A stretch of 64,000 nt of DNA from Antedon mediterranea (GCF_964355755.1 NC_092672.1:17063237-17127236), one strand, 5' to 3'. Counted from the stretch's first letter, positions 1 to 64,000 are shown. The notes: generated by a model not told the origin, from the sequence alone. Translations and numbers: made by a program.

Positions 1-1707
1 GCGCAATATCGGTAAATATAGAATCTAGGATTGGATTTATGACTAGGCGCGTAGAGGCAGCTGGTTGAAATTGTTAGTATACCAAAATGATTATATATCG
101 AAACGAATCACTCTAACACACATATTCGGGATAACAATTAAAAATATTTCTTTAAAGCTTTGTGACCTGGTGTGTACACTGACCGACGGTGATACATGCA
201 CACGCCCTACCCGCATTTCTATTGTAATCATCGATAAAAGCAATGCAGACCGATTATAATATTGTTACAATGCAGTGTTTTAATTTGGAAATTAAATTCC
301 GTTTCTACATAGTCGAATCTAAATTAATAAGGAGAGAAGGAGAGGGAGAGAAACCTAAATAGAATTTAAAACATAGCATTTTGATTTTAAAATGTGATGA
401 TAGAATCGATGGAGATGAAATTTATAAAATACGCTTAATATATTAAACTATAATAATAATAATACACATTAAACATATTTCTTAAAAAAATTAATTGACC
501 CTGACTCTTTGGGACCGGTGTATACATTTACCGACAGTGACGCTTATTTCCATGATATTGCAGAGACGGTTTTATTGAAACACTAAAGTAACTTACGATG
601 GAATTACACCCGTTTGTGTGTTTCATGATCATCATTCAAAAACCATACGCATAAATTATGCAGTGTAGGAGGAAGAGGAGGCACGATATATTCAATACGA
701 ATTTAAAAGCGCGCACCACACATACACATCAGTGTAATCGACAATCATTCATCGGTTTCGTTGTTTGTTGACAAATCGCGTGTAGTTAACCTTAACTATG
801 GTCAATAAAGAAGATGGTGAGTAAAACAAATATTAAAAAAATATATATATGTATCAAATAAATTCTCGAACCCTAGCCTAAGGCTACAGCGTTACATAAC
901 GAGACTCAAGAACTAACCATTCAGCTGGCTTACAATCTATCAATACCCTAACAGTATTAGTAATTTATCAAAAACTATATAGGGGCGCAATATCGGTAAA
1001 TATAGAATCTATAGGATTGGATTTACGACTAGGCGCGTAGAGGAAGCTTGTTCAAATTGTTAGTATACCAAAATGATTATATATCGAAACGAATTACTCT
1101 ATCACACATATTCGGGACAACAATTAAAAATATTTCTTTAAAGCTTTGTGACCGGTTCCGGTGACCGGTGTATACACTGACCGACGGTGATACAGACACA
1201 CGACTAGGCGCGTAGAGGCAGCTGGTTGAAATTGTTAGTATACCAAATGATTATATATCGAAACGAATGATAGAATCAATGGAGATGAAATTTATAAAAT
1301 ACGCTTAATATATTAAACTATAATAATAATAATAATACACATTAAACATATTTATTAAAAAAATTAATTGACCCTGACTCTTTGGGACCGGTGTATACAT
1401 TTACCGACGGTGTCGCTTCTTTCCATCATATTGCCGAGACGGTTTTATTGAAACACTAAAGTAACTAACGATGGAATTACACCCGTTTGTGTGTTTAATG
1501 ATCATCATGCGAAAACTCTACGCAAATTAAGCAGGGTAGGAGGAAGAGGAGGCACGATATATTCAATACGAATTTAAAAGCGCGCACCACACATACACAT
1601 CAGTGTAATCGACAATCATTCATCGGTTTCGTTGTTTGTTGACAAATCGCGTGTAGTTAACCTTAACTATGGTCAATAAAGAAGATGGTGAGTAAAACAA
1701 ATATTAA

Positions 1708-1738
<31 letters not shown>

Positions 1739-3652
1739 TCAAATCAATTCTCGAACCCTAGCCTAATGCTACAGCGTTACATTACGAGACTCAAGAACTA
1801 ACCATTCAGCTGGCTTACAATCTATCGATACCATAACATTATTAGTAATTTATCAAAAACTATATAGGGGCTTAATATCGGTAAATATAGAATCTAGGAT
1901 TGGATTTACGACTGGGCGCGTAGAGGCAGCAGGTTCAAATTGTTAGTATACCAAAATGATTATATATCGAAACGAATCACTCTATCACACATATTCGGGA
2001 TAACAATTAAAAATATTTCTTTAAAGCTTTGTGACCTGGTGCGTACACTGACCGACGGTGATACATGCACACGCCCTACCCGCATTTCTATTGTAGTCAT
2101 CGATAAAAGCAAAGCAGACCGATTATAATATTGTTACAATGCAGTGTTTTAATTTGGAATCTAAATTCCGTTTCTACATAGTCGAATCCAAATTAATAAG
2201 GAGAGAAGGAGAGGGAGAGAGAGAGAGAGAAACCTAGATAGAATTTAAAACATAGCATTTTGATTTTAAAATATGATGATAGAATCGATGGAGATGAAAT
2301 TTATAAAATACGCTTATATTAAACTATAATAATAATAATACAAATTAAACATATTTCTAAAAAAAAAGTAATTGATCCTGACTCTTTGGGACCGGTGTAT
2401 ACATTTACCGACAGTGACGCTTATTTCCATCATATTGCAGAGACGGTTTTATTGAAACACTAAAGTAACTTACGATGGAATTACACCCGTTTGTGTATTT
2501 CATGATCATCATTCGAAAACCATACGCAAATTAAGCCGGGTAGGAGGAAGAGGAGGCACGATATATTCAATACGAATTTAAAAGCGCGCACCACACATAC
2601 ACATCAGTGTAATCGACAATCATTCATCGGTTTAGTTGTTTGTTGACAAATCGCGTGTAGTTAACCTTAACTATGGTCAATAAAGAAGATGGTGAGTAAA
2701 AAAATATTAAAAAAATATATATATATATGTATCAAATCAATTCTCGAACCCTAGCCTAATGCTACAGCGTTACATTACGAGACTCAACAACTATATAGGG
2801 GCGCAATATCGGTAAATATAGAATCTATAGGATTGGATTTACGACTAGGCGCGTAGAGGCAGCTGGTTGAAATTGTTAGTATACCAACATGATTATATAT
2901 CGAAACGAATTACTCTAACACACATATTCGGAATAACAATTAAAAATATTTCTTTAAAGCTTTGTGACCTGGTGCGTACACTGACCGACGGTGATACATG
3001 CACACGCCCTACCCTTATTTCTATTGTCATCATCGATAAAAGCAATGCAGACCGATTATAATATTGTTACAATGCAGTGTTTTAATTTGGAATCTAAATT
3101 CCGTTTCTACATAGTCGAATCCAAATTAATAAGCAGAGAAGGAGAGGGGCAGAGAGAGAGAGAGAGAAACGTAGATAGAATTTAAAACATAGCATTTTGA
3201 TTTTAAAATATGATTATAGAATCGATGGAGATGAAATTTATAAAATACGCTTAATATATTAAACTATAATAATAATAATAATACACATTAAACATATTTC
3301 TTTAAAAAATGTATTGACCCTGACTCTTTGGGACCGGTGTATACATTTACCGACAGTGACGCTTATTTCCATCATATTGCCGAGACGGTTTTATTGTAAC
3401 ACTAAAGTAACTCACGATGGAATTACACCCGTTTGTGTGTTTCATGATCATCATTCAAAAACCATACGCAAATTAAGCCGGGTAGGAGGAAGAGGAGGCA
3501 CGATATATTCAATACGAATTTAAAAGCGCGCACCACACATACACATCAGTGTAATCGACAATCATTCATCGGTTTCGTTGTTTGTTGACAAATCGCGTGT
3601 AGTTAACCTTAACTATGGTCAATAAAGAAGATGGTGAGTAAAACAAATATTA

Positions 3653-3689
<37 letters not shown>

Positions 3690-4632
3690 CAAATCAATTC
3701 TCGAACCCTAGCCTAATGCTACAGCGTTACATTACGAGACTCAAGAACTAACCATTCAGCTGGCTTACAATCTATCGATACCATAACATTATTAGTAATT
3801 TATCAAAAACTATATAGGGGGCGCAATATCGGTAAATATAGAATCTCTAGGATTGGATTTACGACTAGGCGCGTAGAGGCAGCTTGTTCAAATTGTTAGT
3901 ATACCAAAATGATTATATATCAAAACGAATTACTCTAACACACATATTCGGGATAACAATTAAAAATATTTCTTTAAAGCTTTGTGACCTGGTGTGTACA
4001 CTGACCGGCGGTGATACATACACACGCCCTACCCTTATTTCTATTGTCATCATCGATAAAAGAAAAGCAGACCGATTATAATATTGTTACAATGCAGTGT
4101 TTTAATTTGGAAATTAAATTCCGTTTCTACATAGTCGAATCTAAATTAATAAGGAGAGAAGGAGAGGGAGAGGGAGAGAGAGAGAGAGAGAGAGAAACCC
4201 AAATAGAATTTAAAACATAGCATTTTGATTTTAAAATATGATGATAGAATCAACGGAGATTAAATTTATAAAATACGCTTATATTAAACTATAATAATAA
4301 TAATACACATTAAACATATTTCTTAAAAAAAAGTAATTGACCCTGACTCTTTGGGACCGGTGTATACATTTACCGACAGTGACGCTTATTTCCATCATAT
4401 TGCCGAGAGACGGTTTTATTGTAACACTAAAGTAACTAACGATGGAATTACACCCGTTTGTGTGTTTCATGATCATCATTCGAAAACCATACGCAAATTA
4501 AGCCGGGTAGGAGGAAGAGAAGGCACGATATATTCAATACGAATTTTAAAGCGCGCACCACACATACACATCAGTATAATCGACAATCATTCATCGGTTT
4601 CGTTGTTTGTTGACAACGCGTGTAGTTAACCT
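1..4632. repeat. Tandem array of ~0.9-1.0 kb units (about 5 copies, truncated at the window edge)
   Basis: The unit start GCGCAATATCGGTAAATATAGAATCT recurs at 1, 985, ~1870 (variant), 2801 and 3821. Units carry variable (GA)n and (TA)n tracts, and copy 2 has an internal deletion/rearrangement. Confidence 0.97.
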
Positions 4633-4643
4633 TCATCGCAAAG

Positions 4644-4650
4644 TATAAAA
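4644..4650 (+). promoter_or_regulatory. Putative TATA box upstream of the AlkB-like gene
   Basis: TATAAAA lies immediately after the array ends, ~75 bp upstream of the ATG at 4725. Confidence 0.4.
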
Positions 4651-4724
4651 ATCGACCAGTATGGAGTTTTAGTTTCAAACTTTAATTGGAAGTTGTAGTG
4701 AATTCTTGTAGCAATAAAGTAATC

Positions 4725-5399
4725 ATGAACGTCAGCCAGTCAGAAGATGAGTTTTATTTCGGCTTTCATTCACACACCGTATGCAGACCGGAAGATAACA
4801 TGAAATGCGTTCGTGTACATCTGCTACATAGACTGATAGCAGACACTATTTTAAAACAATGTAGGAAAACACATTTATTCGATTCTCTATATAAGTTACG
4901 CGATGTGATCACTGAAGTAGACCACATTAGATGTGCAGCGTACGGTGATTTGGAGTTGTCATTCCAAATAGGAGTTCACACAAACATCGACGACACAGCG
5001 AGAAGTCCTCTGTGTTACTGGCCAAAGTTTCTACTCGAAATGCGTGAATGGATACACATTGCGACTGGTCATTTTTACAATATGGTAACTTTGACAAGAG
5101 CGGAGGATTCAGCGGAATGCTATCTTAATGATGTACAAAGGAGCAAAATAAGTCCTGTATGCATTATGTCTCTGGGACCTACTAGAATCTGTAGATTCGA
5201 ACACCGCACCAACAAAAACATTAAACCTGTGAACATAAAAATGGAGCACGGTTCGATGCTGGTAATAAATTCTGAAACAATCAACGAATGGTCAAGAACT
5301 GTACCAAAGATAGATGGAATAGGAAGCACCAGCATATTGACATTTATGAACATTGAAAGGTATAGCAATATCAATATTACAACAAACAATGTATTGTAG
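4725..5399 (+). CDS. AlkB/ALKBH2-3-like 2OG-Fe(II) oxygenase-fold protein, probably catalytically inactive
   Basis: SPVCIMSLGPTRICRF...IKMEHGSMLVINSETINEWSRTVPK...ILTF matches the ALKBH2/3 pattern IASLSFGATR.F...LDHGTLLIM.G.TQ..WQHRVPK...RVNLTFR, but the HxD, distal His and Arg residues are missing. First ATG at 4725. Confidence 0.75.
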   Translation: MNVSQSEDEFYFGFHSHTVCRPEDNMKCVRVHLLHRLIADTILKQCRKTHLFDSLYKLRDVITEVDHIRCAAYGDLELSFQIGVHTNIDDTARSPLCYWPKFLLEMREWIHIATGHFYNMVTLTRAEDSAECYLNDVQRSKISPVCIMSLGPTRICRFEHRTNKNIKPVNIKMEHGSMLVINSETINEWSRTVPKIDGIGSTSILTFMNIERYSNINITTNNVL

Positions 5400-6420
5400 T
5401 ATTGAATTCTTGGAGCGGTAACGTTAAATCGTGAACGTCAGCCAGTCAGTAGAAGACACACACACACACACATCCCGTATGCAGAGCAGAACGAAACATG
5501 AACATATATCTGCTACATAGACAGATAGCAGACATTATTTTAATACAAATTCTAGGAAACTAGTATTTGGACGTTTATGAACAATAATTAATTTATTAAT
5601 GCATCATGTAACAATTTGAATTACCTTTATTTTATTACAAAATACTAATAAATTTTTCGAGTGTAAAACAATCAAGCATAGATTCTCTTTATTACTCTCA
5701 GTGTTTTATGTGTTTGAATAATGCAGTCCTGATCCTGATATAGCAGTAACACGCATCCGTATCCAATGATTACTTCGACCTCAATGACAGTGTGCGTCAA
5801 TGTTTAAGCATTCAGTTTACACACAAGAGAGAACATACATCGCCTTATACAATATTATGTTCATAACCTTCTAGATCATTCCTTATACTTCTCACTCAAT
5901 CATCAATTCATTATCCTTTTATCAATTCATTATCCCTTTATCGACAACATCGCGTTACAGAGCTTCTATAATAAAACTAAAATATACCCATTTAGAAACA
6001 CAATAGGCCTATAATTATTGTCTGTCACGCGGCATATAACGCAGGTATATTATTTGTCAATAGAGGGCGAACTACTTATTGTATTCGTTATCAGGACTAC
6101 AAAATACTAAACACGCCGTTTAAATTATAATAATATCAATTTCATTATCCCTTCATCGATAACAAATACTTTGTCTTCTATTAATATACCGTTTAGTATA
6201 ACTTCGAATACACTTTTGTTTGTTTTTTTTAATTAGGGTTCATTATCGAATAAATCGTGTTAGTGAACAACTATAACTAAAAGAATGTATACCGTTTAGT
6301 TTACAAAGTGACATGTTATGGTCAATTTTTTTTTTTAGAGAACATCGTGTTAGGGATAATAAAAGAAAATATGGCTAGTGTCACCACAAAAGGAGCCTTG
6401 TGTTGAAATTAAAATTTTAT
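5292..6420 (+). repeat. Direct repeat copy A (~1.1 kb) including the 3' end of the AlkB-like gene
   Basis: TCAAGAACTGTACCAAAGATAGATGG occurs at 5292 and 6962. The near-identity runs to GAGCCTTGTGTTGAAATTAA in both copies. Confidence 0.93.
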
Positions 6421-6961
6421 TATTATTATTATTATATTAATCTCCATTCTTTAAACTTTCCAAAAAAATATGTAACTTGCTTTATATTTCTTTCAAGGCA
6501 ATTAAATATGACCCGATTTCAACAAATCACCTCCGAATTCAATAGATTACTTCCGAATTCAATAGATTATCAACAATTAGAAAGCAGCCTTTGAAGTTCA
6601 GTGGACCATTACATTGGTTCTATTCAATAACCACAACACATTCGCATTGGATACCATTAGTTATTATTACTGGATCTACATGACATTTTACACACTTAAA
6701 CAATGAATACGAATAAAGAATACACTTTAATTTCTTTCAATTTTATTATCATCTTCATATATAAAATCAACAATTAAAAATGCATAATTATTTTGATTAA
6801 TGGATTATTTTGAGCACACACAATCTGTTAACATAACTCACTTCTACTCTAGATCATGATTAGGCCTATACAAATTCTTACACATTCTTCTTCGTTTTCA
6901 ATAACTATCCTCGCCGTCAGAACCTTTGTCTATCCCCATCCAGTCTTTAGTATCCTCATCC

Positions 6962-7128
6962 TCAAGAACTGTACCAAAGATAGATGGAATAGGAGACACC
7001 AGCATATTGACATTTATGAACATTGAAAGGTATAGCAATATCAATATTACAACAAACAATGTATTGTAGTATTGAATTCTTGGAGCGGTAACGTTAAATC
7101 GTGAACGTCAGTCAGTCAGTCAGTAGAA

Positions 7129-7171
<43 letters not shown>

Positions 7172-8120
7172 CCCGTATGCAGAGCAGAACGAAACATGAA
7201 AATATATCTGCTATATAGACAGATAGCAGGCATTATTTTAATACAAATGCTAGAAAACTAGTATTTGGACGTTTATGAACATTAATTAATTTATTAATGC
7301 ATCATGTGACAATTTGAATTACCTTTATTTTATTACAAAATACTAATACATTTTTCGAGTGTAAAACAATCAAGCATAGATTCTCTTTATTACTCTCAGT
7401 GTTTTATGTGTGTGAATAATGCAGTCCTGATCTTGATAGAGCAGTAACACGCATCCGTATGCAAAGATTACTTCGACCTCAATGGCAGTGTGCGTCAATG
7501 TTTAAGCATTCAGTTTACACACAAGACAGAACATACATCCCCTTATACAAAATATTATGTTCATAACCTTCTAGATCATTCCTTATACTTCTCACTCAAT
7601 CATCAATTCATTATCCCTTTATCAATTCATTATCCCTTTATCGACAACATCGCGTTACAGAACTTCTATAATAAAACTAAAATATACCCATTAAGAAACA
7701 CAGTAGGCCTAGTATAATTATTGTCTGTCACGCGGCGTATAACGCAGGTATATTATTTGTCAATAGAGGGCGGACTACTTATTGTATTCGTTATCAGGAC
7801 TACAAAATACTAAACACGCCGTTTAAATTATAATAATATCAATTTCATTATCCCTTCATCGATAACAAATACTTTGTCTTCTATTAATATACCGTTTAGT
7901 ATAACTTCGAATACACTTTTGTTTGTTTTTTTTTTTAATTAGGGTTCATTATCGAATAAATCGTGTTAGTGAACAACTATAACTAAAAGAATGTATACCG
8001 TTTAGTTTACAAAGTGACACGTTATGGTCATTTTTTTTTTTCGAGAACATTGTGTTAGGGATAATAAAAGAAAATATGGCTCGTGTCACCACAAAAGGAG
8101 CCTTGTGTTGAAATTAATTT
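6962..8120 (+). repeat. Direct repeat copy B (~1.15 kb)
   Basis: Near-identical to 5292-6420, with an expanded (CA)n tract at ~7130-7170. Confidence 0.93.
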
Positions 8121-8458
8121 TTTTTTTATTATTATTTTAATATTAATCTCACAATCACAAATTAAACCCTTTTGCTCTCTTTTTTTTTTTTTTTTTTGGA
8201 CAAGACTGCTCGCCGGGCTTTATGAAAATTATTTTATCATTAGCAGGTTTGACAATAGGAATTGTCTGTAAGTATATATCTTCACCGAAAATTGTAGGCG
8301 CTATTAATCGCGTGCTAACAAACACCATACGTAAAAAAAGTACTAAAGTTAAATGGATGATGATGTTTCAATTTCTACACTGTCCTGTTCCAAATTGCCA
8401 ATGCTTAATAATAACTAAATTGAACACCGAGTTTTGAATTGTGTGCGTGTGTGTTTAT

Positions 8459-10939
8459 TCACCGACGTCTTATGATTGAACCGGCTACAAGAACACTTCT
8501 GTCCTTGTCGGAGAGAAAGTGATTTTCTGTGTATTCATTGGTAAGATCGGCCCTCAAGTAAAACACCATCTTTTTCTGTATAACGGGCGTCCGATGGGGA
8601 TCGGCAATGATACTTTCGATGAAATCTTTTGGGAAAAAAGGCCTCATATCGTCCGGGCTGACGATACAGAACCGTATTTTCTCCTCGCCATCACCACCAC
8701 TGTCATCGTTTATCAATACTATATTGTCATCAAACGGTCGAGGTAGATGACAAGGAAACGATCTCGGTGACGCAAGTTCTCCGTCATCGTTATCGTCGTC
8801 CTTGTGATCGAGTGCAAGTTGACAAAGTACGTGAACGCTATCTTCAGGGGAATGAATAGGGCCACGAACAAAGTCTGATTTCTTATGACATAAAAGCAAA
8901 ACGTTTGCACATTGAATGAATCGCGCAAAACATGGCGATGTATGATTCCATTTAACCACTCCAGCATTGTCGACAGTGACAACGTTCTGGTAATAGGATG
9001 TACATTCTCCGTGTTTGGGTTGTGGAGGTTGCCGATTACCTTCATTCGCGTCTATAACGTCATACGAGGCCAAGATAAGAGGATATGCCGAGAGACGAGT
9101 TACGTAGCGTTCGTTCTGTCGGCAAACCACGTTGGCTTGAACGCCTTCGAATATCGATGCGTGCATGAAAGGTATACTGTGTCTAATGTGCTGAGTGACG
9201 CGGATAGACTCTTCGTACGCGTCATACGCTGGTTGAAGAGAAGCCATTTCGAGGCGTTGTTCTTGTAGGGGCGTGAGACCGATCACGGATGATCTGATGC
9301 GTACCGTCACCGGATCAAAGTCAAACCACATCAGTCTACCCAGGTGTGATGTGCAGTTGGCGAGAGCAAACATAAGCTGGGCGTCGTTTTTTACTTCGGG
9401 AACGGCGAACGAGAATGTTATGGCCGGATAGGCAATTGCAAACAGTCGAAGCGCCTCGTTTTGATCGCATCTTTGTTGTAAGGAAGCGTAACCGTCGTGT
9501 TCCGGAACAGGAAATTTCGGAATCCAAGTTTGCAGGTACTTGACAAAACGTTTTCTTCGTTTGCCGTCAACGCGTCGCTCAAAATTCGTAAGAAACCTGT
9601 CGATTCCTTCGATGCGTTTCTGTGTGATTCGTCTGCGTTTTTTCGGATACAAAGGAGCGATGGATTTGATGAGTTCGAAACTGCTCAAGAAGGAAGAAGC
9701 TTGTCGAAGCACGTCCAGGCACAGACATTGAATCGTCGTTTCAAAATCCTCAAACAGTAACAATCTTTTTCCGATTTCTTTGTAGAGAGTAGCGCGTAAT
9801 TTTGGAAGATTGAACAAAACTGTTTCAAGATCGATGTAGACACCGTTCATAACTGCGTAGTTCTCTAGACCCATCTTCTCAGCTTCTAACGCGAACGTCG
9901 TGCGTTCTCTTTTCTTGGCGACTTCATTCAACGCTCTGCGTAGGATTTCTTCTTCTTCAACAGCAGCAGCAGCAGCAGCAGCACGCGCTTCGTTCAAATA
10001 ACACTGCATCTTTACTGCTTCAAAAGTGAACGGGGTACGTCTACCACGCGCAAACGTGGCCGTTTCCCACAACAGAACGCTGGCCAGAATCAATTCGTCT
10101 TGTACTGGCGGACGATGATACTCTCTCGCCTTTGCAACGACATTCGATGGAGATTTTGAATGCCAGTTGTGTTGATTGATTCCATGCGATCGCATATGAA
10201 ACCAAAACTGTTTCGATTGCGTCAGTATGTGATCTGATGCCGATGTTCTCTCGCATATGTTCGAGAGCAGCCGTCGTAGCGCGTGCACATTTTTGGTAGA
10301 CGCGGTGAACAGCTCAAATGAGAGTGCCAATAGAGCTACGTTCGGATCGCTTGTCATCGACGTGAACAGCTTCAACATTCGAGGCGTGTGCATAAAGTCT
10401 TCTTCTTCTGATGATGATGGTGGTGGTGGTGGTGGTGGTGATGGTGGTGGTGGTGTAATATGCGTGATGAGTCGACGTTTGTTTTTAGTTTTCACATTGG
10501 GACGGTGGTGGTGAAGATGATGATTGATGATTCTCGAAATTGTCGGATATGATCTGTTTACCCTACAGCCGTTAATCACAAGAACATCGGTTCTCTTCTC
10601 GTACGTCATATCGGTATCGGTGAACTTACCGACATGCGTTGGCCATTCGGATATCTGCGCCATCGACAGATTCGAAGCTAAATTTAGCGTCGGTCTCATT
10701 GCGACTCCTCGCTCACGCAACGGATGCGGATTATAGTCTCCGAACACAACACCGTTCCAGCTTGGCTTTGTTATCATTTCGATTTCCAATGTGTCCGGTG
10801 TAACGTCGAGTGTAGGCAACGGTGGACTCCATTCATCACTAGGGGAGAAACGTTCCAGTATTATCCATTTACGTTCAACGATCAGTGCCGCGTACAATTT
10901 CTTTGAATTTGTGTCTTGCCATCTGTAAATCGCCGACAT
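8459..10939 (-). CDS. Hypothetical protein, 826 aa
   Basis: Long ATG-initiated ORF with poly-P and poly-A tracts. No family recognised. Confidence 0.8.
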   Translation of the reverse strand: MSAIYRWQDTNSKKLYAALIVERKWIILERFSPSDEWSPPLPTLDVTPDTLEIEMITKPSWNGVVFGDYNPHPLRERGVAMRPTLNLASNLSMAQISEWPTHVGKFTDTDMTYEKRTDVLVINGCRVNRSYPTISRIINHHLHHHRPNVKTKNKRRLITHITPPPPSPPPPPPPSSSEEEDFMHTPRMLKLFTSMTSDPNVALLALSFELFTASTKNVHALRRLLSNICERTSASDHILTQSKQFWFHMRSHGINQHNWHSKSPSNVVAKAREYHRPPVQDELILASVLLWETATFARGRRTPFTFEAVKMQCYLNEARAAAAAAAVEEEEILRRALNEVAKKRERTTFALEAEKMGLENYAVMNGVYIDLETVLFNLPKLRATLYKEIGKRLLLFEDFETTIQCLCLDVLRQASSFLSSFELIKSIAPLYPKKRRRITQKRIEGIDRFLTNFERRVDGKRRKRFVKYLQTWIPKFPVPEHDGYASLQQRCDQNEALRLFAIAYPAITFSFAVPEVKNDAQLMFALANCTSHLGRLMWFDFDPVTVRIRSSVIGLTPLQEQRLEMASLQPAYDAYEESIRVTQHIRHSIPFMHASIFEGVQANVVCRQNERYVTRLSAYPLILASYDVIDANEGNRQPPQPKHGECTSYYQNVVTVDNAGVVKWNHTSPCFARFIQCANVLLLCHKKSDFVRGPIHSPEDSVHVLCQLALDHKDDDNDDGELASPRSFPCHLPRPFDDNIVLINDDSGGDGEEKIRFCIVSPDDMRPFFPKDFIESIIADPHRTPVIQKKMVFYLRADLTNEYTENHFLSDKDRSVLVAGSIIRRR

Positions 10940-10951
10940 TGTGCTGCTGCT

Positions 10952-12592
10952 ATGGCTGAATTTCTACCCCTGTACAAGACGCAAATAACAACGAGAAAGT
11001 ATGAAAGTTTACCGGCTGTAAACGGCAAGTACGGCGCTATTCGAATTCAAGAAAGTGGGAAACATGGCAAAGTGAAGACAGCTAAAGAAAACGTGCACGT
11101 TGTGATAAAGACATTGTATGATTTCACGGCCAGCCACACGTCTACGCTCGAGCATGAAGACGTGAACTTGTCGGGAAACAAGGAAGTTTTGGTTCTTGCA
11201 CACTTAAAACAAACGGACGCGGCTCGAATGTGTACGCCTCGTCTGCTCGAAGTTTCTTATCGGCGTAACATCGCAATATCAATCACAATGAGAAACGAAG
11301 GATGTAATCTGTACAGGCTACGCTATTGTTACAAGCTTCTGCCTTGCGTGAAAACGCTTTCGTTACATGTTTGCAAAGCGTTGACGTTTCTCGAAAACGC
11401 AGGTGTGGTTCACAACGACATAACAATCGAGAACGTGGCGTATAGTCGATTAGATAATCGATTTTGTATAATAGACTTTGGTTCTGCCGAGTTTACAAAG
11501 CACGGTGCAAGCACGTTTGGCGTTTCTGTGAAAGAGAGACATGGCCATCGGTGTTTGGGTATCGTTCGAACCGGTTCCATGGCGTCAAAGTACTTGCCAC
11601 CGGGAAGTCGACTACGCTTTTCCGACACCGAACCAAACTATTCGTGCGTCAGGAGTGAGGAGAAACTGACAAGGATACCTTTCAGGGACATAAGTCATGT
11701 GATGTCAGACAGACGAGTGAAGATGTTGCGTCGAAATTCGGACGTTTACAGCGCCTCGATGAGTGTGGCTTTAATGTTTTATGATGACAACAATCGGAAT
11801 AAGTTTGAGACGCAAAGCGACTATTGTGATTTAAAAAAGGACAAATTTGCGTACAACAATTTGATTAAGGTGTGTAGACATTCGGTAGAACTACGTGGTC
11901 CGATGAACGAACGTGATCTCCAGTTTTGGTACACGCACGTGAATCCGGATAGATCACTGACCGACGCATTTTCACTGTCGCATTGTTCCAGCAGCAAGAA
12001 ATACAATTCATACATCGATAGATTCAGTCCGTTCTTGGGAGTCGAGTTTACGGACGCTTTAAAAGAATGTTTGAACCCTGTACCGGAACGTCGATGTGTA
12101 TCGAAACTAGAAAAGGCGGCTTCGAAACTACACGACTCAACTGTATTGTTTGGCGGTAAACAGTTTTCGTTGAAACGCGTTGAAGATAGATTGGTGTATC
12201 TAGTACACGAACATGACATTTCGATTGGAGACATCAAATTTGGCAACGAAAGCCCGAATCGAAACGTTGTGGTGGTGGAACATATGCACATCATGTCAAA
12301 CGATCGGAAACTGATCATGTCGTTTCTCATGTCGGCTCTCAGACTGAGTCAATATATTGCAACTACAGTAGAATTCTGCGTGTTCAGCGACGAGGACATT
12401 AAACATTTGTCGAATTCATTCGGCACCAACGCTAAATTAAAATTACATGATGGAATACGCCGAATGTATGTGAAAGTCAACGACGACGTACCGCTCATAG
12501 TAAGCGTCGAAAAATCCAGATCCGAATATAATACGGTGGTGGTGGCCGATGATGAAGAAGAGGTTTCATCTGCTAAACGACCATGTAGATGA
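10952..12592 (+). CDS. Ser/Thr protein kinase, viral type (paralogue 1)
   Basis: G-loop GKHGKV, VIK lysine, HNDITIEN catalytic loop, IIDFGSA and SDVYSA. First ATG at 10952, AATAAA just after the stop. Confidence 0.9.
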   Translation: MAEFLPLYKTQITTRKYESLPAVNGKYGAIRIQESGKHGKVKTAKENVHVVIKTLYDFTASHTSTLEHEDVNLSGNKEVLVLAHLKQTDAARMCTPRLLEVSYRRNIAISITMRNEGCNLYRLRYCYKLLPCVKTLSLHVCKALTFLENAGVVHNDITIENVAYSRLDNRFCIIDFGSAEFTKHGASTFGVSVKERHGHRCLGIVRTGSMASKYLPPGSRLRFSDTEPNYSCVRSEEKLTRIPFRDISHVMSDRRVKMLRRNSDVYSASMSVALMFYDDNNRNKFETQSDYCDLKKDKFAYNNLIKVCRHSVELRGPMNERDLQFWYTHVNPDRSLTDAFSLSHCSSSKKYNSYIDRFSPFLGVEFTDALKECLNPVPERRCVSKLEKAASKLHDSTVLFGGKQFSLKRVEDRLVYLVHEHDISIGDIKFGNESPNRNVVVVEHMHIMSNDRKLIMSFLMSALRLSQYIATTVEFCVFSDEDIKHLSNSFGTNAKLKLHDGIRRMYVKVNDDVPLIVSVEKSRSEYNTVVVADDEEEVSSAKRPCR

Positions 12593-13479
12593 TTTTTGGT
12601 TTTTTTTTAAAATAAATTAGTAGTAGTAGTAGTAGTAGTAGTAGTAATTGCACAGAAAATGGATTGAACTTCTGTATACATAATTTCATGTATACTTTTT
12701 ACGTAACAGTATAGCCATTAAAATATTTTTTTCACTCCTAATTTAAAACCGACGGTTTTCCGACGGCATTTTTGTGCGACTTGTTTTATATATTTTTTTT
12801 TACTTACTTACATTAATTTATTGAATATTGTTGTGTGTTATGATATGGACTTTGTTCTGAAATAAAACGTGAATTGATTGAATTCGATTTTATAAATTAT
12901 AGATATAGGGTGCAATACTTTGTTGTCACTGAATCATGGGCATTAGTTTTGTTTACATTGTATTTTATATAGGTAAAGTAAAAATCAATAAAAGTATTAC
13001 GCAATTAACAAATCTTCTCTCATTTGTTTCTAAATAGAAAGTCCGTTACTATAAACTCGAATAAACTTTGTGTTATGAAAAACTCATATTCAAGACCTCC
13101 CTCTCAAGGACAGTGCCCATTTATTGTTAAAGCATTCAACATGTGATAGTACGCATAGCGTTCAGTCGATAATGTTTTAGAAAAATAAAAGCTTTACATC
13201 GACGCCAATGACAGCGCGCGTCAATATTTAAACATTCAGTTTACAACAAAGAGAGAACTGAAGAGGCATAACATGTCGTGCATTCGTCGCATGTTGTATA
13301 ATGATGAGTAAATCAATTAAAATCTTTTTTTTTACTTCGGTAAGAAGTCAAAGCATTTGATTGTTTAACTTTTCAATGGGTATTCGTTCGATGTACATAA
13401 TACATTGGGACATTAAAAATTTATGAAAAACTCATCTTCAAGACTTTCTTCACCAAGGGCAGTACACGTTTATACTCTC

Positions 13480-14130
13480 TAAGCTTTCCAAAAATATGTA
13501 ACTTGCTTTATATTTCTTTCAAGGCAATTAAGATATGACCCGATTTCAACAAATCACTTCCGAATTCAATAGATTACTTTCGAATTCAATAGATTATCAA
13601 CAATTAGAAAACAGCCTTTGATTACTTCGACCTCAATGACAGTGTGCATCAATGTTTAAGCATTCAGTTTACACACACACAAGAGAGAACATACATCCTG
13701 TTATACAAAATATGTTTATAATCTTCTAGATCTTTCCTTATACTTCTCACTCAATATTATCAATTCATTATCCCTTTATCAATTCATTATCCCTTTATCG
13801 ACAACATCGCGTTACAGAACATCACGCCGTCTTCTATAATAAAAGAATATTATACCCGTTTAAAAAAAAACAGTATATTGTCTGTCACGATATAATAATA
13901 ATAGTCATATTATCTGTCAATAGAGGGCGCAATACTTATTTTCTTCGTTATCAGGACTACAATATTAGTACTATACGCCGTTTAATTCAGTATCCCTTTA
14001 TCGAGAACAAACACGCCGTCTTCTACGTTTAGTATAACTTCGAATACACTTTTAATTCTGTATACTGTTTAGTTTACAAAATACACACTTTATTATCAAT
14101 TTATTATTTCTTTATTGAGAACATCGTGTT
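13480..14130 (+). repeat. Diverged mosaic copy of the 5.3-6.9 kb repeat segments
   Basis: 13480-13620 matches ~6460-6590 (AAAATATGTAACTTGCTTTATATTTCTTTCAAGGCAATTA). 13620-14130 matches from ~5770 (GATTACTTCGACCTCAATGACAGTGTGC). Confidence 0.85.
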
Positions 14131-14309
14131 AGAGAAAAACACGCCATCATTTATATTAAAAGCATACATACCCGTCTAGATTACCAAATGCACTTTATTG
14201 TTATCGAATAGATCGTACTATAGATTATGTTAATTTCTTTTATTATTGATTAATGATTGTTAGCAAGAAACAAAAAAAACAAAAATAAAAACAAAAAACA
14301 GCACAGATT

Positions 14310-14597
14310 TTATAAGATAGAATTATTGTATTCATCAACATCACATGTATCTAAATGATCAACTAACTGAACATGTTCTATGATATTAAACTCTTTCAGA
14401 AAACGAGGACATTGTAATAATTCATCCAAATTACCGTCTTCTACAGCTGCATAATCATCATCATCACAAACTAATTCAAGAACATCGGGAGTATTAGAAG
14501 AAGGTAAGTAAGATTGTTGAAGTGACGCATACGTCTCTTGATATTGACCAATTATTTCATCAAGTCTGTTATTGTGTTTAGTCAATTCAATTCGCAT
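14310..14597 (-). CDS. Acidic ORF, possibly the C-terminal part of the EABR-like gene (in the -1 frame)
   Basis: Overlaps the end of ORF 14582-15298 by 16 bp and continues its coiled-coil character (RIELTKHNNRLDEIIGQYQE). Confidence 0.5.
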   Translation of the reverse strand: MRIELTKHNNRLDEIIGQYQETYASLQQSYLPSSNTPDVLELVCDDDDYAAVEDGNLDELLQCPRFLKEFNIIEHVQLVDHLDTCDVDEYNNSIL

Positions 14598-15722
14598 GTC
14601 TTTCCCAAATCTGTTGCCAAACTAAGAACAGCAGTATCGATTTCTTTTTTTCGTTTCTCTTTTTCCATCCGCTCAAGTTCAGAAATAAGGCAATGATTCT
14701 TGAAAACTTTGTTTTCAGATACTTTCAATTGTTGTTTCAACTGCACAACGTGTGCTTCTCTTTGTTCAGAGTACTTTTGCCAGCGAGTGTTCATAACAAT
14801 TATCTCTTTTAATTGCCTACATAAATCTGTATTTTCACGACTTAAATTTCGAACCTGTTCTTGCAACGTTTTACATTCATCTTCGAACTTTGATTCTGAA
14901 TGTAAAATTCTAGCGTGAGCAAAACACATATTTCTTTCCTGTACCCATACCTTCTCTCTTTGCGCATATGCTTTTAGTTCATTTGTTATCTTCTTTTTCT
15001 CTTCAACAAACTGTTCAGTATTTGATTTTAATGTTCTTATTTCGGAGCTCAACGTGTCACGAACAGCGTCATCATTGTTACGCTGTGAAAAATAATCTCG
15101 TAGCTGACATTTTAACTTACTAATTACTACATCTTTCTCGTCGTCTGAGGATCTCATTTTAGTTAAAACAACAATGAGTTCGTTCTCTTTCCGTTTCAAC
15201 TGTACACACAGCTTACTAACTTCTTTCTCAAGAACAGAAATGGTTTCTTTTGCTTCGGCAACCTGAACATTAAAAAAAAATAATAATAAATCACACACTC
15301 ACACCACTATGATAATTTTAACGAATTCATGACAAATATTCTCACACTTAGTTTCGTCTTACCTCTTCGGAGCTAAACTTCTCGTCAAGAAATCTTTTAT
15401 ATCGTATAGCGTCATTCAACAAGCTTATTAAAATCGGTTTATCGTGACCAGGCTCGAATATTTCATGTTCTTTCAAATCAACTGATGAGTCCAAGTTGTG
15501 TTTGTGTAAGCGCCATTGTAGATGTTCAATACATAATTTATAGTTTTTTACCGTCTTCTCTAAGTGGTTCAACGATTTATCACGGTCTTTCAACAACTGT
15601 TCTAGAAGGTGTATACATTTTACACTTTTCTTCAACGAAGCGTTTTCGTCCTGTAACAAATCATCTGACTTAGGCATAACCTTCTCTGCGGTCGTTTTCA
15701 CCAGATCATTGGATGAAATCAT
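14582..15722 (-). CDS. Spliced coiled-coil protein with a CEP55/TNIP2-type EABR motif (exons 15722-15363 and 15262-14582)
   Basis: NTRWQKYSEQREAHVVQL resembles the EABR of TNIP2 (NAKWQRY...RDEYV) and CEP55 (NQQWLVYDQQREVYV). A phase-0 100-bp intron at 15362-15263 has a GAG/GTAAGA donor and a T-rich TGTTCAG acceptor, and joins the two ORFs in frame. Confidence 0.72.
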
Positions 15723-15854
15723 TCTGCACCTACACTCGTGTTTGACTTGCTTATGAATGAAGGAGAATACATTCAGTTGTTTCTATATTACAAGTTGTAT
15801 GTCGAGTAAAAATTCATATCAAATCTACCGAAGAAAATACCGGCGCAAGAGAAA

Positions 15855-16217
15855 TTAAATTAATCTATAACGGTATATTTGATCGATTAAATTGTTGCTA
15901 TCTTTTATTTCCGACAATAGAACTTCGAACCAGGCGTTGACATTAGAGCAACTTTCCAGAAAATCAGCATTTTGATGACACCATTCTATGAACAGTACCT
16001 CTTTATCGATAACAATGTTGTCAAAGAAACGTTCTATATTCTCTCTATCCGGAGCCATCAAACATAGATCATGTTCGATCTGAGAAGGATGCTCGTGAAT
16101 ACATCCGTTGCATCCGTTTCTAATCATCGTATTCAAAATATCAGAGAATTGTTTAAAATATATCGATTTCAGATTTTCCACAACAGTGTTCATTTCTTTT
16201 GCGATCGAATCCTCCAT
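15855..16217 (-). CDS. Small Cys/His protein (CxGCxxxHPSQxxHxxC)
   Basis: ATG-initiated 120-aa ORF containing CNGCIHEHPSQIEHDLC, a probable Zn-binding motif. Confidence 0.65.
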   Translation of the reverse strand: MEDSIAKEMNTVVENLKSIYFKQFSDILNTMIRNGCNGCIHEHPSQIEHDLCLMAPDRENIERFFDNIVIDKEVLFIEWCHQNADFLESCSNVNAWFEVLLSEIKDSNNLIDQIYRYRLI

Positions 16218-16314
16218 CGTGTGTGGTGAATCTGAATTTACAAATTGCTATAATATATACTCTTCGGGCCACACACACACACACACACACACCCGCTCGC
16301 GCACACAGACAGAA

Positions 16315-17547
16315 ATGAATAAAATAGTGCATACAGGCGCGATGGAATGTTATGAAAGACGATTGGCCACGTATGAGTTTTGGATTGCGGGACACGTGAT
16401 ATCGCCTACATCGTTAGCAATGTCGGGCTTCTTTTATACGGGGCAAGACGACCGGGTAGAATGTTACCGTTGTCACGGTAAACTTTCGAGATGGAACGCC
16501 GGAGCAGATGCCGATACAGAGCACAAGAAACACTTCCCGTTGTGCAAACTGATGTCATGTGGTAACAGCAGTCCTTTAATCGGCAGTAAAACACATTTGG
16601 TCGACTCAAACTCGCATATGGTCAGATTGTCGACTTTTAAAAACTGGCCATTTGGACACATCGTATCGGCGTGCACTTTAGCAAAGTCTGGATTTTATTA
16701 CAGGTCATGCTGTGACGTAGTCGAATGCTTCTCTTGCAACGGTTTACTTGAGCGATGGAAAAGAGGAGTGAATGTCGACGAAGAGCATAGAAAACATTTT
16801 CCGTTGTGTAAGTTCATGTTATCCACCGCGGCCACCGTGGCGACCCCCACCACCACCACCACCAATAGGCAACGGGCAATGCATCCACAATACGCTCTTT
16901 TGAATGTTCGAAAAATGACGTTTACTACAGTATGGGCTACCGATCATACGCCGAACGGAATAGCCGAGGCCGGATTCTTTGCAATCAATCGGAGCCAGGC
17001 AATGTGTTTCCATTGCGGCGGTGGACTGAAAGACTGGCAATTAGACGATAATCCTTGGATCGAGCATGCAAAGTGGTTTCCGTTCTGCAATTGGTTGAGA
17101 ATCGAAAAAGGTTTTCCTTTCATCGAGACGGCTCTTATTTCGTCAAAAAGTCCGTTTGATATTGCAATGCGCTCTGAAATCGTTGTGAAAGTTTTAGAAA
17201 TGGGTTTTGACATGCAACATGTATCGACTACTGTAAACGATCACGTGAAGAGAACCGGTGGAAACTTTACGTCTAGCCTTGAGCTTCTGAACGCTGTCAC
17301 GATTCCAGTGAACGATAAACCAACAGTGGTAGAAGAGGAAGAAGTGGAGGAAGAAGAAGATTTGCAATCTGTTGTGCGCGATTTACGCGAAAAAAAAACA
17401 TGTAAGATATGCATGGACGCTGACGTTTGTGTTCTTTTCATTCCATGTTCGCATTTGGTCGCCTGCTGGTCGTGTTCAAACAGTTTGCTGTTGTGTCCGA
17501 TTTGTCGAGGTAAAATAGATAAACGTCAGAAAGCCATTCTCTCTTAA
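16315..17547 (+). CDS. iap: Inhibitor of apoptosis: 3 BIR domains, UBA-like region and C-terminal RING
   Basis: Three BIR motifs (RLATY...LAMSGFFY...CYRC...W...EHKKHFPLC and two related copies), a VLEMGF UBA-like segment and a RING CKICMD...PCSHLVAC..C...CPICR. First plausible ATG at 16315. Confidence 0.96.
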   Translation: MNKIVHTGAMECYERRLATYEFWIAGHVISPTSLAMSGFFYTGQDDRVECYRCHGKLSRWNAGADADTEHKKHFPLCKLMSCGNSSPLIGSKTHLVDSNSHMVRLSTFKNWPFGHIVSACTLAKSGFYYRSCCDVVECFSCNGLLERWKRGVNVDEEHRKHFPLCKFMLSTAATVATPTTTTTNRQRAMHPQYALLNVRKMTFTTVWATDHTPNGIAEAGFFAINRSQAMCFHCGGGLKDWQLDDNPWIEHAKWFPFCNWLRIEKGFPFIETALISSKSPFDIAMRSEIVVKVLEMGFDMQHVSTTVNDHVKRTGGNFTSSLELLNAVTIPVNDKPTVVEEEEVEEEEDLQSVVRDLREKKTCKICMDADVCVLFIPCSHLVACWSCSNSLLLCPICRGKIDKRQKAILS

Positions 17548-17573
17548 TCATTCGATTGACGCACACGACGGCA

Positions 17574-19238
17574 ATGCACGGTCAAAAAAAGATTTTATCG
17601 TTTGGCAAATTGGATAATACAATCGATCCGTTGGTGACTGTGAACAGCCGAGGTTCTTTTGGCGTTGTCCATTCGATAGAGTCTGGTTTAGTTGAAAAAT
17701 TACATTGTGGCAATCAGAATAGCAGCGATGCACGAGTACGTTTAACATTCAACAAGGAAACTTTCATTTTAGCTTACGCAAACTACTTTGACAGATTGAA
17801 ACGGTACACGCCGCAGATATGTCAGGCAGTCGTCGATTCAGGAGTGACTCAATGTCTGCGCATGACAAACGAAGGTTTTGACTTGTTTACAATACGGATG
17901 ACAATGCAAATGTTGCCGTGCGTGCTTACACTTTATCGACATGTTGGCGAGGGGCTTGCTTTTCTGGACAAGATAGGAGTCGCACATAACGACATAACCA
18001 TCAGGAATGTGACGTACAACAGACGGCAGGGCCGATTCAAGTTTATTGATTTTGGTTCGGCCGAAGTACATCGTCGAAAAATGATCGAATTTGAATCGAG
18101 CAAAAAGGTCGGCTTATTTGGAGGTGTTGGATGCGTTCACGGAGAATCGATAGCCTCCGCGTACATACCATCGGACATGCCGATCTACACAATGGACGTT
18201 GACACTGGATTCGGAGGAGTGCGCAGCGTAGAAAGACTAGTGTCCATAGGGTATCGAGATATCAGTCACGTGATGACAGACAGAGTGGTGAAACTGCTGA
18301 ATAGTGAATCGGACGTGTTTTCTGCCGCAATGACCGTGGTGACGGCCACAATGTACAACGAATGCCAACAATTTGATGAGGTGCAATACACAGACATGAA
18401 AAGACTTGGAGACACTGGGCAAAAGTCGAAGATATTACACACTCTTGTCGGCCTCTGCAGACAATTTGTGAAGATAAGAGGTGGTATGACAAAATTCGAA
18501 ACGGCTTACTGGTACACGTACGTAAACTCTGACATGAACATATGTAAGGCTCTGGAATGCCAGCCGTCCGATGAACTGCCTATACTGGATCGATATCGAA
18601 GTGTTCTCGGTGAACGTTTTATCGATCGGCTTGTTGAAAATTTAAATCCAATACCGGAGAACAGAAAGTCGTTTCTAGTGTTGAAGAACGACGTTCAATC
18701 ACAGCGCACCAACATCGAATCTATGGACATGTTATCGGTGAAGATGGTTGCGCAGAATGTCGTTCATTTGTTTTACAGAGACTTTCAAACGCTAGTTGGA
18801 GATGTGGTGTTTCAAGAAAGTGGCGCAAACATAACAGTTGATCATATGAACCTGTTGATTGACAACGCAGACGGCACGTTAGCGGTCGTGTTTGTTCGAT
18901 CAGCATTGAATCTGTATCGAAAACCTTCGTCATCGTCGTCGTCGTCATCGTCGTCGTCGGTAGAGTTTAGAGTTTACAACGACAGAGAACGTCGATTCTT
19001 GGTGTCATTGTTTCCAACGCATCGACAAACGACAGACGGTCATTTAGTTGTCGAGATTGAAAAGGATTCGTCAATCATTCTTCCTCTTGGAGTGAAGCAG
19101 CAAACGGTCACCGATAGGGTTTTCAAAGAGATGTTAGGAAACAAAATAAAATCGATACACACGCCTATACGAGAAAACTCATGGTGCACGTCCAAGTCGA
19201 ATCTACGTGTAAAACAGCTGCCATCAATTTCTTCCTAG
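17574..19238 (+). CDS. Ser/Thr protein kinase, viral type (paralogue 2)
   Basis: GSFGVV, HNDITIRN, FIDFGSA and SDVFSA. Shares RDISHVM.DR and LNP.PE.R with ORF 10952-12592. Confidence 0.9.
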   Translation: MHGQKKILSFGKLDNTIDPLVTVNSRGSFGVVHSIESGLVEKLHCGNQNSSDARVRLTFNKETFILAYANYFDRLKRYTPQICQAVVDSGVTQCLRMTNEGFDLFTIRMTMQMLPCVLTLYRHVGEGLAFLDKIGVAHNDITIRNVTYNRRQGRFKFIDFGSAEVHRRKMIEFESSKKVGLFGGVGCVHGESIASAYIPSDMPIYTMDVDTGFGGVRSVERLVSIGYRDISHVMTDRVVKLLNSESDVFSAAMTVVTATMYNECQQFDEVQYTDMKRLGDTGQKSKILHTLVGLCRQFVKIRGGMTKFETAYWYTYVNSDMNICKALECQPSDELPILDRYRSVLGERFIDRLVENLNPIPENRKSFLVLKNDVQSQRTNIESMDMLSVKMVAQNVVHLFYRDFQTLVGDVVFQESGANITVDHMNLLIDNADGTLAVVFVRSALNLYRKPSSSSSSSSSSSVEFRVYNDRERRFLVSLFPTHRQTTDGHLVVEIEKDSSIILPLGVKQQTVTDRVFKEMLGNKIKSIHTPIRENSWCTSKSNLRVKQLPSISS

Positions 19239-19888
19239 TGAACGTGGTGTCGTCGCAGAACATTGCTCATCGATACGCGTACGACAAACGTGAAAAGACA
19301 CATTCCATACACATGCGAGGAACCAAATTACAAGACGACATGGTAGAATTTCAATCGCCGTTATGTCGAGGATCCACCGCCTTGTCGTTTGTATCCACCG
19401 GCTCGACAAACATTACGACGAGAGGAAATTTCAACGTACGAACAAAAACGTCATTGAATTATCAATTTCATCAGACACTGTTATGGGGAAAGTTCAAGAG
19501 CGTTCCGATGCACACGTCTACAAATAACCTGAATCACGCGGGAAGAATTTATGGAATTCGAGACAATCCATCGGTTGTTGTGGAACGCCTCAAGTTGAAC
19601 GAATCTCAGTCGGTGGACAGTAACGATCGTTTCCCATCCATCAAGTTTACAATCTCAAACGATCGCAAGGACGGAGGAGACGGACGCAATCGAAAGTTTC
19701 AACTGTTTTCACCGTCACTCCGTTGCAACACGCAATTTCAAACGGTCGATTCACTCAAACGTACCGGCCGCATATTTCTCGATACAATTCTAAGACACAT
19801 CAACGATTTCGATTCAGTTGACTGTCGACTGTCTATGGAACATGAACTGCAGTACGGTAAACCGTTGACTGATCAGAAACTGTTGTAA
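19181..19888 (+). CDS. Possible divergent TATA-binding-protein (TBP)-fold protein
   Basis: NVVSSQNI, TALSFVSTGSTNIT and DRFPSIKFTI...FQLF resemble TBP NIVSTVNL, TALIFSSGKMVCT and ELFPGLIYRM...LLIF, in the same order. By-eye match only. Confidence 0.4.
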   Translation: MVHVQVESTCKTAAINFFLVNVVSSQNIAHRYAYDKREKTHSIHMRGTKLQDDMVEFQSPLCRGSTALSFVSTGSTNITTRGNFNVRTKTSLNYQFHQTLLWGKFKSVPMHTSTNNLNHAGRIYGIRDNPSVVVERLKLNESQSVDSNDRFPSIKFTISNDRKDGGDGRNRKFQLFSPSLRCNTQFQTVDSLKRTGRIFLDTILRHINDFDSVDCRLSMEHELQYGKPLTDQKLL

Positions 19889-20392
19889 ATCAATGTAGCA
19901 TTCCATTACATGTGCCGTAAACGATCTGGCAGCAAACGAAAACGCTATCAATTGAAATGACTCAAGCCGTTGTTGTTGTTGTTGGTGGTGGTGGTGGTGG
20001 TGGTGGTGGTGGTGGAAAATGTGTCATGAACGACGTATTCATTATACAACTCGGATCATCGCTACTCTACAAGAGAAGAATGCAAAAACAAAATAAAAAC
20101 AAAAAAATCATATGATGATATTTATGATGAAGTAGAAAAAAAAAATTAGGAAAAAAAATGAACTTGGAAGCATGTATTCAGATGCCAGTGCATGACCTGT
20201 ATCGTGTATTGGAACAACTTCACCAAAAAACTGACGTAAACAAACAATTAGTTTGTAGAGTAGAAGAGATTTTAGCAGAATACAAACACGAAAAACATTT
20301 ACTTTCAACATTTACGAAAATGTGTATAAGAAATAAATAATAAATGTTTATGTAATACAGTGTTTTTTTGTTTGTTTGTTGTTGTGTGTATT

Positions 20393-21529
20393 ATGGAATT
20401 GTTAAAGACAGTGTGTGTGTTGAGACTCGGACTTCCATCACCTGCCGTGCACGTTTCTTGGTCGAAACTTTTGACTGTAGACGATGATGACAAAAAAACT
20501 GAACGTTTATGGATGGCTAGATTAGACGATTTTACACAATTTATGGATCTATTTCGTACGCTAGACTCGATGCACGATTGGCGAATGTTCGTTGGATCGT
20601 ACACTATAGACACTGTTGCAACGTTTCAATGGTACTTTGATGGTAAACGTTACGGTTCGGACAATCCTTACTTTGAGCTTCTCATGAGAATATTCCGACA
20701 CTTGTGTTTATCGTACAATCAGGGCTCGCAAGCGTCTGATTGTGCGCGCATTCTGGAGACGTGTCTCGATCAATTGTACGTAGGAGGTGATATACAAACG
20801 GGTAATCGGCCGAAATTTCTTAAAGCTCGAGTCAACGAACCGATTCGATGGTTAAACGCTGACTTTCTTACAGCCGTTTTCTCGTTGCAAACGATGAACG
20901 ACATGTTTGTAGATCTTGCCAATCGATCTCGAGACTTGGTTTTTCTTGGTCAAGAGAATGAGGAGGAGGAGGAGGAGGAGGATGACGGTAACCGGACTGT
21001 ATTAGATTTCGAATTGGCCGACACTGACGTTCGAGCGTTCATTTCAGACGTGTCGTTGAATAGGCGCAATCCGTTACGAAATTGGTATCAGTATCGTCAG
21101 TACATCGATACAGTATTCTCGCAGTTTGTATGTCCGTTACGATTACTCACAGAAGTGAATGATCGCAGTACGGCGTTCACGTCAAGTGCCGACATATTTC
21201 AACCGAGTGTATGGAAACGATTAGGTGCCATTGGAATCACGTTGCCTCCGTGCGTAACCGAATCAACCGTGTTACACGAACCGGACAGAGCAAGCACCGA
21301 GAGTGTGTTTTCTCTATTTTTGGGCCGGCACAACGAATGTGATGATAGTGATGATTTGTGTATTGACGAGAACAAAATCAAACGAGACAGACTTAGACGT
21401 TGTCTGCGTACCGGCGATGAAGTCGTGAACCCACCATCGTTTATTGGCCGACGTAGACTGTTGGACAATGTTACACTCGGTGTAGAAGACATGGACGCAA
21501 GTTACTCGTGTAATTGCAATGTATTGTGA
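20393..21529 (+). CDS. Hypothetical protein
   Basis: Long ORF with first ATG at 20393, a poly-E tract and AATAAA right after the stop. Confidence 0.75.
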   Translation: MELLKTVCVLRLGLPSPAVHVSWSKLLTVDDDDKKTERLWMARLDDFTQFMDLFRTLDSMHDWRMFVGSYTIDTVATFQWYFDGKRYGSDNPYFELLMRIFRHLCLSYNQGSQASDCARILETCLDQLYVGGDIQTGNRPKFLKARVNEPIRWLNADFLTAVFSLQTMNDMFVDLANRSRDLVFLGQENEEEEEEEDDGNRTVLDFELADTDVRAFISDVSLNRRNPLRNWYQYRQYIDTVFSQFVCPLRLLTEVNDRSTAFTSSADIFQPSVWKRLGAIGITLPPCVTESTVLHEPDRASTESVFSLFLGRHNECDDSDDLCIDENKIKRDRLRRCLRTGDEVVNPPSFIGRRRLLDNVTLGVEDMDASYSCNCNVL

Positions 21530-21600
21530 GAATAAAAAACCACAAAGAAAAAAAAACAAACAAGTTGTTTATTTATTATTGAATTTTATTTATTTTTTTT

Positions 21601-23844
21601 TCAAGCGCAGAAAGCATGTGCCCGTTTACAAAGGGCATCGTGACAGCGTACAATAAACAGTATTCTTTTATCTTCTTCTTGCACGCTGCTAAAAACGTGC
21701 TCGTTCTTTCTAACCTGACGTTCTTCTTGGCTCGTTGTGCATACAACTTTAGCGCAACAGTCCACATTTGTTGTCTGCTGCTGCTGCTCATATGTTTTCG
21801 CGCGAGAGAGATGCAATGGAACGTTTGCAATCATAGCGTACATCTTATCCATTCGTTCTTGTATACTTATGATATTGTTGTTGTAAGAAGAAGAAACGAG
21901 AACGCCCAGCACGGAATCTGTATCAATGCGACAACGTTTTCTTAGACCTCTTAGTAAATCGGTTGCGTCCACTGTCGAATTGCAACAGGCAGCAGCCAAC
22001 GGATGATACGCCACTCCGTTATGTCGGATGTAGTAGGGCACTTGTCGATACAGTCCAAAGGCGATGCACATTTGCTTGTACGCGGCAGAGCTAGTCTCTT
22101 TCTTGGACACTCTACGCATCATTAGCTCGTCTACTTGCTGCGAGTCTTTCAGTTTAAAGACAAGTGTTTGCATGATGTCGATGCACGTATCTATGGCCGC
22201 GTTGCAATCGCGTTCCTTCAGAGCAGTTTCAACAAAGTTTTTATCCAGTTCTGTAAGTAATGGTTCAACGTCACATTTTAAGGTGAACATGCCAGTGGTG
22301 CTGATGTTCCCGTCGGCGTGCAAACACGCGTACCTTTTCTTCTTGTTGGTCAATAACAATCGACAGAGTGTCTCTCTGTGTACAAATTTCTGCCAGCTAT
22401 CACCGCCGCCGCCGCCGCCGCCGCCTATAACCTGCGCAAATCTTTCTTCCAAACGTTTTCTGCTGCTGCAACAATCATCAGCTAGTTTCACAAACAATGA
22501 ATCCGTGTCTCCGTACAGAACGCGAGCTCCGTTATCTTCGGCGCATTTCTTTAGACGACAAAGTTGCTGTCTGCATTTCGAGGTCACGTAGTTGTACAGT
22601 TGAACACTGCCGGTAATTACTAGACACCCTATGCATTCGTTGGCGGCTCGTTTGTAGGCAGTCGCGTGCTGCGGATGAGCATCTCGCCCCAACACCAGTC
22701 TCTTCATGATAGACGGCAAAAGACCTTCGCGTACGTTCCGATCGACAAAAGAACCGTCCTCACACATTGTTGAATAGTCTACATTCTTGTCTACTATAAA
22801 GCGTGGATAGTAGGATTTGAAATCGTACACTTCTACGTGTTCGTGAATATCGGGTACAGTTTCCAGTACAAGACCACCTTTAACGTCTCGCGTCGATTTT
22901 CTACGACGAGTGTTTGGGAAAACAGTTTGTCGACGTATAGCCTCGCGGCAAAGCAGGGATGAGAGCACCTGCGTTCTCGATGCGTTCGGGAACACTCCGA
23001 CGAGTCTAGACACGTTCATCAGTGTATCAATCAATTTTTTCGATTCTACCTGTTTGCAATATTCTGGCAAAAGAGACGCGTCGTCTTGCATGGCCCCGTC
23101 CGATACGCTGGCCATCAACTCGAAACAGGATCGTCTACCAACGTACTCGTACAGGGAGTTTGGATCACAACATAACGTGCGCGCATCGTTCGTGGTGTCT
23201 AGACAAATGGGCATGCTATCGATCGGCACGTTCAATGTCTTACATCGTGCTCGTATGCTCGCTCTCACCCATTCTCCGTGATAGACGAGCACGTCAACTG
23301 AATCGAAAGATTTTATGATTCCAAGCAGTATGCTTCGTTCATTGTCGTCTGTTGTTGCTGCTTGTACAACACTCGTACCGTCGTAAGACAGTGCCGCAAT
23401 GATTCGTCCGTATACGTTCAATCTAATGATCAAGTAGAGAACGGACAGTTTTACAGGATGTATTTTTTCGCATTCAAAGTGCACTTGCTCATCATAGTGT
23501 ACGTTCGAAACGAATCCATGCTCATTCAACGAGTATCGATGCCATGCACATCCGTGTACACCGACTGCACACTGAGCGTCCAGATCGTCGTCGACAGATG
23601 GAAGATTGCCGAAAGCGTTTATCATTCTCTTTCTGTTGTTTGATACAACTTTTCTGTATTTTCGATTCGATGCTACGTATTTGTCACCTCTGCTCATTAC
23701 ACAGTCACCGCACACGTCATCTTCAACGTATTCGACGAATTCAACATTGCTTGTCTGCAGCGACAAACGTCGTCCGATCGGGTCTGTACAACGAATTGTC
23801 AGTTTTTTCTGGCAGTATTTCACTCGTGTAAAGTAGGCATGCAT
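21601..23844 (-). CDS. polB: Family B DNA polymerase with a degenerate 3'-5' exonuclease domain
   Basis: KGGLVLE, motif A YDFKSYYP, motif B KRAANECIGCL, motif C YGDTDSLFV and KKKRYA. Confidence 0.95.
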   Translation of the reverse strand: MHAYFTRVKYCQKKLTIRCTDPIGRRLSLQTSNVEFVEYVEDDVCGDCVMSRGDKYVASNRKYRKVVSNNRKRMINAFGNLPSVDDDLDAQCAVGVHGCAWHRYSLNEHGFVSNVHYDEQVHFECEKIHPVKLSVLYLIIRLNVYGRIIAALSYDGTSVVQAATTDDNERSILLGIIKSFDSVDVLVYHGEWVRASIRARCKTLNVPIDSMPICLDTTNDARTLCCDPNSLYEYVGRRSCFELMASVSDGAMQDDASLLPEYCKQVESKKLIDTLMNVSRLVGVFPNASRTQVLSSLLCREAIRRQTVFPNTRRRKSTRDVKGGLVLETVPDIHEHVEVYDFKSYYPRFIVDKNVDYSTMCEDGSFVDRNVREGLLPSIMKRLVLGRDAHPQHATAYKRAANECIGCLVITGSVQLYNYVTSKCRQQLCRLKKCAEDNGARVLYGDTDSLFVKLADDCCSSRKRLEERFAQVIGGGGGGGGDSWQKFVHRETLCRLLLTNKKKRYACLHADGNISTTGMFTLKCDVEPLLTELDKNFVETALKERDCNAAIDTCIDIMQTLVFKLKDSQQVDELMMRRVSKKETSSAAYKQMCIAFGLYRQVPYYIRHNGVAYHPLAAACCNSTVDATDLLRGLRKRCRIDTDSVLGVLVSSSYNNNIISIQERMDKMYAMIANVPLHLSRAKTYEQQQQTTNVDCCAKVVCTTSQEERQVRKNEHVFSSVQEEDKRILFIVRCHDALCKRAHAFCA

Positions 23845-23847
23845 GTT

Positions 23848-24657
23848 TTAGTGCACGGGACGTAGAAAGAGTTTCTTACAAAGACCGTGCTGGGTTGCGG
23901 CCACCTGATTGCTTTTAATTGTTCCGTTGGCAAGAGTCAACATGGACATTAAATCGTGTTTTGTTGAATACGAATGAAACACTTTACAGAGTGACTGAAT
24001 AAACTTATACTGACGGTCCAGGGTCGAATACGTAATGGATACGTCACAGCCTCTCGGCAACGATTGAGGCTGCACGACAATTGTTTCGTCTACTTGACAA
24101 GCTTGTATGAAAAAGAGTTTAGGTTTTCCGTTCAACGTTTCACATTTTTCGAAACAGTCGACGATTTCAGTGACATTGACAGTACCGTGAGTGAGAATGC
24201 ACACGGCAATGCAATCTAGTCTAGAGTGATCGTATTCACTTAGACGTGTGAGCAACGTCTTCGTTTCTATGGACGTCAGATTGTGATTAACAGACAGTTG
24301 GAAGCCGAGATAATTGAAGACATTTTCAAGCGCTGCACAATCATCATCATCATCATCATCATCATCATAATTGTTGATGATTACTGTGAAACCGCGCGGA
24401 TTTGAAGTCATCTTGTACTCGTTCAATCCGCCATCATGGATAGAATCGATAAATGCATTGTACGCAAAACTACCTCGTGTTTCGATGTCGATCAACAATC
24501 GTTCACGAGCGTTCGTGTTAGATAAAATTGCATCCATCTTCTTGGTCGAATACACGCCTTTCTGTACCAATTTCTCCATTACTTCTCTAATGCTGTTTAT
24601 GTTACGAATAAAATAGAGACGATTTTGACGCAATTTTTTCTTGTCTGATCTGTTCAT
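23848..24657 (-). CDS. CARD-containing caspase-like protein (caspase-2/9-like architecture)
   Basis: N-terminal CARD-like segment (LRQNRLYFI...LLIDIETRGSFAYNAFIDSI), then YKMTSNPRGFTVIINN, CIAVCILTHG (His), GKPKLFFIQACQ (Cys) and LCKKLFL. Confidence 0.9.
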   Translation of the reverse strand: MNRSDKKKLRQNRLYFIRNINSIREVMEKLVQKGVYSTKKMDAILSNTNARERLLIDIETRGSFAYNAFIDSIHDGGLNEYKMTSNPRGFTVIINNYDDDDDDDDDCAALENVFNYLGFQLSVNHNLTSIETKTLLTRLSEYDHSRLDCIAVCILTHGTVNVTEIVDCFEKCETLNGKPKLFFIQACQVDETIVVQPQSLPRGCDVSITYSTLDRQYKFIQSLCKVFHSYSTKHDLMSMLTLANGTIKSNQVAATQHGLCKKLFLRPVH

Positions 24658-24718
24658 TTTATTTAGTAATTTAACCACAAGTCGTCAGAGTGCAATCTGA
24701 ACGTCAATCATTATTAGT

Positions 24719-25756
24719 GTGCCTTTTTATGTGAATTATGGAATTATGTTTGCGCTCAGTTTGAAATCGCCACACGTTCCAACAAAGGCGCATTTGATAG
24801 CTTCCGATTTCAGCGGTACGTCGAGAACGATCACTAGCACTGCATCATTTCATCAAAGCCAACAGGATACGTATGAATTCGAACTTTGGTTTCGAACGTG
24901 CTCGCCTAAAGAGATTCGACGAATTGCCATCGCGTTAGAGCTTCGAGACGGTAGGCATAACTTTGGCGCACGTGTGTACAATTTCTGTGAAAACCAACGG
25001 TTGTACGATGACGGAGTTTCCATTGTTTTGACAGTGATAGAAGCGGAACGACGCCATCGCACTCGTCTTGTTGTCGACGAAGATCAACTACTCGCTTCAC
25101 GTTCGGACATGGTGAAAACACAGACTTGTATGTTTCCGTTATGGAAAATGACTGCGCTGTGTTGTAACGAAAAAGAACGAGACGATTTCTTCCAGTACAA
25201 CAAGTTTCTGGACAACAAGCTGGCAATCGATTCGACAGTTTCTCCGAGTAGTAATAGAGAGCACAGACTGTTGCGATTGATACGCTTGATTCCATCGTTG
25301 ATGCTTGTGCGCCGGGACGTTCGTCTTTTGTTAAGCGTTGGAATACTGTTGGATGCAGCCGAATACAGTGGATTTTGCGAAACGTTCCAGAGATGGCGTC
25401 CGTGCGTGGACGTTTCAAACGATGAATACAATGTCGGTCTGTACGATCCGCAACAAAACCTAGTGTTCACGGGCGATAATCACCGACAGCGCGTGGGCGT
25501 AGAAGGAATCGTTCTTTGGAAGACAAGAGAATGCGTACTATGGAACGGAAAAGCAGTGCCGCCTGAAATCAAGGAAGCGTGCACGAGAGAAGCTTCCACG
25601 ATGTTTCCACTGTCCATACCTCCGTTTGTCAAGTTCCATGAATGCATCGTGGACGATGTGCATTACTTTGACGTATTTTCTTACAGTGACGTTTGTGTAC
25701 GACGAGCCGCGTCCTCCTTGACAACGATGGGAACAATCAGAACGGTGAACCGTTGA
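24719..25756 (+). CDS. Hypothetical protein
   Basis: 345-codon ORF. No family recognised and the exact start is uncertain. Confidence 0.7.
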   Translation: MPFYVNYGIMFALSLKSPHVPTKAHLIASDFSGTSRTITSTASFHQSQQDTYEFELWFRTCSPKEIRRIAIALELRDGRHNFGARVYNFCENQRLYDDGVSIVLTVIEAERRHRTRLVVDEDQLLASRSDMVKTQTCMFPLWKMTALCCNEKERDDFFQYNKFLDNKLAIDSTVSPSSNREHRLLRLIRLIPSLMLVRRDVRLLLSVGILLDAAEYSGFCETFQRWRPCVDVSNDEYNVGLYDPQQNLVFTGDNHRQRVGVEGIVLWKTRECVLWNGKAVPPEIKEACTREASTMFPLSIPPFVKFHECIVDDVHYFDVFSYSDVCVRRAASSLTTMGTIRTVNR

Positions 25757-26400
25757 TATTCATCAGAGAGATTCTTGGCAATTATTTTGTGATTGATTTC
25801 GGTGGTTAGTTTGTTTTTGTTTAAGTTGAACAATTGCAACTGTCGAATCATTTGACACAGCGAACCGGTCACTCCATTTTCGACGACAATGGTGACAAAT
25901 TTGTGGCAATTTAGATTGTATTCATTTGTCAGTTGCTTTTTGAGTTTATTATCGAGGAAATTGAACGTTTCTTCGACCAACAGGCGGAACCAGAAAGCAA
26001 CGCCGTAGTAACTTGACAGTCCGTTGATTGTACGTTCGTTCCTCAATTCGGTTATGGGCACGTTCACAACGCTGGCGTACATTTCGACCAACTGCTCGAT
26101 GGGCGATGGATCCTCTTGCAAATCTCGAACGTGTGCATCGGTTTCAAGTCGATTTTGAAGTTCGTCTCGTTCGTCGCTAACACTTTCCAGTTGACTTTTC
26201 AACTGTCGGTTGACGTTCGATAGCCTCGCGTTCTCATCGCTGGTCAATCTAAAACTGTTAATCAGCTTAGCGTACCTCTCACTCAACTCTGTAAATCGTG
26301 AATCTGTTAAAGTAGTATCATTATCATTATCATCATCATCATCATCATTGTCGTCGTCAGAAATAGGCAATCGCAGTAAGGGTATACGCAGTGTGGACAT
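25681..26400 (-). CDS. Hypothetical coiled-coil protein
   Basis: ATG at 26400 after a (CA)n tract. Contains a poly-D tract and a heptad-like region (ENARLSNVNRQLKSQLESV...). Confidence 0.7.
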   Translation of the reverse strand: MSTLRIPLLRLPISDDDNDDDDDDNDNDTTLTDSRFTELSERYAKLINSFRLTSDENARLSNVNRQLKSQLESVSDERDELQNRLETDAHVRDLQEDPSPIEQLVEMYASVVNVPITELRNERTINGLSSYYGVAFWFRLLVEETFNFLDNKLKKQLTNEYNLNCHKFVTIVVENGVTGSLCQMIRQLQLFNLNKNKLTTEINHKIIAKNLSDEYQRFTVLIVPIVVKEDAARRTQTSL

Positions 26401-26434
26401 TTCTAAAGTGTGTGTGTGCGCCTGTGTGTTTGTG

Positions 26435-26785
26435 ATGAATCGATGTACGCAAATGGATGTATGCAGATTCTTTTCGGAAAAGTACAGAGTAGATGACTTT
26501 GTAGAGAACGATGTGAACGGAGTCGTGTCTATGGCCACCGATCGATACGTTAAGAGTGTTGACAGTCTATGCGCTTCTTTGAAGAACTTGAAATGTCAGC
26601 GAAATGCAACAGTTAAAGTTACATCACCAGCACCACCATCATCATCATCATCATCGTTGAATGTTGATCATCTTGCATCACCACCGCCACTGGCTGAGAT
26701 GCAGATACCGTATTGGTTCGATGAACTGGAGCGTTCGATGAAAGGAAAACGAACGTGGTTCAGTGTCAACTATCGCATTATGTAA
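26435..26785 (+). CDS. Small hypothetical protein
   Basis: ATG at 26435, divergent from the 26400 gene. It fills the gap before the protease gene. Confidence 0.45.
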   Translation: MNRCTQMDVCRFFSEKYRVDDFVENDVNGVVSMATDRYVKSVDSLCASLKNLKCQRNATVKVTSPAPPSSSSSSLNVDHLASPPPLAEMQIPYWFDELERSMKGKRTWFSVNYRIM

Positions 26786-28110
26786 TTCTGATGAGTAGCT
26801 TGCCAATAATTGAATCCGTCGTCTTTGAACGCAAACGATGCATCCACTGTCTGTGATGGTGGTGGTGGTGGTGGTGGAGGTGGGGCTAGCAGTTGTTTGC
26901 CCAACATTTCTGTAAGTTTCTCGAGACTGTTTATACGTTTTTCAAATTCATCGTCTGTGGTGGTGGCTGCTGCTGCGGCGGCGGCGGCGGTGGCTTTAAG
27001 TTTTTTCTCTGGCGGTTCATTCGTTTCGTGTTTACGTTTTCTATTACCATGATCGTTCATTGTATTATTTTTGATTCGTTGTTCGACTGTTTTGAAGTAA
27101 TCGTTGCAGACGTTAATCGTATTCTCGTTGTTTTTTGTCAACAATCGCTTGTGAATGTCTAGTATTTCGCTCAATGATGTAGCGTTTGTAACGTTCACTT
27201 GATCTTCCATTTTTGGAAAACGGCGCTTGAGCAAATCACCCAATTCGGTCTTGTTTGCCATGTTCGAGGTGGCATCATCGATGAGATCATTGGCGGCCTT
27301 AAACGAGGCGGCAACGTCAATACCAGGATCCGTGTCCCATCGATCCGTCACCGCTTTAAAGTCTTTCATTTGCTTATTGTATTCAGGTCCGAGTCTTCCC
27401 TCCATCGTTTCTCTCAAACGGAGTATAAAGTCACCGAATTGTTCACGCAAGAGATCCACCTCTTCCTTGATTTCTTGTTTGTCTTTTACGTTGCTCTCTT
27501 CCTTGTCTTTCAACAGCGAGAGTAGAGCATCGAGTTTTTCCGGTGGTAACGTGTTCGCCATATCTTTCACTACTTCCAATTCCGCCAGCAAATTTTCTTC
27601 CTTCTTCACAGACATTGCACCTTCTTTTTCCTCTTTTACTTTGCGACGACGTTTATATCCGAATCTTTTTTCTGCTGTACGTCTGGCGCTGCGCTCGTCA
27701 CTACAGAACACGGCCACTGTACCTTTTCGTTGACCAGTCTCCACGAGAGAAACTTCAACGCATTTAGTGTGATCGGCGCGTCTGTAGCTGAGTGACAGAC
27801 AGTTTAGATGCTGTGAGAATGGACTGCGTAAAAACGGTTCATTCGTGATCTCTATAAGAACGGCCACTGCACCTGTTCCTTCTTCGTGTGCGTCTGGATG
27901 TGTATTGTCTCGCCACCAATCTAGAACCGTACCGATGCCTCCCGATGAATGTATTCCAACACCGTTCTTACGTGCTTTCACGTGTTTCCATCGAACCGGC
28001 AATCCGATGAGTTTCCATCGATCTATCACGTCAGGCGTTACATCATATTCTTTGTCAACGACCACCGCTGTCACTTCTGTCACCACGTATCCGACAACGA
28101 AACGTTTCAT
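26770..28110 (-). CDS. Capsid maturation protease (assemblin/HK97 prohead protease family) fused to a scaffold protein
   Basis: LPVRWKH (His), IGTVLDWW, LSLSY (Ser) and EVSLVETGQRKGT (oxyanion loop), followed by a helical scaffold with a VDA/S site 22 aa from the C-terminus. Confidence 0.85.
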   Translation of the reverse strand: MKRFVVGYVVTEVTAVVVDKEYDVTPDVIDRWKLIGLPVRWKHVKARKNGVGIHSSGGIGTVLDWWRDNTHPDAHEEGTGAVAVLIEITNEPFLRSPFSQHLNCLSLSYRRADHTKCVEVSLVETGQRKGTVAVFCSDERSARRTAEKRFGYKRRRKVKEEKEGAMSVKKEENLLAELEVVKDMANTLPPEKLDALLSLLKDKEESNVKDKQEIKEEVDLLREQFGDFILRLRETMEGRLGPEYNKQMKDFKAVTDRWDTDPGIDVAASFKAANDLIDDATSNMANKTELGDLLKRRFPKMEDQVNVTNATSLSEILDIHKRLLTKNNENTINVCNDYFKTVEQRIKNNTMNDHGNRKRKHETNEPPEKKLKATAAAAAAAATTTDDEFEKRINSLEKLTEMLGKQLLAPPPPPPPPPSQTVDASFAFKDDGFNYWQATHQNYIMR

Positions 28111-28714
28111 ACCACAATCGGTTCTTCTTTTTAGTATTTCTCTTCTTCTTATTCTTCTTCTTCTTCTTCTTCTTCTCCTTGCTCTTAATGTAGCGCATCG
28201 CTAAGGTGTATCTTTCTGTTTTCAAATGTGCCAAATCTGTTTTATCATCTTCCTCTATTATAACGTTTTGAACGGTTAACGTTTTCTCTTTCAGATCGAC
28301 GACAGCTTCCATGTCGAAAGACATGCACAACAGTTGAACGGTGAACCAGTCTATGTGTTTGACGTCCAGAAACACCGCCACGTCATCATCGATCACGACC
28401 GATGAACAAAACGGAGCTGTGCGTTTTGCCACCAATGCTATGCTCGGATGTGTTTTGTTTCCAAACGATTGATGATCGTAGGGTATACCCAGCTTTGCTA
28501 TTGCACAGTCGCATTGACTTTCACAAGAGAATCGTACCACACCTACAAGACGAGAACAGTCGATGCAACAATGCGTGCCATCTGGACACGATGCAAGTAG
28601 AATTCTCAAATCAAGACTCGATATATTACTTTGCATAACGTTCACTCTCATCGTTTTTGTTTTTGTTTTTGCAAATTTTCTGAATCTCGTAAATATGAAT
28701 TCTCTAGTGTACAA
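28055..28714 (-). CDS. Hypothetical protein with a Lys-rich C-terminus
   Basis: 219-aa ORF. The true start may be the downstream MRVNVM. Confidence 0.55.
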   Translation of the reverse strand: MYTREFIFTRFRKFAKTKTKTMRVNVMQSNISSLDLRILLASCPDGTHCCIDCSRLVGVVRFSCESQCDCAIAKLGIPYDHQSFGNKTHPSIALVAKRTAPFCSSVVIDDDVAVFLDVKHIDWFTVQLLCMSFDMEAVVDLKEKTLTVQNVIIEEDDKTDLAHLKTERYTLAMRYIKSKEKKKKKKKNKKKRNTKKKNRLWYETFRCRIRGDRSDSGGR

Positions 28715-28909
28715 TAAAAGTACAACAATTTTAGTGTTGTCAAGACTCGACTTTTCATAACGTTTACCAAGATATTATTATCTCGAAGAAACAAAAAAAA
28801 AATAAAAATAAAAATCACAAACAAACGTTTGACTTTCCTAATAATATATGGGTCGCCTTGTGTCGCAAAAGCTATATTGCTATAATTAGCTTTGAAAGTT
28901 GGAATAGTC

Positions 28910-29290
28910 AATCTAATCACGATCTAGAGTAGAAGTGAGTTATCTTAACAGATTGTGTGCTCAAAATAATCCATTAATCAACATAATTATGCATTTTTAA
29001 TTGTTGATTTTATATATGAAGATGATAATAAAATTGAAAGAAATTAAAGTGTAATCTTTATTCGTATTCATTGTTCAAGTGTGTAAAATTTAATGTAGAT
29101 CCATTAATAATAACTAATGGTATCCAAGGAGAATGTGTTGTGGATGGATATTGAATAGAACCACTGAACTTCAAAGGCTGTTTTCTAATTGTTGATAATC
29201 TATCGGAAGTAATCTATAAGATAAGATAATTTTTAAGATAATCATATCTTAATTGCCTTGAAAGAAATTATAAAGCCAGTTATTTCATAT
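28910..29290 (-). repeat. Inverted, diverged copy of the ~6470-6870 segment
   Basis: GATCTAGAGTAGAAGTGAGTTATCTTAACAGATTGTGTGCTCAAAATAATCCATTAATCA is close to the reverse complement of ~6795-6856. The match continues to TTGCCTTGAAAGAAAT. Confidence 0.88.
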
Positions 29291-29341
29291 TTCTTTTATT
29301 TCTAAAACTTAATTCGTGAATAAGATTAATGACACAAATAT

Positions 29342-32300
29342 TTAAGATATGATTTTTGGAGTAAACGACGACGGTAGTTGAGCTTCATGATTATCCGATA
29401 TCTTATTCTCTGTGGCGAGTTTAGCAATAAACAAATCAACATCTTCGGTGACATCTTCAGACGTGTCCGAGTACCAGTTTACTAGACCGAGCTCGTACGG
29501 TTTGTTGTTGGCGTTAGTTCTCGAGCAATTTATACTCATATCCTTTTGTTTGTACAATTTCTTCACAGAGTCCTTTAATCGATCTAAATCCTGTTGGCAC
29601 GTTACGGCAACATGATGTCCAGTTTTTGCATTGAACACGTCGTCATCATAATCGTCAACGTCTCCCTCGAAATTTGCTTGAACAAGTTTCATTCTAATCA
29701 CGTTCAACGCGTCCGCATCGTGAATGGTGACACGACACGTGGGACATTCAACTCGGTTGGCTCTCGTGTCTTTGGCACGATTTCGTATCATCTCTCGAAT
29801 GCAGGACATGTGAAATATGTGCGCACCGTTCCAATCGACTGTGCTGCATGCTGTAAAGTCTCCTCCGCTTGCAATTGTAGCACAAGGCAAAGCTTCGAGA
29901 GAACGACATCCAAATTCGTACATGCATATGGCACAGGTTTCACGCTGTAATTCCACAACTTCTTTCGCGTACGACGAGGAGTTATCGTCAGATTCGTTGT
30001 ATTCCATGGTAATTGATAGCCGACCGGACGGTGGTATATCTACAATTGCTTGTCTGTCGGATGGTGTTTCGTAGGCATCCGACTCGTTCACCTCGACAAC
30101 TCTTCGGAAAGGATCGAAACGAGAGTACTTTCGTTTCGCATACAGTCTGTTGAGTTGACCGGATTGATTAGAGTTGAAGAATTTGAAGACATCGGCAAAT
30201 ATGGCCACAACAGCTTTTCGACGTTCATCTTCTTTGTCGAGTCGTGCAACGTTTTGCAATTGACCAAAGCAGTATTTGAAGGTGGCTCGTTGACCGGCGT
30301 CACTGAGTCGAAACTTTGTTCTTGTAAAATTCACTATATTGTTCATGGCGATGGCGGCGGTGGCTTGATCAAATTGTGAGTGTTTGTCCATGACACCGTC
30401 AACGATGTTTTTAATCTCTTTGAACGCGTCCAGTCTATGCACACGGATTTCGGTCGGTTTCAGGAGCACTAAACTATGAGACTCGTTATCGTCATCATCG
30501 TCGTCGTCGTTGCCACGACCTCTACGCAATTCGCAATAACGATGGTCTTCTTTTTCATCATCATCATCCTTGTCTTCTTCTTCTTCTTCTTCATCGCTGT
30601 TGTTGTGAACGGCATCGGTGGTGGCTTTCAGTCGTTCTGTAACGTTTCGAATTGCAATCTCACCTTCGGGGTCCAATTGACGACTTGATAATCTAACTGC
30701 GTTCAGCATTTGACGTCTGGCGCTGCTCTGTAATGCCTCGCCGTCGTATGCCAACGTTTTGTTGGTTAAGCTGCTCATGTCCACTCCGTCGTTATTCTCA
30801 ACCGTATGATTGAAATCGGTCTCGTTCATTCGCATTAGTTTCACCATCGGATTCTCGTCCACGGTTTTTTTCATGTTCAATATAAAGTTTGTGTCCGTTC
30901 TGTTCTCGTCGATTCTTCTTCGACTGATGGTTGTAGACGTGGCCATGATTGAGTTGTACCGATCTTCGTCAACGATAAATTGTTTGGCCTCTTGCATCGT
31001 TTCTAAACGCCATTGTTTCTGAGCACGGCACGCCTCGTCCAATACTTTCATTTTATTCCACATTTTCAATTCGTTTTCGATGATGTTCAATCGAAACAGA
31101 TTTTCAATGTGTATCTCACAGAATTCTTTTGATCGTTTCACGAAATCCGGATGAATTTCACCGGCTGATAAATCTTCCAGAAAGGGATACTGTGCAAGTA
31201 CTGCATGTTCGTTCACCAGCTCGTACCGTCTACTCGTGTCGGACGTGTCAATGTCGGTGGCTAATTTGATGTCGGCCGTCGTGTAAAGGTGTTCACGTTC
31301 CATGTGCTTGGTACGATTGTAGTCGTTTTTGAACCTATGATTGCACTTTCTGAGCCGACAACGCAGACGTAACATGACGAGCAGTTGTGAATCTTCGTCT
31401 ACGCCGGCTGCAATCACCGTTCGACGCTCGGGCGGTTGATCTTCTGCGCAAATTTCTTTCTCGAAAATTTCGGCACCGATTCTTACCAGCCGTGCTGATC
31501 TCTGATACCAGTCGTATTCTCTCAGATATCTCATGATACCACCACCACCACCACCACCACCACCGATTCCTAAACGTTTTAGCACCGTTCGAGTCAATGT
31601 ACTGAATTTCATGTTACCGTGCCCTTGATCTTCGAGCACCGAGTCTATTGTGGACATGAGGTTGTCGGAAATGAGAACAATGGCCTTTGGTTCGCTCTTG
31701 AAAATATGACATTTCATTGTGCAGCACAACCGCGCCAACATCAACACCGTCATCTGATTCATTCGAGCACTGGCCAGAGGAAACGCTTTGCCGTTCTTGA
31801 CCATGTACTCGTTGAGCATACGCCAGTATTGTTTGGCCATTCGAGTGGACGCGATGGCCACCGATTCAACACGGCCGAAAGCGGCTGCTGAACTGAATTT
31901 GTCTAAAGAACTTGGATCGTGTCCGACGTCCGATAGTTTTCCTCTCAGATTGGCCGCTTTCATCTTTGCTGTCGATCGTAGCGTGTACACGGTGTATCGC
32001 TGCTGATGTTCAGATACCAGTTTGAATAACGTGTCTGCGATTCCAGCACCAATTGGGCGATTTTTCGCCACACTCACCATTTGACTAATTGTGATACAGT
32101 CTTTTTCCAGCACGTGATCGAGTGAACGTATAAATTCGCGCATCGGCATCATTGTCTCCTCTTTAACTTTATCTTCTAGAATTGGCAATTCGGCTCTCTG
32201 ATCGTTGCCAACTCGGTACACTTTCAAATGTTTGTCGCTGATGGATGGATAACACGGTCCGTATCCACCGATAGACGGTCGCGCGACATCACCGTATCGT

Positions 32301-32371
32301 AATCGTGACGATTTCACGGCCAACGGATAGCCCGTCGCCTGTGTGAGATATCTTTTGTGTCCACCTGACAT
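29342..32371 (-). CDS. Large protein with a C2H2 zinc finger and a C-terminal RING-H2 finger (putative E3 ligase/regulator)
   Basis: CRLRKCNHRFKNDYNRTKHMEREH (C2H2) and CAIC...PC...HIFHMSCI...CPTCR (RING-H2). Confidence 0.8.
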   Translation of the reverse strand: MSGGHKRYLTQATGYPLAVKSSRLRYGDVARPSIGGYGPCYPSISDKHLKVYRVGNDQRAELPILEDKVKEETMMPMREFIRSLDHVLEKDCITISQMVSVAKNRPIGAGIADTLFKLVSEHQQRYTVYTLRSTAKMKAANLRGKLSDVGHDPSSLDKFSSAAAFGRVESVAIASTRMAKQYWRMLNEYMVKNGKAFPLASARMNQMTVLMLARLCCTMKCHIFKSEPKAIVLISDNLMSTIDSVLEDQGHGNMKFSTLTRTVLKRLGIGGGGGGGGGIMRYLREYDWYQRSARLVRIGAEIFEKEICAEDQPPERRTVIAAGVDEDSQLLVMLRLRCRLRKCNHRFKNDYNRTKHMEREHLYTTADIKLATDIDTSDTSRRYELVNEHAVLAQYPFLEDLSAGEIHPDFVKRSKEFCEIHIENLFRLNIIENELKMWNKMKVLDEACRAQKQWRLETMQEAKQFIVDEDRYNSIMATSTTISRRRIDENRTDTNFILNMKKTVDENPMVKLMRMNETDFNHTVENNDGVDMSSLTNKTLAYDGEALQSSARRQMLNAVRLSSRQLDPEGEIAIRNVTERLKATTDAVHNNSDEEEEEEDKDDDDEKEDHRYCELRRGRGNDDDDDDDNESHSLVLLKPTEIRVHRLDAFKEIKNIVDGVMDKHSQFDQATAAIAMNNIVNFTRTKFRLSDAGQRATFKYCFGQLQNVARLDKEDERRKAVVAIFADVFKFFNSNQSGQLNRLYAKRKYSRFDPFRRVVEVNESDAYETPSDRQAIVDIPPSGRLSITMEYNESDDNSSSYAKEVVELQRETCAICMYEFGCRSLEALPCATIASGGDFTACSTVDWNGAHIFHMSCIREMIRNRAKDTRANRVECPTCRVTIHDADALNVIRMKLVQANFEGDVDDYDDDVFNAKTGHHVAVTCQQDLDRLKDSVKKLYKQKDMSINCSRTNANNKPYELGLVNWYSDTSEDVTEDVDLFIAKLATENKISDNHEAQLPSSFTPKIIS

Positions 32372-32430
32372 TTTTTTTTTTGTAATGTTTTTGTTTGTTT
32401 TGTTTTTTTAAAGACAAATACACTTAAATA

Positions 32431-33174
32431 CTATCGTCGAGTCATGTTTCTGTGCGTTCTTCCTCCTCCTCCTCCTCCTCCTCCTCTTCCGGTAGAACGT
32501 CTCTCGTCCGACACGTTAAGAAGACTCGAGTATTCGTAATCGTTTTCATCATCCATCGCTGTAGAATTTTTTGAATGCACGGTACTGGTGGAGCGCCAAT
32601 GATGATAAACGCCGTATATCATATGGCATACAGACGCTACGACGGTGAGTATGAGTAGAACGCGGTCGGTGGTTGGCGTGAATGAAGAGCTGCAGAAAGG
32701 TTCGTTCATGTATTGCGTTGTCAAGTAACAGTACGGTATACTGTACGCCAAAAGGCCAAGCAATACGGCAGCGATAACTGGTACGGTGTGCAGCACCATG
32801 CGTTCCCATACGGCCGGTTGTTTGTATCTGATCAAATGTTTCTCCAACGTGAAACGAGTCATGAGATAAAGAAAGTTTACGATGATCGTAAACACATCTG
32901 CTCCAACGGCGTACAAAAGTGGACGACTGACAAACACAAAATCAATCTGACCTGGATGTCGTTCAACTCGTTCACTTTCGTTCACAAGAAATATGGCAGA
33001 AATCAACACGCCCAACATGTAAAACAGTTTCTGAAGATGCAACACAAAATGATCGTGCCATGCTCGTATACCTTTCAGAGAGTATACCTCATGCATGGCA
33101 TCGGTCAAAACGCTTGGAATCTCGGCCAATGTATTTCCAAACGAACGAAGGCTAATTTCGTCTCCGTACCCCAT
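32431..33174 (-). CDS. Multi-pass membrane protein (about 4 TM)
   Basis: Four hydrophobic segments: LFYMLGVLISAIFLV, LLYAVGADVFTIIVNFLYL, VPVIAAVLLGLLAYSIPY and VLLILTVVASVCHMIYGV. Confidence 0.8.
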   Translation of the reverse strand: MGYGDEISLRSFGNTLAEIPSVLTDAMHEVYSLKGIRAWHDHFVLHLQKLFYMLGVLISAIFLVNESERVERHPGQIDFVFVSRPLLYAVGADVFTIIVNFLYLMTRFTLEKHLIRYKQPAVWERMVLHTVPVIAAVLLGLLAYSIPYCYLTTQYMNEPFCSSSFTPTTDRVLLILTVVASVCHMIYGVYHHWRSTSTVHSKNSTAMDDENDYEYSSLLNVSDERRSTGRGGGGGGGGRTHRNMTRR

Positions 33175-33331
33175 CGTTTGATCTATTTCTTCTCTATAAT
33201 TAACATGGAATAAAAAAACAAAAACAAAACACTAATGGTTTCCAACAAACACACGCACGCACACACAAATTCTATTTATTTTTTTTTATTTATTATAAAT
33301 GTACAACGCATGAAAAATAAAAGCATAAAGC

Positions 33332-34123
33332 ATGTTAAGTAATCGGCGTGTAAGGATAAGCAGAGGCGCTGGTCGCTCGTATACTGTTGACGGTAAGAAA
33401 CTGATTTCGGTAACAAAACAGATTTGCAACAGACTGTACGTTGACAAACGATGGAAAATAAAGCGAGCGCGTCACATTGGGTCAGCTTCGCTTTCCAGTG
33501 AGAATGCCATGGAAGTCGGTCGTCAGATGGACGCTCAAGTTTGTTGCATGGCCAACGAGGAAGTGAATAAAGAGTTGCAAAAGTTAGACTTGGAGTTTAT
33601 GAAGGCGCAGTGTGCTGTCACCAACGCCACCGTAGATAACGATGGTGATGCGTCTGTGGCAATCATAGATCTTGTGATGCAGAATCGTACGAGTGGAGAT
33701 GCGGTGGTGGTTGAGTTTAAAAACACGTCCATGACCGTTTCCCAGCTGATAAAAGAACGTGATCTTGCTCCTCGAAAACGTAGTGTCGGCTTCAAACCAT
33801 GTCTTTTGGATAGAGCAAAGATTCAGGCACAATTGGGCGCTTTGTTTATGGCCAACACGTACGCTTTATCCACACGTCCATCGGCAGTCGTCTTGATTCG
33901 ATGCAAAGGCGGTCAGATGCACAGTGAATGCTACGAGGATTTCGACGAGAAAGAATTTCAATGGATCGCAGGATACAAAAGGTATAATTTCCTAAGGTCT
34001 ATATCGCTTTCTAAGACCCGTTTTGATGAGTTGATCGTCCGTTCCACGACCTGTGGGCAGACAGGTTGTGGGATCGACGAGCACCATGCCTTCATCAAAT
34101 CTAGCCGTGGAAACGTCCAATAG
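33332..34123 (+). CDS. PD-(D/E)XK superfamily nuclease
   Basis: ISVTK motif, IIDLV, VVEFKNT (ExK) and a downstream QAQL helix. Confidence 0.7.
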   Translation: MLSNRRVRISRGAGRSYTVDGKKLISVTKQICNRLYVDKRWKIKRARHIGSASLSSENAMEVGRQMDAQVCCMANEEVNKELQKLDLEFMKAQCAVTNATVDNDGDASVAIIDLVMQNRTSGDAVVVEFKNTSMTVSQLIKERDLAPRKRSVGFKPCLLDRAKIQAQLGALFMANTYALSTRPSAVVLIRCKGGQMHSECYEDFDEKEFQWIAGYKRYNFLRSISLSKTRFDELIVRSTTCGQTGCGIDEHHAFIKSSRGNVQ

Positions 34124-35337
34124 ATTACGAAACGAAGACGAACTGTGTTCGTGTTCTCCGTAAAATCCCTTGTTGACAGACTTGAAGGCGCACGGCTCAA
34201 ATTGTGAACTGTCGTAATACTGTCGACCTTGCATTGCAACGTTACTGTCTTCCTGTAAACCGTGATGACTGATGGGTTTCATGAACACGTCCACGTCGGC
34301 CTTGTACTGTGTCGGTGGATTTCTGGTGGATAGAAACGTGGTGTGAACACCTGTCGTTCTGCTGGTGTCGTTCATCCACAACGGATGATGAAGACCGAGT
34401 GTTATGTGCGCCTCTGACGCTCCGACCGTGGCGTATGGATTGGTGGTGAACTTGTTTGTGATTTCGTCGAGTAGATCCAGAGACTGGTTGGAATTACCGT
34501 CGCCGACAGACGCTCGACCGTTCAACTGCATTATGTCAGTAGACTCTGGATTGAACGAGGACGGAATGGGAACGGCTACAAAATCTCCGTGTCCTTGTCT
34601 TGTGTGTGTCTGTTTAAAATTCATTATCAAACTTCCCATGCCGCGCATGTAGCCTATTCCCGCTAGATTGTTTTGAACGCGTGTATTGTCGATTGGACTA
34701 GTGTCCACGTACGTCATTTCGATGCGTGACGTCGTCTTGTAGGAACAGGCGTTCGTTTCGATCGTGCCGATTTTTCCGTTACCCAAAAACATGTATCGAT
34801 AATTAGGTCCCGAACGGCACATGATTGCGCTGCACGTTTTCTGTATGGGCATTCGAAAGAGTAAAAAGGTTGTGTTCGGAAACACATTTGCCTCTGTCAA
34901 CATCTTGGTGGTGGTGGGATTCTGCAACATTGACAGAAACAGCAACGTGCTTGCTTTTACGCCGTTTGTCAGCGGCATTGAAACCACCGTTTCAACTCGA
35001 TGCGAATAGTTTCTGTTCACAAACAACTCGCGTGCCGTTCTCGGGCAATCGGTCGAAAAATACGGAAAATGTGTCGTGACATCTTTCGCTTCATTCACAC
35101 AGTTTGGAGTGGTGGTGGTGAAAAAAGTGCTCGTTGTTCCATCATTGCCAATCAGTCTACAGTTGACGTTGGTGTGATCGGATAAAAAGTGACAAAACGT
35201 CACGTTCTCTTCGTGCACTTTCGGTTTCCAATTCGTTTCGGTGACGGCGTAGATTCGTGGCGACAATAATCTGAGTACCACACGATCAAAGAGAATCTCT
35301 TTTACGCGACTTAAATGAATCCTATCGTCATCGTCAT

Positions 35338-35371
<34 letters not shown>

Positions 35372-37261
35372 AGCATTTCTTCGGCATGAAACTTGCGCGG
35401 CTTTGGAGAAAAACCAAGAATGCGTGTAGTTTGGACATTTCTTTGTCAACGACATAATCATCTCGTGCAGTCGGTCAGTGATGGAAAGCGCACTTTCGAT
35501 GGCAATGCACGTCTCCAATATGCGTTTATCTTCTTTGGCTTGAGTTTGGAAAATGTCATGAATGCGCGTGAGATATCGATGTCTAACGAAATGCGTCAAT
35601 CCATCGTTTTTTTCAACGTCGTGTTTTAGCGTTTCATCGATTGTTACCGGATCTTCGTCCATTTTCCTCAACGATAAGCACGTTTGCGCGTCCCATTTCA
35701 ACGCCAAACAGTTGCGCAGATACTGAAAGCCACATTCGTAGAGTTTATCAAATTTATCTTCGGACGAGAAAAACTTTGCCATCAACGTCATGCCGGCTGT
35801 CACGTCACCACCTTCAACCGGTGATTCGGGAAGCTCACTGTGTCCGTACGTGATGGCCGGCATAAACTTTTTCTCGATCGGATTGTAGAAAACCTTCCGA
35901 CTGGGTCGAAGCAGACACGATCGATTACTCAGATTCTGTTCCTGCAGACAGTCTCGATCAAACATTGCCGCCGTCATCTGGTTTCGGACGCGACACAGTG
36001 CGGGCGTATCGGTGAACATGCGTTGGTATCGAGATGTTTGATAGGTTTCGGGTGAATAGTATCCACTTCGTTCCATTACCTCACACAGTCGAATGGTACC
36101 GTCTATGCCCTTGTCTAGATCGGTGACTCGAATCTCGTTCCACGGAACGTTCGTGATGCGTTCAAAGTCCGGGGGTCTTGATCGACCGCGGCTTAACGGG
36201 ATCAGTCCCGAGAGGACGTAACTCTTGAAACTTGCCGTCGTTTCGGAGAGGTTACTTCGACAGCCGTCGTCGTCGATGGAAGCATTTGGCATTGACATGA
36301 CATATCGTTCGGAACCGTTGACGAGCATCGTTTTGTTCGGAGCTGGTGCCTGACATTCGGCACCCGTCAACACTTTGATGTCCGATTCGTCGAGTTCTTT
36401 TTGATCTTTCGTGCAACGATAGAAGACTTGTCGTGTAGGGCGATGAGTGGCATTTTTCAAAGGCAATTCACTCATCAGCGCCGGATGTACGATGATGGTG
36501 TCGGGTGGTGTGCACATGGTAGACGTGTTTCCGAATCTCAACGACTTGTCCAGATCGATGAAGGTGGCCAGTGGACCGGTTCGTCGAAGATTGAAAGACA
36601 TGAATTCGTCCTTGTCCTGTCGAAAACGCTTGTAAAACATGTCCGATTTGCTCATTCGATCGTTCTGAACGTTACACATTTCCGCAAACGTTATGGTTGG
36701 CGCCATCATCATGCTACTGAACATGTCATGTTTTTGTGTTACATCCATTGAAGCGCTCAGTTGTCGTTCTTTTAGCATAAACAGCTTGTGTAGGGCCTCG
36801 TCGGTGCTGCGCTGTATCGCTTCGGCCGAAATGACTATTGCACCTCCTCTCATGTTGCCGCTGTACTGTCTACAGCTGGTTCTGGTACGCAGCGCCGACA
36901 CGTCCGATGCTGCGGTGCATCGATCCAACACCACGGCCTCTGCCACTTTTGTCGTTATACTGAACGTGGACAATCCCCTGTATATGACTCGCGGACATAG
37001 CCATAGCGAATGATCGTTTGGATCTTCGGTGCACATGGAATTCATCAAAATTCTCGTTTTCAATCGTAAATCCTTCATCAAACATACATCTCGGTCAGTC
37101 ACGGCCGCTCCTCTGTCCGAGTATCCAACATAGTCAGGATGACCGCTGATGGCTCGCATCTCATCGATCGGGTACAGATTGTCATTGTTGACCACATCTC
37201 TGAGATCTACGCAAGCACGACCGAGAAACGGTGCGATCGTGTACTTTGTGTCCATCATCAT
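33992..37261 (-). CDS. Probable major capsid protein (HK97 fold with a large insertion)
   Basis: Largest ORF in the window (~1090 aa), adjacent to a triplex-like gene. RGGAIVISAE...QLSASMDVT resembles the HK97 P-domain strand plus spine helix, and PDTIIVHPALMSEL resembles the A-domain. An assemblin gene is present in the same window. Confidence 0.65.
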
Positions 37262-37331
37262 CGTCGTCGTCGTCGTCGTAAAAACACACACACACACACA
37301 CACACAGATGACACAAAGATGTTAATGGTAT

Positions 37332-38261
37332 TTAAACGTTTGTTTGCAATATTATTCGGCCAGATTGCCAAGGTTTCGTGTCTCCGCACGCGAATCCTAA
37401 CACGGCCATGCCAAACTTGCTCGTTGCAATGTCTCCAACACGTAACATATGACCCATCATATCGGCAAGATCATCTTTCGATTGATCGTTGGTGAAAACT
37501 TCGGCAACGTCTTCGCCCAAGTAACCGTTTTCCGGCCAATGTGCATCATCAGGAATCAGCCTATTTTTTTGAAACTTGTTAACATGTTTACAGATTGCAA
37601 TAACAGACATTCTGGCCATCTCAAACTGTGCGTTGTTTGCTGCCTCTGCTGTACCTTTGTTCAGTGCCATGTATCTGAGCATACTGTCAATTCGCGACGA
37701 ATCCGATGACGGATTTAGACCGTACGTGACCCATTTTAATGTTCTATATCTGGCCATGTGCTCGTCGCATTCACTCTGCGTTGGATATCGAACGCAAACT
37801 ATTTGTCCGTCGAGTATTGTGCGAGAGCCGGTGTTGATATACTTGCAGCCGGTAGATTGAGTGATAACGGAAAAGAGTTTATTGGACGGCCAGTCTGTAA
37901 GCTCTGTACCGGCGACTCCCAGTACCATGTATTTCTTCATGTCACTCTCCTTAATCAGACGCTGTCTTTCCGCATCGTCTACGTCTTTGTGATGTGGCGT
38001 TTCCATGCCGTTCGGACCCGGAACGAATCCAGTTTGATTATATGTCAAACTGTATATTCCCAGTAATACCTGTCCGGATTGAATCAATGTATTGTCCGAT
38101 GGAGGATATAGTTTTCCACGTACGTCGTTCGAGCCCCTTTCAAAGTTGGCACTCAGATACGCTTGATCGACATAGAATGCTCGATTAGGTCCTTCGAGCG
38201 ACGGTTCTTTGATACTTTCCATCGTCTTCATCATCATCATCATCAACATCATTTGATTCAA
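37332..38261 (-). CDS. Putative capsid triplex protein
   Basis: About 300 aa, directly upstream of the putative MCP. The pattern VLGVA...INTG.RTI.DGQIV.VRYP...VLGFA...KPWQSGRIIL resembles beta-tulip triplex/decoration proteins. Confidence 0.5.
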   Translation of the reverse strand: MNQMMLMMMMMKTMESIKEPSLEGPNRAFYVDQAYLSANFERGSNDVRGKLYPPSDNTLIQSGQVLLGIYSLTYNQTGFVPGPNGMETPHHKDVDDAERQRLIKESDMKKYMVLGVAGTELTDWPSNKLFSVITQSTGCKYINTGSRTILDGQIVCVRYPTQSECDEHMARYRTLKWVTYGLNPSSDSSRIDSMLRYMALNKGTAEAANNAQFEMARMSVIAICKHVNKFQKNRLIPDDAHWPENGYLGEDVAEVFTNDQSKDDLADMMGHMLRVGDIATSKFGMAVLGFACGDTKPWQSGRIILQTNV

Positions 38262-38337
38262 ATATAGACACTAATAACGATGTTTTCTTACTTTGTTAGG
38301 CACGTCAAACTGTCGACACCACAACGACCAGCGAGTA

Positions 38338-39231
38338 ATGGACGGCTTGGAGGAGGAGGTAATGTATCGACAGCTGATGAGGAACCTTCCCAGAATGGTG
38401 GGACTACAGGAACCGATAGTAGACGTAATAGGCAACGTGGAGCCTCTAAAAAAGTTATACGAAGAAGGAAAAAGATCCGTGTTAGAATCGTTGGAATTGA
38501 TGGCACTTTTTATGTCTGCAAACCAAAACAGGCGAGCAAATGACGTACCCACGCTGATTGCATGTCGTCGTTGCAGTATACAACAATCGGATTATGAAGA
38601 GGACGAAATGTACTTTAAAGTGTGTTCTCCGAGAGAGGGTAGCGGTCTGCTTGTTTCACACGTAGAAAACACGCTGATGGCCGGATTGAACGAGAGTGAA
38701 GTTATTCAAAGACTGAAACAAGTCGGTCGAGAGAACGTTTACATGACCGTACCGCATCAGCCGAGAAACAACGCTCGTGTCGCCGATTTTCTGGACGCCT
38801 CACCGTCTGATCTGCCGGTTCCATTGATTACCTGGACCGAAGACAGCGTTTGGGTGCTTATGGCGTGCGTTTGTCTGTACACGCCGGACAAGACAATTGT
38901 ACCGGGCACTGTACAGTTATTTGCCGATGACGGTAGTTTATATTATGCAATAATTGCACCGTTTGCGATCGGTAAACGGTACTCGCAAACGTTGCACACG
39001 AACCGAGGAAGTGTACGCTTTCTGTCTTTGGACAGTGGCAGACGTATGAAATGGGGCCATGGGCTATGTAAAATGTTTGGCATTCCACCTAGATGTTTTC
39101 CCGGCGGAGGCGAGTACAAACGAATGCATTCAGCGTCTGCATTTCGTGGTTCTGTTGAACATAAGATTAAACGGAGTATAATCGGTAGTTTTTCAACGTT
39201 TGTAAAAGACTGTTTAGAGAAAAACGAATAA
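38338..39231 (+). CDS. Hypothetical protein
   Basis: First ATG at 38338, with AATAAA overlapping the stop. Confidence 0.7.
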   Translation: MDGLEEEVMYRQLMRNLPRMVGLQEPIVDVIGNVEPLKKLYEEGKRSVLESLELMALFMSANQNRRANDVPTLIACRRCSIQQSDYEEDEMYFKVCSPREGSGLLVSHVENTLMAGLNESEVIQRLKQVGRENVYMTVPHQPRNNARVADFLDASPSDLPVPLITWTEDSVWVLMACVCLYTPDKTIVPGTVQLFADDGSLYYAIIAPFAIGKRYSQTLHTNRGSVRFLSLDSGRRMKWGHGLCKMFGIPPRCFPGGGEYKRMHSASAFRGSVEHKIKRSIIGSFSTFVKDCLEKNE

Positions 39232-39271
39232 ATAGCACAAACAATTTCACTTTGACTGTCATTTCGATATC

Positions 39272-40504
39272 ATGTCTACTTCGTTCATACATCCTAATCT
39301 GAAAATTGATTTCACAGTCTACGTGAGAGACATATTATCGGAATCCATCACTCCAGACATAATCAGCAGGTTTGTTTCCTACTTGTTGAACGGCGGTGAT
39401 TTCGATTTGAAATTAAAGGACATTGGCGATTATGCTGACTTGATATTGCTCAACACGCGCATAAAACCAACGATTACCGATGACTTTCGAACGGTAGTAG
39501 AATCGAAGTTGCGTATGCTCCGTTGTGAACATGCAATACTCGATTTGAACCGTTTTGCCGATCGTTTCATGAAGCATTACGATTCGGAAAAAATCCAGGG
39601 TGTATATTGGTTACAGGTTCTCGCACCATGCCAACCGTTTCTATTCAATGACAATCTAAAGCAGCTACTGACGAAAACTTTCAACGACACAGATGAGACG
39701 ATAGTATACGACCAACTTATTCAGAGCCTTTCAAAAATGGATGGAAAGTTGCTTAGACCCGATGCAAGTAATTGCGAAGTAATATGGTTTAAGATTTTGA
39801 ACGGAGACGAGACAATGAAACGGCTGTATTTATTGTCAACCGTCCGTTTTACTTTTAATAAAAATGCCAAAGATGTGATATTATACCACGTGCTGTTGGA
39901 ACTCGGTAAATATCCAAAAGTTTTACACATTGATCAGGTTTGTGAACGTGAAATGGTATGCGGATCATCAAAACCCGAAATATTTACCTGTAAACACTCC
40001 AACTCGGTACGGATTAAGTATGGCACATGCAACGCAGATTGTCAACAGACAAAAAAGAAAGGATACACACTGTGGCTGGATGAGGCGAGAGTTGAACGTC
40101 CACGTTCCGACTGGGAAGATGTAGAGTTGAAGAGGTTGATTGAACGAAGAAATTTGATCGAATCGAACATGTATGACAAAACTATATATGACGAGCGTCT
40201 TCGGAACATAGCGTCTGTTATGGCCGAACAAGTGTCTGAACATCACGTTCACGAATGGAAATCAGACTTTGAGCAACGTGTCAAGTCTACGCAGATGGAA
40301 TTGGACAAGAGAATAGATTCAATTGAAAAATCCCTATTGTCAGACGATGCCATAAACGCGGAAAGGGAGTGTCAGTTTCACATACCAGTCCATTCGTTCA
40401 CTTACAAACCGATTCGGCAGATACGTATTGAAGACATTTTTAGTGAACTTGTCGCGAAAGCAATTGACGAGGAAAAAGAAAACATACCAGATTGTTTTTT
40501 CTAG
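39272..40504 (+). CDS. Paralogous family member 1 (possible N-terminal BTB/Skp1-like region)
   Basis: Shares collinear motifs with ORF 43497-44756: CEVIWFKI/CKLLWWKI, KGYTLWL/KGYKLCL and HEWKSDF/ERWKREY. Confidence 0.75.
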   Translation: MSTSFIHPNLKIDFTVYVRDILSESITPDIISRFVSYLLNGGDFDLKLKDIGDYADLILLNTRIKPTITDDFRTVVESKLRMLRCEHAILDLNRFADRFMKHYDSEKIQGVYWLQVLAPCQPFLFNDNLKQLLTKTFNDTDETIVYDQLIQSLSKMDGKLLRPDASNCEVIWFKILNGDETMKRLYLLSTVRFTFNKNAKDVILYHVLLELGKYPKVLHIDQVCEREMVCGSSKPEIFTCKHSNSVRIKYGTCNADCQQTKKKGYTLWLDEARVERPRSDWEDVELKRLIERRNLIESNMYDKTIYDERLRNIASVMAEQVSEHHVHEWKSDFEQRVKSTQMELDKRIDSIEKSLLSDDAINAERECQFHIPVHSFTYKPIRQIRIEDIFSELVAKAIDEEKENIPDCFF

Positions 40505-40570
40505 TACGCTTGACGTGGCCTACGAGAAGACAAAAAAAAAACATATAATTATAACAATCGTTATCGTAGT

Positions 40571-40915
40571 ATGAAGTGTTATCTGTTTGCGGTCGTATTG
40601 AACTCGGACAAGCATATGCTGTTGTCGGAATCGTTTTGTGGAACGCGCTACTTATGCAACTACAACGGTGAAAGTATAAAAGGAATCGTTCAATTTCGGC
40701 AGACAATGCAATATTTTTACGGACTGTTTGAGTCACCGTTTGTGATGGCAACACTGCACGTAAACGATGAAGATGTTGATCACGTACACGTTTTCAACAT
40801 GTTTGTAGATTTTCTTAAGATTATCGGATACAATGGACCGCAAAATGATGTTGTCATGTTCAAAGATCGTTGTCTTTCCTATTGGAACCAACGACTTGTA
40901 GACCATATGAAATAA
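40571..40915 (+). CDS. Small hypothetical protein
   Basis: 114-aa ATG-initiated ORF with AATAAA at the stop. Confidence 0.6.
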   Translation: MKCYLFAVVLNSDKHMLLSESFCGTRYLCNYNGESIKGIVQFRQTMQYFYGLFESPFVMATLHVNDEDVDHVHVFNMFVDFLKIIGYNGPQNDVVMFKDRCLSYWNQRLVDHMK

Positions 40916-40954
40916 AATGAATATACAAACTAGTTTGTGTTGTTTTCTTTATTG

Positions 40955-41831
40955 TTATATCTCGTTTGATAAATAATACACTCTATCGGTCGGTATGCCG
41001 TAATATTTAATGCTATGATAGTAGTGAACGGATACTATGGGCTTCATCGGTTGTTTGAATGCAACATTAACCATTCTACCGACAAACGCTAAACTAGACT
41101 TGTCTTTGACGACTGCCGTTACGTTTAAATGATGATGATGATGATGATGATGATTAGAGGAGATGCGAATAACCCGATGATCGTGGTACACGTGTGATTC
41201 GATGTTGACGTTACATTCGTCAACAAGCAATCGCATTTGCTCGCCATTGATTTTCCATTCAACTTTGGCTGTACTTGGTACACCGATGAGATACAGGATG
41301 TTTGACGTACCTGTGACGTTCCATTGTTCGCTGTAGGTGAGTAGCTGTACACTCGATATGTTCTCGATGGAAAGGCGCGATGGCATATTGTACGAAATGA
41401 TATCAATATGGTCAACAGTATGCCATAATACAGGCAATTTATATGCGCACAATTCAGTGGCGACAAAGGTCGGTGCATTGTCTTGTTTATGCAATTTTAA
41501 TTCTTTTGAGATGGTAAGATTTTTAGCGGAGAAGATTACTTGAAGAAACAAATAATCGGTCGTGACATCGTAAAATTCTTGATAGTTTGTGTTTACGCGG
41601 ACCGTAACCATTCTGCCTCGAGCGCAATGTCTAATCGTTAGTAAGTTATCGTTTACGAGTACTTTGTCATTTTCTTGTGTTGTAAAGTATTTTACAGTTA
41701 GATTGTACAGTTTTGCAATGACTGACTCGTAGTAAAAATTGAAAGTTACTGACTCTCCAAGTACCGGATGTAGACTAGACATTACAATCGAGCCTATCGT
41801 TGATGCGTCCCGATTGCATGGATGAGTCGCG

Positions 41832-41868
<37 letters not shown>

Positions 41869-43387
41869 AATCGAGAATATGTGACGGATGATCGCATCTG
41901 TCTTTAATGTTCACTACACACATGCCGTCATCGTAACACGTTCCCGGTCGATTGAAATTCACGTTTCTTTTGTTGAAATAATAACAGTAACGCAAACTGT
42001 TTGAATCCACCTGCTTCGGACCTGTATTCTGCCACGGATTCGAGTCTTTACACACGTCGACCAAATGATCGATGAAAAGAGATGGGTTAGATGGTTCGTT
42101 TAAAACCTGCACGTGTGCCCTACCCCAATATGTTTTGTTAACAATACACTCGTAACCTCCCGTATCCCAGCGATTGGCATCGAAAATTGTCAGTGTATGC
42201 TCGTGATAGTTGTTACAAGACGCCTCTATCGCTCTTGAATGTTCAATTTGCTTTCCGTTCCGTATCCACAGAACATTATTTGAGGACGTGGACGTGGTGC
42301 AACGTAAAAGTATCATTCCTTTCGGTTTTACAATTTGTATCGCGGGTGACAGTATCGCCGGCATTCTCTTAATGGTACCAAATTCTTCTGTCAATGTCGT
42401 TGCACACACGTTTCCGATAGTCAACGACGACGACGACGGTTTCACCTGTTCTTCTATTGTGTTTACCACTCGAACGTGTACAGATATCGATTCATAATCA
42501 CTGGATCCTATGCACGAGTACAAGCCTTGATCGCGAACCGTGATCTGTTCCAGTAGAAGCGAATGTGTTTTGTTTGTTCTACACTGTTCACCTCTCATGG
42601 TACCGTGACGTTTCGGATCGGGTATCATCCACGTCACTAAAGTTTCTCTCGGAAACTGACATAGTAGATTCAACGTTTGTCCGATGGCCACGGTTTCGGC
42701 GTCCACCGTTATCGTTGCAATTCGAGCCGGTACCTCCCTTCTACACGGATCATCCGGAACGATGCAACACACAGAATATTTTGTTTCTAAAAGTGCACAT
42801 AGGCTGTCGTATGGCCATGATCGAACCTTCCTCACTGATATCGTATCGTATCCACAGATGCGTACTTGATCAATAATTACATTTCTGTCTGTAGACGCTA
42901 TTGCCAGTGAATAACACGTCTCGAACATAGAAGAAGACGGTTCGGACGTAACCCTTTGGCTATTGCGTAACACTTGAATGCTTGAAAAGTTTCGAGAACC
43001 GGACGAAATGGTGATGGTGGCGACTTCTCGAGGTTGCATGATGTACGCGTCGACGACTTGTACGACAGCATCTTTTTGCGTTCGTGTCCACGTTCTACGC
43101 GATCGATTGTATTCATCGATGTAACACGAGTACGTTCCAGTGGCATCCTTTGTCATGGCCATTACCTTCAGCATACTTGATGTCATGTCCAACGTGATGT
43201 GGGCGATAACCATACCCACGTCACGCTTCGGTAGATTCCATCGTATGTGAGAAGCTCTTCTGCTGTCCGTTGTGCATCTCAATTCGAACGACGTGTATGG
43301 TCTTGCAACCACGTACTCTCTGTCCATTGTCAACGTACCGCGTGTAGTAGCACTACAAAGTAGAGTAATCAGGCAAAGTCGAAACAT
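40955..43387 (-). CDS. Secreted or surface glycoprotein with multiple Ig-like domains
   Basis: Signal peptide MFRLCLITLLCSATTRG and Ig signatures LRC...W...ATGTYSC, LLC...W...DQGLYSC and LRC...W..NGK...DTGGYEC. Many N-glycosylation sequons and no evident C-terminal TM. Confidence 0.85.
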
Positions 43388-43496
43388 TGTCCCGTAGTTG
43401 CCTGCGCGCGCGCACACACACACACCCACACACACACCCACACACAAACAAAATATTATATAAATACAAATATGTTTATGAATTTTGGTTCAAATC

Positions 43497-44756
43497 ATGG
43501 CTTTCATCATCAACGTAAAGTCAGAAGATGATGAATGTCAATTGTTTACGCCAGAACAGAGTCTATTACAATGGACTGAGCTATGCGGGATGGTAAATGG
43601 TTGGAACAGATTTCGTCGAACTGCAATAATGAGTATCAAAGTACCAGTCTCGATGCATGTAACCGAACGGCTTTTCATGTTCATCGAGAGCGACGGTAAA
43701 CTGGAATTGGCGTACAGCGACGCCGCCATGTACGTTGACGCGATGATACTTTCTTCGTACATGTTACTTTGCAATCGACTGTACACGGCCCTTTACGCTC
43801 AGGTGGAACGTGTAGTGCTTGGATACGTCAATGATTTTGACGTGTTGAACGTCAACACGTTCGCTAAACATCTTTCCGCGTGTACGGAAATGATTATCGA
43901 CTACACCAACAGTTTGATGTCTTATTGTGAGCCGATGTTGTTTGCCTCCAATACTACTGATAATCGTATCGAAATGGAAATGAATTCGCATACAATCTCG
44001 GCTAGTGTAAACGGTAAACGGTTGTTTGGATGGAATATACAGAGGAGTGGAGACATGGAATGCAAGCTGCTTTGGTGGAAGATCATAACCGAAGACGCAA
44101 CAGAGAATAATGTGTACGCGATAGTAGTGTACTGTCAAACAGTATTTGTCTGGGAAGGTACGGGAACGCATTTGCGTTTGATTACACTACTCGAGAATAC
44201 GATTCACGCCGTGTACCAGCTACGTTCACCTTCTCCTCGACTGATTAAATCGTTTGTGATTTGCAAATATCCATGTACACATAGCAGATTTCAACCGAAA
44301 ATTGTACCTCTTCCAGAGACAAACTCGATTTGGGTGGATGTATACTATTGTCATCCTCGATGTTACCGAAAAGGTTATAAATTGTGCTTGAGTGATGGTG
44401 AAATTGGACGTGTGAAAGTCAACGAAGTAATGCATGTCTATCAGAGAGAAAAGACTGAGATGTTGCTGTGTTCGTGTTATCTAACAAGAGACGGTGAACG
44501 TGGAATGATGGATATCGAAACGTTGGCACTGTCGATTGCTAACAGATTGAAAGACGTAGAAGTGATCGAAAGGTGGAAACGTGAGTACAGATATCGTATG
44601 GAAGAAATATTGTACGACATAAACAATCGAACATTATCGATTCAGTCTTCAGTGTGTTCGCGTGTCAAGGTGCCGAGAAAACGTAAAGTAGAAACGACGT
44701 CGTCGATACGTGACTGTTACAACGAACATTTGCATTTTAAAACATATTGCGTGTAA
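43497..44756 (+). CDS. Paralogous family member 2 (possible N-terminal BTB/Skp1-like region)
   Basis: Collinear similarity to 39272-40504. TATATAAATA lies ~40 bp upstream of the ATG at 43497. Confidence 0.75.
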   Translation: MAFIINVKSEDDECQLFTPEQSLLQWTELCGMVNGWNRFRRTAIMSIKVPVSMHVTERLFMFIESDGKLELAYSDAAMYVDAMILSSYMLLCNRLYTALYAQVERVVLGYVNDFDVLNVNTFAKHLSACTEMIIDYTNSLMSYCEPMLFASNTTDNRIEMEMNSHTISASVNGKRLFGWNIQRSGDMECKLLWWKIITEDATENNVYAIVVYCQTVFVWEGTGTHLRLITLLENTIHAVYQLRSPSPRLIKSFVICKYPCTHSRFQPKIVPLPETNSIWVDVYYCHPRCYRKGYKLCLSDGEIGRVKVNEVMHVYQREKTEMLLCSCYLTRDGERGMMDIETLALSIANRLKDVEVIERWKREYRYRMEEILYDINNRTLSIQSSVCSRVKVPRKRKVETTSSIRDCYNEHLHFKTYCV

Positions 44757-45181
44757 ACACAAGAATGTCTGATCGGCAATACGCTTGGCTTCGTGAAAGA
44801 CGAATGGAGTTGTTTGACGAAGCTTTACGGTACGGTGTAGAGATATTTCACTTGCTTCAATCATTTTCCAGAGTCATGGAAATACAGTCAAACCGTGAAC
44901 AATTGCAGGCGTTTCGAAGATCGTTTAAATTTGACTTGATGAACTTGTTGGATATGTTGGAATATAGCATGATTATGAAGAAGAAGAAGAAGAAGAAGAA
45001 TAAGAGGAGGAATAAGAAAAAGGACAAAATTAGCGAATACAATAGACTAGTACATAAGATATGGAGATTAATTAAATTTACCGACACGAAATTATCTGAA
45101 CATTTTGTAAAATCTAAACGATCACAATACGAAAAAAGACAGAAATCGTGCCGATTTTATAAAAGAATAAATCAAACATAG
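44747..45181 (+). CDS. Basic hypothetical protein
   Basis: 144-codon ORF with a poly-K tract and AATAAA near the stop. Confidence 0.55.
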   Translation: MRVNTRMSDRQYAWLRERRMELFDEALRYGVEIFHLLQSFSRVMEIQSNREQLQAFRRSFKFDLMNLLDMLEYSMIMKKKKKKKNKRRNKKKDKISEYNRLVHKIWRLIKFTDTKLSEHFVKSKRSQYEKRQKSCRFYKRINQT

Positions 45182-45207
45182 CCTATATTGTTGTTTTCTT
45201 TTTTTAT

Positions 45208-46032
45208 TTATTTCTGACAATGACGAGGACGAAGAAGATTACGTCGACGACGTCCATGTACGTTTACAGTATTGTATACGTTCCATAGAACATTGCGCAA
45301 ACATTCGATAGCATCCGTCTGACCGTGTCCAAAGAATCCTTGTTTATTCGACGACTGATAACGTTGTCGTAATATAAAAAACGATCGGACGTAATTGTAT
45401 ACGTCCGATTGATTTCTGGAAGTCCATATCTCATTTCGGAAAGCATCGATGTCGGCGTGAAAATCTAACACTTCTCCTTGTTCTCGTTCTTTACACTCAT
45501 GAGTCCAGTCGCCGTTATAGAGCAGAGTCTGAAACGAATAAGCGACGTGTCGATTCAACAAATTCTGTTGCTCCTCCATCGATGAGAATTTTCGTTGCTC
45601 GTTACATTGCTGAAATGTTTGTACGTCGTCGTATTCATGCATGGCATAGAAAACGTTCTTTAGTGCGTCCAACACGTCCGAATTGCCGTATCCAAAGTAG
45701 AGGGACAACGAAGACGTTTGGTAATCTTGATAGGACTCTCGGATACGAAGAAAACGACGTATAACATCGGCAGCCGTGTTACGTCCCTTTATTTCCCACA
45801 TACTACTTCTCAATCGTTGTAACTCACGATGAAGGTTCAACTGTCTCGGATCGTAACCGCTAATCTCCCAAAAATTGACGAGATTCCCATGCAAGGCAGC
45901 CGATAGATATTCGAAAACTTCGGCACTGACATCTTCTTGTGAGATTTGTTTACGTTTTTCTATCAGATAGTTCATGTCCACGGTATTAGCGCCATTATGA
46001 CGAGCGTAACATCTATGAATTTCAGATTTCAT
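45208..46032 (-). CDS. Hypothetical helical protein with an internal duplication
   Basis: Two similar segments: LNLHREL..LR...W...YFGYGNSDVLDALKNVF and LDFHADI..FR...W...FFGHGQTDAIECLRNVL. Confidence 0.75.
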   Translation of the reverse strand: MKSEIHRCYARHNGANTVDMNYLIEKRKQISQEDVSAEVFEYLSAALHGNLVNFWEISGYDPRQLNLHRELQRLRSSMWEIKGRNTAADVIRRFLRIRESYQDYQTSSLSLYFGYGNSDVLDALKNVFYAMHEYDDVQTFQQCNEQRKFSSMEEQQNLLNRHVAYSFQTLLYNGDWTHECKEREQGEVLDFHADIDAFRNEIWTSRNQSDVYNYVRSFFILRQRYQSSNKQGFFGHGQTDAIECLRNVLWNVYNTVNVHGRRRRNLLRPRHCQK

Positions 46033-47125
46033 GATGTCCAATCGAACAGAGTTGCGTGGCCTCTCATGTGACACAAAACGTCCTTTTTATAATATACAAC
46101 GGAAATTTTTACAACGAGAGCTGTTACCAAATGTGCTGTTTTCACGATACGTGTCGTCCGTCAACGCTCCAATGGGGTTGTATGGCCGAAATGAAATTGT
46201 TTACGCGGTAGAAAAACCATCCGATCGTGATGATGTACGTCTGAATATGCGATGGCCGGAAAATGCCATGGTTTTGGACGAACGAAACGCAGTTAGATGT
46301 AACGTTCGTCTTAAAGAAGCCGTCATGGATGGATGTCATGCTGTAGTTCGTATGGTCTCCGGCAACCGAGTTGCGTGGCGCATACTCGATCCTAAACTGC
46401 ACATAGCTTACGTTGGCGACTGCGATGAAAGAGGAGGAGGAGGAGGAGGAGGAGAAGCAGGAGAAGAAGAATATAATGGTGACGCATTTGAAGAAAAAGA
46501 AGAAGAAGAAAACCCATCATGGACTATACATCGTCGTCGTAGTCGTCGTTTTTATCGTGCTGGTGGTGATGGTGGTTGTGGTAGAATGTCGTATACAGAC
46601 TATGACTTTTCGTTAGAAAAATCTCTTTGCGAACATTTCGGTGAACGTTACTACGACAAAACACTCGATAAAATGTACGTGTCTGCAATTGCAATACGTA
46701 CAGGTGAACAGCCGGAAAAGTTGTTGAAAGAGATGACAAAGAAGCTGACAAAGTGTCGAGTGTTTCCTACGAGCGGTTGTTGGTTATCGACCAGTAAGAG
46801 TTTCTACAGAACGACGGCCACGTGGAAGTATGCCGGACTTAAACCAAAAGAGCTGTTTTCGCACGACGGGAAAAACAACGAACGCCACGTTGTACGACAC
46901 GATCCAATGAGATGCGAACTGTGCGTCGAAGAGCATTCGAGATGTTGCCGTCCGTCTCATCTATGTTATGGATCAACAAAGTCCAACGTGAAAGATATGC
47001 GTTTGCGCCAGGGTGTTGCCGACATAGTGCACGGTCTACGTGACGATGAAAACATAGACAAATTCCGAAATCTAGTCGATTCGTTTGCAACGCTCGTCAT
47101 ACGAGAAGAGAACACTTCACGATGA
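46031..47125 (+). CDS. HNH/His-Cys-box (His-Me finger) endonuclease
   Basis: GCWL...VVRH...C..C...CCRPSHLCYGSTKSNVKD matches the pattern H.C....C..P.HL..G+..+N..D. Confidence 0.75.
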   Translation: MMSNRTELRGLSCDTKRPFYNIQRKFLQRELLPNVLFSRYVSSVNAPMGLYGRNEIVYAVEKPSDRDDVRLNMRWPENAMVLDERNAVRCNVRLKEAVMDGCHAVVRMVSGNRVAWRILDPKLHIAYVGDCDERGGGGGGGEAGEEEYNGDAFEEKEEEENPSWTIHRRRSRRFYRAGGDGGCGRMSYTDYDFSLEKSLCEHFGERYYDKTLDKMYVSAIAIRTGEQPEKLLKEMTKKLTKCRVFPTSGCWLSTSKSFYRTTATWKYAGLKPKELFSHDGKNNERHVVRHDPMRCELCVEEHSRCCRPSHLCYGSTKSNVKDMRLRQGVADIVHGLRDDENIDKFRNLVDSFATLVIREENTSR

Positions 47126-47908
47126 TGACGCCAAAGACCGCCGTTGACCGTCTTCAATCTGATGATGATGATGATGATGATGTTGATGCTGCGTTTCACC
47201 GTTTCGACTAAGCAGAATCGCCACTCTATCGTCCACGACTCGAGAAGATTCTGATTCCGAGCACAGAGTTTCGGTGTCGAGAGGAAGTTTTACGTTCTGT
47301 GCCATCTCGTTGACTTTATCGTTGTAGATTGTGGCCAATGTCAACGTTTTCTTGTAATTCTCTTCGCTGACGTGAGGAGGTAGATTCAACAGTGTCGACT
47401 GTAAAGAATTGCTCAGACTGTGCGTGTCTATTTTGATTTTCATATCGTTCAGATTACCGTCCATCGAGTTTAGCATACTGAACATTTGCTCGTATTGTAT
47501 TTTTTTTCGCATTAATGTACGTATCTCAACCTTTACGGTTTCCTTGTCAAATTCATCTTCAGCACTAATGTCTTCGTCGTACATACGATTGCGTAGACAT
47601 ATCATTTCGGATTGAATCTTTTGCATACAGTCTTTGGTGTCTTGCTTTTTGGCGTCAAGCAATCGAACGTATCCTTCGAGACGACTGTGGAACTCTGTTA
47701 TCTTTTCACAAACTTTACTCGGATCTTGTACCTTATTCACCGCTGCTTCTTCGTTTTCATCATTATCATTTTCGTCTCCTAGCAATCGATATCGTCCACA
47801 GTTGCAAATCGTCGACATGATCCACGAGAACATTTTGAAAACGTTTCGTCTCTTTTCAGCGGTGGTGATGGTGGTGGTGGCGGTGATAGAAGGTCGAACG
47901 GTTGTCAT
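47117..47908 (-). CDS. Snf7/ESCRT-III (CHMP4/5)-like protein
   Basis: LMRKKIQYEQMFSMLNSMDGNLNDMKIKIDTHSLSNSL parallels CHMP4 ALKRKKRYEKQLAQIDGTLSTIEFQREALENANTN. It is preceded by the helix RLLDAKKQDTKDCMQKIQSE and a hydrophobic N-terminal segment FKMFSWIM. Confidence 0.6.
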   Translation of the reverse strand: MTTVRPSITATTTITTAEKRRNVFKMFSWIMSTICNCGRYRLLGDENDNDENEEAAVNKVQDPSKVCEKITEFHSRLEGYVRLLDAKKQDTKDCMQKIQSEMICLRNRMYDEDISAEDEFDKETVKVEIRTLMRKKIQYEQMFSMLNSMDGNLNDMKIKIDTHSLSNSLQSTLLNLPPHVSEENYKKTLTLATIYNDKVNEMAQNVKLPLDTETLCSESESSRVVDDRVAILLSRNGETQHQHHHHHHHQIEDGQRRSLASSS

Positions 47909-48208
47909 GTCAAAACAAGGTGTGCTGAATCAAGAGATTTTCCACCTTAATAACACGTGGTACGTGATCGGCGCTAATCCAGTGATCGTAACCTTTCCCG
48001 AAAATAACTGTTTACATTACGCGGAGAGCGTATGTTATAGACTTGCAGACACCAGCAGGCACCAAATCATAGTGTCTAGACACACGCCACATTATCGCAA
48101 ATATCAACCGTTTGTTCGTCTCAGCAGCTTTCCCGATAGACTGATGTATGCGATCGAAAAACACGGATGGAAGATTGTTGGACGTTTAGCGCGTGTTAGA
48201 GGACTGAA

Positions 48209-48253
<45 letters not shown>

Positions 48254-48476
48254 CAGCAGTAGTATCATCGATACATCTACATTACGATCAAAATACATAT
48301 GGGTGTCAGAAGGACTTCCAAAATCAGTAGCAGAAAGAGACGAGGTTCTGTGCACAATCGTCATCCTTATCGTGATCGTCACATGTATAGCGTGGTCAGT
48401 ACATCAAATTACAACAAACAATCGATGTTTCTCACCAACATTAGCAGCAGCAGTACACTCGATTAGAGACCATTGA
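47907..48476 (+). CDS. Membrane protein with a C-terminal TM helix
   Basis: Likely ATG at 47907, a poly-S linker and the TM segment VLCTIVILIVIVTCIAWSV. Confidence 0.6.
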
Positions 48477-48808
48477 CTGGACGTAACGTTGTACATTGCA
48501 TCGTATCCGTTGCTACACGAAACGTATGTTATGCACACTGGAGGAGGTTCGCGTACGCACCGTACGCCCAACAACGTACGCAGTTCTTTACAGCCAAGCG
48601 TACAATGAATCATAGTCGATGACGGTGGCTTACCTCGTATCCTCAACGAATCTCCTACCTTTCGGTAAACGCTCTCGGTCACCAACGTTAAACGTTCTCG
48701 GCTTGTGATCGTTTGCGTTGTATCTAAGACCACGACCGGAATGATCCCCAACACCACCGCCACCACCAGCACGTTGATGATGACGAGGTAATACAGGTGT
48801 TTTTTCAT
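48404..48808 (-). CDS. Putative type II membrane protein, Cys-rich
   Basis: MKKHLYYLVIINVLVVAVVLGIIPVVVL signal anchor. It overlaps the end of the 48630 ORF in another frame. Confidence 0.5.
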   Translation of the reverse strand: MKKHLYYLVIINVLVVAVVLGIIPVVVLDTTQTITSRERLTLVTESVYRKVGDSLRIRGKPPSSTMIHCTLGCKELRTLLGVRCVREPPPVCITYVSCSNGYDAMYNVTSSQWSLIECTAAANVGEKHRLFVVI

Positions 48809-49952
48809 CACTATGCTCGTCGTCGTCGCTACTTTCGCACAGTCCCCCGGTAAATACGTCGGTGAGCGTCTTGTCGAATTGTAACACGTTACTTCTGATG
48901 AGCTGATCAACGCTCAAAGGCCGGTCAGTGGGCAGAGGAAATGGATCCGACACGTATTCGTAGATTAACTCTATCGAACCGAAACAATTGTTTTGCTTGT
49001 TGTTGATGTCCAGCTCCAGCACAAGACTTTTATCTTTCATGAGAACGTAATTCGACTGTGAATGTAAAGTCTTTGTGACACTCACCAGCGACTGTACGAC
49101 CGGAAAAGGAACAATGTACTCGTTCTTGTTACTACTCTTGAAGTTATCCTTGTCGAAATGATTCCTGTCCGAGATGGCCATCAACAAGCGACCGTTTGAC
49201 TTGAGCGCTGCGTGAACAACGTTCTCAAAGTGTGCCGTGTTAATTTCGTCGATACCGTAACCGTCATCTTGCATGTACTTTGCGTATTCTTCAAAGTTTT
49301 CATGTCTTTTTGGCATGATGATTGACTGAGTGTCGTGATCGACTCTTTGGAAATCATCGATGACAACGCGAAAATCTCGTTCCACAAGATGTTTTACTAG
49401 AGACGTGCCAAACACTTGACGTACGTTATCACTCTTGATGTTGTTCATCATACTCGGTACGGCCACGTCGCAAGTCTTCTTGTCCGTCAGCGTTCCGTGG
49501 TACTCGACCCTCCATGCCGTTCTTACTCCTTTCTCGACAGTCTTGTCGGCCGTAACGTTTTGACGAATTACGTCGGCCGTACCCGCCCATGTGATGGCAG
49601 CCTTTTGGCAAAAGGCCGGCGTCATTAATCTGGTCTTTTTGTCGATCACCATCAATCGCCATCCGTACAGCGTTGACGGATCAAAGGTGCCTGCGTTCAA
49701 TGTCACCGACACCTTATCGAACCGCCAAACACTACAGCCGGCATCAACATCGATTGGAAACAGCGCCCTCGACGGTTGACAGTCGGAATGCAGTTCAGTT
49801 TGTATGGCATAGTCGCCCGGTTTCTTTGCAGGACAAACGTCTCGCGATACGTCGTCTATTTTAGCAAAACATGAGTTTTGAAACTGAAACATTTCATGAT
49901 GTCGACGAATGTTTTCGTAATCTCCATCATCACCTATCACGATATTTGCCAT
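48630..49952 (-). CDS. Hypothetical protein
   Basis: ATG at 49952 after a (TG)n tract, ~440 aa. Confidence 0.75.
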   Translation of the reverse strand: MANIVIGDDGDYENIRRHHEMFQFQNSCFAKIDDVSRDVCPAKKPGDYAIQTELHSDCQPSRALFPIDVDAGCSVWRFDKVSVTLNAGTFDPSTLYGWRLMVIDKKTRLMTPAFCQKAAITWAGTADVIRQNVTADKTVEKGVRTAWRVEYHGTLTDKKTCDVAVPSMMNNIKSDNVRQVFGTSLVKHLVERDFRVVIDDFQRVDHDTQSIIMPKRHENFEEYAKYMQDDGYGIDEINTAHFENVVHAALKSNGRLLMAISDRNHFDKDNFKSSNKNEYIVPFPVVQSLVSVTKTLHSQSNYVLMKDKSLVLELDINNKQNNCFGSIELIYEYVSDPFPLPTDRPLSVDQLIRSNVLQFDKTLTDVFTGGLCESSDDDEHSDEKTPVLPRHHQRAGGGGGVGDHSGRGLRYNANDHKPRTFNVGDRERLPKGRRFVEDTR

Positions 49953-49968
49953 TTTCACACGCTTACAC

Positions 49969-50000
<32 letters not shown>

Positions 50001-50082
50001 GCACACACATTTATACGTTATTGAAATAAAAGAAAAGAAAAACAAAAATGGTATTTGCTTTTGTCTTTATTTTTCTAATTTC

Positions 50083-51582
50083 TTAAAACCCATATTTTTT
50101 TCGAAGTGAACCGTTGTTTCGTAGACGATAATCTATTCCGGAATCAGTGATGGTCATGTATTCGATAAAAAAGAACATTTTCCGCAAATGTCGATCCAAA
50201 CTCTCCAGGTCTTTAGCGTTCTTTTCCACTCGATCCTTCCATGACTTTGCCGTCATCTGAACAATGTCTTCTGCATAAGAAGCAATGTTCTCCTGAACGT
50301 ACCTGAACGGTATCAGAGAATCTTTGTATCGAAAACAGAACATGTTGTTGTATTGTGCCAACAAATTGTGCCACTTGGTCAATGTCGTATCATCTTCTCG
50401 ACAGAATGAATATATCGGTTTCACAACGTTCGACGATACTTCGATGAATGGAAATGCGTATCCTGACTCGAATATGTTAACTTGCGTCTTTACACCGACG
50501 CCAACGACATGCGTGTGAAAATCGGATCCTAGAAAGGAGGCTGCAATCAAAGTGTTGAGACTAGCGTATGGACAGTACAGCGTGTCTCTCGCCCATTTGC
50601 CTAGCCTGTAACACGAAGTGATCCTGGGCAGTTTGCGTACCAGTAGAGCGTCTGATTGAAGGGCGGTGAGCGTAAACAAACAGTCACTGTCACACGTTTC
50701 CATTAGAATGTTGGACGAAGGAATCTGTACGTTGAAGCGTAGAATATCATGAAATGTGCCAAACAGTATGTCTGATTCCGATGATACGTTTCGATCGGGC
50801 AGAAAACTCTCGAAATCACAGCACCACTTTTCCAGCGTTGACGAAAGGCATGTGGACAGACGACACCAGTCTCGTGTCGTGCTGTCATCAAAACCGGCTC
50901 CGACGACCGTGTAAACGGCGTATTCGCGGTCGTATTGTCGATCCTTTTCGAACGTTGATCGAAGAGCTTGAACGACACCCGATTTGTTTTCTCTGCTACT
51001 GATGAACGATTCTATACTGCCGATGTAACTGCCGTCTTCTTGTCGACACACAGACGTGCCCTTTTCAGCGGCAATCGCGCACAGATTCTCGTCTACACTA
51101 CCTAATTTGTTCACTTGGTTTTGAACTCCCTTTTTTTTAACGCTTCGTCTACGTTTCAATTCCACTGACTTTGCATACGGAGCTGCGCCGTCCACAAACA
51201 ACAGCAGTGCCTTCAGCGAAACATTATCACTTTTCCGTCGTTGCACTTTTAAAACGTCATCCGCGCATGCCAGTGCGTCTTTGAGAAATTCTGTTAGTAC
51301 ATCTTGAACGGTGAAATGTTGATACACGTTCACCACACCGTTGTCTGTATTGCGCCAATTCTTACTTTCCAGGTTTCCGATAACGCTCGAGTTTTCGATA
51401 CAGGATTGTAGGTCTGGAAAACATTTCTCAACACGAACTCCTATATTACGTTTAACGATCTTGTGAAATGTCTGCGTAGCGTCCACCATCACGGCCACAA
51501 TATCGTTACAGTTTTCACCAAACGATTGATTAATCTTAGCATTGCTGTCAATGACGTCAGAGAATTTTCCCTTGAGCCCCAT
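50083..51582 (-). CDS. PIN-like 5'-3' nuclease (FEN1/XPG/XRN superfamily)
   Basis: MGLKG N-terminus, VMVDA, FVDGAAPYAK..E..RR, ESDI, CDSD and FLGSDF...GVG provide the acidic active-site motifs. Confidence 0.85.
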   Translation of the reverse strand: MGLKGKFSDVIDSNAKINQSFGENCNDIVAVMVDATQTFHKIVKRNIGVRVEKCFPDLQSCIENSSVIGNLESKNWRNTDNGVVNVYQHFTVQDVLTEFLKDALACADDVLKVQRRKSDNVSLKALLLFVDGAAPYAKSVELKRRRSVKKKGVQNQVNKLGSVDENLCAIAAEKGTSVCRQEDGSYIGSIESFISSRENKSGVVQALRSTFEKDRQYDREYAVYTVVGAGFDDSTTRDWCRLSTCLSSTLEKWCCDFESFLPDRNVSSESDILFGTFHDILRFNVQIPSSNILMETCDSDCLFTLTALQSDALLVRKLPRITSCYRLGKWARDTLYCPYASLNTLIAASFLGSDFHTHVVGVGVKTQVNIFESGYAFPFIEVSSNVVKPIYSFCREDDTTLTKWHNLLAQYNNMFCFRYKDSLIPFRYVQENIASYAEDIVQMTAKSWKDRVEKNAKDLESLDRHLRKMFFFIEYMTITDSGIDYRLRNNGSLRKKYGF

Positions 51583-51800
51583 GGCGATTTTATGTCTCGC
51601 GTAATACACCTACGACTGACGTATATAATAATTATTATTATTGTAACGTGGCGTCAAGTTACCAAGATGATACTTGATTGGTTCGATTGATTATGATGGA
51701 CGAAATAGTATGCGTGAAATGCAATTTGTCGTCGTCGTCATCATGAACACACACACACACACACACATAAAACACATATATGTTTGTTTAAATTTTTATT

Positions 51801-52727
51801 TCATCGACGTAAATTTGAAAAATCAATTCTATGCAATTCTGAACTTTTTTCTTTCACCCATTGCAGTACATCAACGATAGCATCCACGTTCACGTAACTG
51901 TACTCGAACTGTACATCGGAATCGTCCAGTGTCATCTGACATTTCAATTCGTACTCTTTTTTCACGTCGATGATTTGAAAAGAGAATGATGTGATGTAGT
52001 CACAAAGTGTAATTCGACGATCTCCCAACGGATTTGAACATGTTAGGTAAGCATTCGATATGGTACATAATACACAATAGGGTCGTCCGTAGTAGTTTGA
52101 CGCTCCTACGTCTGTCAGATTACAACCCATGATAATAGTTTTCATTGCGTCCACGTTCATGCATTCTCCCAACGTATAACTGTTGCCGTCGTCACTTTTT
52201 ACGTATCGAGATACACAGTCGGCTGAAGCGCATCGACGAACGTTTGCACGCACGTCCGATCTGTATCCGTGTTCGTACCCGTTGAAATTGAGCATGTCTA
52301 TCGTCCACTGATCTGGAACGAGTGATTCGTTCGGTACGTTGCGTACACGATCTAGAAAGTGTTCATGAACTTTCAGTTGCTTGAGTACTCGTCGTAAATT
52401 CAACTCGTACATTTCTGATGTTGGTCCTTCTTCTTCTTCTTCTTCTTCTTCTTTCTGATATTCGTGTACGCTTTTTGTGAGAATGTCTGACTCACCTCTG
52501 GTCCTTTTAAGTTCGTCGACAATCTGTTTTATATCGCACGTAGACTGAACCAAAGACACGTTACCACCGGCGTTCATTCTCTGTCTAAATCTTGTGCCTG
52601 CACTGCGACTCGCCGCGTGACAAGTCGAGTCTGTCTTTTGAGCAGCAAAACATATCTTTCGCTCTTTTCGTTCTCTCTGAATTATTGGCGCAAAAGCACC
52701 ATCTTGATCGTCAACGTTTCTTTTCAT
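51801..52727 (-). CDS. Putative Zn-binding protein
   Basis: RRCASADC...CVLC Cys pairs and a poly-E tract. First ATG at 52727. Confidence 0.65.
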   Translation of the reverse strand: MKRNVDDQDGAFAPIIQRERKERKICFAAQKTDSTCHAASRSAGTRFRQRMNAGGNVSLVQSTCDIKQIVDELKRTRGESDILTKSVHEYQKEEEEEEEEGPTSEMYELNLRRVLKQLKVHEHFLDRVRNVPNESLVPDQWTIDMLNFNGYEHGYRSDVRANVRRCASADCVSRYVKSDDGNSYTLGECMNVDAMKTIIMGCNLTDVGASNYYGRPYCVLCTISNAYLTCSNPLGDRRITLCDYITSFSFQIIDVKKEYELKCQMTLDDSDVQFEYSYVNVDAIVDVLQWVKEKSSELHRIDFSNLRR

Positions 52728-53282
52728 GTTACCGAATGAAACCTGCAATGCACTCACACACCTTTTTATGACTCTTCACACACAATTGAGTCACTGCACG
52801 GTATTCGTTGCTTCAACGACGGTTCTTTCATCGAAGAATAACGAGAACATACGTTTTCCATGAGTTTAGGATGGAATGCTAAAAAAAAACTAAAAACTGC
52901 GTTGGTCACATGAAAGGTTTGATGAAGTTTACGACCCATAAAGCGACGAGTATCATGACGACACACACTACAAACCATATTAGATAACAGACACATTGAC
53001 ATGTCTTTGAAAGTACCTTAAATGGTGCGGTAACAGTCTCTACGATCATGGTTGTTTCTTTAACGACAATGTAAACAACGTTAACGTGGGCAACGGTGCT
53101 GCTGGTGGTGATGATGACATGTACGTTTCTGTCGCCCTTTTTTCAATCCTTCTATTATCGTGTTTGTCTATTCTCGTGCACGACATACGCGTTGGCTTTA
53201 AGAAATTGTCATCGATAGACGATTTGCTCGTAAAAGACTTTAGTGACAGAACCAGCGCGAATATCTTATACTACGAAGACGG

Positions 53283-53990
53283 ATGGAGGGAAGACAATCC
53301 GTTACTCGCAGTGATCTGTACAGCGGCGACGACACCGAGTCGATCGGCTCCAGTGAAAAGAAGAAGGGTCGGTTGGCTGGCAGAATCACTACTCGTAGGT
53401 CCGATAGAAGCAAAGTTAGGAGTGACATCCATCATGATGATAGACGTAACGACAAGTTTTGCCTACTCCTCTGCGGCATCCAAATCGTGCTCATAATTCT
53501 CGTGTGCACGATTCACGTTCATCTGAAACGTGCCTATCGCTCGTTGGATGATCACAAATGTAGACTGAACTTTGGCGACGTTGTCGTCACCTCGGACACG
53601 GGATATCGAATCGTGTCGGACGAAGGGCAATCGCTTCTGATGCGCTCCATCGATCGAACGTGGATGCCTTCCGAACCATGTCGAGGATCCGAAGATGATC
53701 ATCAACAGTTCACGTGCATTTCTAAAATGTCATTGTACTCAACAAAAAACGCGTACGTGTTCACATTGTTCAACGACACAGATAGCGGTAATGTTATACT
53801 GGTGCAAGGACCCGGTTACGACGCTGACGACGACCAAGTACCCATCTACATGCGCACAGACTTGGACAGTGGCAAGATAAGCATTGGATATCCACCGGTG
53901 CCAAACGATTACGGACACAGGTTTTCAAACGATTCGATGATCTACGTTGACGGTCGTGTCGTGTCGCAGACAACGTCCAAGAATTTGTGA
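53283..53990 (+). CDS. Type II membrane protein
   Basis: Basic N-terminus, TM segment FCLLLCGIQIVLIILVCTI and a beta-rich ectodomain with sequons. Confidence 0.7.
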   Translation: MEGRQSVTRSDLYSGDDTESIGSSEKKKGRLAGRITTRRSDRSKVRSDIHHDDRRNDKFCLLLCGIQIVLIILVCTIHVHLKRAYRSLDDHKCRLNFGDVVVTSDTGYRIVSDEGQSLLMRSIDRTWMPSEPCRGSEDDHQQFTCISKMSLYSTKNAYVFTLFNDTDSGNVILVQGPGYDADDDQVPIYMRTDLDSGKISIGYPPVPNDYGHRFSNDSMIYVDGRVVSQTTSKNL

Positions 53991-54341
53991 GCACATTTCG
54001 ACGACCAACATTCCCTTCTCACATAACCTGAACGCAAGGTATATTGCAATTTCTGTCTGGATGAACGATGACATCGACCTGACATTTGGCAGAAACTTTC
54101 ATTGGTGTCAAAGAAGAAACGATTGCCTCGTCTCGTCGTTCGCGTTATTTCCATGCCGGTGACACGTTGCACGTCGTCCACAATATTTCTCAACTGCTCT
54201 TCGGACAAAACTTCTTCGGTGGTGGTTGTTGTTGTTGATACATCTTTCTTTGGCTTTTTTACCAAATGTGACAGATCGTATGGTGTTTGACAAACGCTGT
54301 CGGAGCAGTAGTGCGCCAATGCTCGACGAACATCGACGCCT

Positions 54342-54382
<41 letters not shown>

Positions 54383-55135
54383 TACACGACGCAAAAGTTT
54401 AATAGGTTTCGATGAGATTTTGTAACATCCCGGCAAACGCAACGATCTACCACCGGCGTAAATGGACAGATCGACGCATCTCATCTCCGGATAGACTTTG
54501 CACAAAGCTGTCATCATGGACGAGAGAACGTCAATGTTTTCAATCGGTCTCGGTAAACGTTGGTATACGTGTAAAGAAAACTTGTCGCTTCCTTGGCTCG
54601 AGTATACGTGTGGATTGTCGGGCAAATGGCCGAGCTCGGCCGAAAGTGCACGCTTGATGCTTTCGGCCGTTCTCAGGGCAGATTCATCGCTGCACTGAGG
54701 TCTGTTTGCATCGTCGATGTCGATCGGTATGTTGTGAATGTGGAGGTTTTCGTTAAACACTTCGCTGTACGACGACACGGAGCATGATTGAATACTACGC
54801 TCTAGTGCGGTCGGTGACGCAACCACAAAACTTCTACTGCCGCTGCCCGCTTGGCACATCTGAGATGCCAACACGGATATGCGTCTAGGTACATCGAGAG
54901 CGAAACAAGTCCACGCTCCAACGTCCCTACTGGCTGGAGGAGGTTGACACCGGGCGTACGTCTGTGCCACGGTATAGGCACGAGGAAGTTTAGCGTGACT
55001 GGCCAGCAGACCGACGGATGCGAATCGATCTGTGTTGTAATAGTTGACGATACGCTGTTGAATGCCGTTCTGATGAGTGAAGCGATCGACGATCGTATCA
55101 TCATCATCAGTGTCCTGGTAACAACTGTAGTCCAT
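53942..55135 (-). CDS. AEP-family primase (PrimPol/herpes UL52-like) with a C-terminal Zn finger
   Basis: PIDID (DxD), KFSLHVY (SxH), VDLSIY...SLRLPGCYK and the Zn finger FC....RCH...RECW..KC. Confidence 0.9.
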
Positions 55136-55619
55136 AAATAAATTTTGCTATTTTCACACTGCTCTCTTTTGCCAGTATATTGTACTCTATAATCAAATCT
55201 AAATTGATCATGATCCATGCCTTTCGCAACTGTTTTATAAGAGCCCTAGGAACGAGTATGTGGTCTACATGTGAACCTCCTCCTCCTCCTCCTACTCCTC
55301 CTCCAAATTCAAATCTTGGATAGAGAAGAAGAGGAACGTCTACTATACCACCACCACCACCACCACCACCGTCTGTTACCAATTCCTCCGCAACTACCTT
55401 GTCGCGAATAATGTGAAACGTGTAGTCGCAATGTTCACTGGCAATTCGCCAAGCTTCGCACGTTGATCTTTTGCATAGTACGTCGAATTCATCCTGCATG
55501 GCCATATAACCACGAACATCGACTCTATCGATTACATTCTCGTCACGATCGCAGGCGTCAGAAAAGTCACTGTCAAACGTCCAGTAGCGTCTCCACTCCA
55601 AGTACTTTTCTAACGACAT
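55107..55619 (-). CDS. Hypothetical protein
   Basis: 170-aa ATG-initiated ORF with poly-G tracts. Confidence 0.6.
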   Translation of the reverse strand: MSLEKYLEWRRYWTFDSDFSDACDRDENVIDRVDVRGYMAMQDEFDVLCKRSTCEAWRIASEHCDYTFHIIRDKVVAEELVTDGGGGGGGGIVDVPLLLYPRFEFGGGVGGGGGGSHVDHILVPRALIKQLRKAWIMINLDLIIEYNILAKESSVKIAKFIYGLQLLPGH

Positions 55620-56556
55620 GCTGTCAGAATACTATCTGGACGCGGATGCAATAGAACGCGAATATTACCAGCACAGAATCGTCGCTTGCAAACGTAACGA
55701 TATGGTGTACGTTTACGAGTCTTTAGTCACATTTCAAACGGTGCCTGTACTTTTACCAACACCACCACGACTCAATTGGATTAAATTTCCAACGTTCCAG
55801 ACGAGCGATGGAGTAGTTCGAAGAGCAAGAGAAATAGAAAGAGTCGGCTACGATCCCTATCCGTTCCTGGAATCTGTCGTTATGAATCGTCTATGGAACA
55901 GACTGAACGATCGCGTTCGTGTACTCACCGATTTCAGAAGTCATGCACACAAACATAACTTGGCGTCGATAAAGTGTTTCGATCGTCTCTTTGTCTCCTT
56001 CGTACCAGCCATCCACATGCATTTGTTCAACGTCGCACAGTCAACGTATAACGCACGCATACGAACGAGTATAACGCTGGTGGGAAGAGTGTTGAGAGAT
56101 TGGGGAAAAGGTGGTAGAGCCGACGAGTTTGTTAAAGCGTTACTGAAACCGTTGGTTCTTGAGACCGAAGCAGAGACGGGTATCGTGCAGTCGTTTCGAC
56201 GATCATGTGGAATCTATAACCGAACGGTCAAGACAAAAAGGAACGTCGTCACAATTCAATCGGAGCCTATTTCGTGGACATTCAATTGGAACGATTGTCG
56301 ATTGAAGCAACACGATCAACTTGTACTTTACGAACGTGAAGATGAACGGTTAAAGTGGACGTGCTGCATGTTTTTCGACAGACGAGTACCCATCGAACGT
56401 ATTCCAATAAATCTTCTCATTTCACTCATTTCGGTGATACACATTGAGAAGAATGGAGAAACGATCGATAGAGGCCTCACCTCGTGCTTCACGCGGTCGT
56501 GTAATTCATTATTGTCTAAGAGAATCATGAGAAGAATTATTAAAAAAAATATATAA
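55618..56556 (+). CDS. Hypothetical protein
   Basis: 312-aa ATG-initiated ORF. Confidence 0.7.
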   Translation: MLSEYYLDADAIEREYYQHRIVACKRNDMVYVYESLVTFQTVPVLLPTPPRLNWIKFPTFQTSDGVVRRAREIERVGYDPYPFLESVVMNRLWNRLNDRVRVLTDFRSHAHKHNLASIKCFDRLFVSFVPAIHMHLFNVAQSTYNARIRTSITLVGRVLRDWGKGGRADEFVKALLKPLVLETEAETGIVQSFRRSCGIYNRTVKTKRNVVTIQSEPISWTFNWNDCRLKQHDQLVLYEREDERLKWTCCMFFDRRVPIERIPINLLISLISVIHIEKNGETIDRGLTSCFTRSCNSLLSKRIMRRIIKKNI

Positions 56557-56661
56557 AACGATTTATTGTAGCTTTTTTTTTTAATTTATTTTGTTCGTCC
56601 AAGAGTCATTATAAAAAAAAAACACAATGTAACGCACGTCTTTGCTTTTGGTTTTATTTGT

Positions 56662-56720
<59 letters not shown>

Positions 56721-57005
56721 TTTAATTTAGATTATGGTAAAAGATTTGTTTCAATTCATGAATCAAAGTAAACAATCCGATAAACAACATGTGTAATAGA
56801 TAGATCATGAAAACACAGTTTCAAGATCTCTAGCGTTTATACCCGTTATCAATTCTTCACAATCACTATATATAAAAAAAAAAAAAACAAACAGCAGCAC
56901 ATCGATGATTCCAATATACGTACCAACTATTGAGTAACACAGTCGTCGTAACGGCAAACATGTTCGTAGTTCTATTGTGTAAAGGCAACAGTAAGTTTAA
57001 ACGTG

Positions 57006-57977
57006 CTAGGTAGTAGGTAGACACGGACACTGAGAGAATCCATCCCATACGTTCATGCACGCGTCACACGTAATCAAATGGTCTTCTTCGTCGCTTACCA
57101 CCGTCGCTGACGATTGTGGTGAATCAACAAAGATTATTGGCGAATCGGTAATCGATTGGTCATTCGATGTATTACTACTATACGTTTCTTCGCATAACAT
57201 TGGATCCAAATCGATATGGTTCAACTTTCTTGTTATCTCATGATCAACGATGTCATCATCATCATCATGATATTCCCGGGCGTTGTCGGCATGTAAACAT
57301 TCTTCATTATTGTACTGCAACACTGGATCGTTTTTGTATTGTATTTCAGTCACTGTATCGTTGCGCGTGTACCAACAAGGACATTGACCGTTTCCGTCCC
57401 ATGTCTGTAAACAGTGTTCGCATTGAAAGTGATCTGTCAATTCTGCCATATAGCTATTTTTCTTCTCTTCCTCAACGAACAGCACCTTTATACTATCGTT
57501 ATCAATTGGCAAATCAATATTGTACAATCTTCTTGTCATCTCACCATCATCATCATGACATTCCCCGGCATGTAAACTTTCTTCATCACCAGCGTCGTAC
57601 TGCATTTCAGTCACTATATAGTTGCAACAAGGACATTGACCGTTTCCGTCCCATGCCTGTAAACAATATTCGCATTGAAAGTGATCTGTCAATTCTGCCA
57701 TATAGCTATTTTTCTTCTCTTCCTCAACGAACAGCACCTTTATACTATCGTTATCAATTGGAAAATCAATATTGTACAATCTTCTTGTCATCTCACCATC
57801 ATCATCATGACATTCCCCGGCATGTAAACTTTCTTCATCACCAGCGTCGTACTGCATTTCAGTCACTATATAGTTGCAACAAGGACATTGACCGTTTCCT
57901 TCCCATGTCCGTAAACAATATTCGCATTGAAAGAGATCTGTTAATTCTGCCATATTTCTATCCCAAACGAACAGCAT
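57006..57977 (-). CDS. Acidic protein with four CxxCxxxW(D/E)GxxQCPC motifs, partly encoded by 252-bp tandem repeats
   Basis: CATTGAAA anchors at 57421, 57673 and 57925 define a 252-bp (84-aa) period. A fourth motif, CDACMNVWDGFSQCPC, is at the C-terminus. Confidence 0.8.
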   Translation of the reverse strand: MLFVWDRNMAELTDLFQCEYCLRTWEGNGQCPCCNYIVTEMQYDAGDEESLHAGECHDDDGEMTRRLYNIDFPIDNDSIKVLFVEEEKKNSYMAELTDHFQCEYCLQAWDGNGQCPCCNYIVTEMQYDAGDEESLHAGECHDDDGEMTRRLYNIDLPIDNDSIKVLFVEEEKKNSYMAELTDHFQCEHCLQTWDGNGQCPCWYTRNDTVTEIQYKNDPVLQYNNEECLHADNAREYHDDDDDIVDHEITRKLNHIDLDPMLCEETYSSNTSNDQSITDSPIIFVDSPQSSATVVSDEEDHLITCDACMNVWDGFSQCPCLPTT

Positions 57978-58079
57978 CTCTATACGACGATGCGTAATCA
58001 ACTAACTAATGTCATCTCATTGCCTCTTTTTAAGTACTACAAATAGCCTCCTCGTAACAAAATAGAAAATTCGTCCTCG

Positions 58080-58275
58080 TACCCCAAACAATGCGGATCC
58101 TCGTAGCAAAAAAGAAATTCGTCTTCGAACTCAAGAAGACCGTGCGGATCCTCGTAGCAAAAAAGAAAATCGTCCTCGAACTCGAGAAGACCGTGCGCAT
58201 CCTCGTTGCAAAAAAGAAAATCGTCCTCGAACTCGAGAAGACCGTGCGGATCTTCGTAGCAAAAAAGAAAATCTA
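58080..58275. repeat. 51-bp minisatellite (about 4 copies), possibly coding (ORF 58037-58291, minus strand)
   Basis: TGCGGATCCTCGTAGCAAAAAAGAAA occurs at 58092 and 58143, with further variants. It translates as FLFCYEDPHGLLEFEDD repeats. Confidence 0.9.
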
Positions 58276-58352
58276 TCGATAGGTCCTTCATAGTGTTTTG
58301 CTTGACAAAAATAAAATATACATACTATATATGTGTGTGTGTGTGTGTGTGT

Positions 58353-58799
58353 ATGTATGATGCAACATCCGTGATGGCAGCAGGGTGTAGACTGTGCTCG
58401 TATGACGTTGACAGTAAGCAGAGACAATTTTGCAACAATGATCCTAGTTCACAAAACTATCATCCCGTGTTGCACGGTGAGCACATATTCGAAAAGTACG
58501 GCGGTAGAAATCAAAAAGAGATCCTTCAGAGTATCACAACCAGCATAGCTACAATAGACACATCAATGAACGATATCACGTTGGACGAGGTTCGTCTTCA
58601 TTTCGATCAGCACATTATACCCAGCTATCGTCGAGTGTGTGAAGAGCAATTGTTGATTTGCAGACGTTTAGAGAGATTCATGGCGGATACGGTGATGATG
58701 GAAGACGAAGTACCGTCACCGAGTGATTTTAAAACGTATAGAACCGTGTGTCAGGATACACAAAAACTTGCCAAAGAGATTGAGCAAATAAACGCTTAA
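58353..58799 (+). CDS. Hypothetical protein (CxxC ... HxxxH)
   Basis: ATG after a (TG)n tract, with CRLC and HFDQH motifs and a C-terminal helix. Confidence 0.6.
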   Translation: MYDATSVMAAGCRLCSYDVDSKQRQFCNNDPSSQNYHPVLHGEHIFEKYGGRNQKEILQSITTSIATIDTSMNDITLDEVRLHFDQHIIPSYRRVCEEQLLICRRLERFMADTVMMEDEVPSPSDFKTYRTVCQDTQKLAKEIEQINA

Positions 58800-59601
58800 T
58801 TTACACACGAGCACTTGCAATACTATGAGTTCAATATACATTCATTGTATTCATACACAGACAATCTACCGCATAATAAAATGTACTCGAGATGCAGAAA
58901 GCACGTTAGTTGAAATCGTTTTATTTTTTCTCTGTTGTGAAGGAAATGAATTTGTACGCACTGAACATCTAAAACCATCAAGATATCCGTCTTGGATCAA
59001 TTCGATCGTTGTTCTAACTACCAGAAAATTTAAATCCATTCGACATGGGGCAGATTTTGTTAACTCACGGCAGCACAGTTTCACGAGTTTGCTTACGTTG
59101 GAAAGAAACAACGTCGTCGCGGGCTCATCAGCGGCTTTAACTGTAGTTAAGTGTAGTGAAGGCCAACAAACAAACCGTTCGAAATAAAGGTGAAGAGAAA
59201 ACGCAGACCAATTGTTGTGTATTTTTTAATTGGTAGTGGAATAATAAAAAACAAAAACAAACATGTGCCTCAACCAATTCTTTATAATTATTATCATCAT
59301 CATCATCGGTATTTGAGCACCAACTAAGTATTCGGTAGTTACTACTGGTTTTTTTTTAATACCACTTACGTTTTTGTCGGTCATGTGTATTACATAGTTT
59401 GTTACCATCATCAACGTCCACTCAGATAATTTACGTTTTTGCTTCTCTGGCCGTTGTTATTTGTATCGTTTACAGTACTACTAGCTGTCATCGATATTAC
59501 AAACACACGCGCACAGTAATGAAATAAGAAGAAGACATTAAGGTTTGTGGTGCATTTATTTTTACTTTCTTATGTTATACATGACATTTTACACAATTGT
59601 T

Positions 59602-60243
59602 TCACACCACCGTTGCTCCGTATTCGGCCATCAGTTGATCGCACGTGTCTAGTAATGGATCTTCAGGAAACTGCACCGGTTCAATTGCATGACAAACATT
59701 TGCTTCTATTTGATTGACGTCGGCACAGTCTGTTTCAAGATCACCATCAACATAATCCTGTCCGATCAATAGATTCAGCTTTCGTATGACTTCTGTAACG
59801 GTTTGTTTGTACGGTAAGTTTGCTCTTCTGGCCAACATTTGACGATCCGCTTGCTCCTTCATAAAGTCTTGTTTGTTGATTTCACATTGAATTTTTAAAA
59901 GTTTGATCATCTCGGTCGCCCCCTTGTATTTGGAACATAATTCCAAAGTTTCGGGCAGTTTCCTTCGCAACTGTTCATACTTCACAGTCATTTCAGCGAG
60001 TCTTGCCTTTAGGCTGTCTATCTCGTATCGTTGTGTCTCCTCCTTTACCACATCCCTATGCGCGTCCATGGCGGCATGTGTCAAGTCTTTGTACATGTTT
60101 TGCGGTAACGAGTTGGCGTACTTTTCGGCAGCGATTACTCTTCCTCTCAGTCGATCTTGTTCTTGTAACATACTCAACTTATCAACTTGCATAGCTTCAA
60201 GTTCCTGTTTCAATTCCGCAATCATATCCTTTGACTTTCCCAT
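59602..60243 (-). CDS. Coiled-coil protein with a NEMO/optineurin/ABIN UBAN-like motif
   Basis: LLKIQCEINKQDFMKEQADRQML parallels NEMO [22 protein letters not shown]. ATG at 60243. Confidence 0.7.
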   Translation of the reverse strand: MGKSKDMIAELKQELEAMQVDKLSMLQEQDRLRGRVIAAEKYANSLPQNMYKDLTHAAMDAHRDVVKEETQRYEIDSLKARLAEMTVKYEQLRRKLPETLELCSKYKGATEMIKLLKIQCEINKQDFMKEQADRQMLARRANLPYKQTVTEVIRKLNLLIGQDYVDGDLETDCADVNQIEANVCHAIEPVQFPEDPLLDTCDQLMAEYGATVV

Positions 60244-60320
60244 ACCGAACGAATCTGAATGATTTTTTTTTTTGCTCTGACACGTTATTATATAGTGTGT
60301 GTGTGTGTGTGTGTGTCGCG

Positions 60321-61307
60321 TCAAGAAAAGTGATACGGTCGAAAGTATCTGTTCATAAACAGTTCAATCTCGGGACTGCGAACGTTACCGTAGAAATCGG
60401 TAGCAAACTCTCCGATGGCTTTCACCATACACGGCGTCACACAACCGTTTCTCGATCGACAAACAAATCCCATAGACTTTAGTTGATTGGGAATATAATG
60501 ATCGTTGCTAAAAAACAGCGAAGGATATGGATAGTTAAGAGCGTCGGTTACTCCGGGTAGCATGCCTACGGCCAAGTACAGTTTAGTACCCGCTTTTGCA
60601 TTCAATCGACACGATTCGTGAACTCCAGACAGTGTTGTAATCATCTTACCGAAATGTTGCGTTGTTATGCACGGATACGATTCGTTCGTAAACCATTGAT
60701 TGCCACCGAAAGAAAGCTGATAGCCGATAGGCAGAAAGTAAGAGAGGAAATCTCTAGGAGTTTTCATGCGTGCCAGTACGGCTCCAAAGCTGTCGAATCC
60801 ACGTCGTTGACACACCGTTTTGATGTATTCGTTGTGCGGCACGTCGCGATCGAAACAGTCGTTGATGTCGAGTGTAACCTCTTCTTTGATGATGTTTTGG
60901 AGGTGAGGCAACGGCACCGTTGCCTTGTCCGTACTCGCTTTAAAACTGGGTTCGGGTAACGCGTAACAGTTTACAGGAGCCGGTGTTGCAGTAGACATTT
61001 TCCTTTGACCGTTGTAAAGAAACAGCATATCGCCTCGATTGAATTGAATGGATCTGTTGAAGAATTCGTGATACGTTGTTATGTCACGAACACCGTCCGT
61101 ATCCTTTTGTGCGTGAGTTGACGTTGGATACATAAAGTTTCTTCTATCGCCGAAATTTGGTATACGCGACGTACCGGCCGTCATGTCTGTCTCATCGAGT
61201 CTGTACTCGCCACGACGTTCTGTCGCTTTGATCGGTGAATTTGGCTGTATGCCCGTGTACCATCTAATACCATCACCGGCGGCGTAAGGATGGAATCGTG
61301 ATACCAT
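60321..61307 (-). CDS. Putative second capsid triplex protein
   Basis: About 330 aa with the pattern GDMLF...LQNII...FLPIG...G..ITT...GTKLYL...KAIG, reminiscent of triplex-like proteins. Weak by-eye call. Confidence 0.4.
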   Translation of the reverse strand: MVSRFHPYAAGDGIRWYTGIQPNSPIKATERRGEYRLDETDMTAGTSRIPNFGDRRNFMYPTSTHAQKDTDGVRDITTYHEFFNRSIQFNRGDMLFLYNGQRKMSTATPAPVNCYALPEPSFKASTDKATVPLPHLQNIIKEEVTLDINDCFDRDVPHNEYIKTVCQRRGFDSFGAVLARMKTPRDFLSYFLPIGYQLSFGGNQWFTNESYPCITTQHFGKMITTLSGVHESCRLNAKAGTKLYLAVGMLPGVTDALNYPYPSLFFSNDHYIPNQLKSMGFVCRSRNGCVTPCMVKAIGEFATDFYGNVRSPEIELFMNRYFRPYHFS

Positions 61308-61371
61308 TATTATTTGTGTGTGTGTGTGTTTTACGAAAACAAACAAAGAAAACCGGGACGTTAACAACAAG

Positions 61372-63240
61372 ATGGAAGAGAAACGTTTGCTTGTCAATCA
61401 TCACAAAGCGCGTGAAGATCTAGCATACGTCGGTCAACGACCGAGAACGTTGGGCTACAAAGGATCTGAACAGATTCGAGTATGTACATCGAAAGACAAA
61501 ACGATTATGGTTTGGATAATACCCACGTACGAGAGTAAAAAGCCTAAAGGGTGCGTAAACATTATTGGAATGGCAAACGATCAACTTGTTGACGCGTTGT
61601 TGACGTTCATGAACACGAATAGAAACTCATACTTTGTCGCCACTCTTTCCTATCAGGATCGAATCTCTTGCTTGAGTATAGCCGAGAAGATTGGCTGCAA
61701 GGACACCATCTGCGTGTTTACGTCTGCCGTGTACGAGATGTGCATGCACGATCTGCTGAAAGCCAGAAGAACCGCCGACAGAATTTCATCTTGGTCGTTG
61801 ACGAATGTCGTCGACTCGGCCATTTGCAGAACGTTTGGCAAAATTAAACTGCACGAACAGGAACTCAAGTGGGAAGAGTTGATGACCTGGCTGGATACGG
61901 CCAGACACGATCAGCCGACAGAAGTAAAATCGCACGACAGTGTGTACTATATGCCAGAATCGTATCTTTGGCATCTTGTGCACACATGGATTAACAAAAA
62001 CGGCAAAACGGAACATCCAAGAAAACAACACGCTCTCGTTAAACTCATACGAGGCAGATTACTGAACGATTCGGAAATGCTGTACAGAATTGCGTTTGTA
62101 CGTCTCTCCTCCATCAATCAACTGGTTCAAGATTTGAGACATTATGTAAAACAAGTGTTTCATCATCATCGATTGAACGAGCAATCGGCGTTGGGTGTTC
62201 GTCACAGTCATCGACAAATTGCCACTTTCGGAACAACAACGCCACCTCCACCACCATCAATACCACAACAGCAGCTGGAAGAATACGTACACGTTACCGC
62301 TTCGTTCATGACGGCACCGTTCTATCGAACTACCGTAGTTCGGAATCTGGCGTACACAGTATCTCCAGCAGACGAGGAGAACGCGACGATGCGTCTTCAT
62401 CGATACAATGCCATCGTTGGAACGTTCGTAAGATTGCAAAACTCTACAACGAAGCGTACAGACGAATCGGTATGCCTGACGAGAATGAACGAAGATTTGT
62501 TGATACTAAGCGGTGGTGGAGCTAAAGAATTTGAAACGTTCGATTTGGATAGTGGTGCGTGGAGCGTGGAACAGTCATTGGATACGGGCGTCGGCGGTGA
62601 ATTGTACACGTCGCACGCAACGTGTCAACACGGCCGCGACCTATGCGCATGGTACGTGGATCAAGCGGGTGATCATCTTCTGGTGATGTTGCGACGTACC
62701 CGAACAACGTGGAACGTCCTACTCAGACATCCAATTTCCATGGACGAAAACGAAAAGCAAAAGAATGTGAAACGTACCAGTGTGCATTCGTTCTTTGACG
62801 CAAACACGATTGTAGCGTTCCACGGCAACACCGTCATCACTGTACACGTACCGTCGGGAAGGTTCGTGAAAACAACGGCACCATTGCATCCTACGCCCGG
62901 TGAATGGATAGGCGAGGTGAAACACGAAAACACTGTTCAACGCATCGGCTGTAACGGCATTGTAGACACTTTTGTTTTCCAACAGTCTGTTGCTGCTGCT
63001 GCTGCTTCTTCTGCTGCTGTCGACGAATTTCGAATACAGATTGTCAACAGAAAAATAAAACTCGAGCACGGTACTATTGTTGCGTGCGCACCGCTTCTCT
63101 TTCCCGATGGTACAGTGCGACCGACAGTGCTGCATGCATCCGTTTTGAATTCCACAAAGAAACAACACAGATTCTCTCTCTTTCGACGATCAAGAAGAAG
63201 AAGTAGTAGTAGTAGTAGTAGTAGTAAGCTGAAAAGTTGA
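61372..63240 (+). CDS. BTB-BACK-Kelch-like protein (Cullin-3 adaptor mimic)
   Basis: BTB-like LVDALLTFMNT...CLSIAEKI, BACK-like ESYLWHLVHTWI...RKQH..VKLIR..LL and kelch-like LILSGG...ETFDLDSGAWS. Confidence 0.72.
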   Translation: MEEKRLLVNHHKAREDLAYVGQRPRTLGYKGSEQIRVCTSKDKTIMVWIIPTYESKKPKGCVNIIGMANDQLVDALLTFMNTNRNSYFVATLSYQDRISCLSIAEKIGCKDTICVFTSAVYEMCMHDLLKARRTADRISSWSLTNVVDSAICRTFGKIKLHEQELKWEELMTWLDTARHDQPTEVKSHDSVYYMPESYLWHLVHTWINKNGKTEHPRKQHALVKLIRGRLLNDSEMLYRIAFVRLSSINQLVQDLRHYVKQVFHHHRLNEQSALGVRHSHRQIATFGTTTPPPPPSIPQQQLEEYVHVTASFMTAPFYRTTVVRNLAYTVSPADEENATMRLHRYNAIVGTFVRLQNSTTKRTDESVCLTRMNEDLLILSGGGAKEFETFDLDSGAWSVEQSLDTGVGGELYTSHATCQHGRDLCAWYVDQAGDHLLVMLRRTRTTWNVLLRHPISMDENEKQKNVKRTSVHSFFDANTIVAFHGNTVITVHVPSGRFVKTTAPLHPTPGEWIGEVKHENTVQRIGCNGIVDTFVFQQSVAAAAASSAAVDEFRIQIVNRKIKLEHGTIVACAPLLFPDGTVRPTVLHASVLNSTKKQHRFSLFRRSRRRSSSSSSSSKLKS

Positions 63241-64000
63241 CGTGAAATCATGTTCAGAAACGTCGAGCATTTCGGCGAGCATACGCCGTCCACAGCCTGA
63301 TCGAAAGTAGGGCAGAAGGGGCATCATCATTTCAATGTCCTCAAACGCTCTCTTTGTCCACGGTTTCAGCGGTACGCCGTATTCTTTCATCCAATCGTCG
63401 AGCAGTGAACTGACGATGAAATCTTGCCACGATGCCGAACAATCGCTGACAATCTGCTGTAACATTTTCGCTGGAAGCGCAGACGTTGTTCCGTGGCGTG
63501 CAACGTTGCCGGCGCCTCCCCCTGACACCGGTATTGATCCCAATAGAACGTTTCTGACGAGAACATCGAGAGAGGCGGATGCCTGTTCGAGTCCCGATTG
63601 AGTTTTTACATCCAATCTGGACGCCAACATACTTCTCTCGTCACCAACATCCTCGGTCGTCATAACCGGTAACAAGTGTCGTTCACGTCTTTTATCGAAA
63701 AGAAAACTCTTTCTCAACTTTTCCTTCTCCTTTCTGCATCTGACTAGATCGCCGATAAGTTTCTCTTTTTCGTCTACTGTGCTCGTTTTGTTAACGTCGT
63801 CCAGTAGAGAAGTTGCCATTGGAACGCCCATGGTTCTGGCTTTGATCAGATTCGCTACGGCTGCTCCGGTAACCAAGTCTTCTGTGTTGTTGTTGTTGTT
63901 GTTGTCATCTTCGCCATCATTCATGCCGTTAGATTTTGATTGAATTTTAGGACCGGTCACAATAATGTTCGTGGCCGAATTGCGCACGGCCGCCAAATGA
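63190..64000 (-). CDS. Hypothetical protein, 5' end probably outside the window
   Basis: The reading frame is open to the window edge. Confidence 0.65.
   Translation of the reverse strand, partial: HLAAVRNSATNIIVTGPKIQSKSNGMNDGEDDNNNNNNTEDLVTGAAVANLIKARTMGVPMATSLLDDVNKTSTVDEKEKLIGDLVRCRKEKEKLRKSFLFDKRRERHLLPVMTTEDVGDERSMLASRLDVKTQSGLEQASASLDVLVRNVLLGSIPVSGGGAGNVARHGTTSALPAKMLQQIVSDCSASWQDFIVSSLLDDWMKEYGVPLKPWTKRAFEDIEMMMPLLPYFRSGCGRRMLAEMLDVSEHDFTSTFQLTTTTTTTTSSS

Follow-up and report, generated by a model that had tools for sequence, protein, structure and literature searches.

How herpesviruses emerged out of mirusvirus-like viruses of protists is still debated, and to our knowledge only one family of invertebrate herpesviruses has been described. 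The Malacoherpesviridae include OsHV-1, the abalone herpesvirus and the lancelet virus BelcheriHV-1, the last of which is integrated between repeats (PMC12373286). BIR genes typify the mollusc herpesviruses, and described invertebrate elements match the malacoherpesvirus family B DNA polymerase (PolB) at 1e-98 to 1e-172 (PMC5552708). In the Alloherpesviridae (SalHV-1, ictaviruses, batraviruses), SalHV-1 carries ORF25 (UL31-like), ORF24 (protease) and ORF23 (triplex 2), and PSI-BLAST matches within the family are far stronger than those reported here (PMC13030845). TBP-like proteins are standard in the beta- and gamma-herpesviruses of the Orthoherpesviridae (PMC4893493). In the Mirusviricota, TBP and Snf7 are among the core functions (PMC12768974), and the towers of the major capsid protein (MCP) are "substantially smaller" than those of herpesviruses (PMC10132985). 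Divergent herpes-like regions of invertebrates, which may or may not belong to the lineage of the present element, likewise contain a DNA polymerase and fall outside the named families; by PolB they are placed between Ortho- and Malacoherpesviridae.

The window (the whole stretch of 64,000 nucleotides analysed here, from Antedon mediterranea) contains about 55 kb of what we consider, with moderate confidence, to be a deep-branching virus of the Herpesvirales type. It would belong to none of the three families known so far, and its host is probably an animal, most likely an invertebrate.

Gene content of the element

The coordinates of the features are collected in Table 1. Coding density is 87% over positions 8459-64000, and all ORFs named in an earlier note on this DNA exist in the sequence. 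The ORF that is convergent with the MCP gene and overlaps its end is presumably a PD-(D/E)xK-like nuclease. Another ORF, which we take to be primase-like from its motifs, has no family match. Terminase, portal and helicase motifs were not found in the window, and none of the long frames contains the Walker A motif of a terminase; the genome continues past the window. Telomeric repeats were likewise not found there, and none of the 47 ORFs matched a transposase or integrase.

Table 1. Features of the window, with positions counted from its first nucleotide
Feature	Position	Strand	Basis
AT-rich repeats	1..8458	none	~950-bp tandem units to ~4.6 kb, then duplicated blocks
Protein kinase, paralogue 1	10952..12592	+	Pfam; 34% to 17574-19238
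Coiled-coil ORF, weak EABR match	14582..15157	-	E=1.8e-4, below cut-off
IAP: three BIR, UBA (weak), RING	16315..17547	+	Pfam
Protein kinase, paralogue 2	17574..19238	+	Pfam
235-aa ORF, TBP-like by eye	19181..19888	+	Label from reading alone
Compact PolB, 747 aa	21601..23844	-	Pfam E=1.7e-20
CARD-caspase, HG and QAC catalytic motifs	23848..24657	-	Pfam and sequence
Maturation protease with C-terminal scaffold-like region	26770..28110	-	Herpes_ORF28 below cut-off; His/Ser/Glu motifs
198-aa ORF (conserved Cys/His), immediately 5' of the protease	28055..28651	-	Same position in 3/3 loci
1009-aa ORF, weak RING match	29342..32371	-	Homologue in L002
Multi-pass membrane ORF	32431..33174	-	32% homologue directly after MCP in L002
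PD-(D/E)xK-like nuclease by motif	33332..34123	+	29% to same-position ORF in L001
MCP, predicted HK97 floor and herpes-type tower (~residues 431-794)	33992..37261	-	Predicted fold and homologues
Conserved ORF of 306 aa, immediately 5' of the MCP	37332..38252	-	30-31% identity, same position in L001 and L002
Several Ig domains, hydrophobic N-terminus	40955..43387	-	Pfam
263-aa helical ORF, Snf7-like by eye	47117..47908	-	Conserved in L001, 28%
FEN1/XRN-like nuclease, weak	50083..51582	-	XRN_N E=0.0089
Primase-like ORF by motif reading only	53942..55135	-	Sequence
Coiled-coil ORF, weak NEMO CC2-LZ (UBAN) match	59602..60243	-	E=9.2e-7, below cut-off
328-aa ORF, second triplex candidate of the earlier note	60321..61307	-	Label unsupported by family match
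622-aa ORF, weak BACK match, possible Kelch-type	61372..63240	+	E=0.023, below cut-off

The left end is rich in repeats, parts of which are found again within the gene array, and the exonuclease motifs of the polymerase are gone. Both could be signs of a decayed or chimeric assembly instead of a coherent virus. Such an explanation is extremely improbable and already largely refuted: the ORFs are long and dense, the left 20 kb is also covered by contigs from two other studies, whose runs carry two other organism labels (~98% identical for run X5), and the polymerase losses are common to a relative that is 47% identical. The contigs of runs X5 and X8 do not contain the EABR ORF (joint 14584-15567). 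Run X9 (share 0.14) gave uneven cover of the repeats and of part of one kinase.

The IAP, CARD-caspase and Ig genes, from which animal-type host control had been proposed, all score above the Pfam cut-offs, and the evidence supports a eukaryotic duplodnavirus with animal-type host-control genes and no close homologue among named viruses. The UBAN, EABR and BTB-Kelch genes listed alongside them fared less uniformly: weak NEMO CC2-LZ, EABR and BACK matches were obtained below the cut-offs, and neither BTB nor Kelch was matched in the window. A clear BTB-BACK-Kelch is carried by L001, one of two related loci (L001, L002). The coiled-coil ORF with the NEMO match found no counterpart among PDB sequences. 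The IAP and EABR ORFs sit to the left of position 19181, where the element of the earlier note began. From its gene content, the virus probably has an animal host. It resembles the Malacoherpesviridae in this likely invertebrate host and in its BIR/IAP and RING genes; the BIR-domain apoptosis inhibitor is not diagnostic of that family, as it is common to many invertebrate viruses.

Major capsid protein

The predicted structure of the MCP confirms the HK97-like fold claimed earlier and contains, in addition, a herpes-type tower. Its mean pLDDT is 47.9, with 628 of the 1089 residues below 50. When this model was compared with 48,161 solved chains, only four reached Z>=8, all of them herpesvirus MCPs (Z 10.2-11.6), and phage HK97 capsids ranked next (Z 4-6.3). 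Floor and tower superpose on the MCPs of HHV-6B, HCMV, PRV, KSHV and HSV-1, and residues 431-794 align with the isolated HSV-1 upper domain over 300-302 residues (Z 10.8, rmsd 4.0). As in the Herpesvirales, the MCP is predicted to carry a large tower as an inserted domain. Two of the traits of the Duplodnaviria, an HK97-fold MCP and a capsid maturation protease, are present. In contrast to the Orthoherpesviridae, the protein is ~250-300 aa shorter, and no orthoherpesvirus family of Pfam was matched in the 47 ORFs.

A fold search of BFVD returned eight matches at E<=0.001: five named herpesvirus MCPs, Tupaiid herpesvirus T86 (not labelled as MCP) and two unnamed proteins. Alloherpesviruses, orthoherpesviruses and malacoherpesviruses are all represented, with identities of 8-12%; the top three are alloherpesviruses, whereas a malacoherpesvirus appears only at rank 8 (E=8.9e-4, 10% identity).

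By sequence, the protein has few relatives. Among 1.84 billion proteins only 11 matches were found, 23-63% identical, and none of the 10 checked is named. Single and profile searches of PDB sequences gave no match, the Atlas gave no usable one, and no relatives were found in viral_contigs or genome_contigs. None of the 14 MCP family members matched a herpesvirus family of Pfam. One of the 14 matched Phage_capsid_4 (E=2.2e-4). In a quick tree of 14 rows, from which P0006, P0008 and P0010 were left out, the members are 20-62% identical among themselves; as it contains no outside reference, the tree is informative on diversity only. A predicted capsid protein of herpesvirus shape, combined with no sequence match to a named virus, makes a deep, unnamed herpesvirus lineage likely.

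Mirusviruses also possess an HK97 MCP with a tower, and an animal-infecting or animal-associated mirusvirus would account for a possible TBP and Snf7; samples of shipworms, sponges and corals have yielded mirusvirus MCPs (PMC12768974), and some mirusvirus orders are without RNA polymerase. This origin is nevertheless very unlikely. Instead of the smaller mirusvirus tower, the model predicts a herpes-like one that aligns with the herpesvirus upper domain over 300 residues; the comparison is one-sided, as mirusvirus MCPs are in none of the fold matches listed and may be missing from the libraries. Metagenomes hold 21,560 mirusvirus MCPs for which mutual BLAST matches are typical (median 174 bits), against the 11 matches obtained here, and the MCP gene is a single uninterrupted ORF. 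Further differences are the animal-type genes and, in this incomplete genome, a window in which no viral RNA polymerase (DFDGD motif or Pfam match), heliorhodopsin or histone was seen.

Protease and conserved gene block

The protease and its homologues at all three loci match Herpes_ORF28 of Pfam (E=5.8e-7, 4.1e-6 and 0.015; 15-29.5 bits, with the window's protease at E=5.8e-7 and 29.5 bits), each below the 40-bit cut-off, and the homologues keep the His and Ser motifs. Its profile found low-complexity noise alone among PDB sequences. The Ser-His-Glu pattern of the assemblin had been likened to HK97-type prohead proteases, as opposed to the His of orthoherpesvirus assemblins. The EVSL motif is indeed present in the window, and L001 also has Glu there, but the relative in L002 has His in its place (HVSL), so the pattern fails as a marker.

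The order Cys/His ORF, protease, 300-aa ORF and MCP is kept in both related loci; in the window this four-gene block is split, with the protease pair 5.3 kb from the MCP. The 198-aa ORF retains C29, C47, H68 and H99 invariantly across the three loci and has no match among PDB sequences. By its position it is a candidate for a UL31-like nuclear egress protein. The 306-aa ORF is likely a triplex 2 candidate, as judged from gene position. It was one of two triplex-like ORFs of the earlier note; it exists, with its first ATG at 38252 and not 38261, but the label was not confirmed for either. The model of the 306-aa ORF is of low confidence (pLDDT 39.8), and fold searches with it returned blank. 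The 328-aa ORF has no Pfam or PHROG match, no match in L001 or L002 and no similarity to the 306-aa family in a profile comparison.

This alloherpesvirus-like neighbourhood (PMC13030845), the Herpes_ORF28 match, the alloherpesvirus MCPs at the top of the fold search and a BIR gene as in malacoherpesviruses would all suit a very divergent member of Alloherpesviridae or Malacoherpesviridae. We consider such membership quite unlikely, given the low MCP identity, the protease scores below the family cut-off and the far stronger malacoherpesvirus PolB matches of described invertebrate elements (PMC5552708). No named herpesvirus protein, malacoherpesvirus proteins included, is among the MCP or PolB matches, the 1.84-billion library being nameless and the PolB search restricted to 410-1308 aa. 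Core proteins of the Alloherpesviridae are recognisable by sequence at the family level, which does not appear to be the case here. The element also differs from that family in the MCP that joins the block in L001 and L002, and in its polymerase.

DNA polymerase

The compact PolB keeps the polymerase motifs and has lost all three exonuclease (proofreading) motifs, and the same three losses are found in its 47% identical relative, P0016. The other 37 of the 38 matches, obtained among proteins of 410-1308 aa, are 23-34% identical over part of the length; those that carry a name appear to be prokaryotic. None of the 56 PDB sequences matching at E<=0.1 is a herpesvirus polymerase, and no relatives were found in viral_contigs. 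As a counterpoint to the herpesvirus reading, sequence comparison thus shows a PolB with no apparent herpesvirus affinity.

TBP-like and Snf7-like ORFs

As the earlier note stated, mirusviruses do have TBP and Snf7 among their genes, but neither label was confirmed for the ORFs in question. The TBP-like ORF has no match in Pfam or the Atlas, only chance rows in a PDB sequence search and a blank plasmid tblastn. Against only seven archaeal TBPs, a weak reference that makes for weak tests, 111 and 39 of 1000 shuffles score at least as high as the ORF itself (global z=1.3), which is not significant. The Snf7-like ORF found no Snf7 match in Pfam, among PDB sequences or in one archaeal Snf7-like protein.

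A lineage bridging Mirusviricota and Herpesvirales would have kept these mirusvirus core functions (PMC12768974) and gained a tower of herpesvirus size and an animal host. It could draw on the conservation of the Snf7-like ORF in L001, on the marginal profile of the TBP half-repeat (the 39 shuffles), on the matched tower span of ~365 aa versus ~560 aa in HSV-1 and on a PolB unlike those of herpesviruses. With both labels unsupported by searches, and with gene order and protease resembling alloherpesviruses, it is unlikely. The TBP-like ORF and the protease Glu are no mirusvirus mark, because TBP-like proteins are known from beta- and gamma-herpesviruses too and the Glu varies within the lineage.

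Placement and proposed life cycle

Two placements had been offered earlier. The very divergent invertebrate herpesvirus fits best, since the predicted tower superposes on the HSV-1 upper domain and the 1089 aa of the MCP are near the 1188 aa of the abalone virus (1188-1224 aa in abalone and sturgeon viruses). A position between mirusviruses and herpesviruses was not demonstrated. In its boldest form, which we regard as doubtful, the element would lie near the mirusvirus-herpesvirus split and represent a fourth branch of animal duplodnaviruses, with the rank of a family or an order and a depth of at least 10 MCP lineages. It would then have an ESCRT-III (Snf7) of its own beside a mirusvirus-core TBP, together with an alloherpesvirus-like egress/protease/triplex block, an intermediate tower and a large genome copied by a PolB without proofreading.

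For the preferred deep-branching herpesvirus, the following life cycle may be proposed. Capsids would be assembled in the nucleus around the protease-scaffold fusion and braced by triplexes, with the 306-aa ORF as putative triplex 2. Their exit may proceed via the 198-aa ORF as UL31-like egress protein. The DNA would be copied by the virus's own compact PolB without built-in proofreading, while the captured IAP, caspase, ubiquitin-adaptor-like and Ig genes may blunt apoptosis and innate signalling.

Significance

The compact PolB without proofreading motifs, found also in one close relative, is a new observation; if conserved, such a polymerase would be an unusual enzyme among viruses with large DNA genomes. 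The lineage is invisible to sequence searches, and its divergent MCPs provide markers for its detection in animal genome data. It offers a testable additional branch at the root of the Herpesvirales.

Major capsid protein

The earlier note had read the 1089-aa ORF as an HK97-like major capsid protein (MCP). Pfam and PDB sequence searches with it returned no match. In a sequence search of 1.84 billion representatives it matched 11 proteins (23-63% identity); ten were looked up, none with a name. Later searches added four further relatives and one new locus, and pairwise identity of the relatives to the window protein is 20-62%. A second, distant clade (P0009, P0010, P0011 and P0013) lies at about 20% identity to the window, with full-length rows of 1169-1178 aa and 50% identity between P0009 and P0011; one of its members sits on a 51.8-kb contig.

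The structure model, built from 16 input sequences, is weak overall (mean pLDDT 47.9), with values of 60-85 across much of residues 390-620. Foldseek against viral models gave eight matches at E<=0.001 and 8-12% identity. Five of these are herpes MCPs with a name, one belongs to Tupaiid herpesvirus T86 and the other two are unnamed. Lake sturgeon herpesvirus ranked first (1.2e-10); two ranid viruses came next, and abalone herpesvirus was last of the eight. Herpes capsids occupied every listed row of a PDB fold search. In a Foldseek-independent fold search, Z was at least 8 for 4 of 48,161 chains, all herpes MCPs, below which came phage capsids and encapsulins (Z 4-6.3). Superposition of residues 431-794 on the HSV-1 upper domain taken alone covers 300 residues (Z 10.8, rmsd 4.0). 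Together, the fold searches and this superposition confirm the HK97 fold on the predicted structure and bear out the original reading; the modelled tower is of the herpes kind, and its span is roughly two thirds of that in HSV-1.

Mirusvirus features

The proposal of a lineage bridging mirusviruses and herpesviruses drew on TBP-like and Snf7-like ORFs. PMC12768974 (excerpt) lists both among the mirusvirus core functions, in agreement with the note. In the window, the TBP-like ORF shows the expected spacing by eye. Its score was reached by 111/1000 and 39/1000 shuffles (two profiles, only 7 archaeal TBPs); the global z against archaeal TBPs was 1.3, and 1 of 33 control ORF slices scored higher. 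The Snf7-like ORF is conserved in the related viral contig L001 (28%), and sequence searches gave no Snf7 match. Since BcRF1/ORF24/UL87 are TBP-like (PMC4893493, excerpt), a TBP would not be diagnostic even if real. In PMC10132985 (excerpt) the towers of mirusviruses are said to be substantially smaller, and the comparison with the window tower uses that description; PMC12606086 (excerpt) adds nothing on tower size. The mirusvirus survey of eukaryote genomes left out Metazoa (PMC10827195, excerpt). A bridging lineage is possible but rather unlikely.

Protease and neighboring genes

The protease ORF and both its homologues match Pfam Herpes_ORF28 under the family cut-off. At what we take to be the third catalytic position, Glu is present in the window and L001, and His in L002, a second related contig. 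The Ser-His-Glu pattern noted earlier thus stands for the window but does not mark the lineage. His and Ser motifs precede a low-complexity tail, resembling the herpesvirus protease-scaffold layout (PMC11565193, PMC13030845, excerpts).

In the small Cys/His ORF, C29, C47, H68 and H99 are kept in 3/3 loci, a pattern compatible with the UL31 zinc site. The gene order in L001 and L002 is a 176-207-aa ORF, the protease, a ~300-aa ORF and the MCP; the window has the same four genes, split into two pairs 5.3 kb apart. Salmonid herpesvirus 1 has a UL31-like gene (ORF25), the protease (ORF24) and triplex 2 (ORF23) in direct succession; ictaviruses and batraviruses also keep the UL31-like position (PMC13030845, excerpt). 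By this gene position, the small Cys/His ORF is a candidate NEC1 and the 306-aa ORF a candidate triplex 2. The structure model of the 306-aa ORF is of very low confidence (pLDDT 39.8). Terminase, portal and helicase motifs were not found within the window, where the element is incomplete.

DNA polymerase

The least herpes-like feature found is the compact polymerase (PolB). It keeps DFKSYYP, YGDTDS and KKKRY. Both PolB and its closest relative P0016 (47%, 738 aa) lack the acidic residues at three exonuclease motifs, which three archaeal-type rows have. The remaining 37 of 38 matches are partial (23-34%), the nearest being prokaryote-type, and no herpes polymerase occurs among the 56 PDB sequences matched. 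Judged from its motifs, PolB is probably active but does not proofread, and it may be a second polymerase.

Element layout and host

From 8459 to the window end, coding density is 87%, with ORFs on both strands, and GC is 37-48% beyond 16 kb. The element is incomplete, since its last ORF continues past the window end. AT-rich sequence fills the left 8.4 kb, first as ~950-bp tandem units and then as duplicated blocks. Pieces of this stretch reappear among the genes, both at 13.2-14.1 kb and, in inverted orientation, at 28.9-29.3 kb (411 bp at 85%), and it is therefore not acceptable as clean host flank. No telomeric repeats or transposase were seen in the window. Read depth, taken for the element alone, is flat over coding parts (~40-50 in run X1); the copy may be integrated or free.

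The capsid region is present in nine runs from 4 studies under 3 organism labels; one of the studies, P1, may be the source. Over window 1-20000, contigs of run X5 show ~2% differences (41 of 2678 and 55 of about 3100 letters); coverage by run X8 is thin. Contigs of both runs join 14584 to 15567, skipping 14585-15566 with the EABR coiled-coil ORF; accessory gene content thus differs among variants.

As for the claimed animal-type host-control genes, IAP, CARD-caspase and Ig exceed Pfam cut-offs, whereas UBAN, EABR and BACK match weakly. Given the established distribution of such domains, these genes point to an animal host. L001 carries a clear BTB-BACK-Kelch gene (1660-3414), which supports animal-type gene capture across the lineage.

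Features of the window
Feature	Position	Strand	Length (aa)	Remark
AlkB-like 2OG-Fe(II) oxygenase ORF	4725-5399			amid left repeats (E=9e-4); 3' end duplicated at ~6962-7060
EABR ORF	14582-15157	-		
GT-AG intron candidate	15362-15263	-		may connect EABR stretch to ORF 15348-15722
TBP-like ORF	19181-19888	+		
PolB	21601-23844	-	747	
Protease	26770-28110	-	446	
Small Cys/His ORF	28055-28651	-	198	
MCP	33992-37261	-	1089	
Candidate triplex 2	37332-38252	-	306	
Paralogous ORFs	39272-40504, 43497-44756		~415	flank Ig gene; family unassigned; 19%, E=2.7e-8
Cys/His ORF	46031-47125			C-terminal pattern resembles His-Me finger endonuclease; no match in family search
Snf7-like ORF	47117-47908	-		
Cys-rich ORF	51801-52727			CxxxxC...CxxC; no assigned family; possibly transcription factor
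Zn-finger-like ORF	57006-58291			on 252-bp tandem repeat; 51-bp tandem array follows

Placement

Membership of the Alloherpesviridae was considered and fails at the sequence level. Elements of lancelet and Capitella are close to malacoherpesviruses (PMC12373286, PMC5552708, excerpts). No prior description of the present lineage was found in the literature searched. The window virus works like a herpesvirus and is probably a member of the Herpesvirales; the best reading, which we favor with some reserve, is a deep unnamed herpesvirus lineage.
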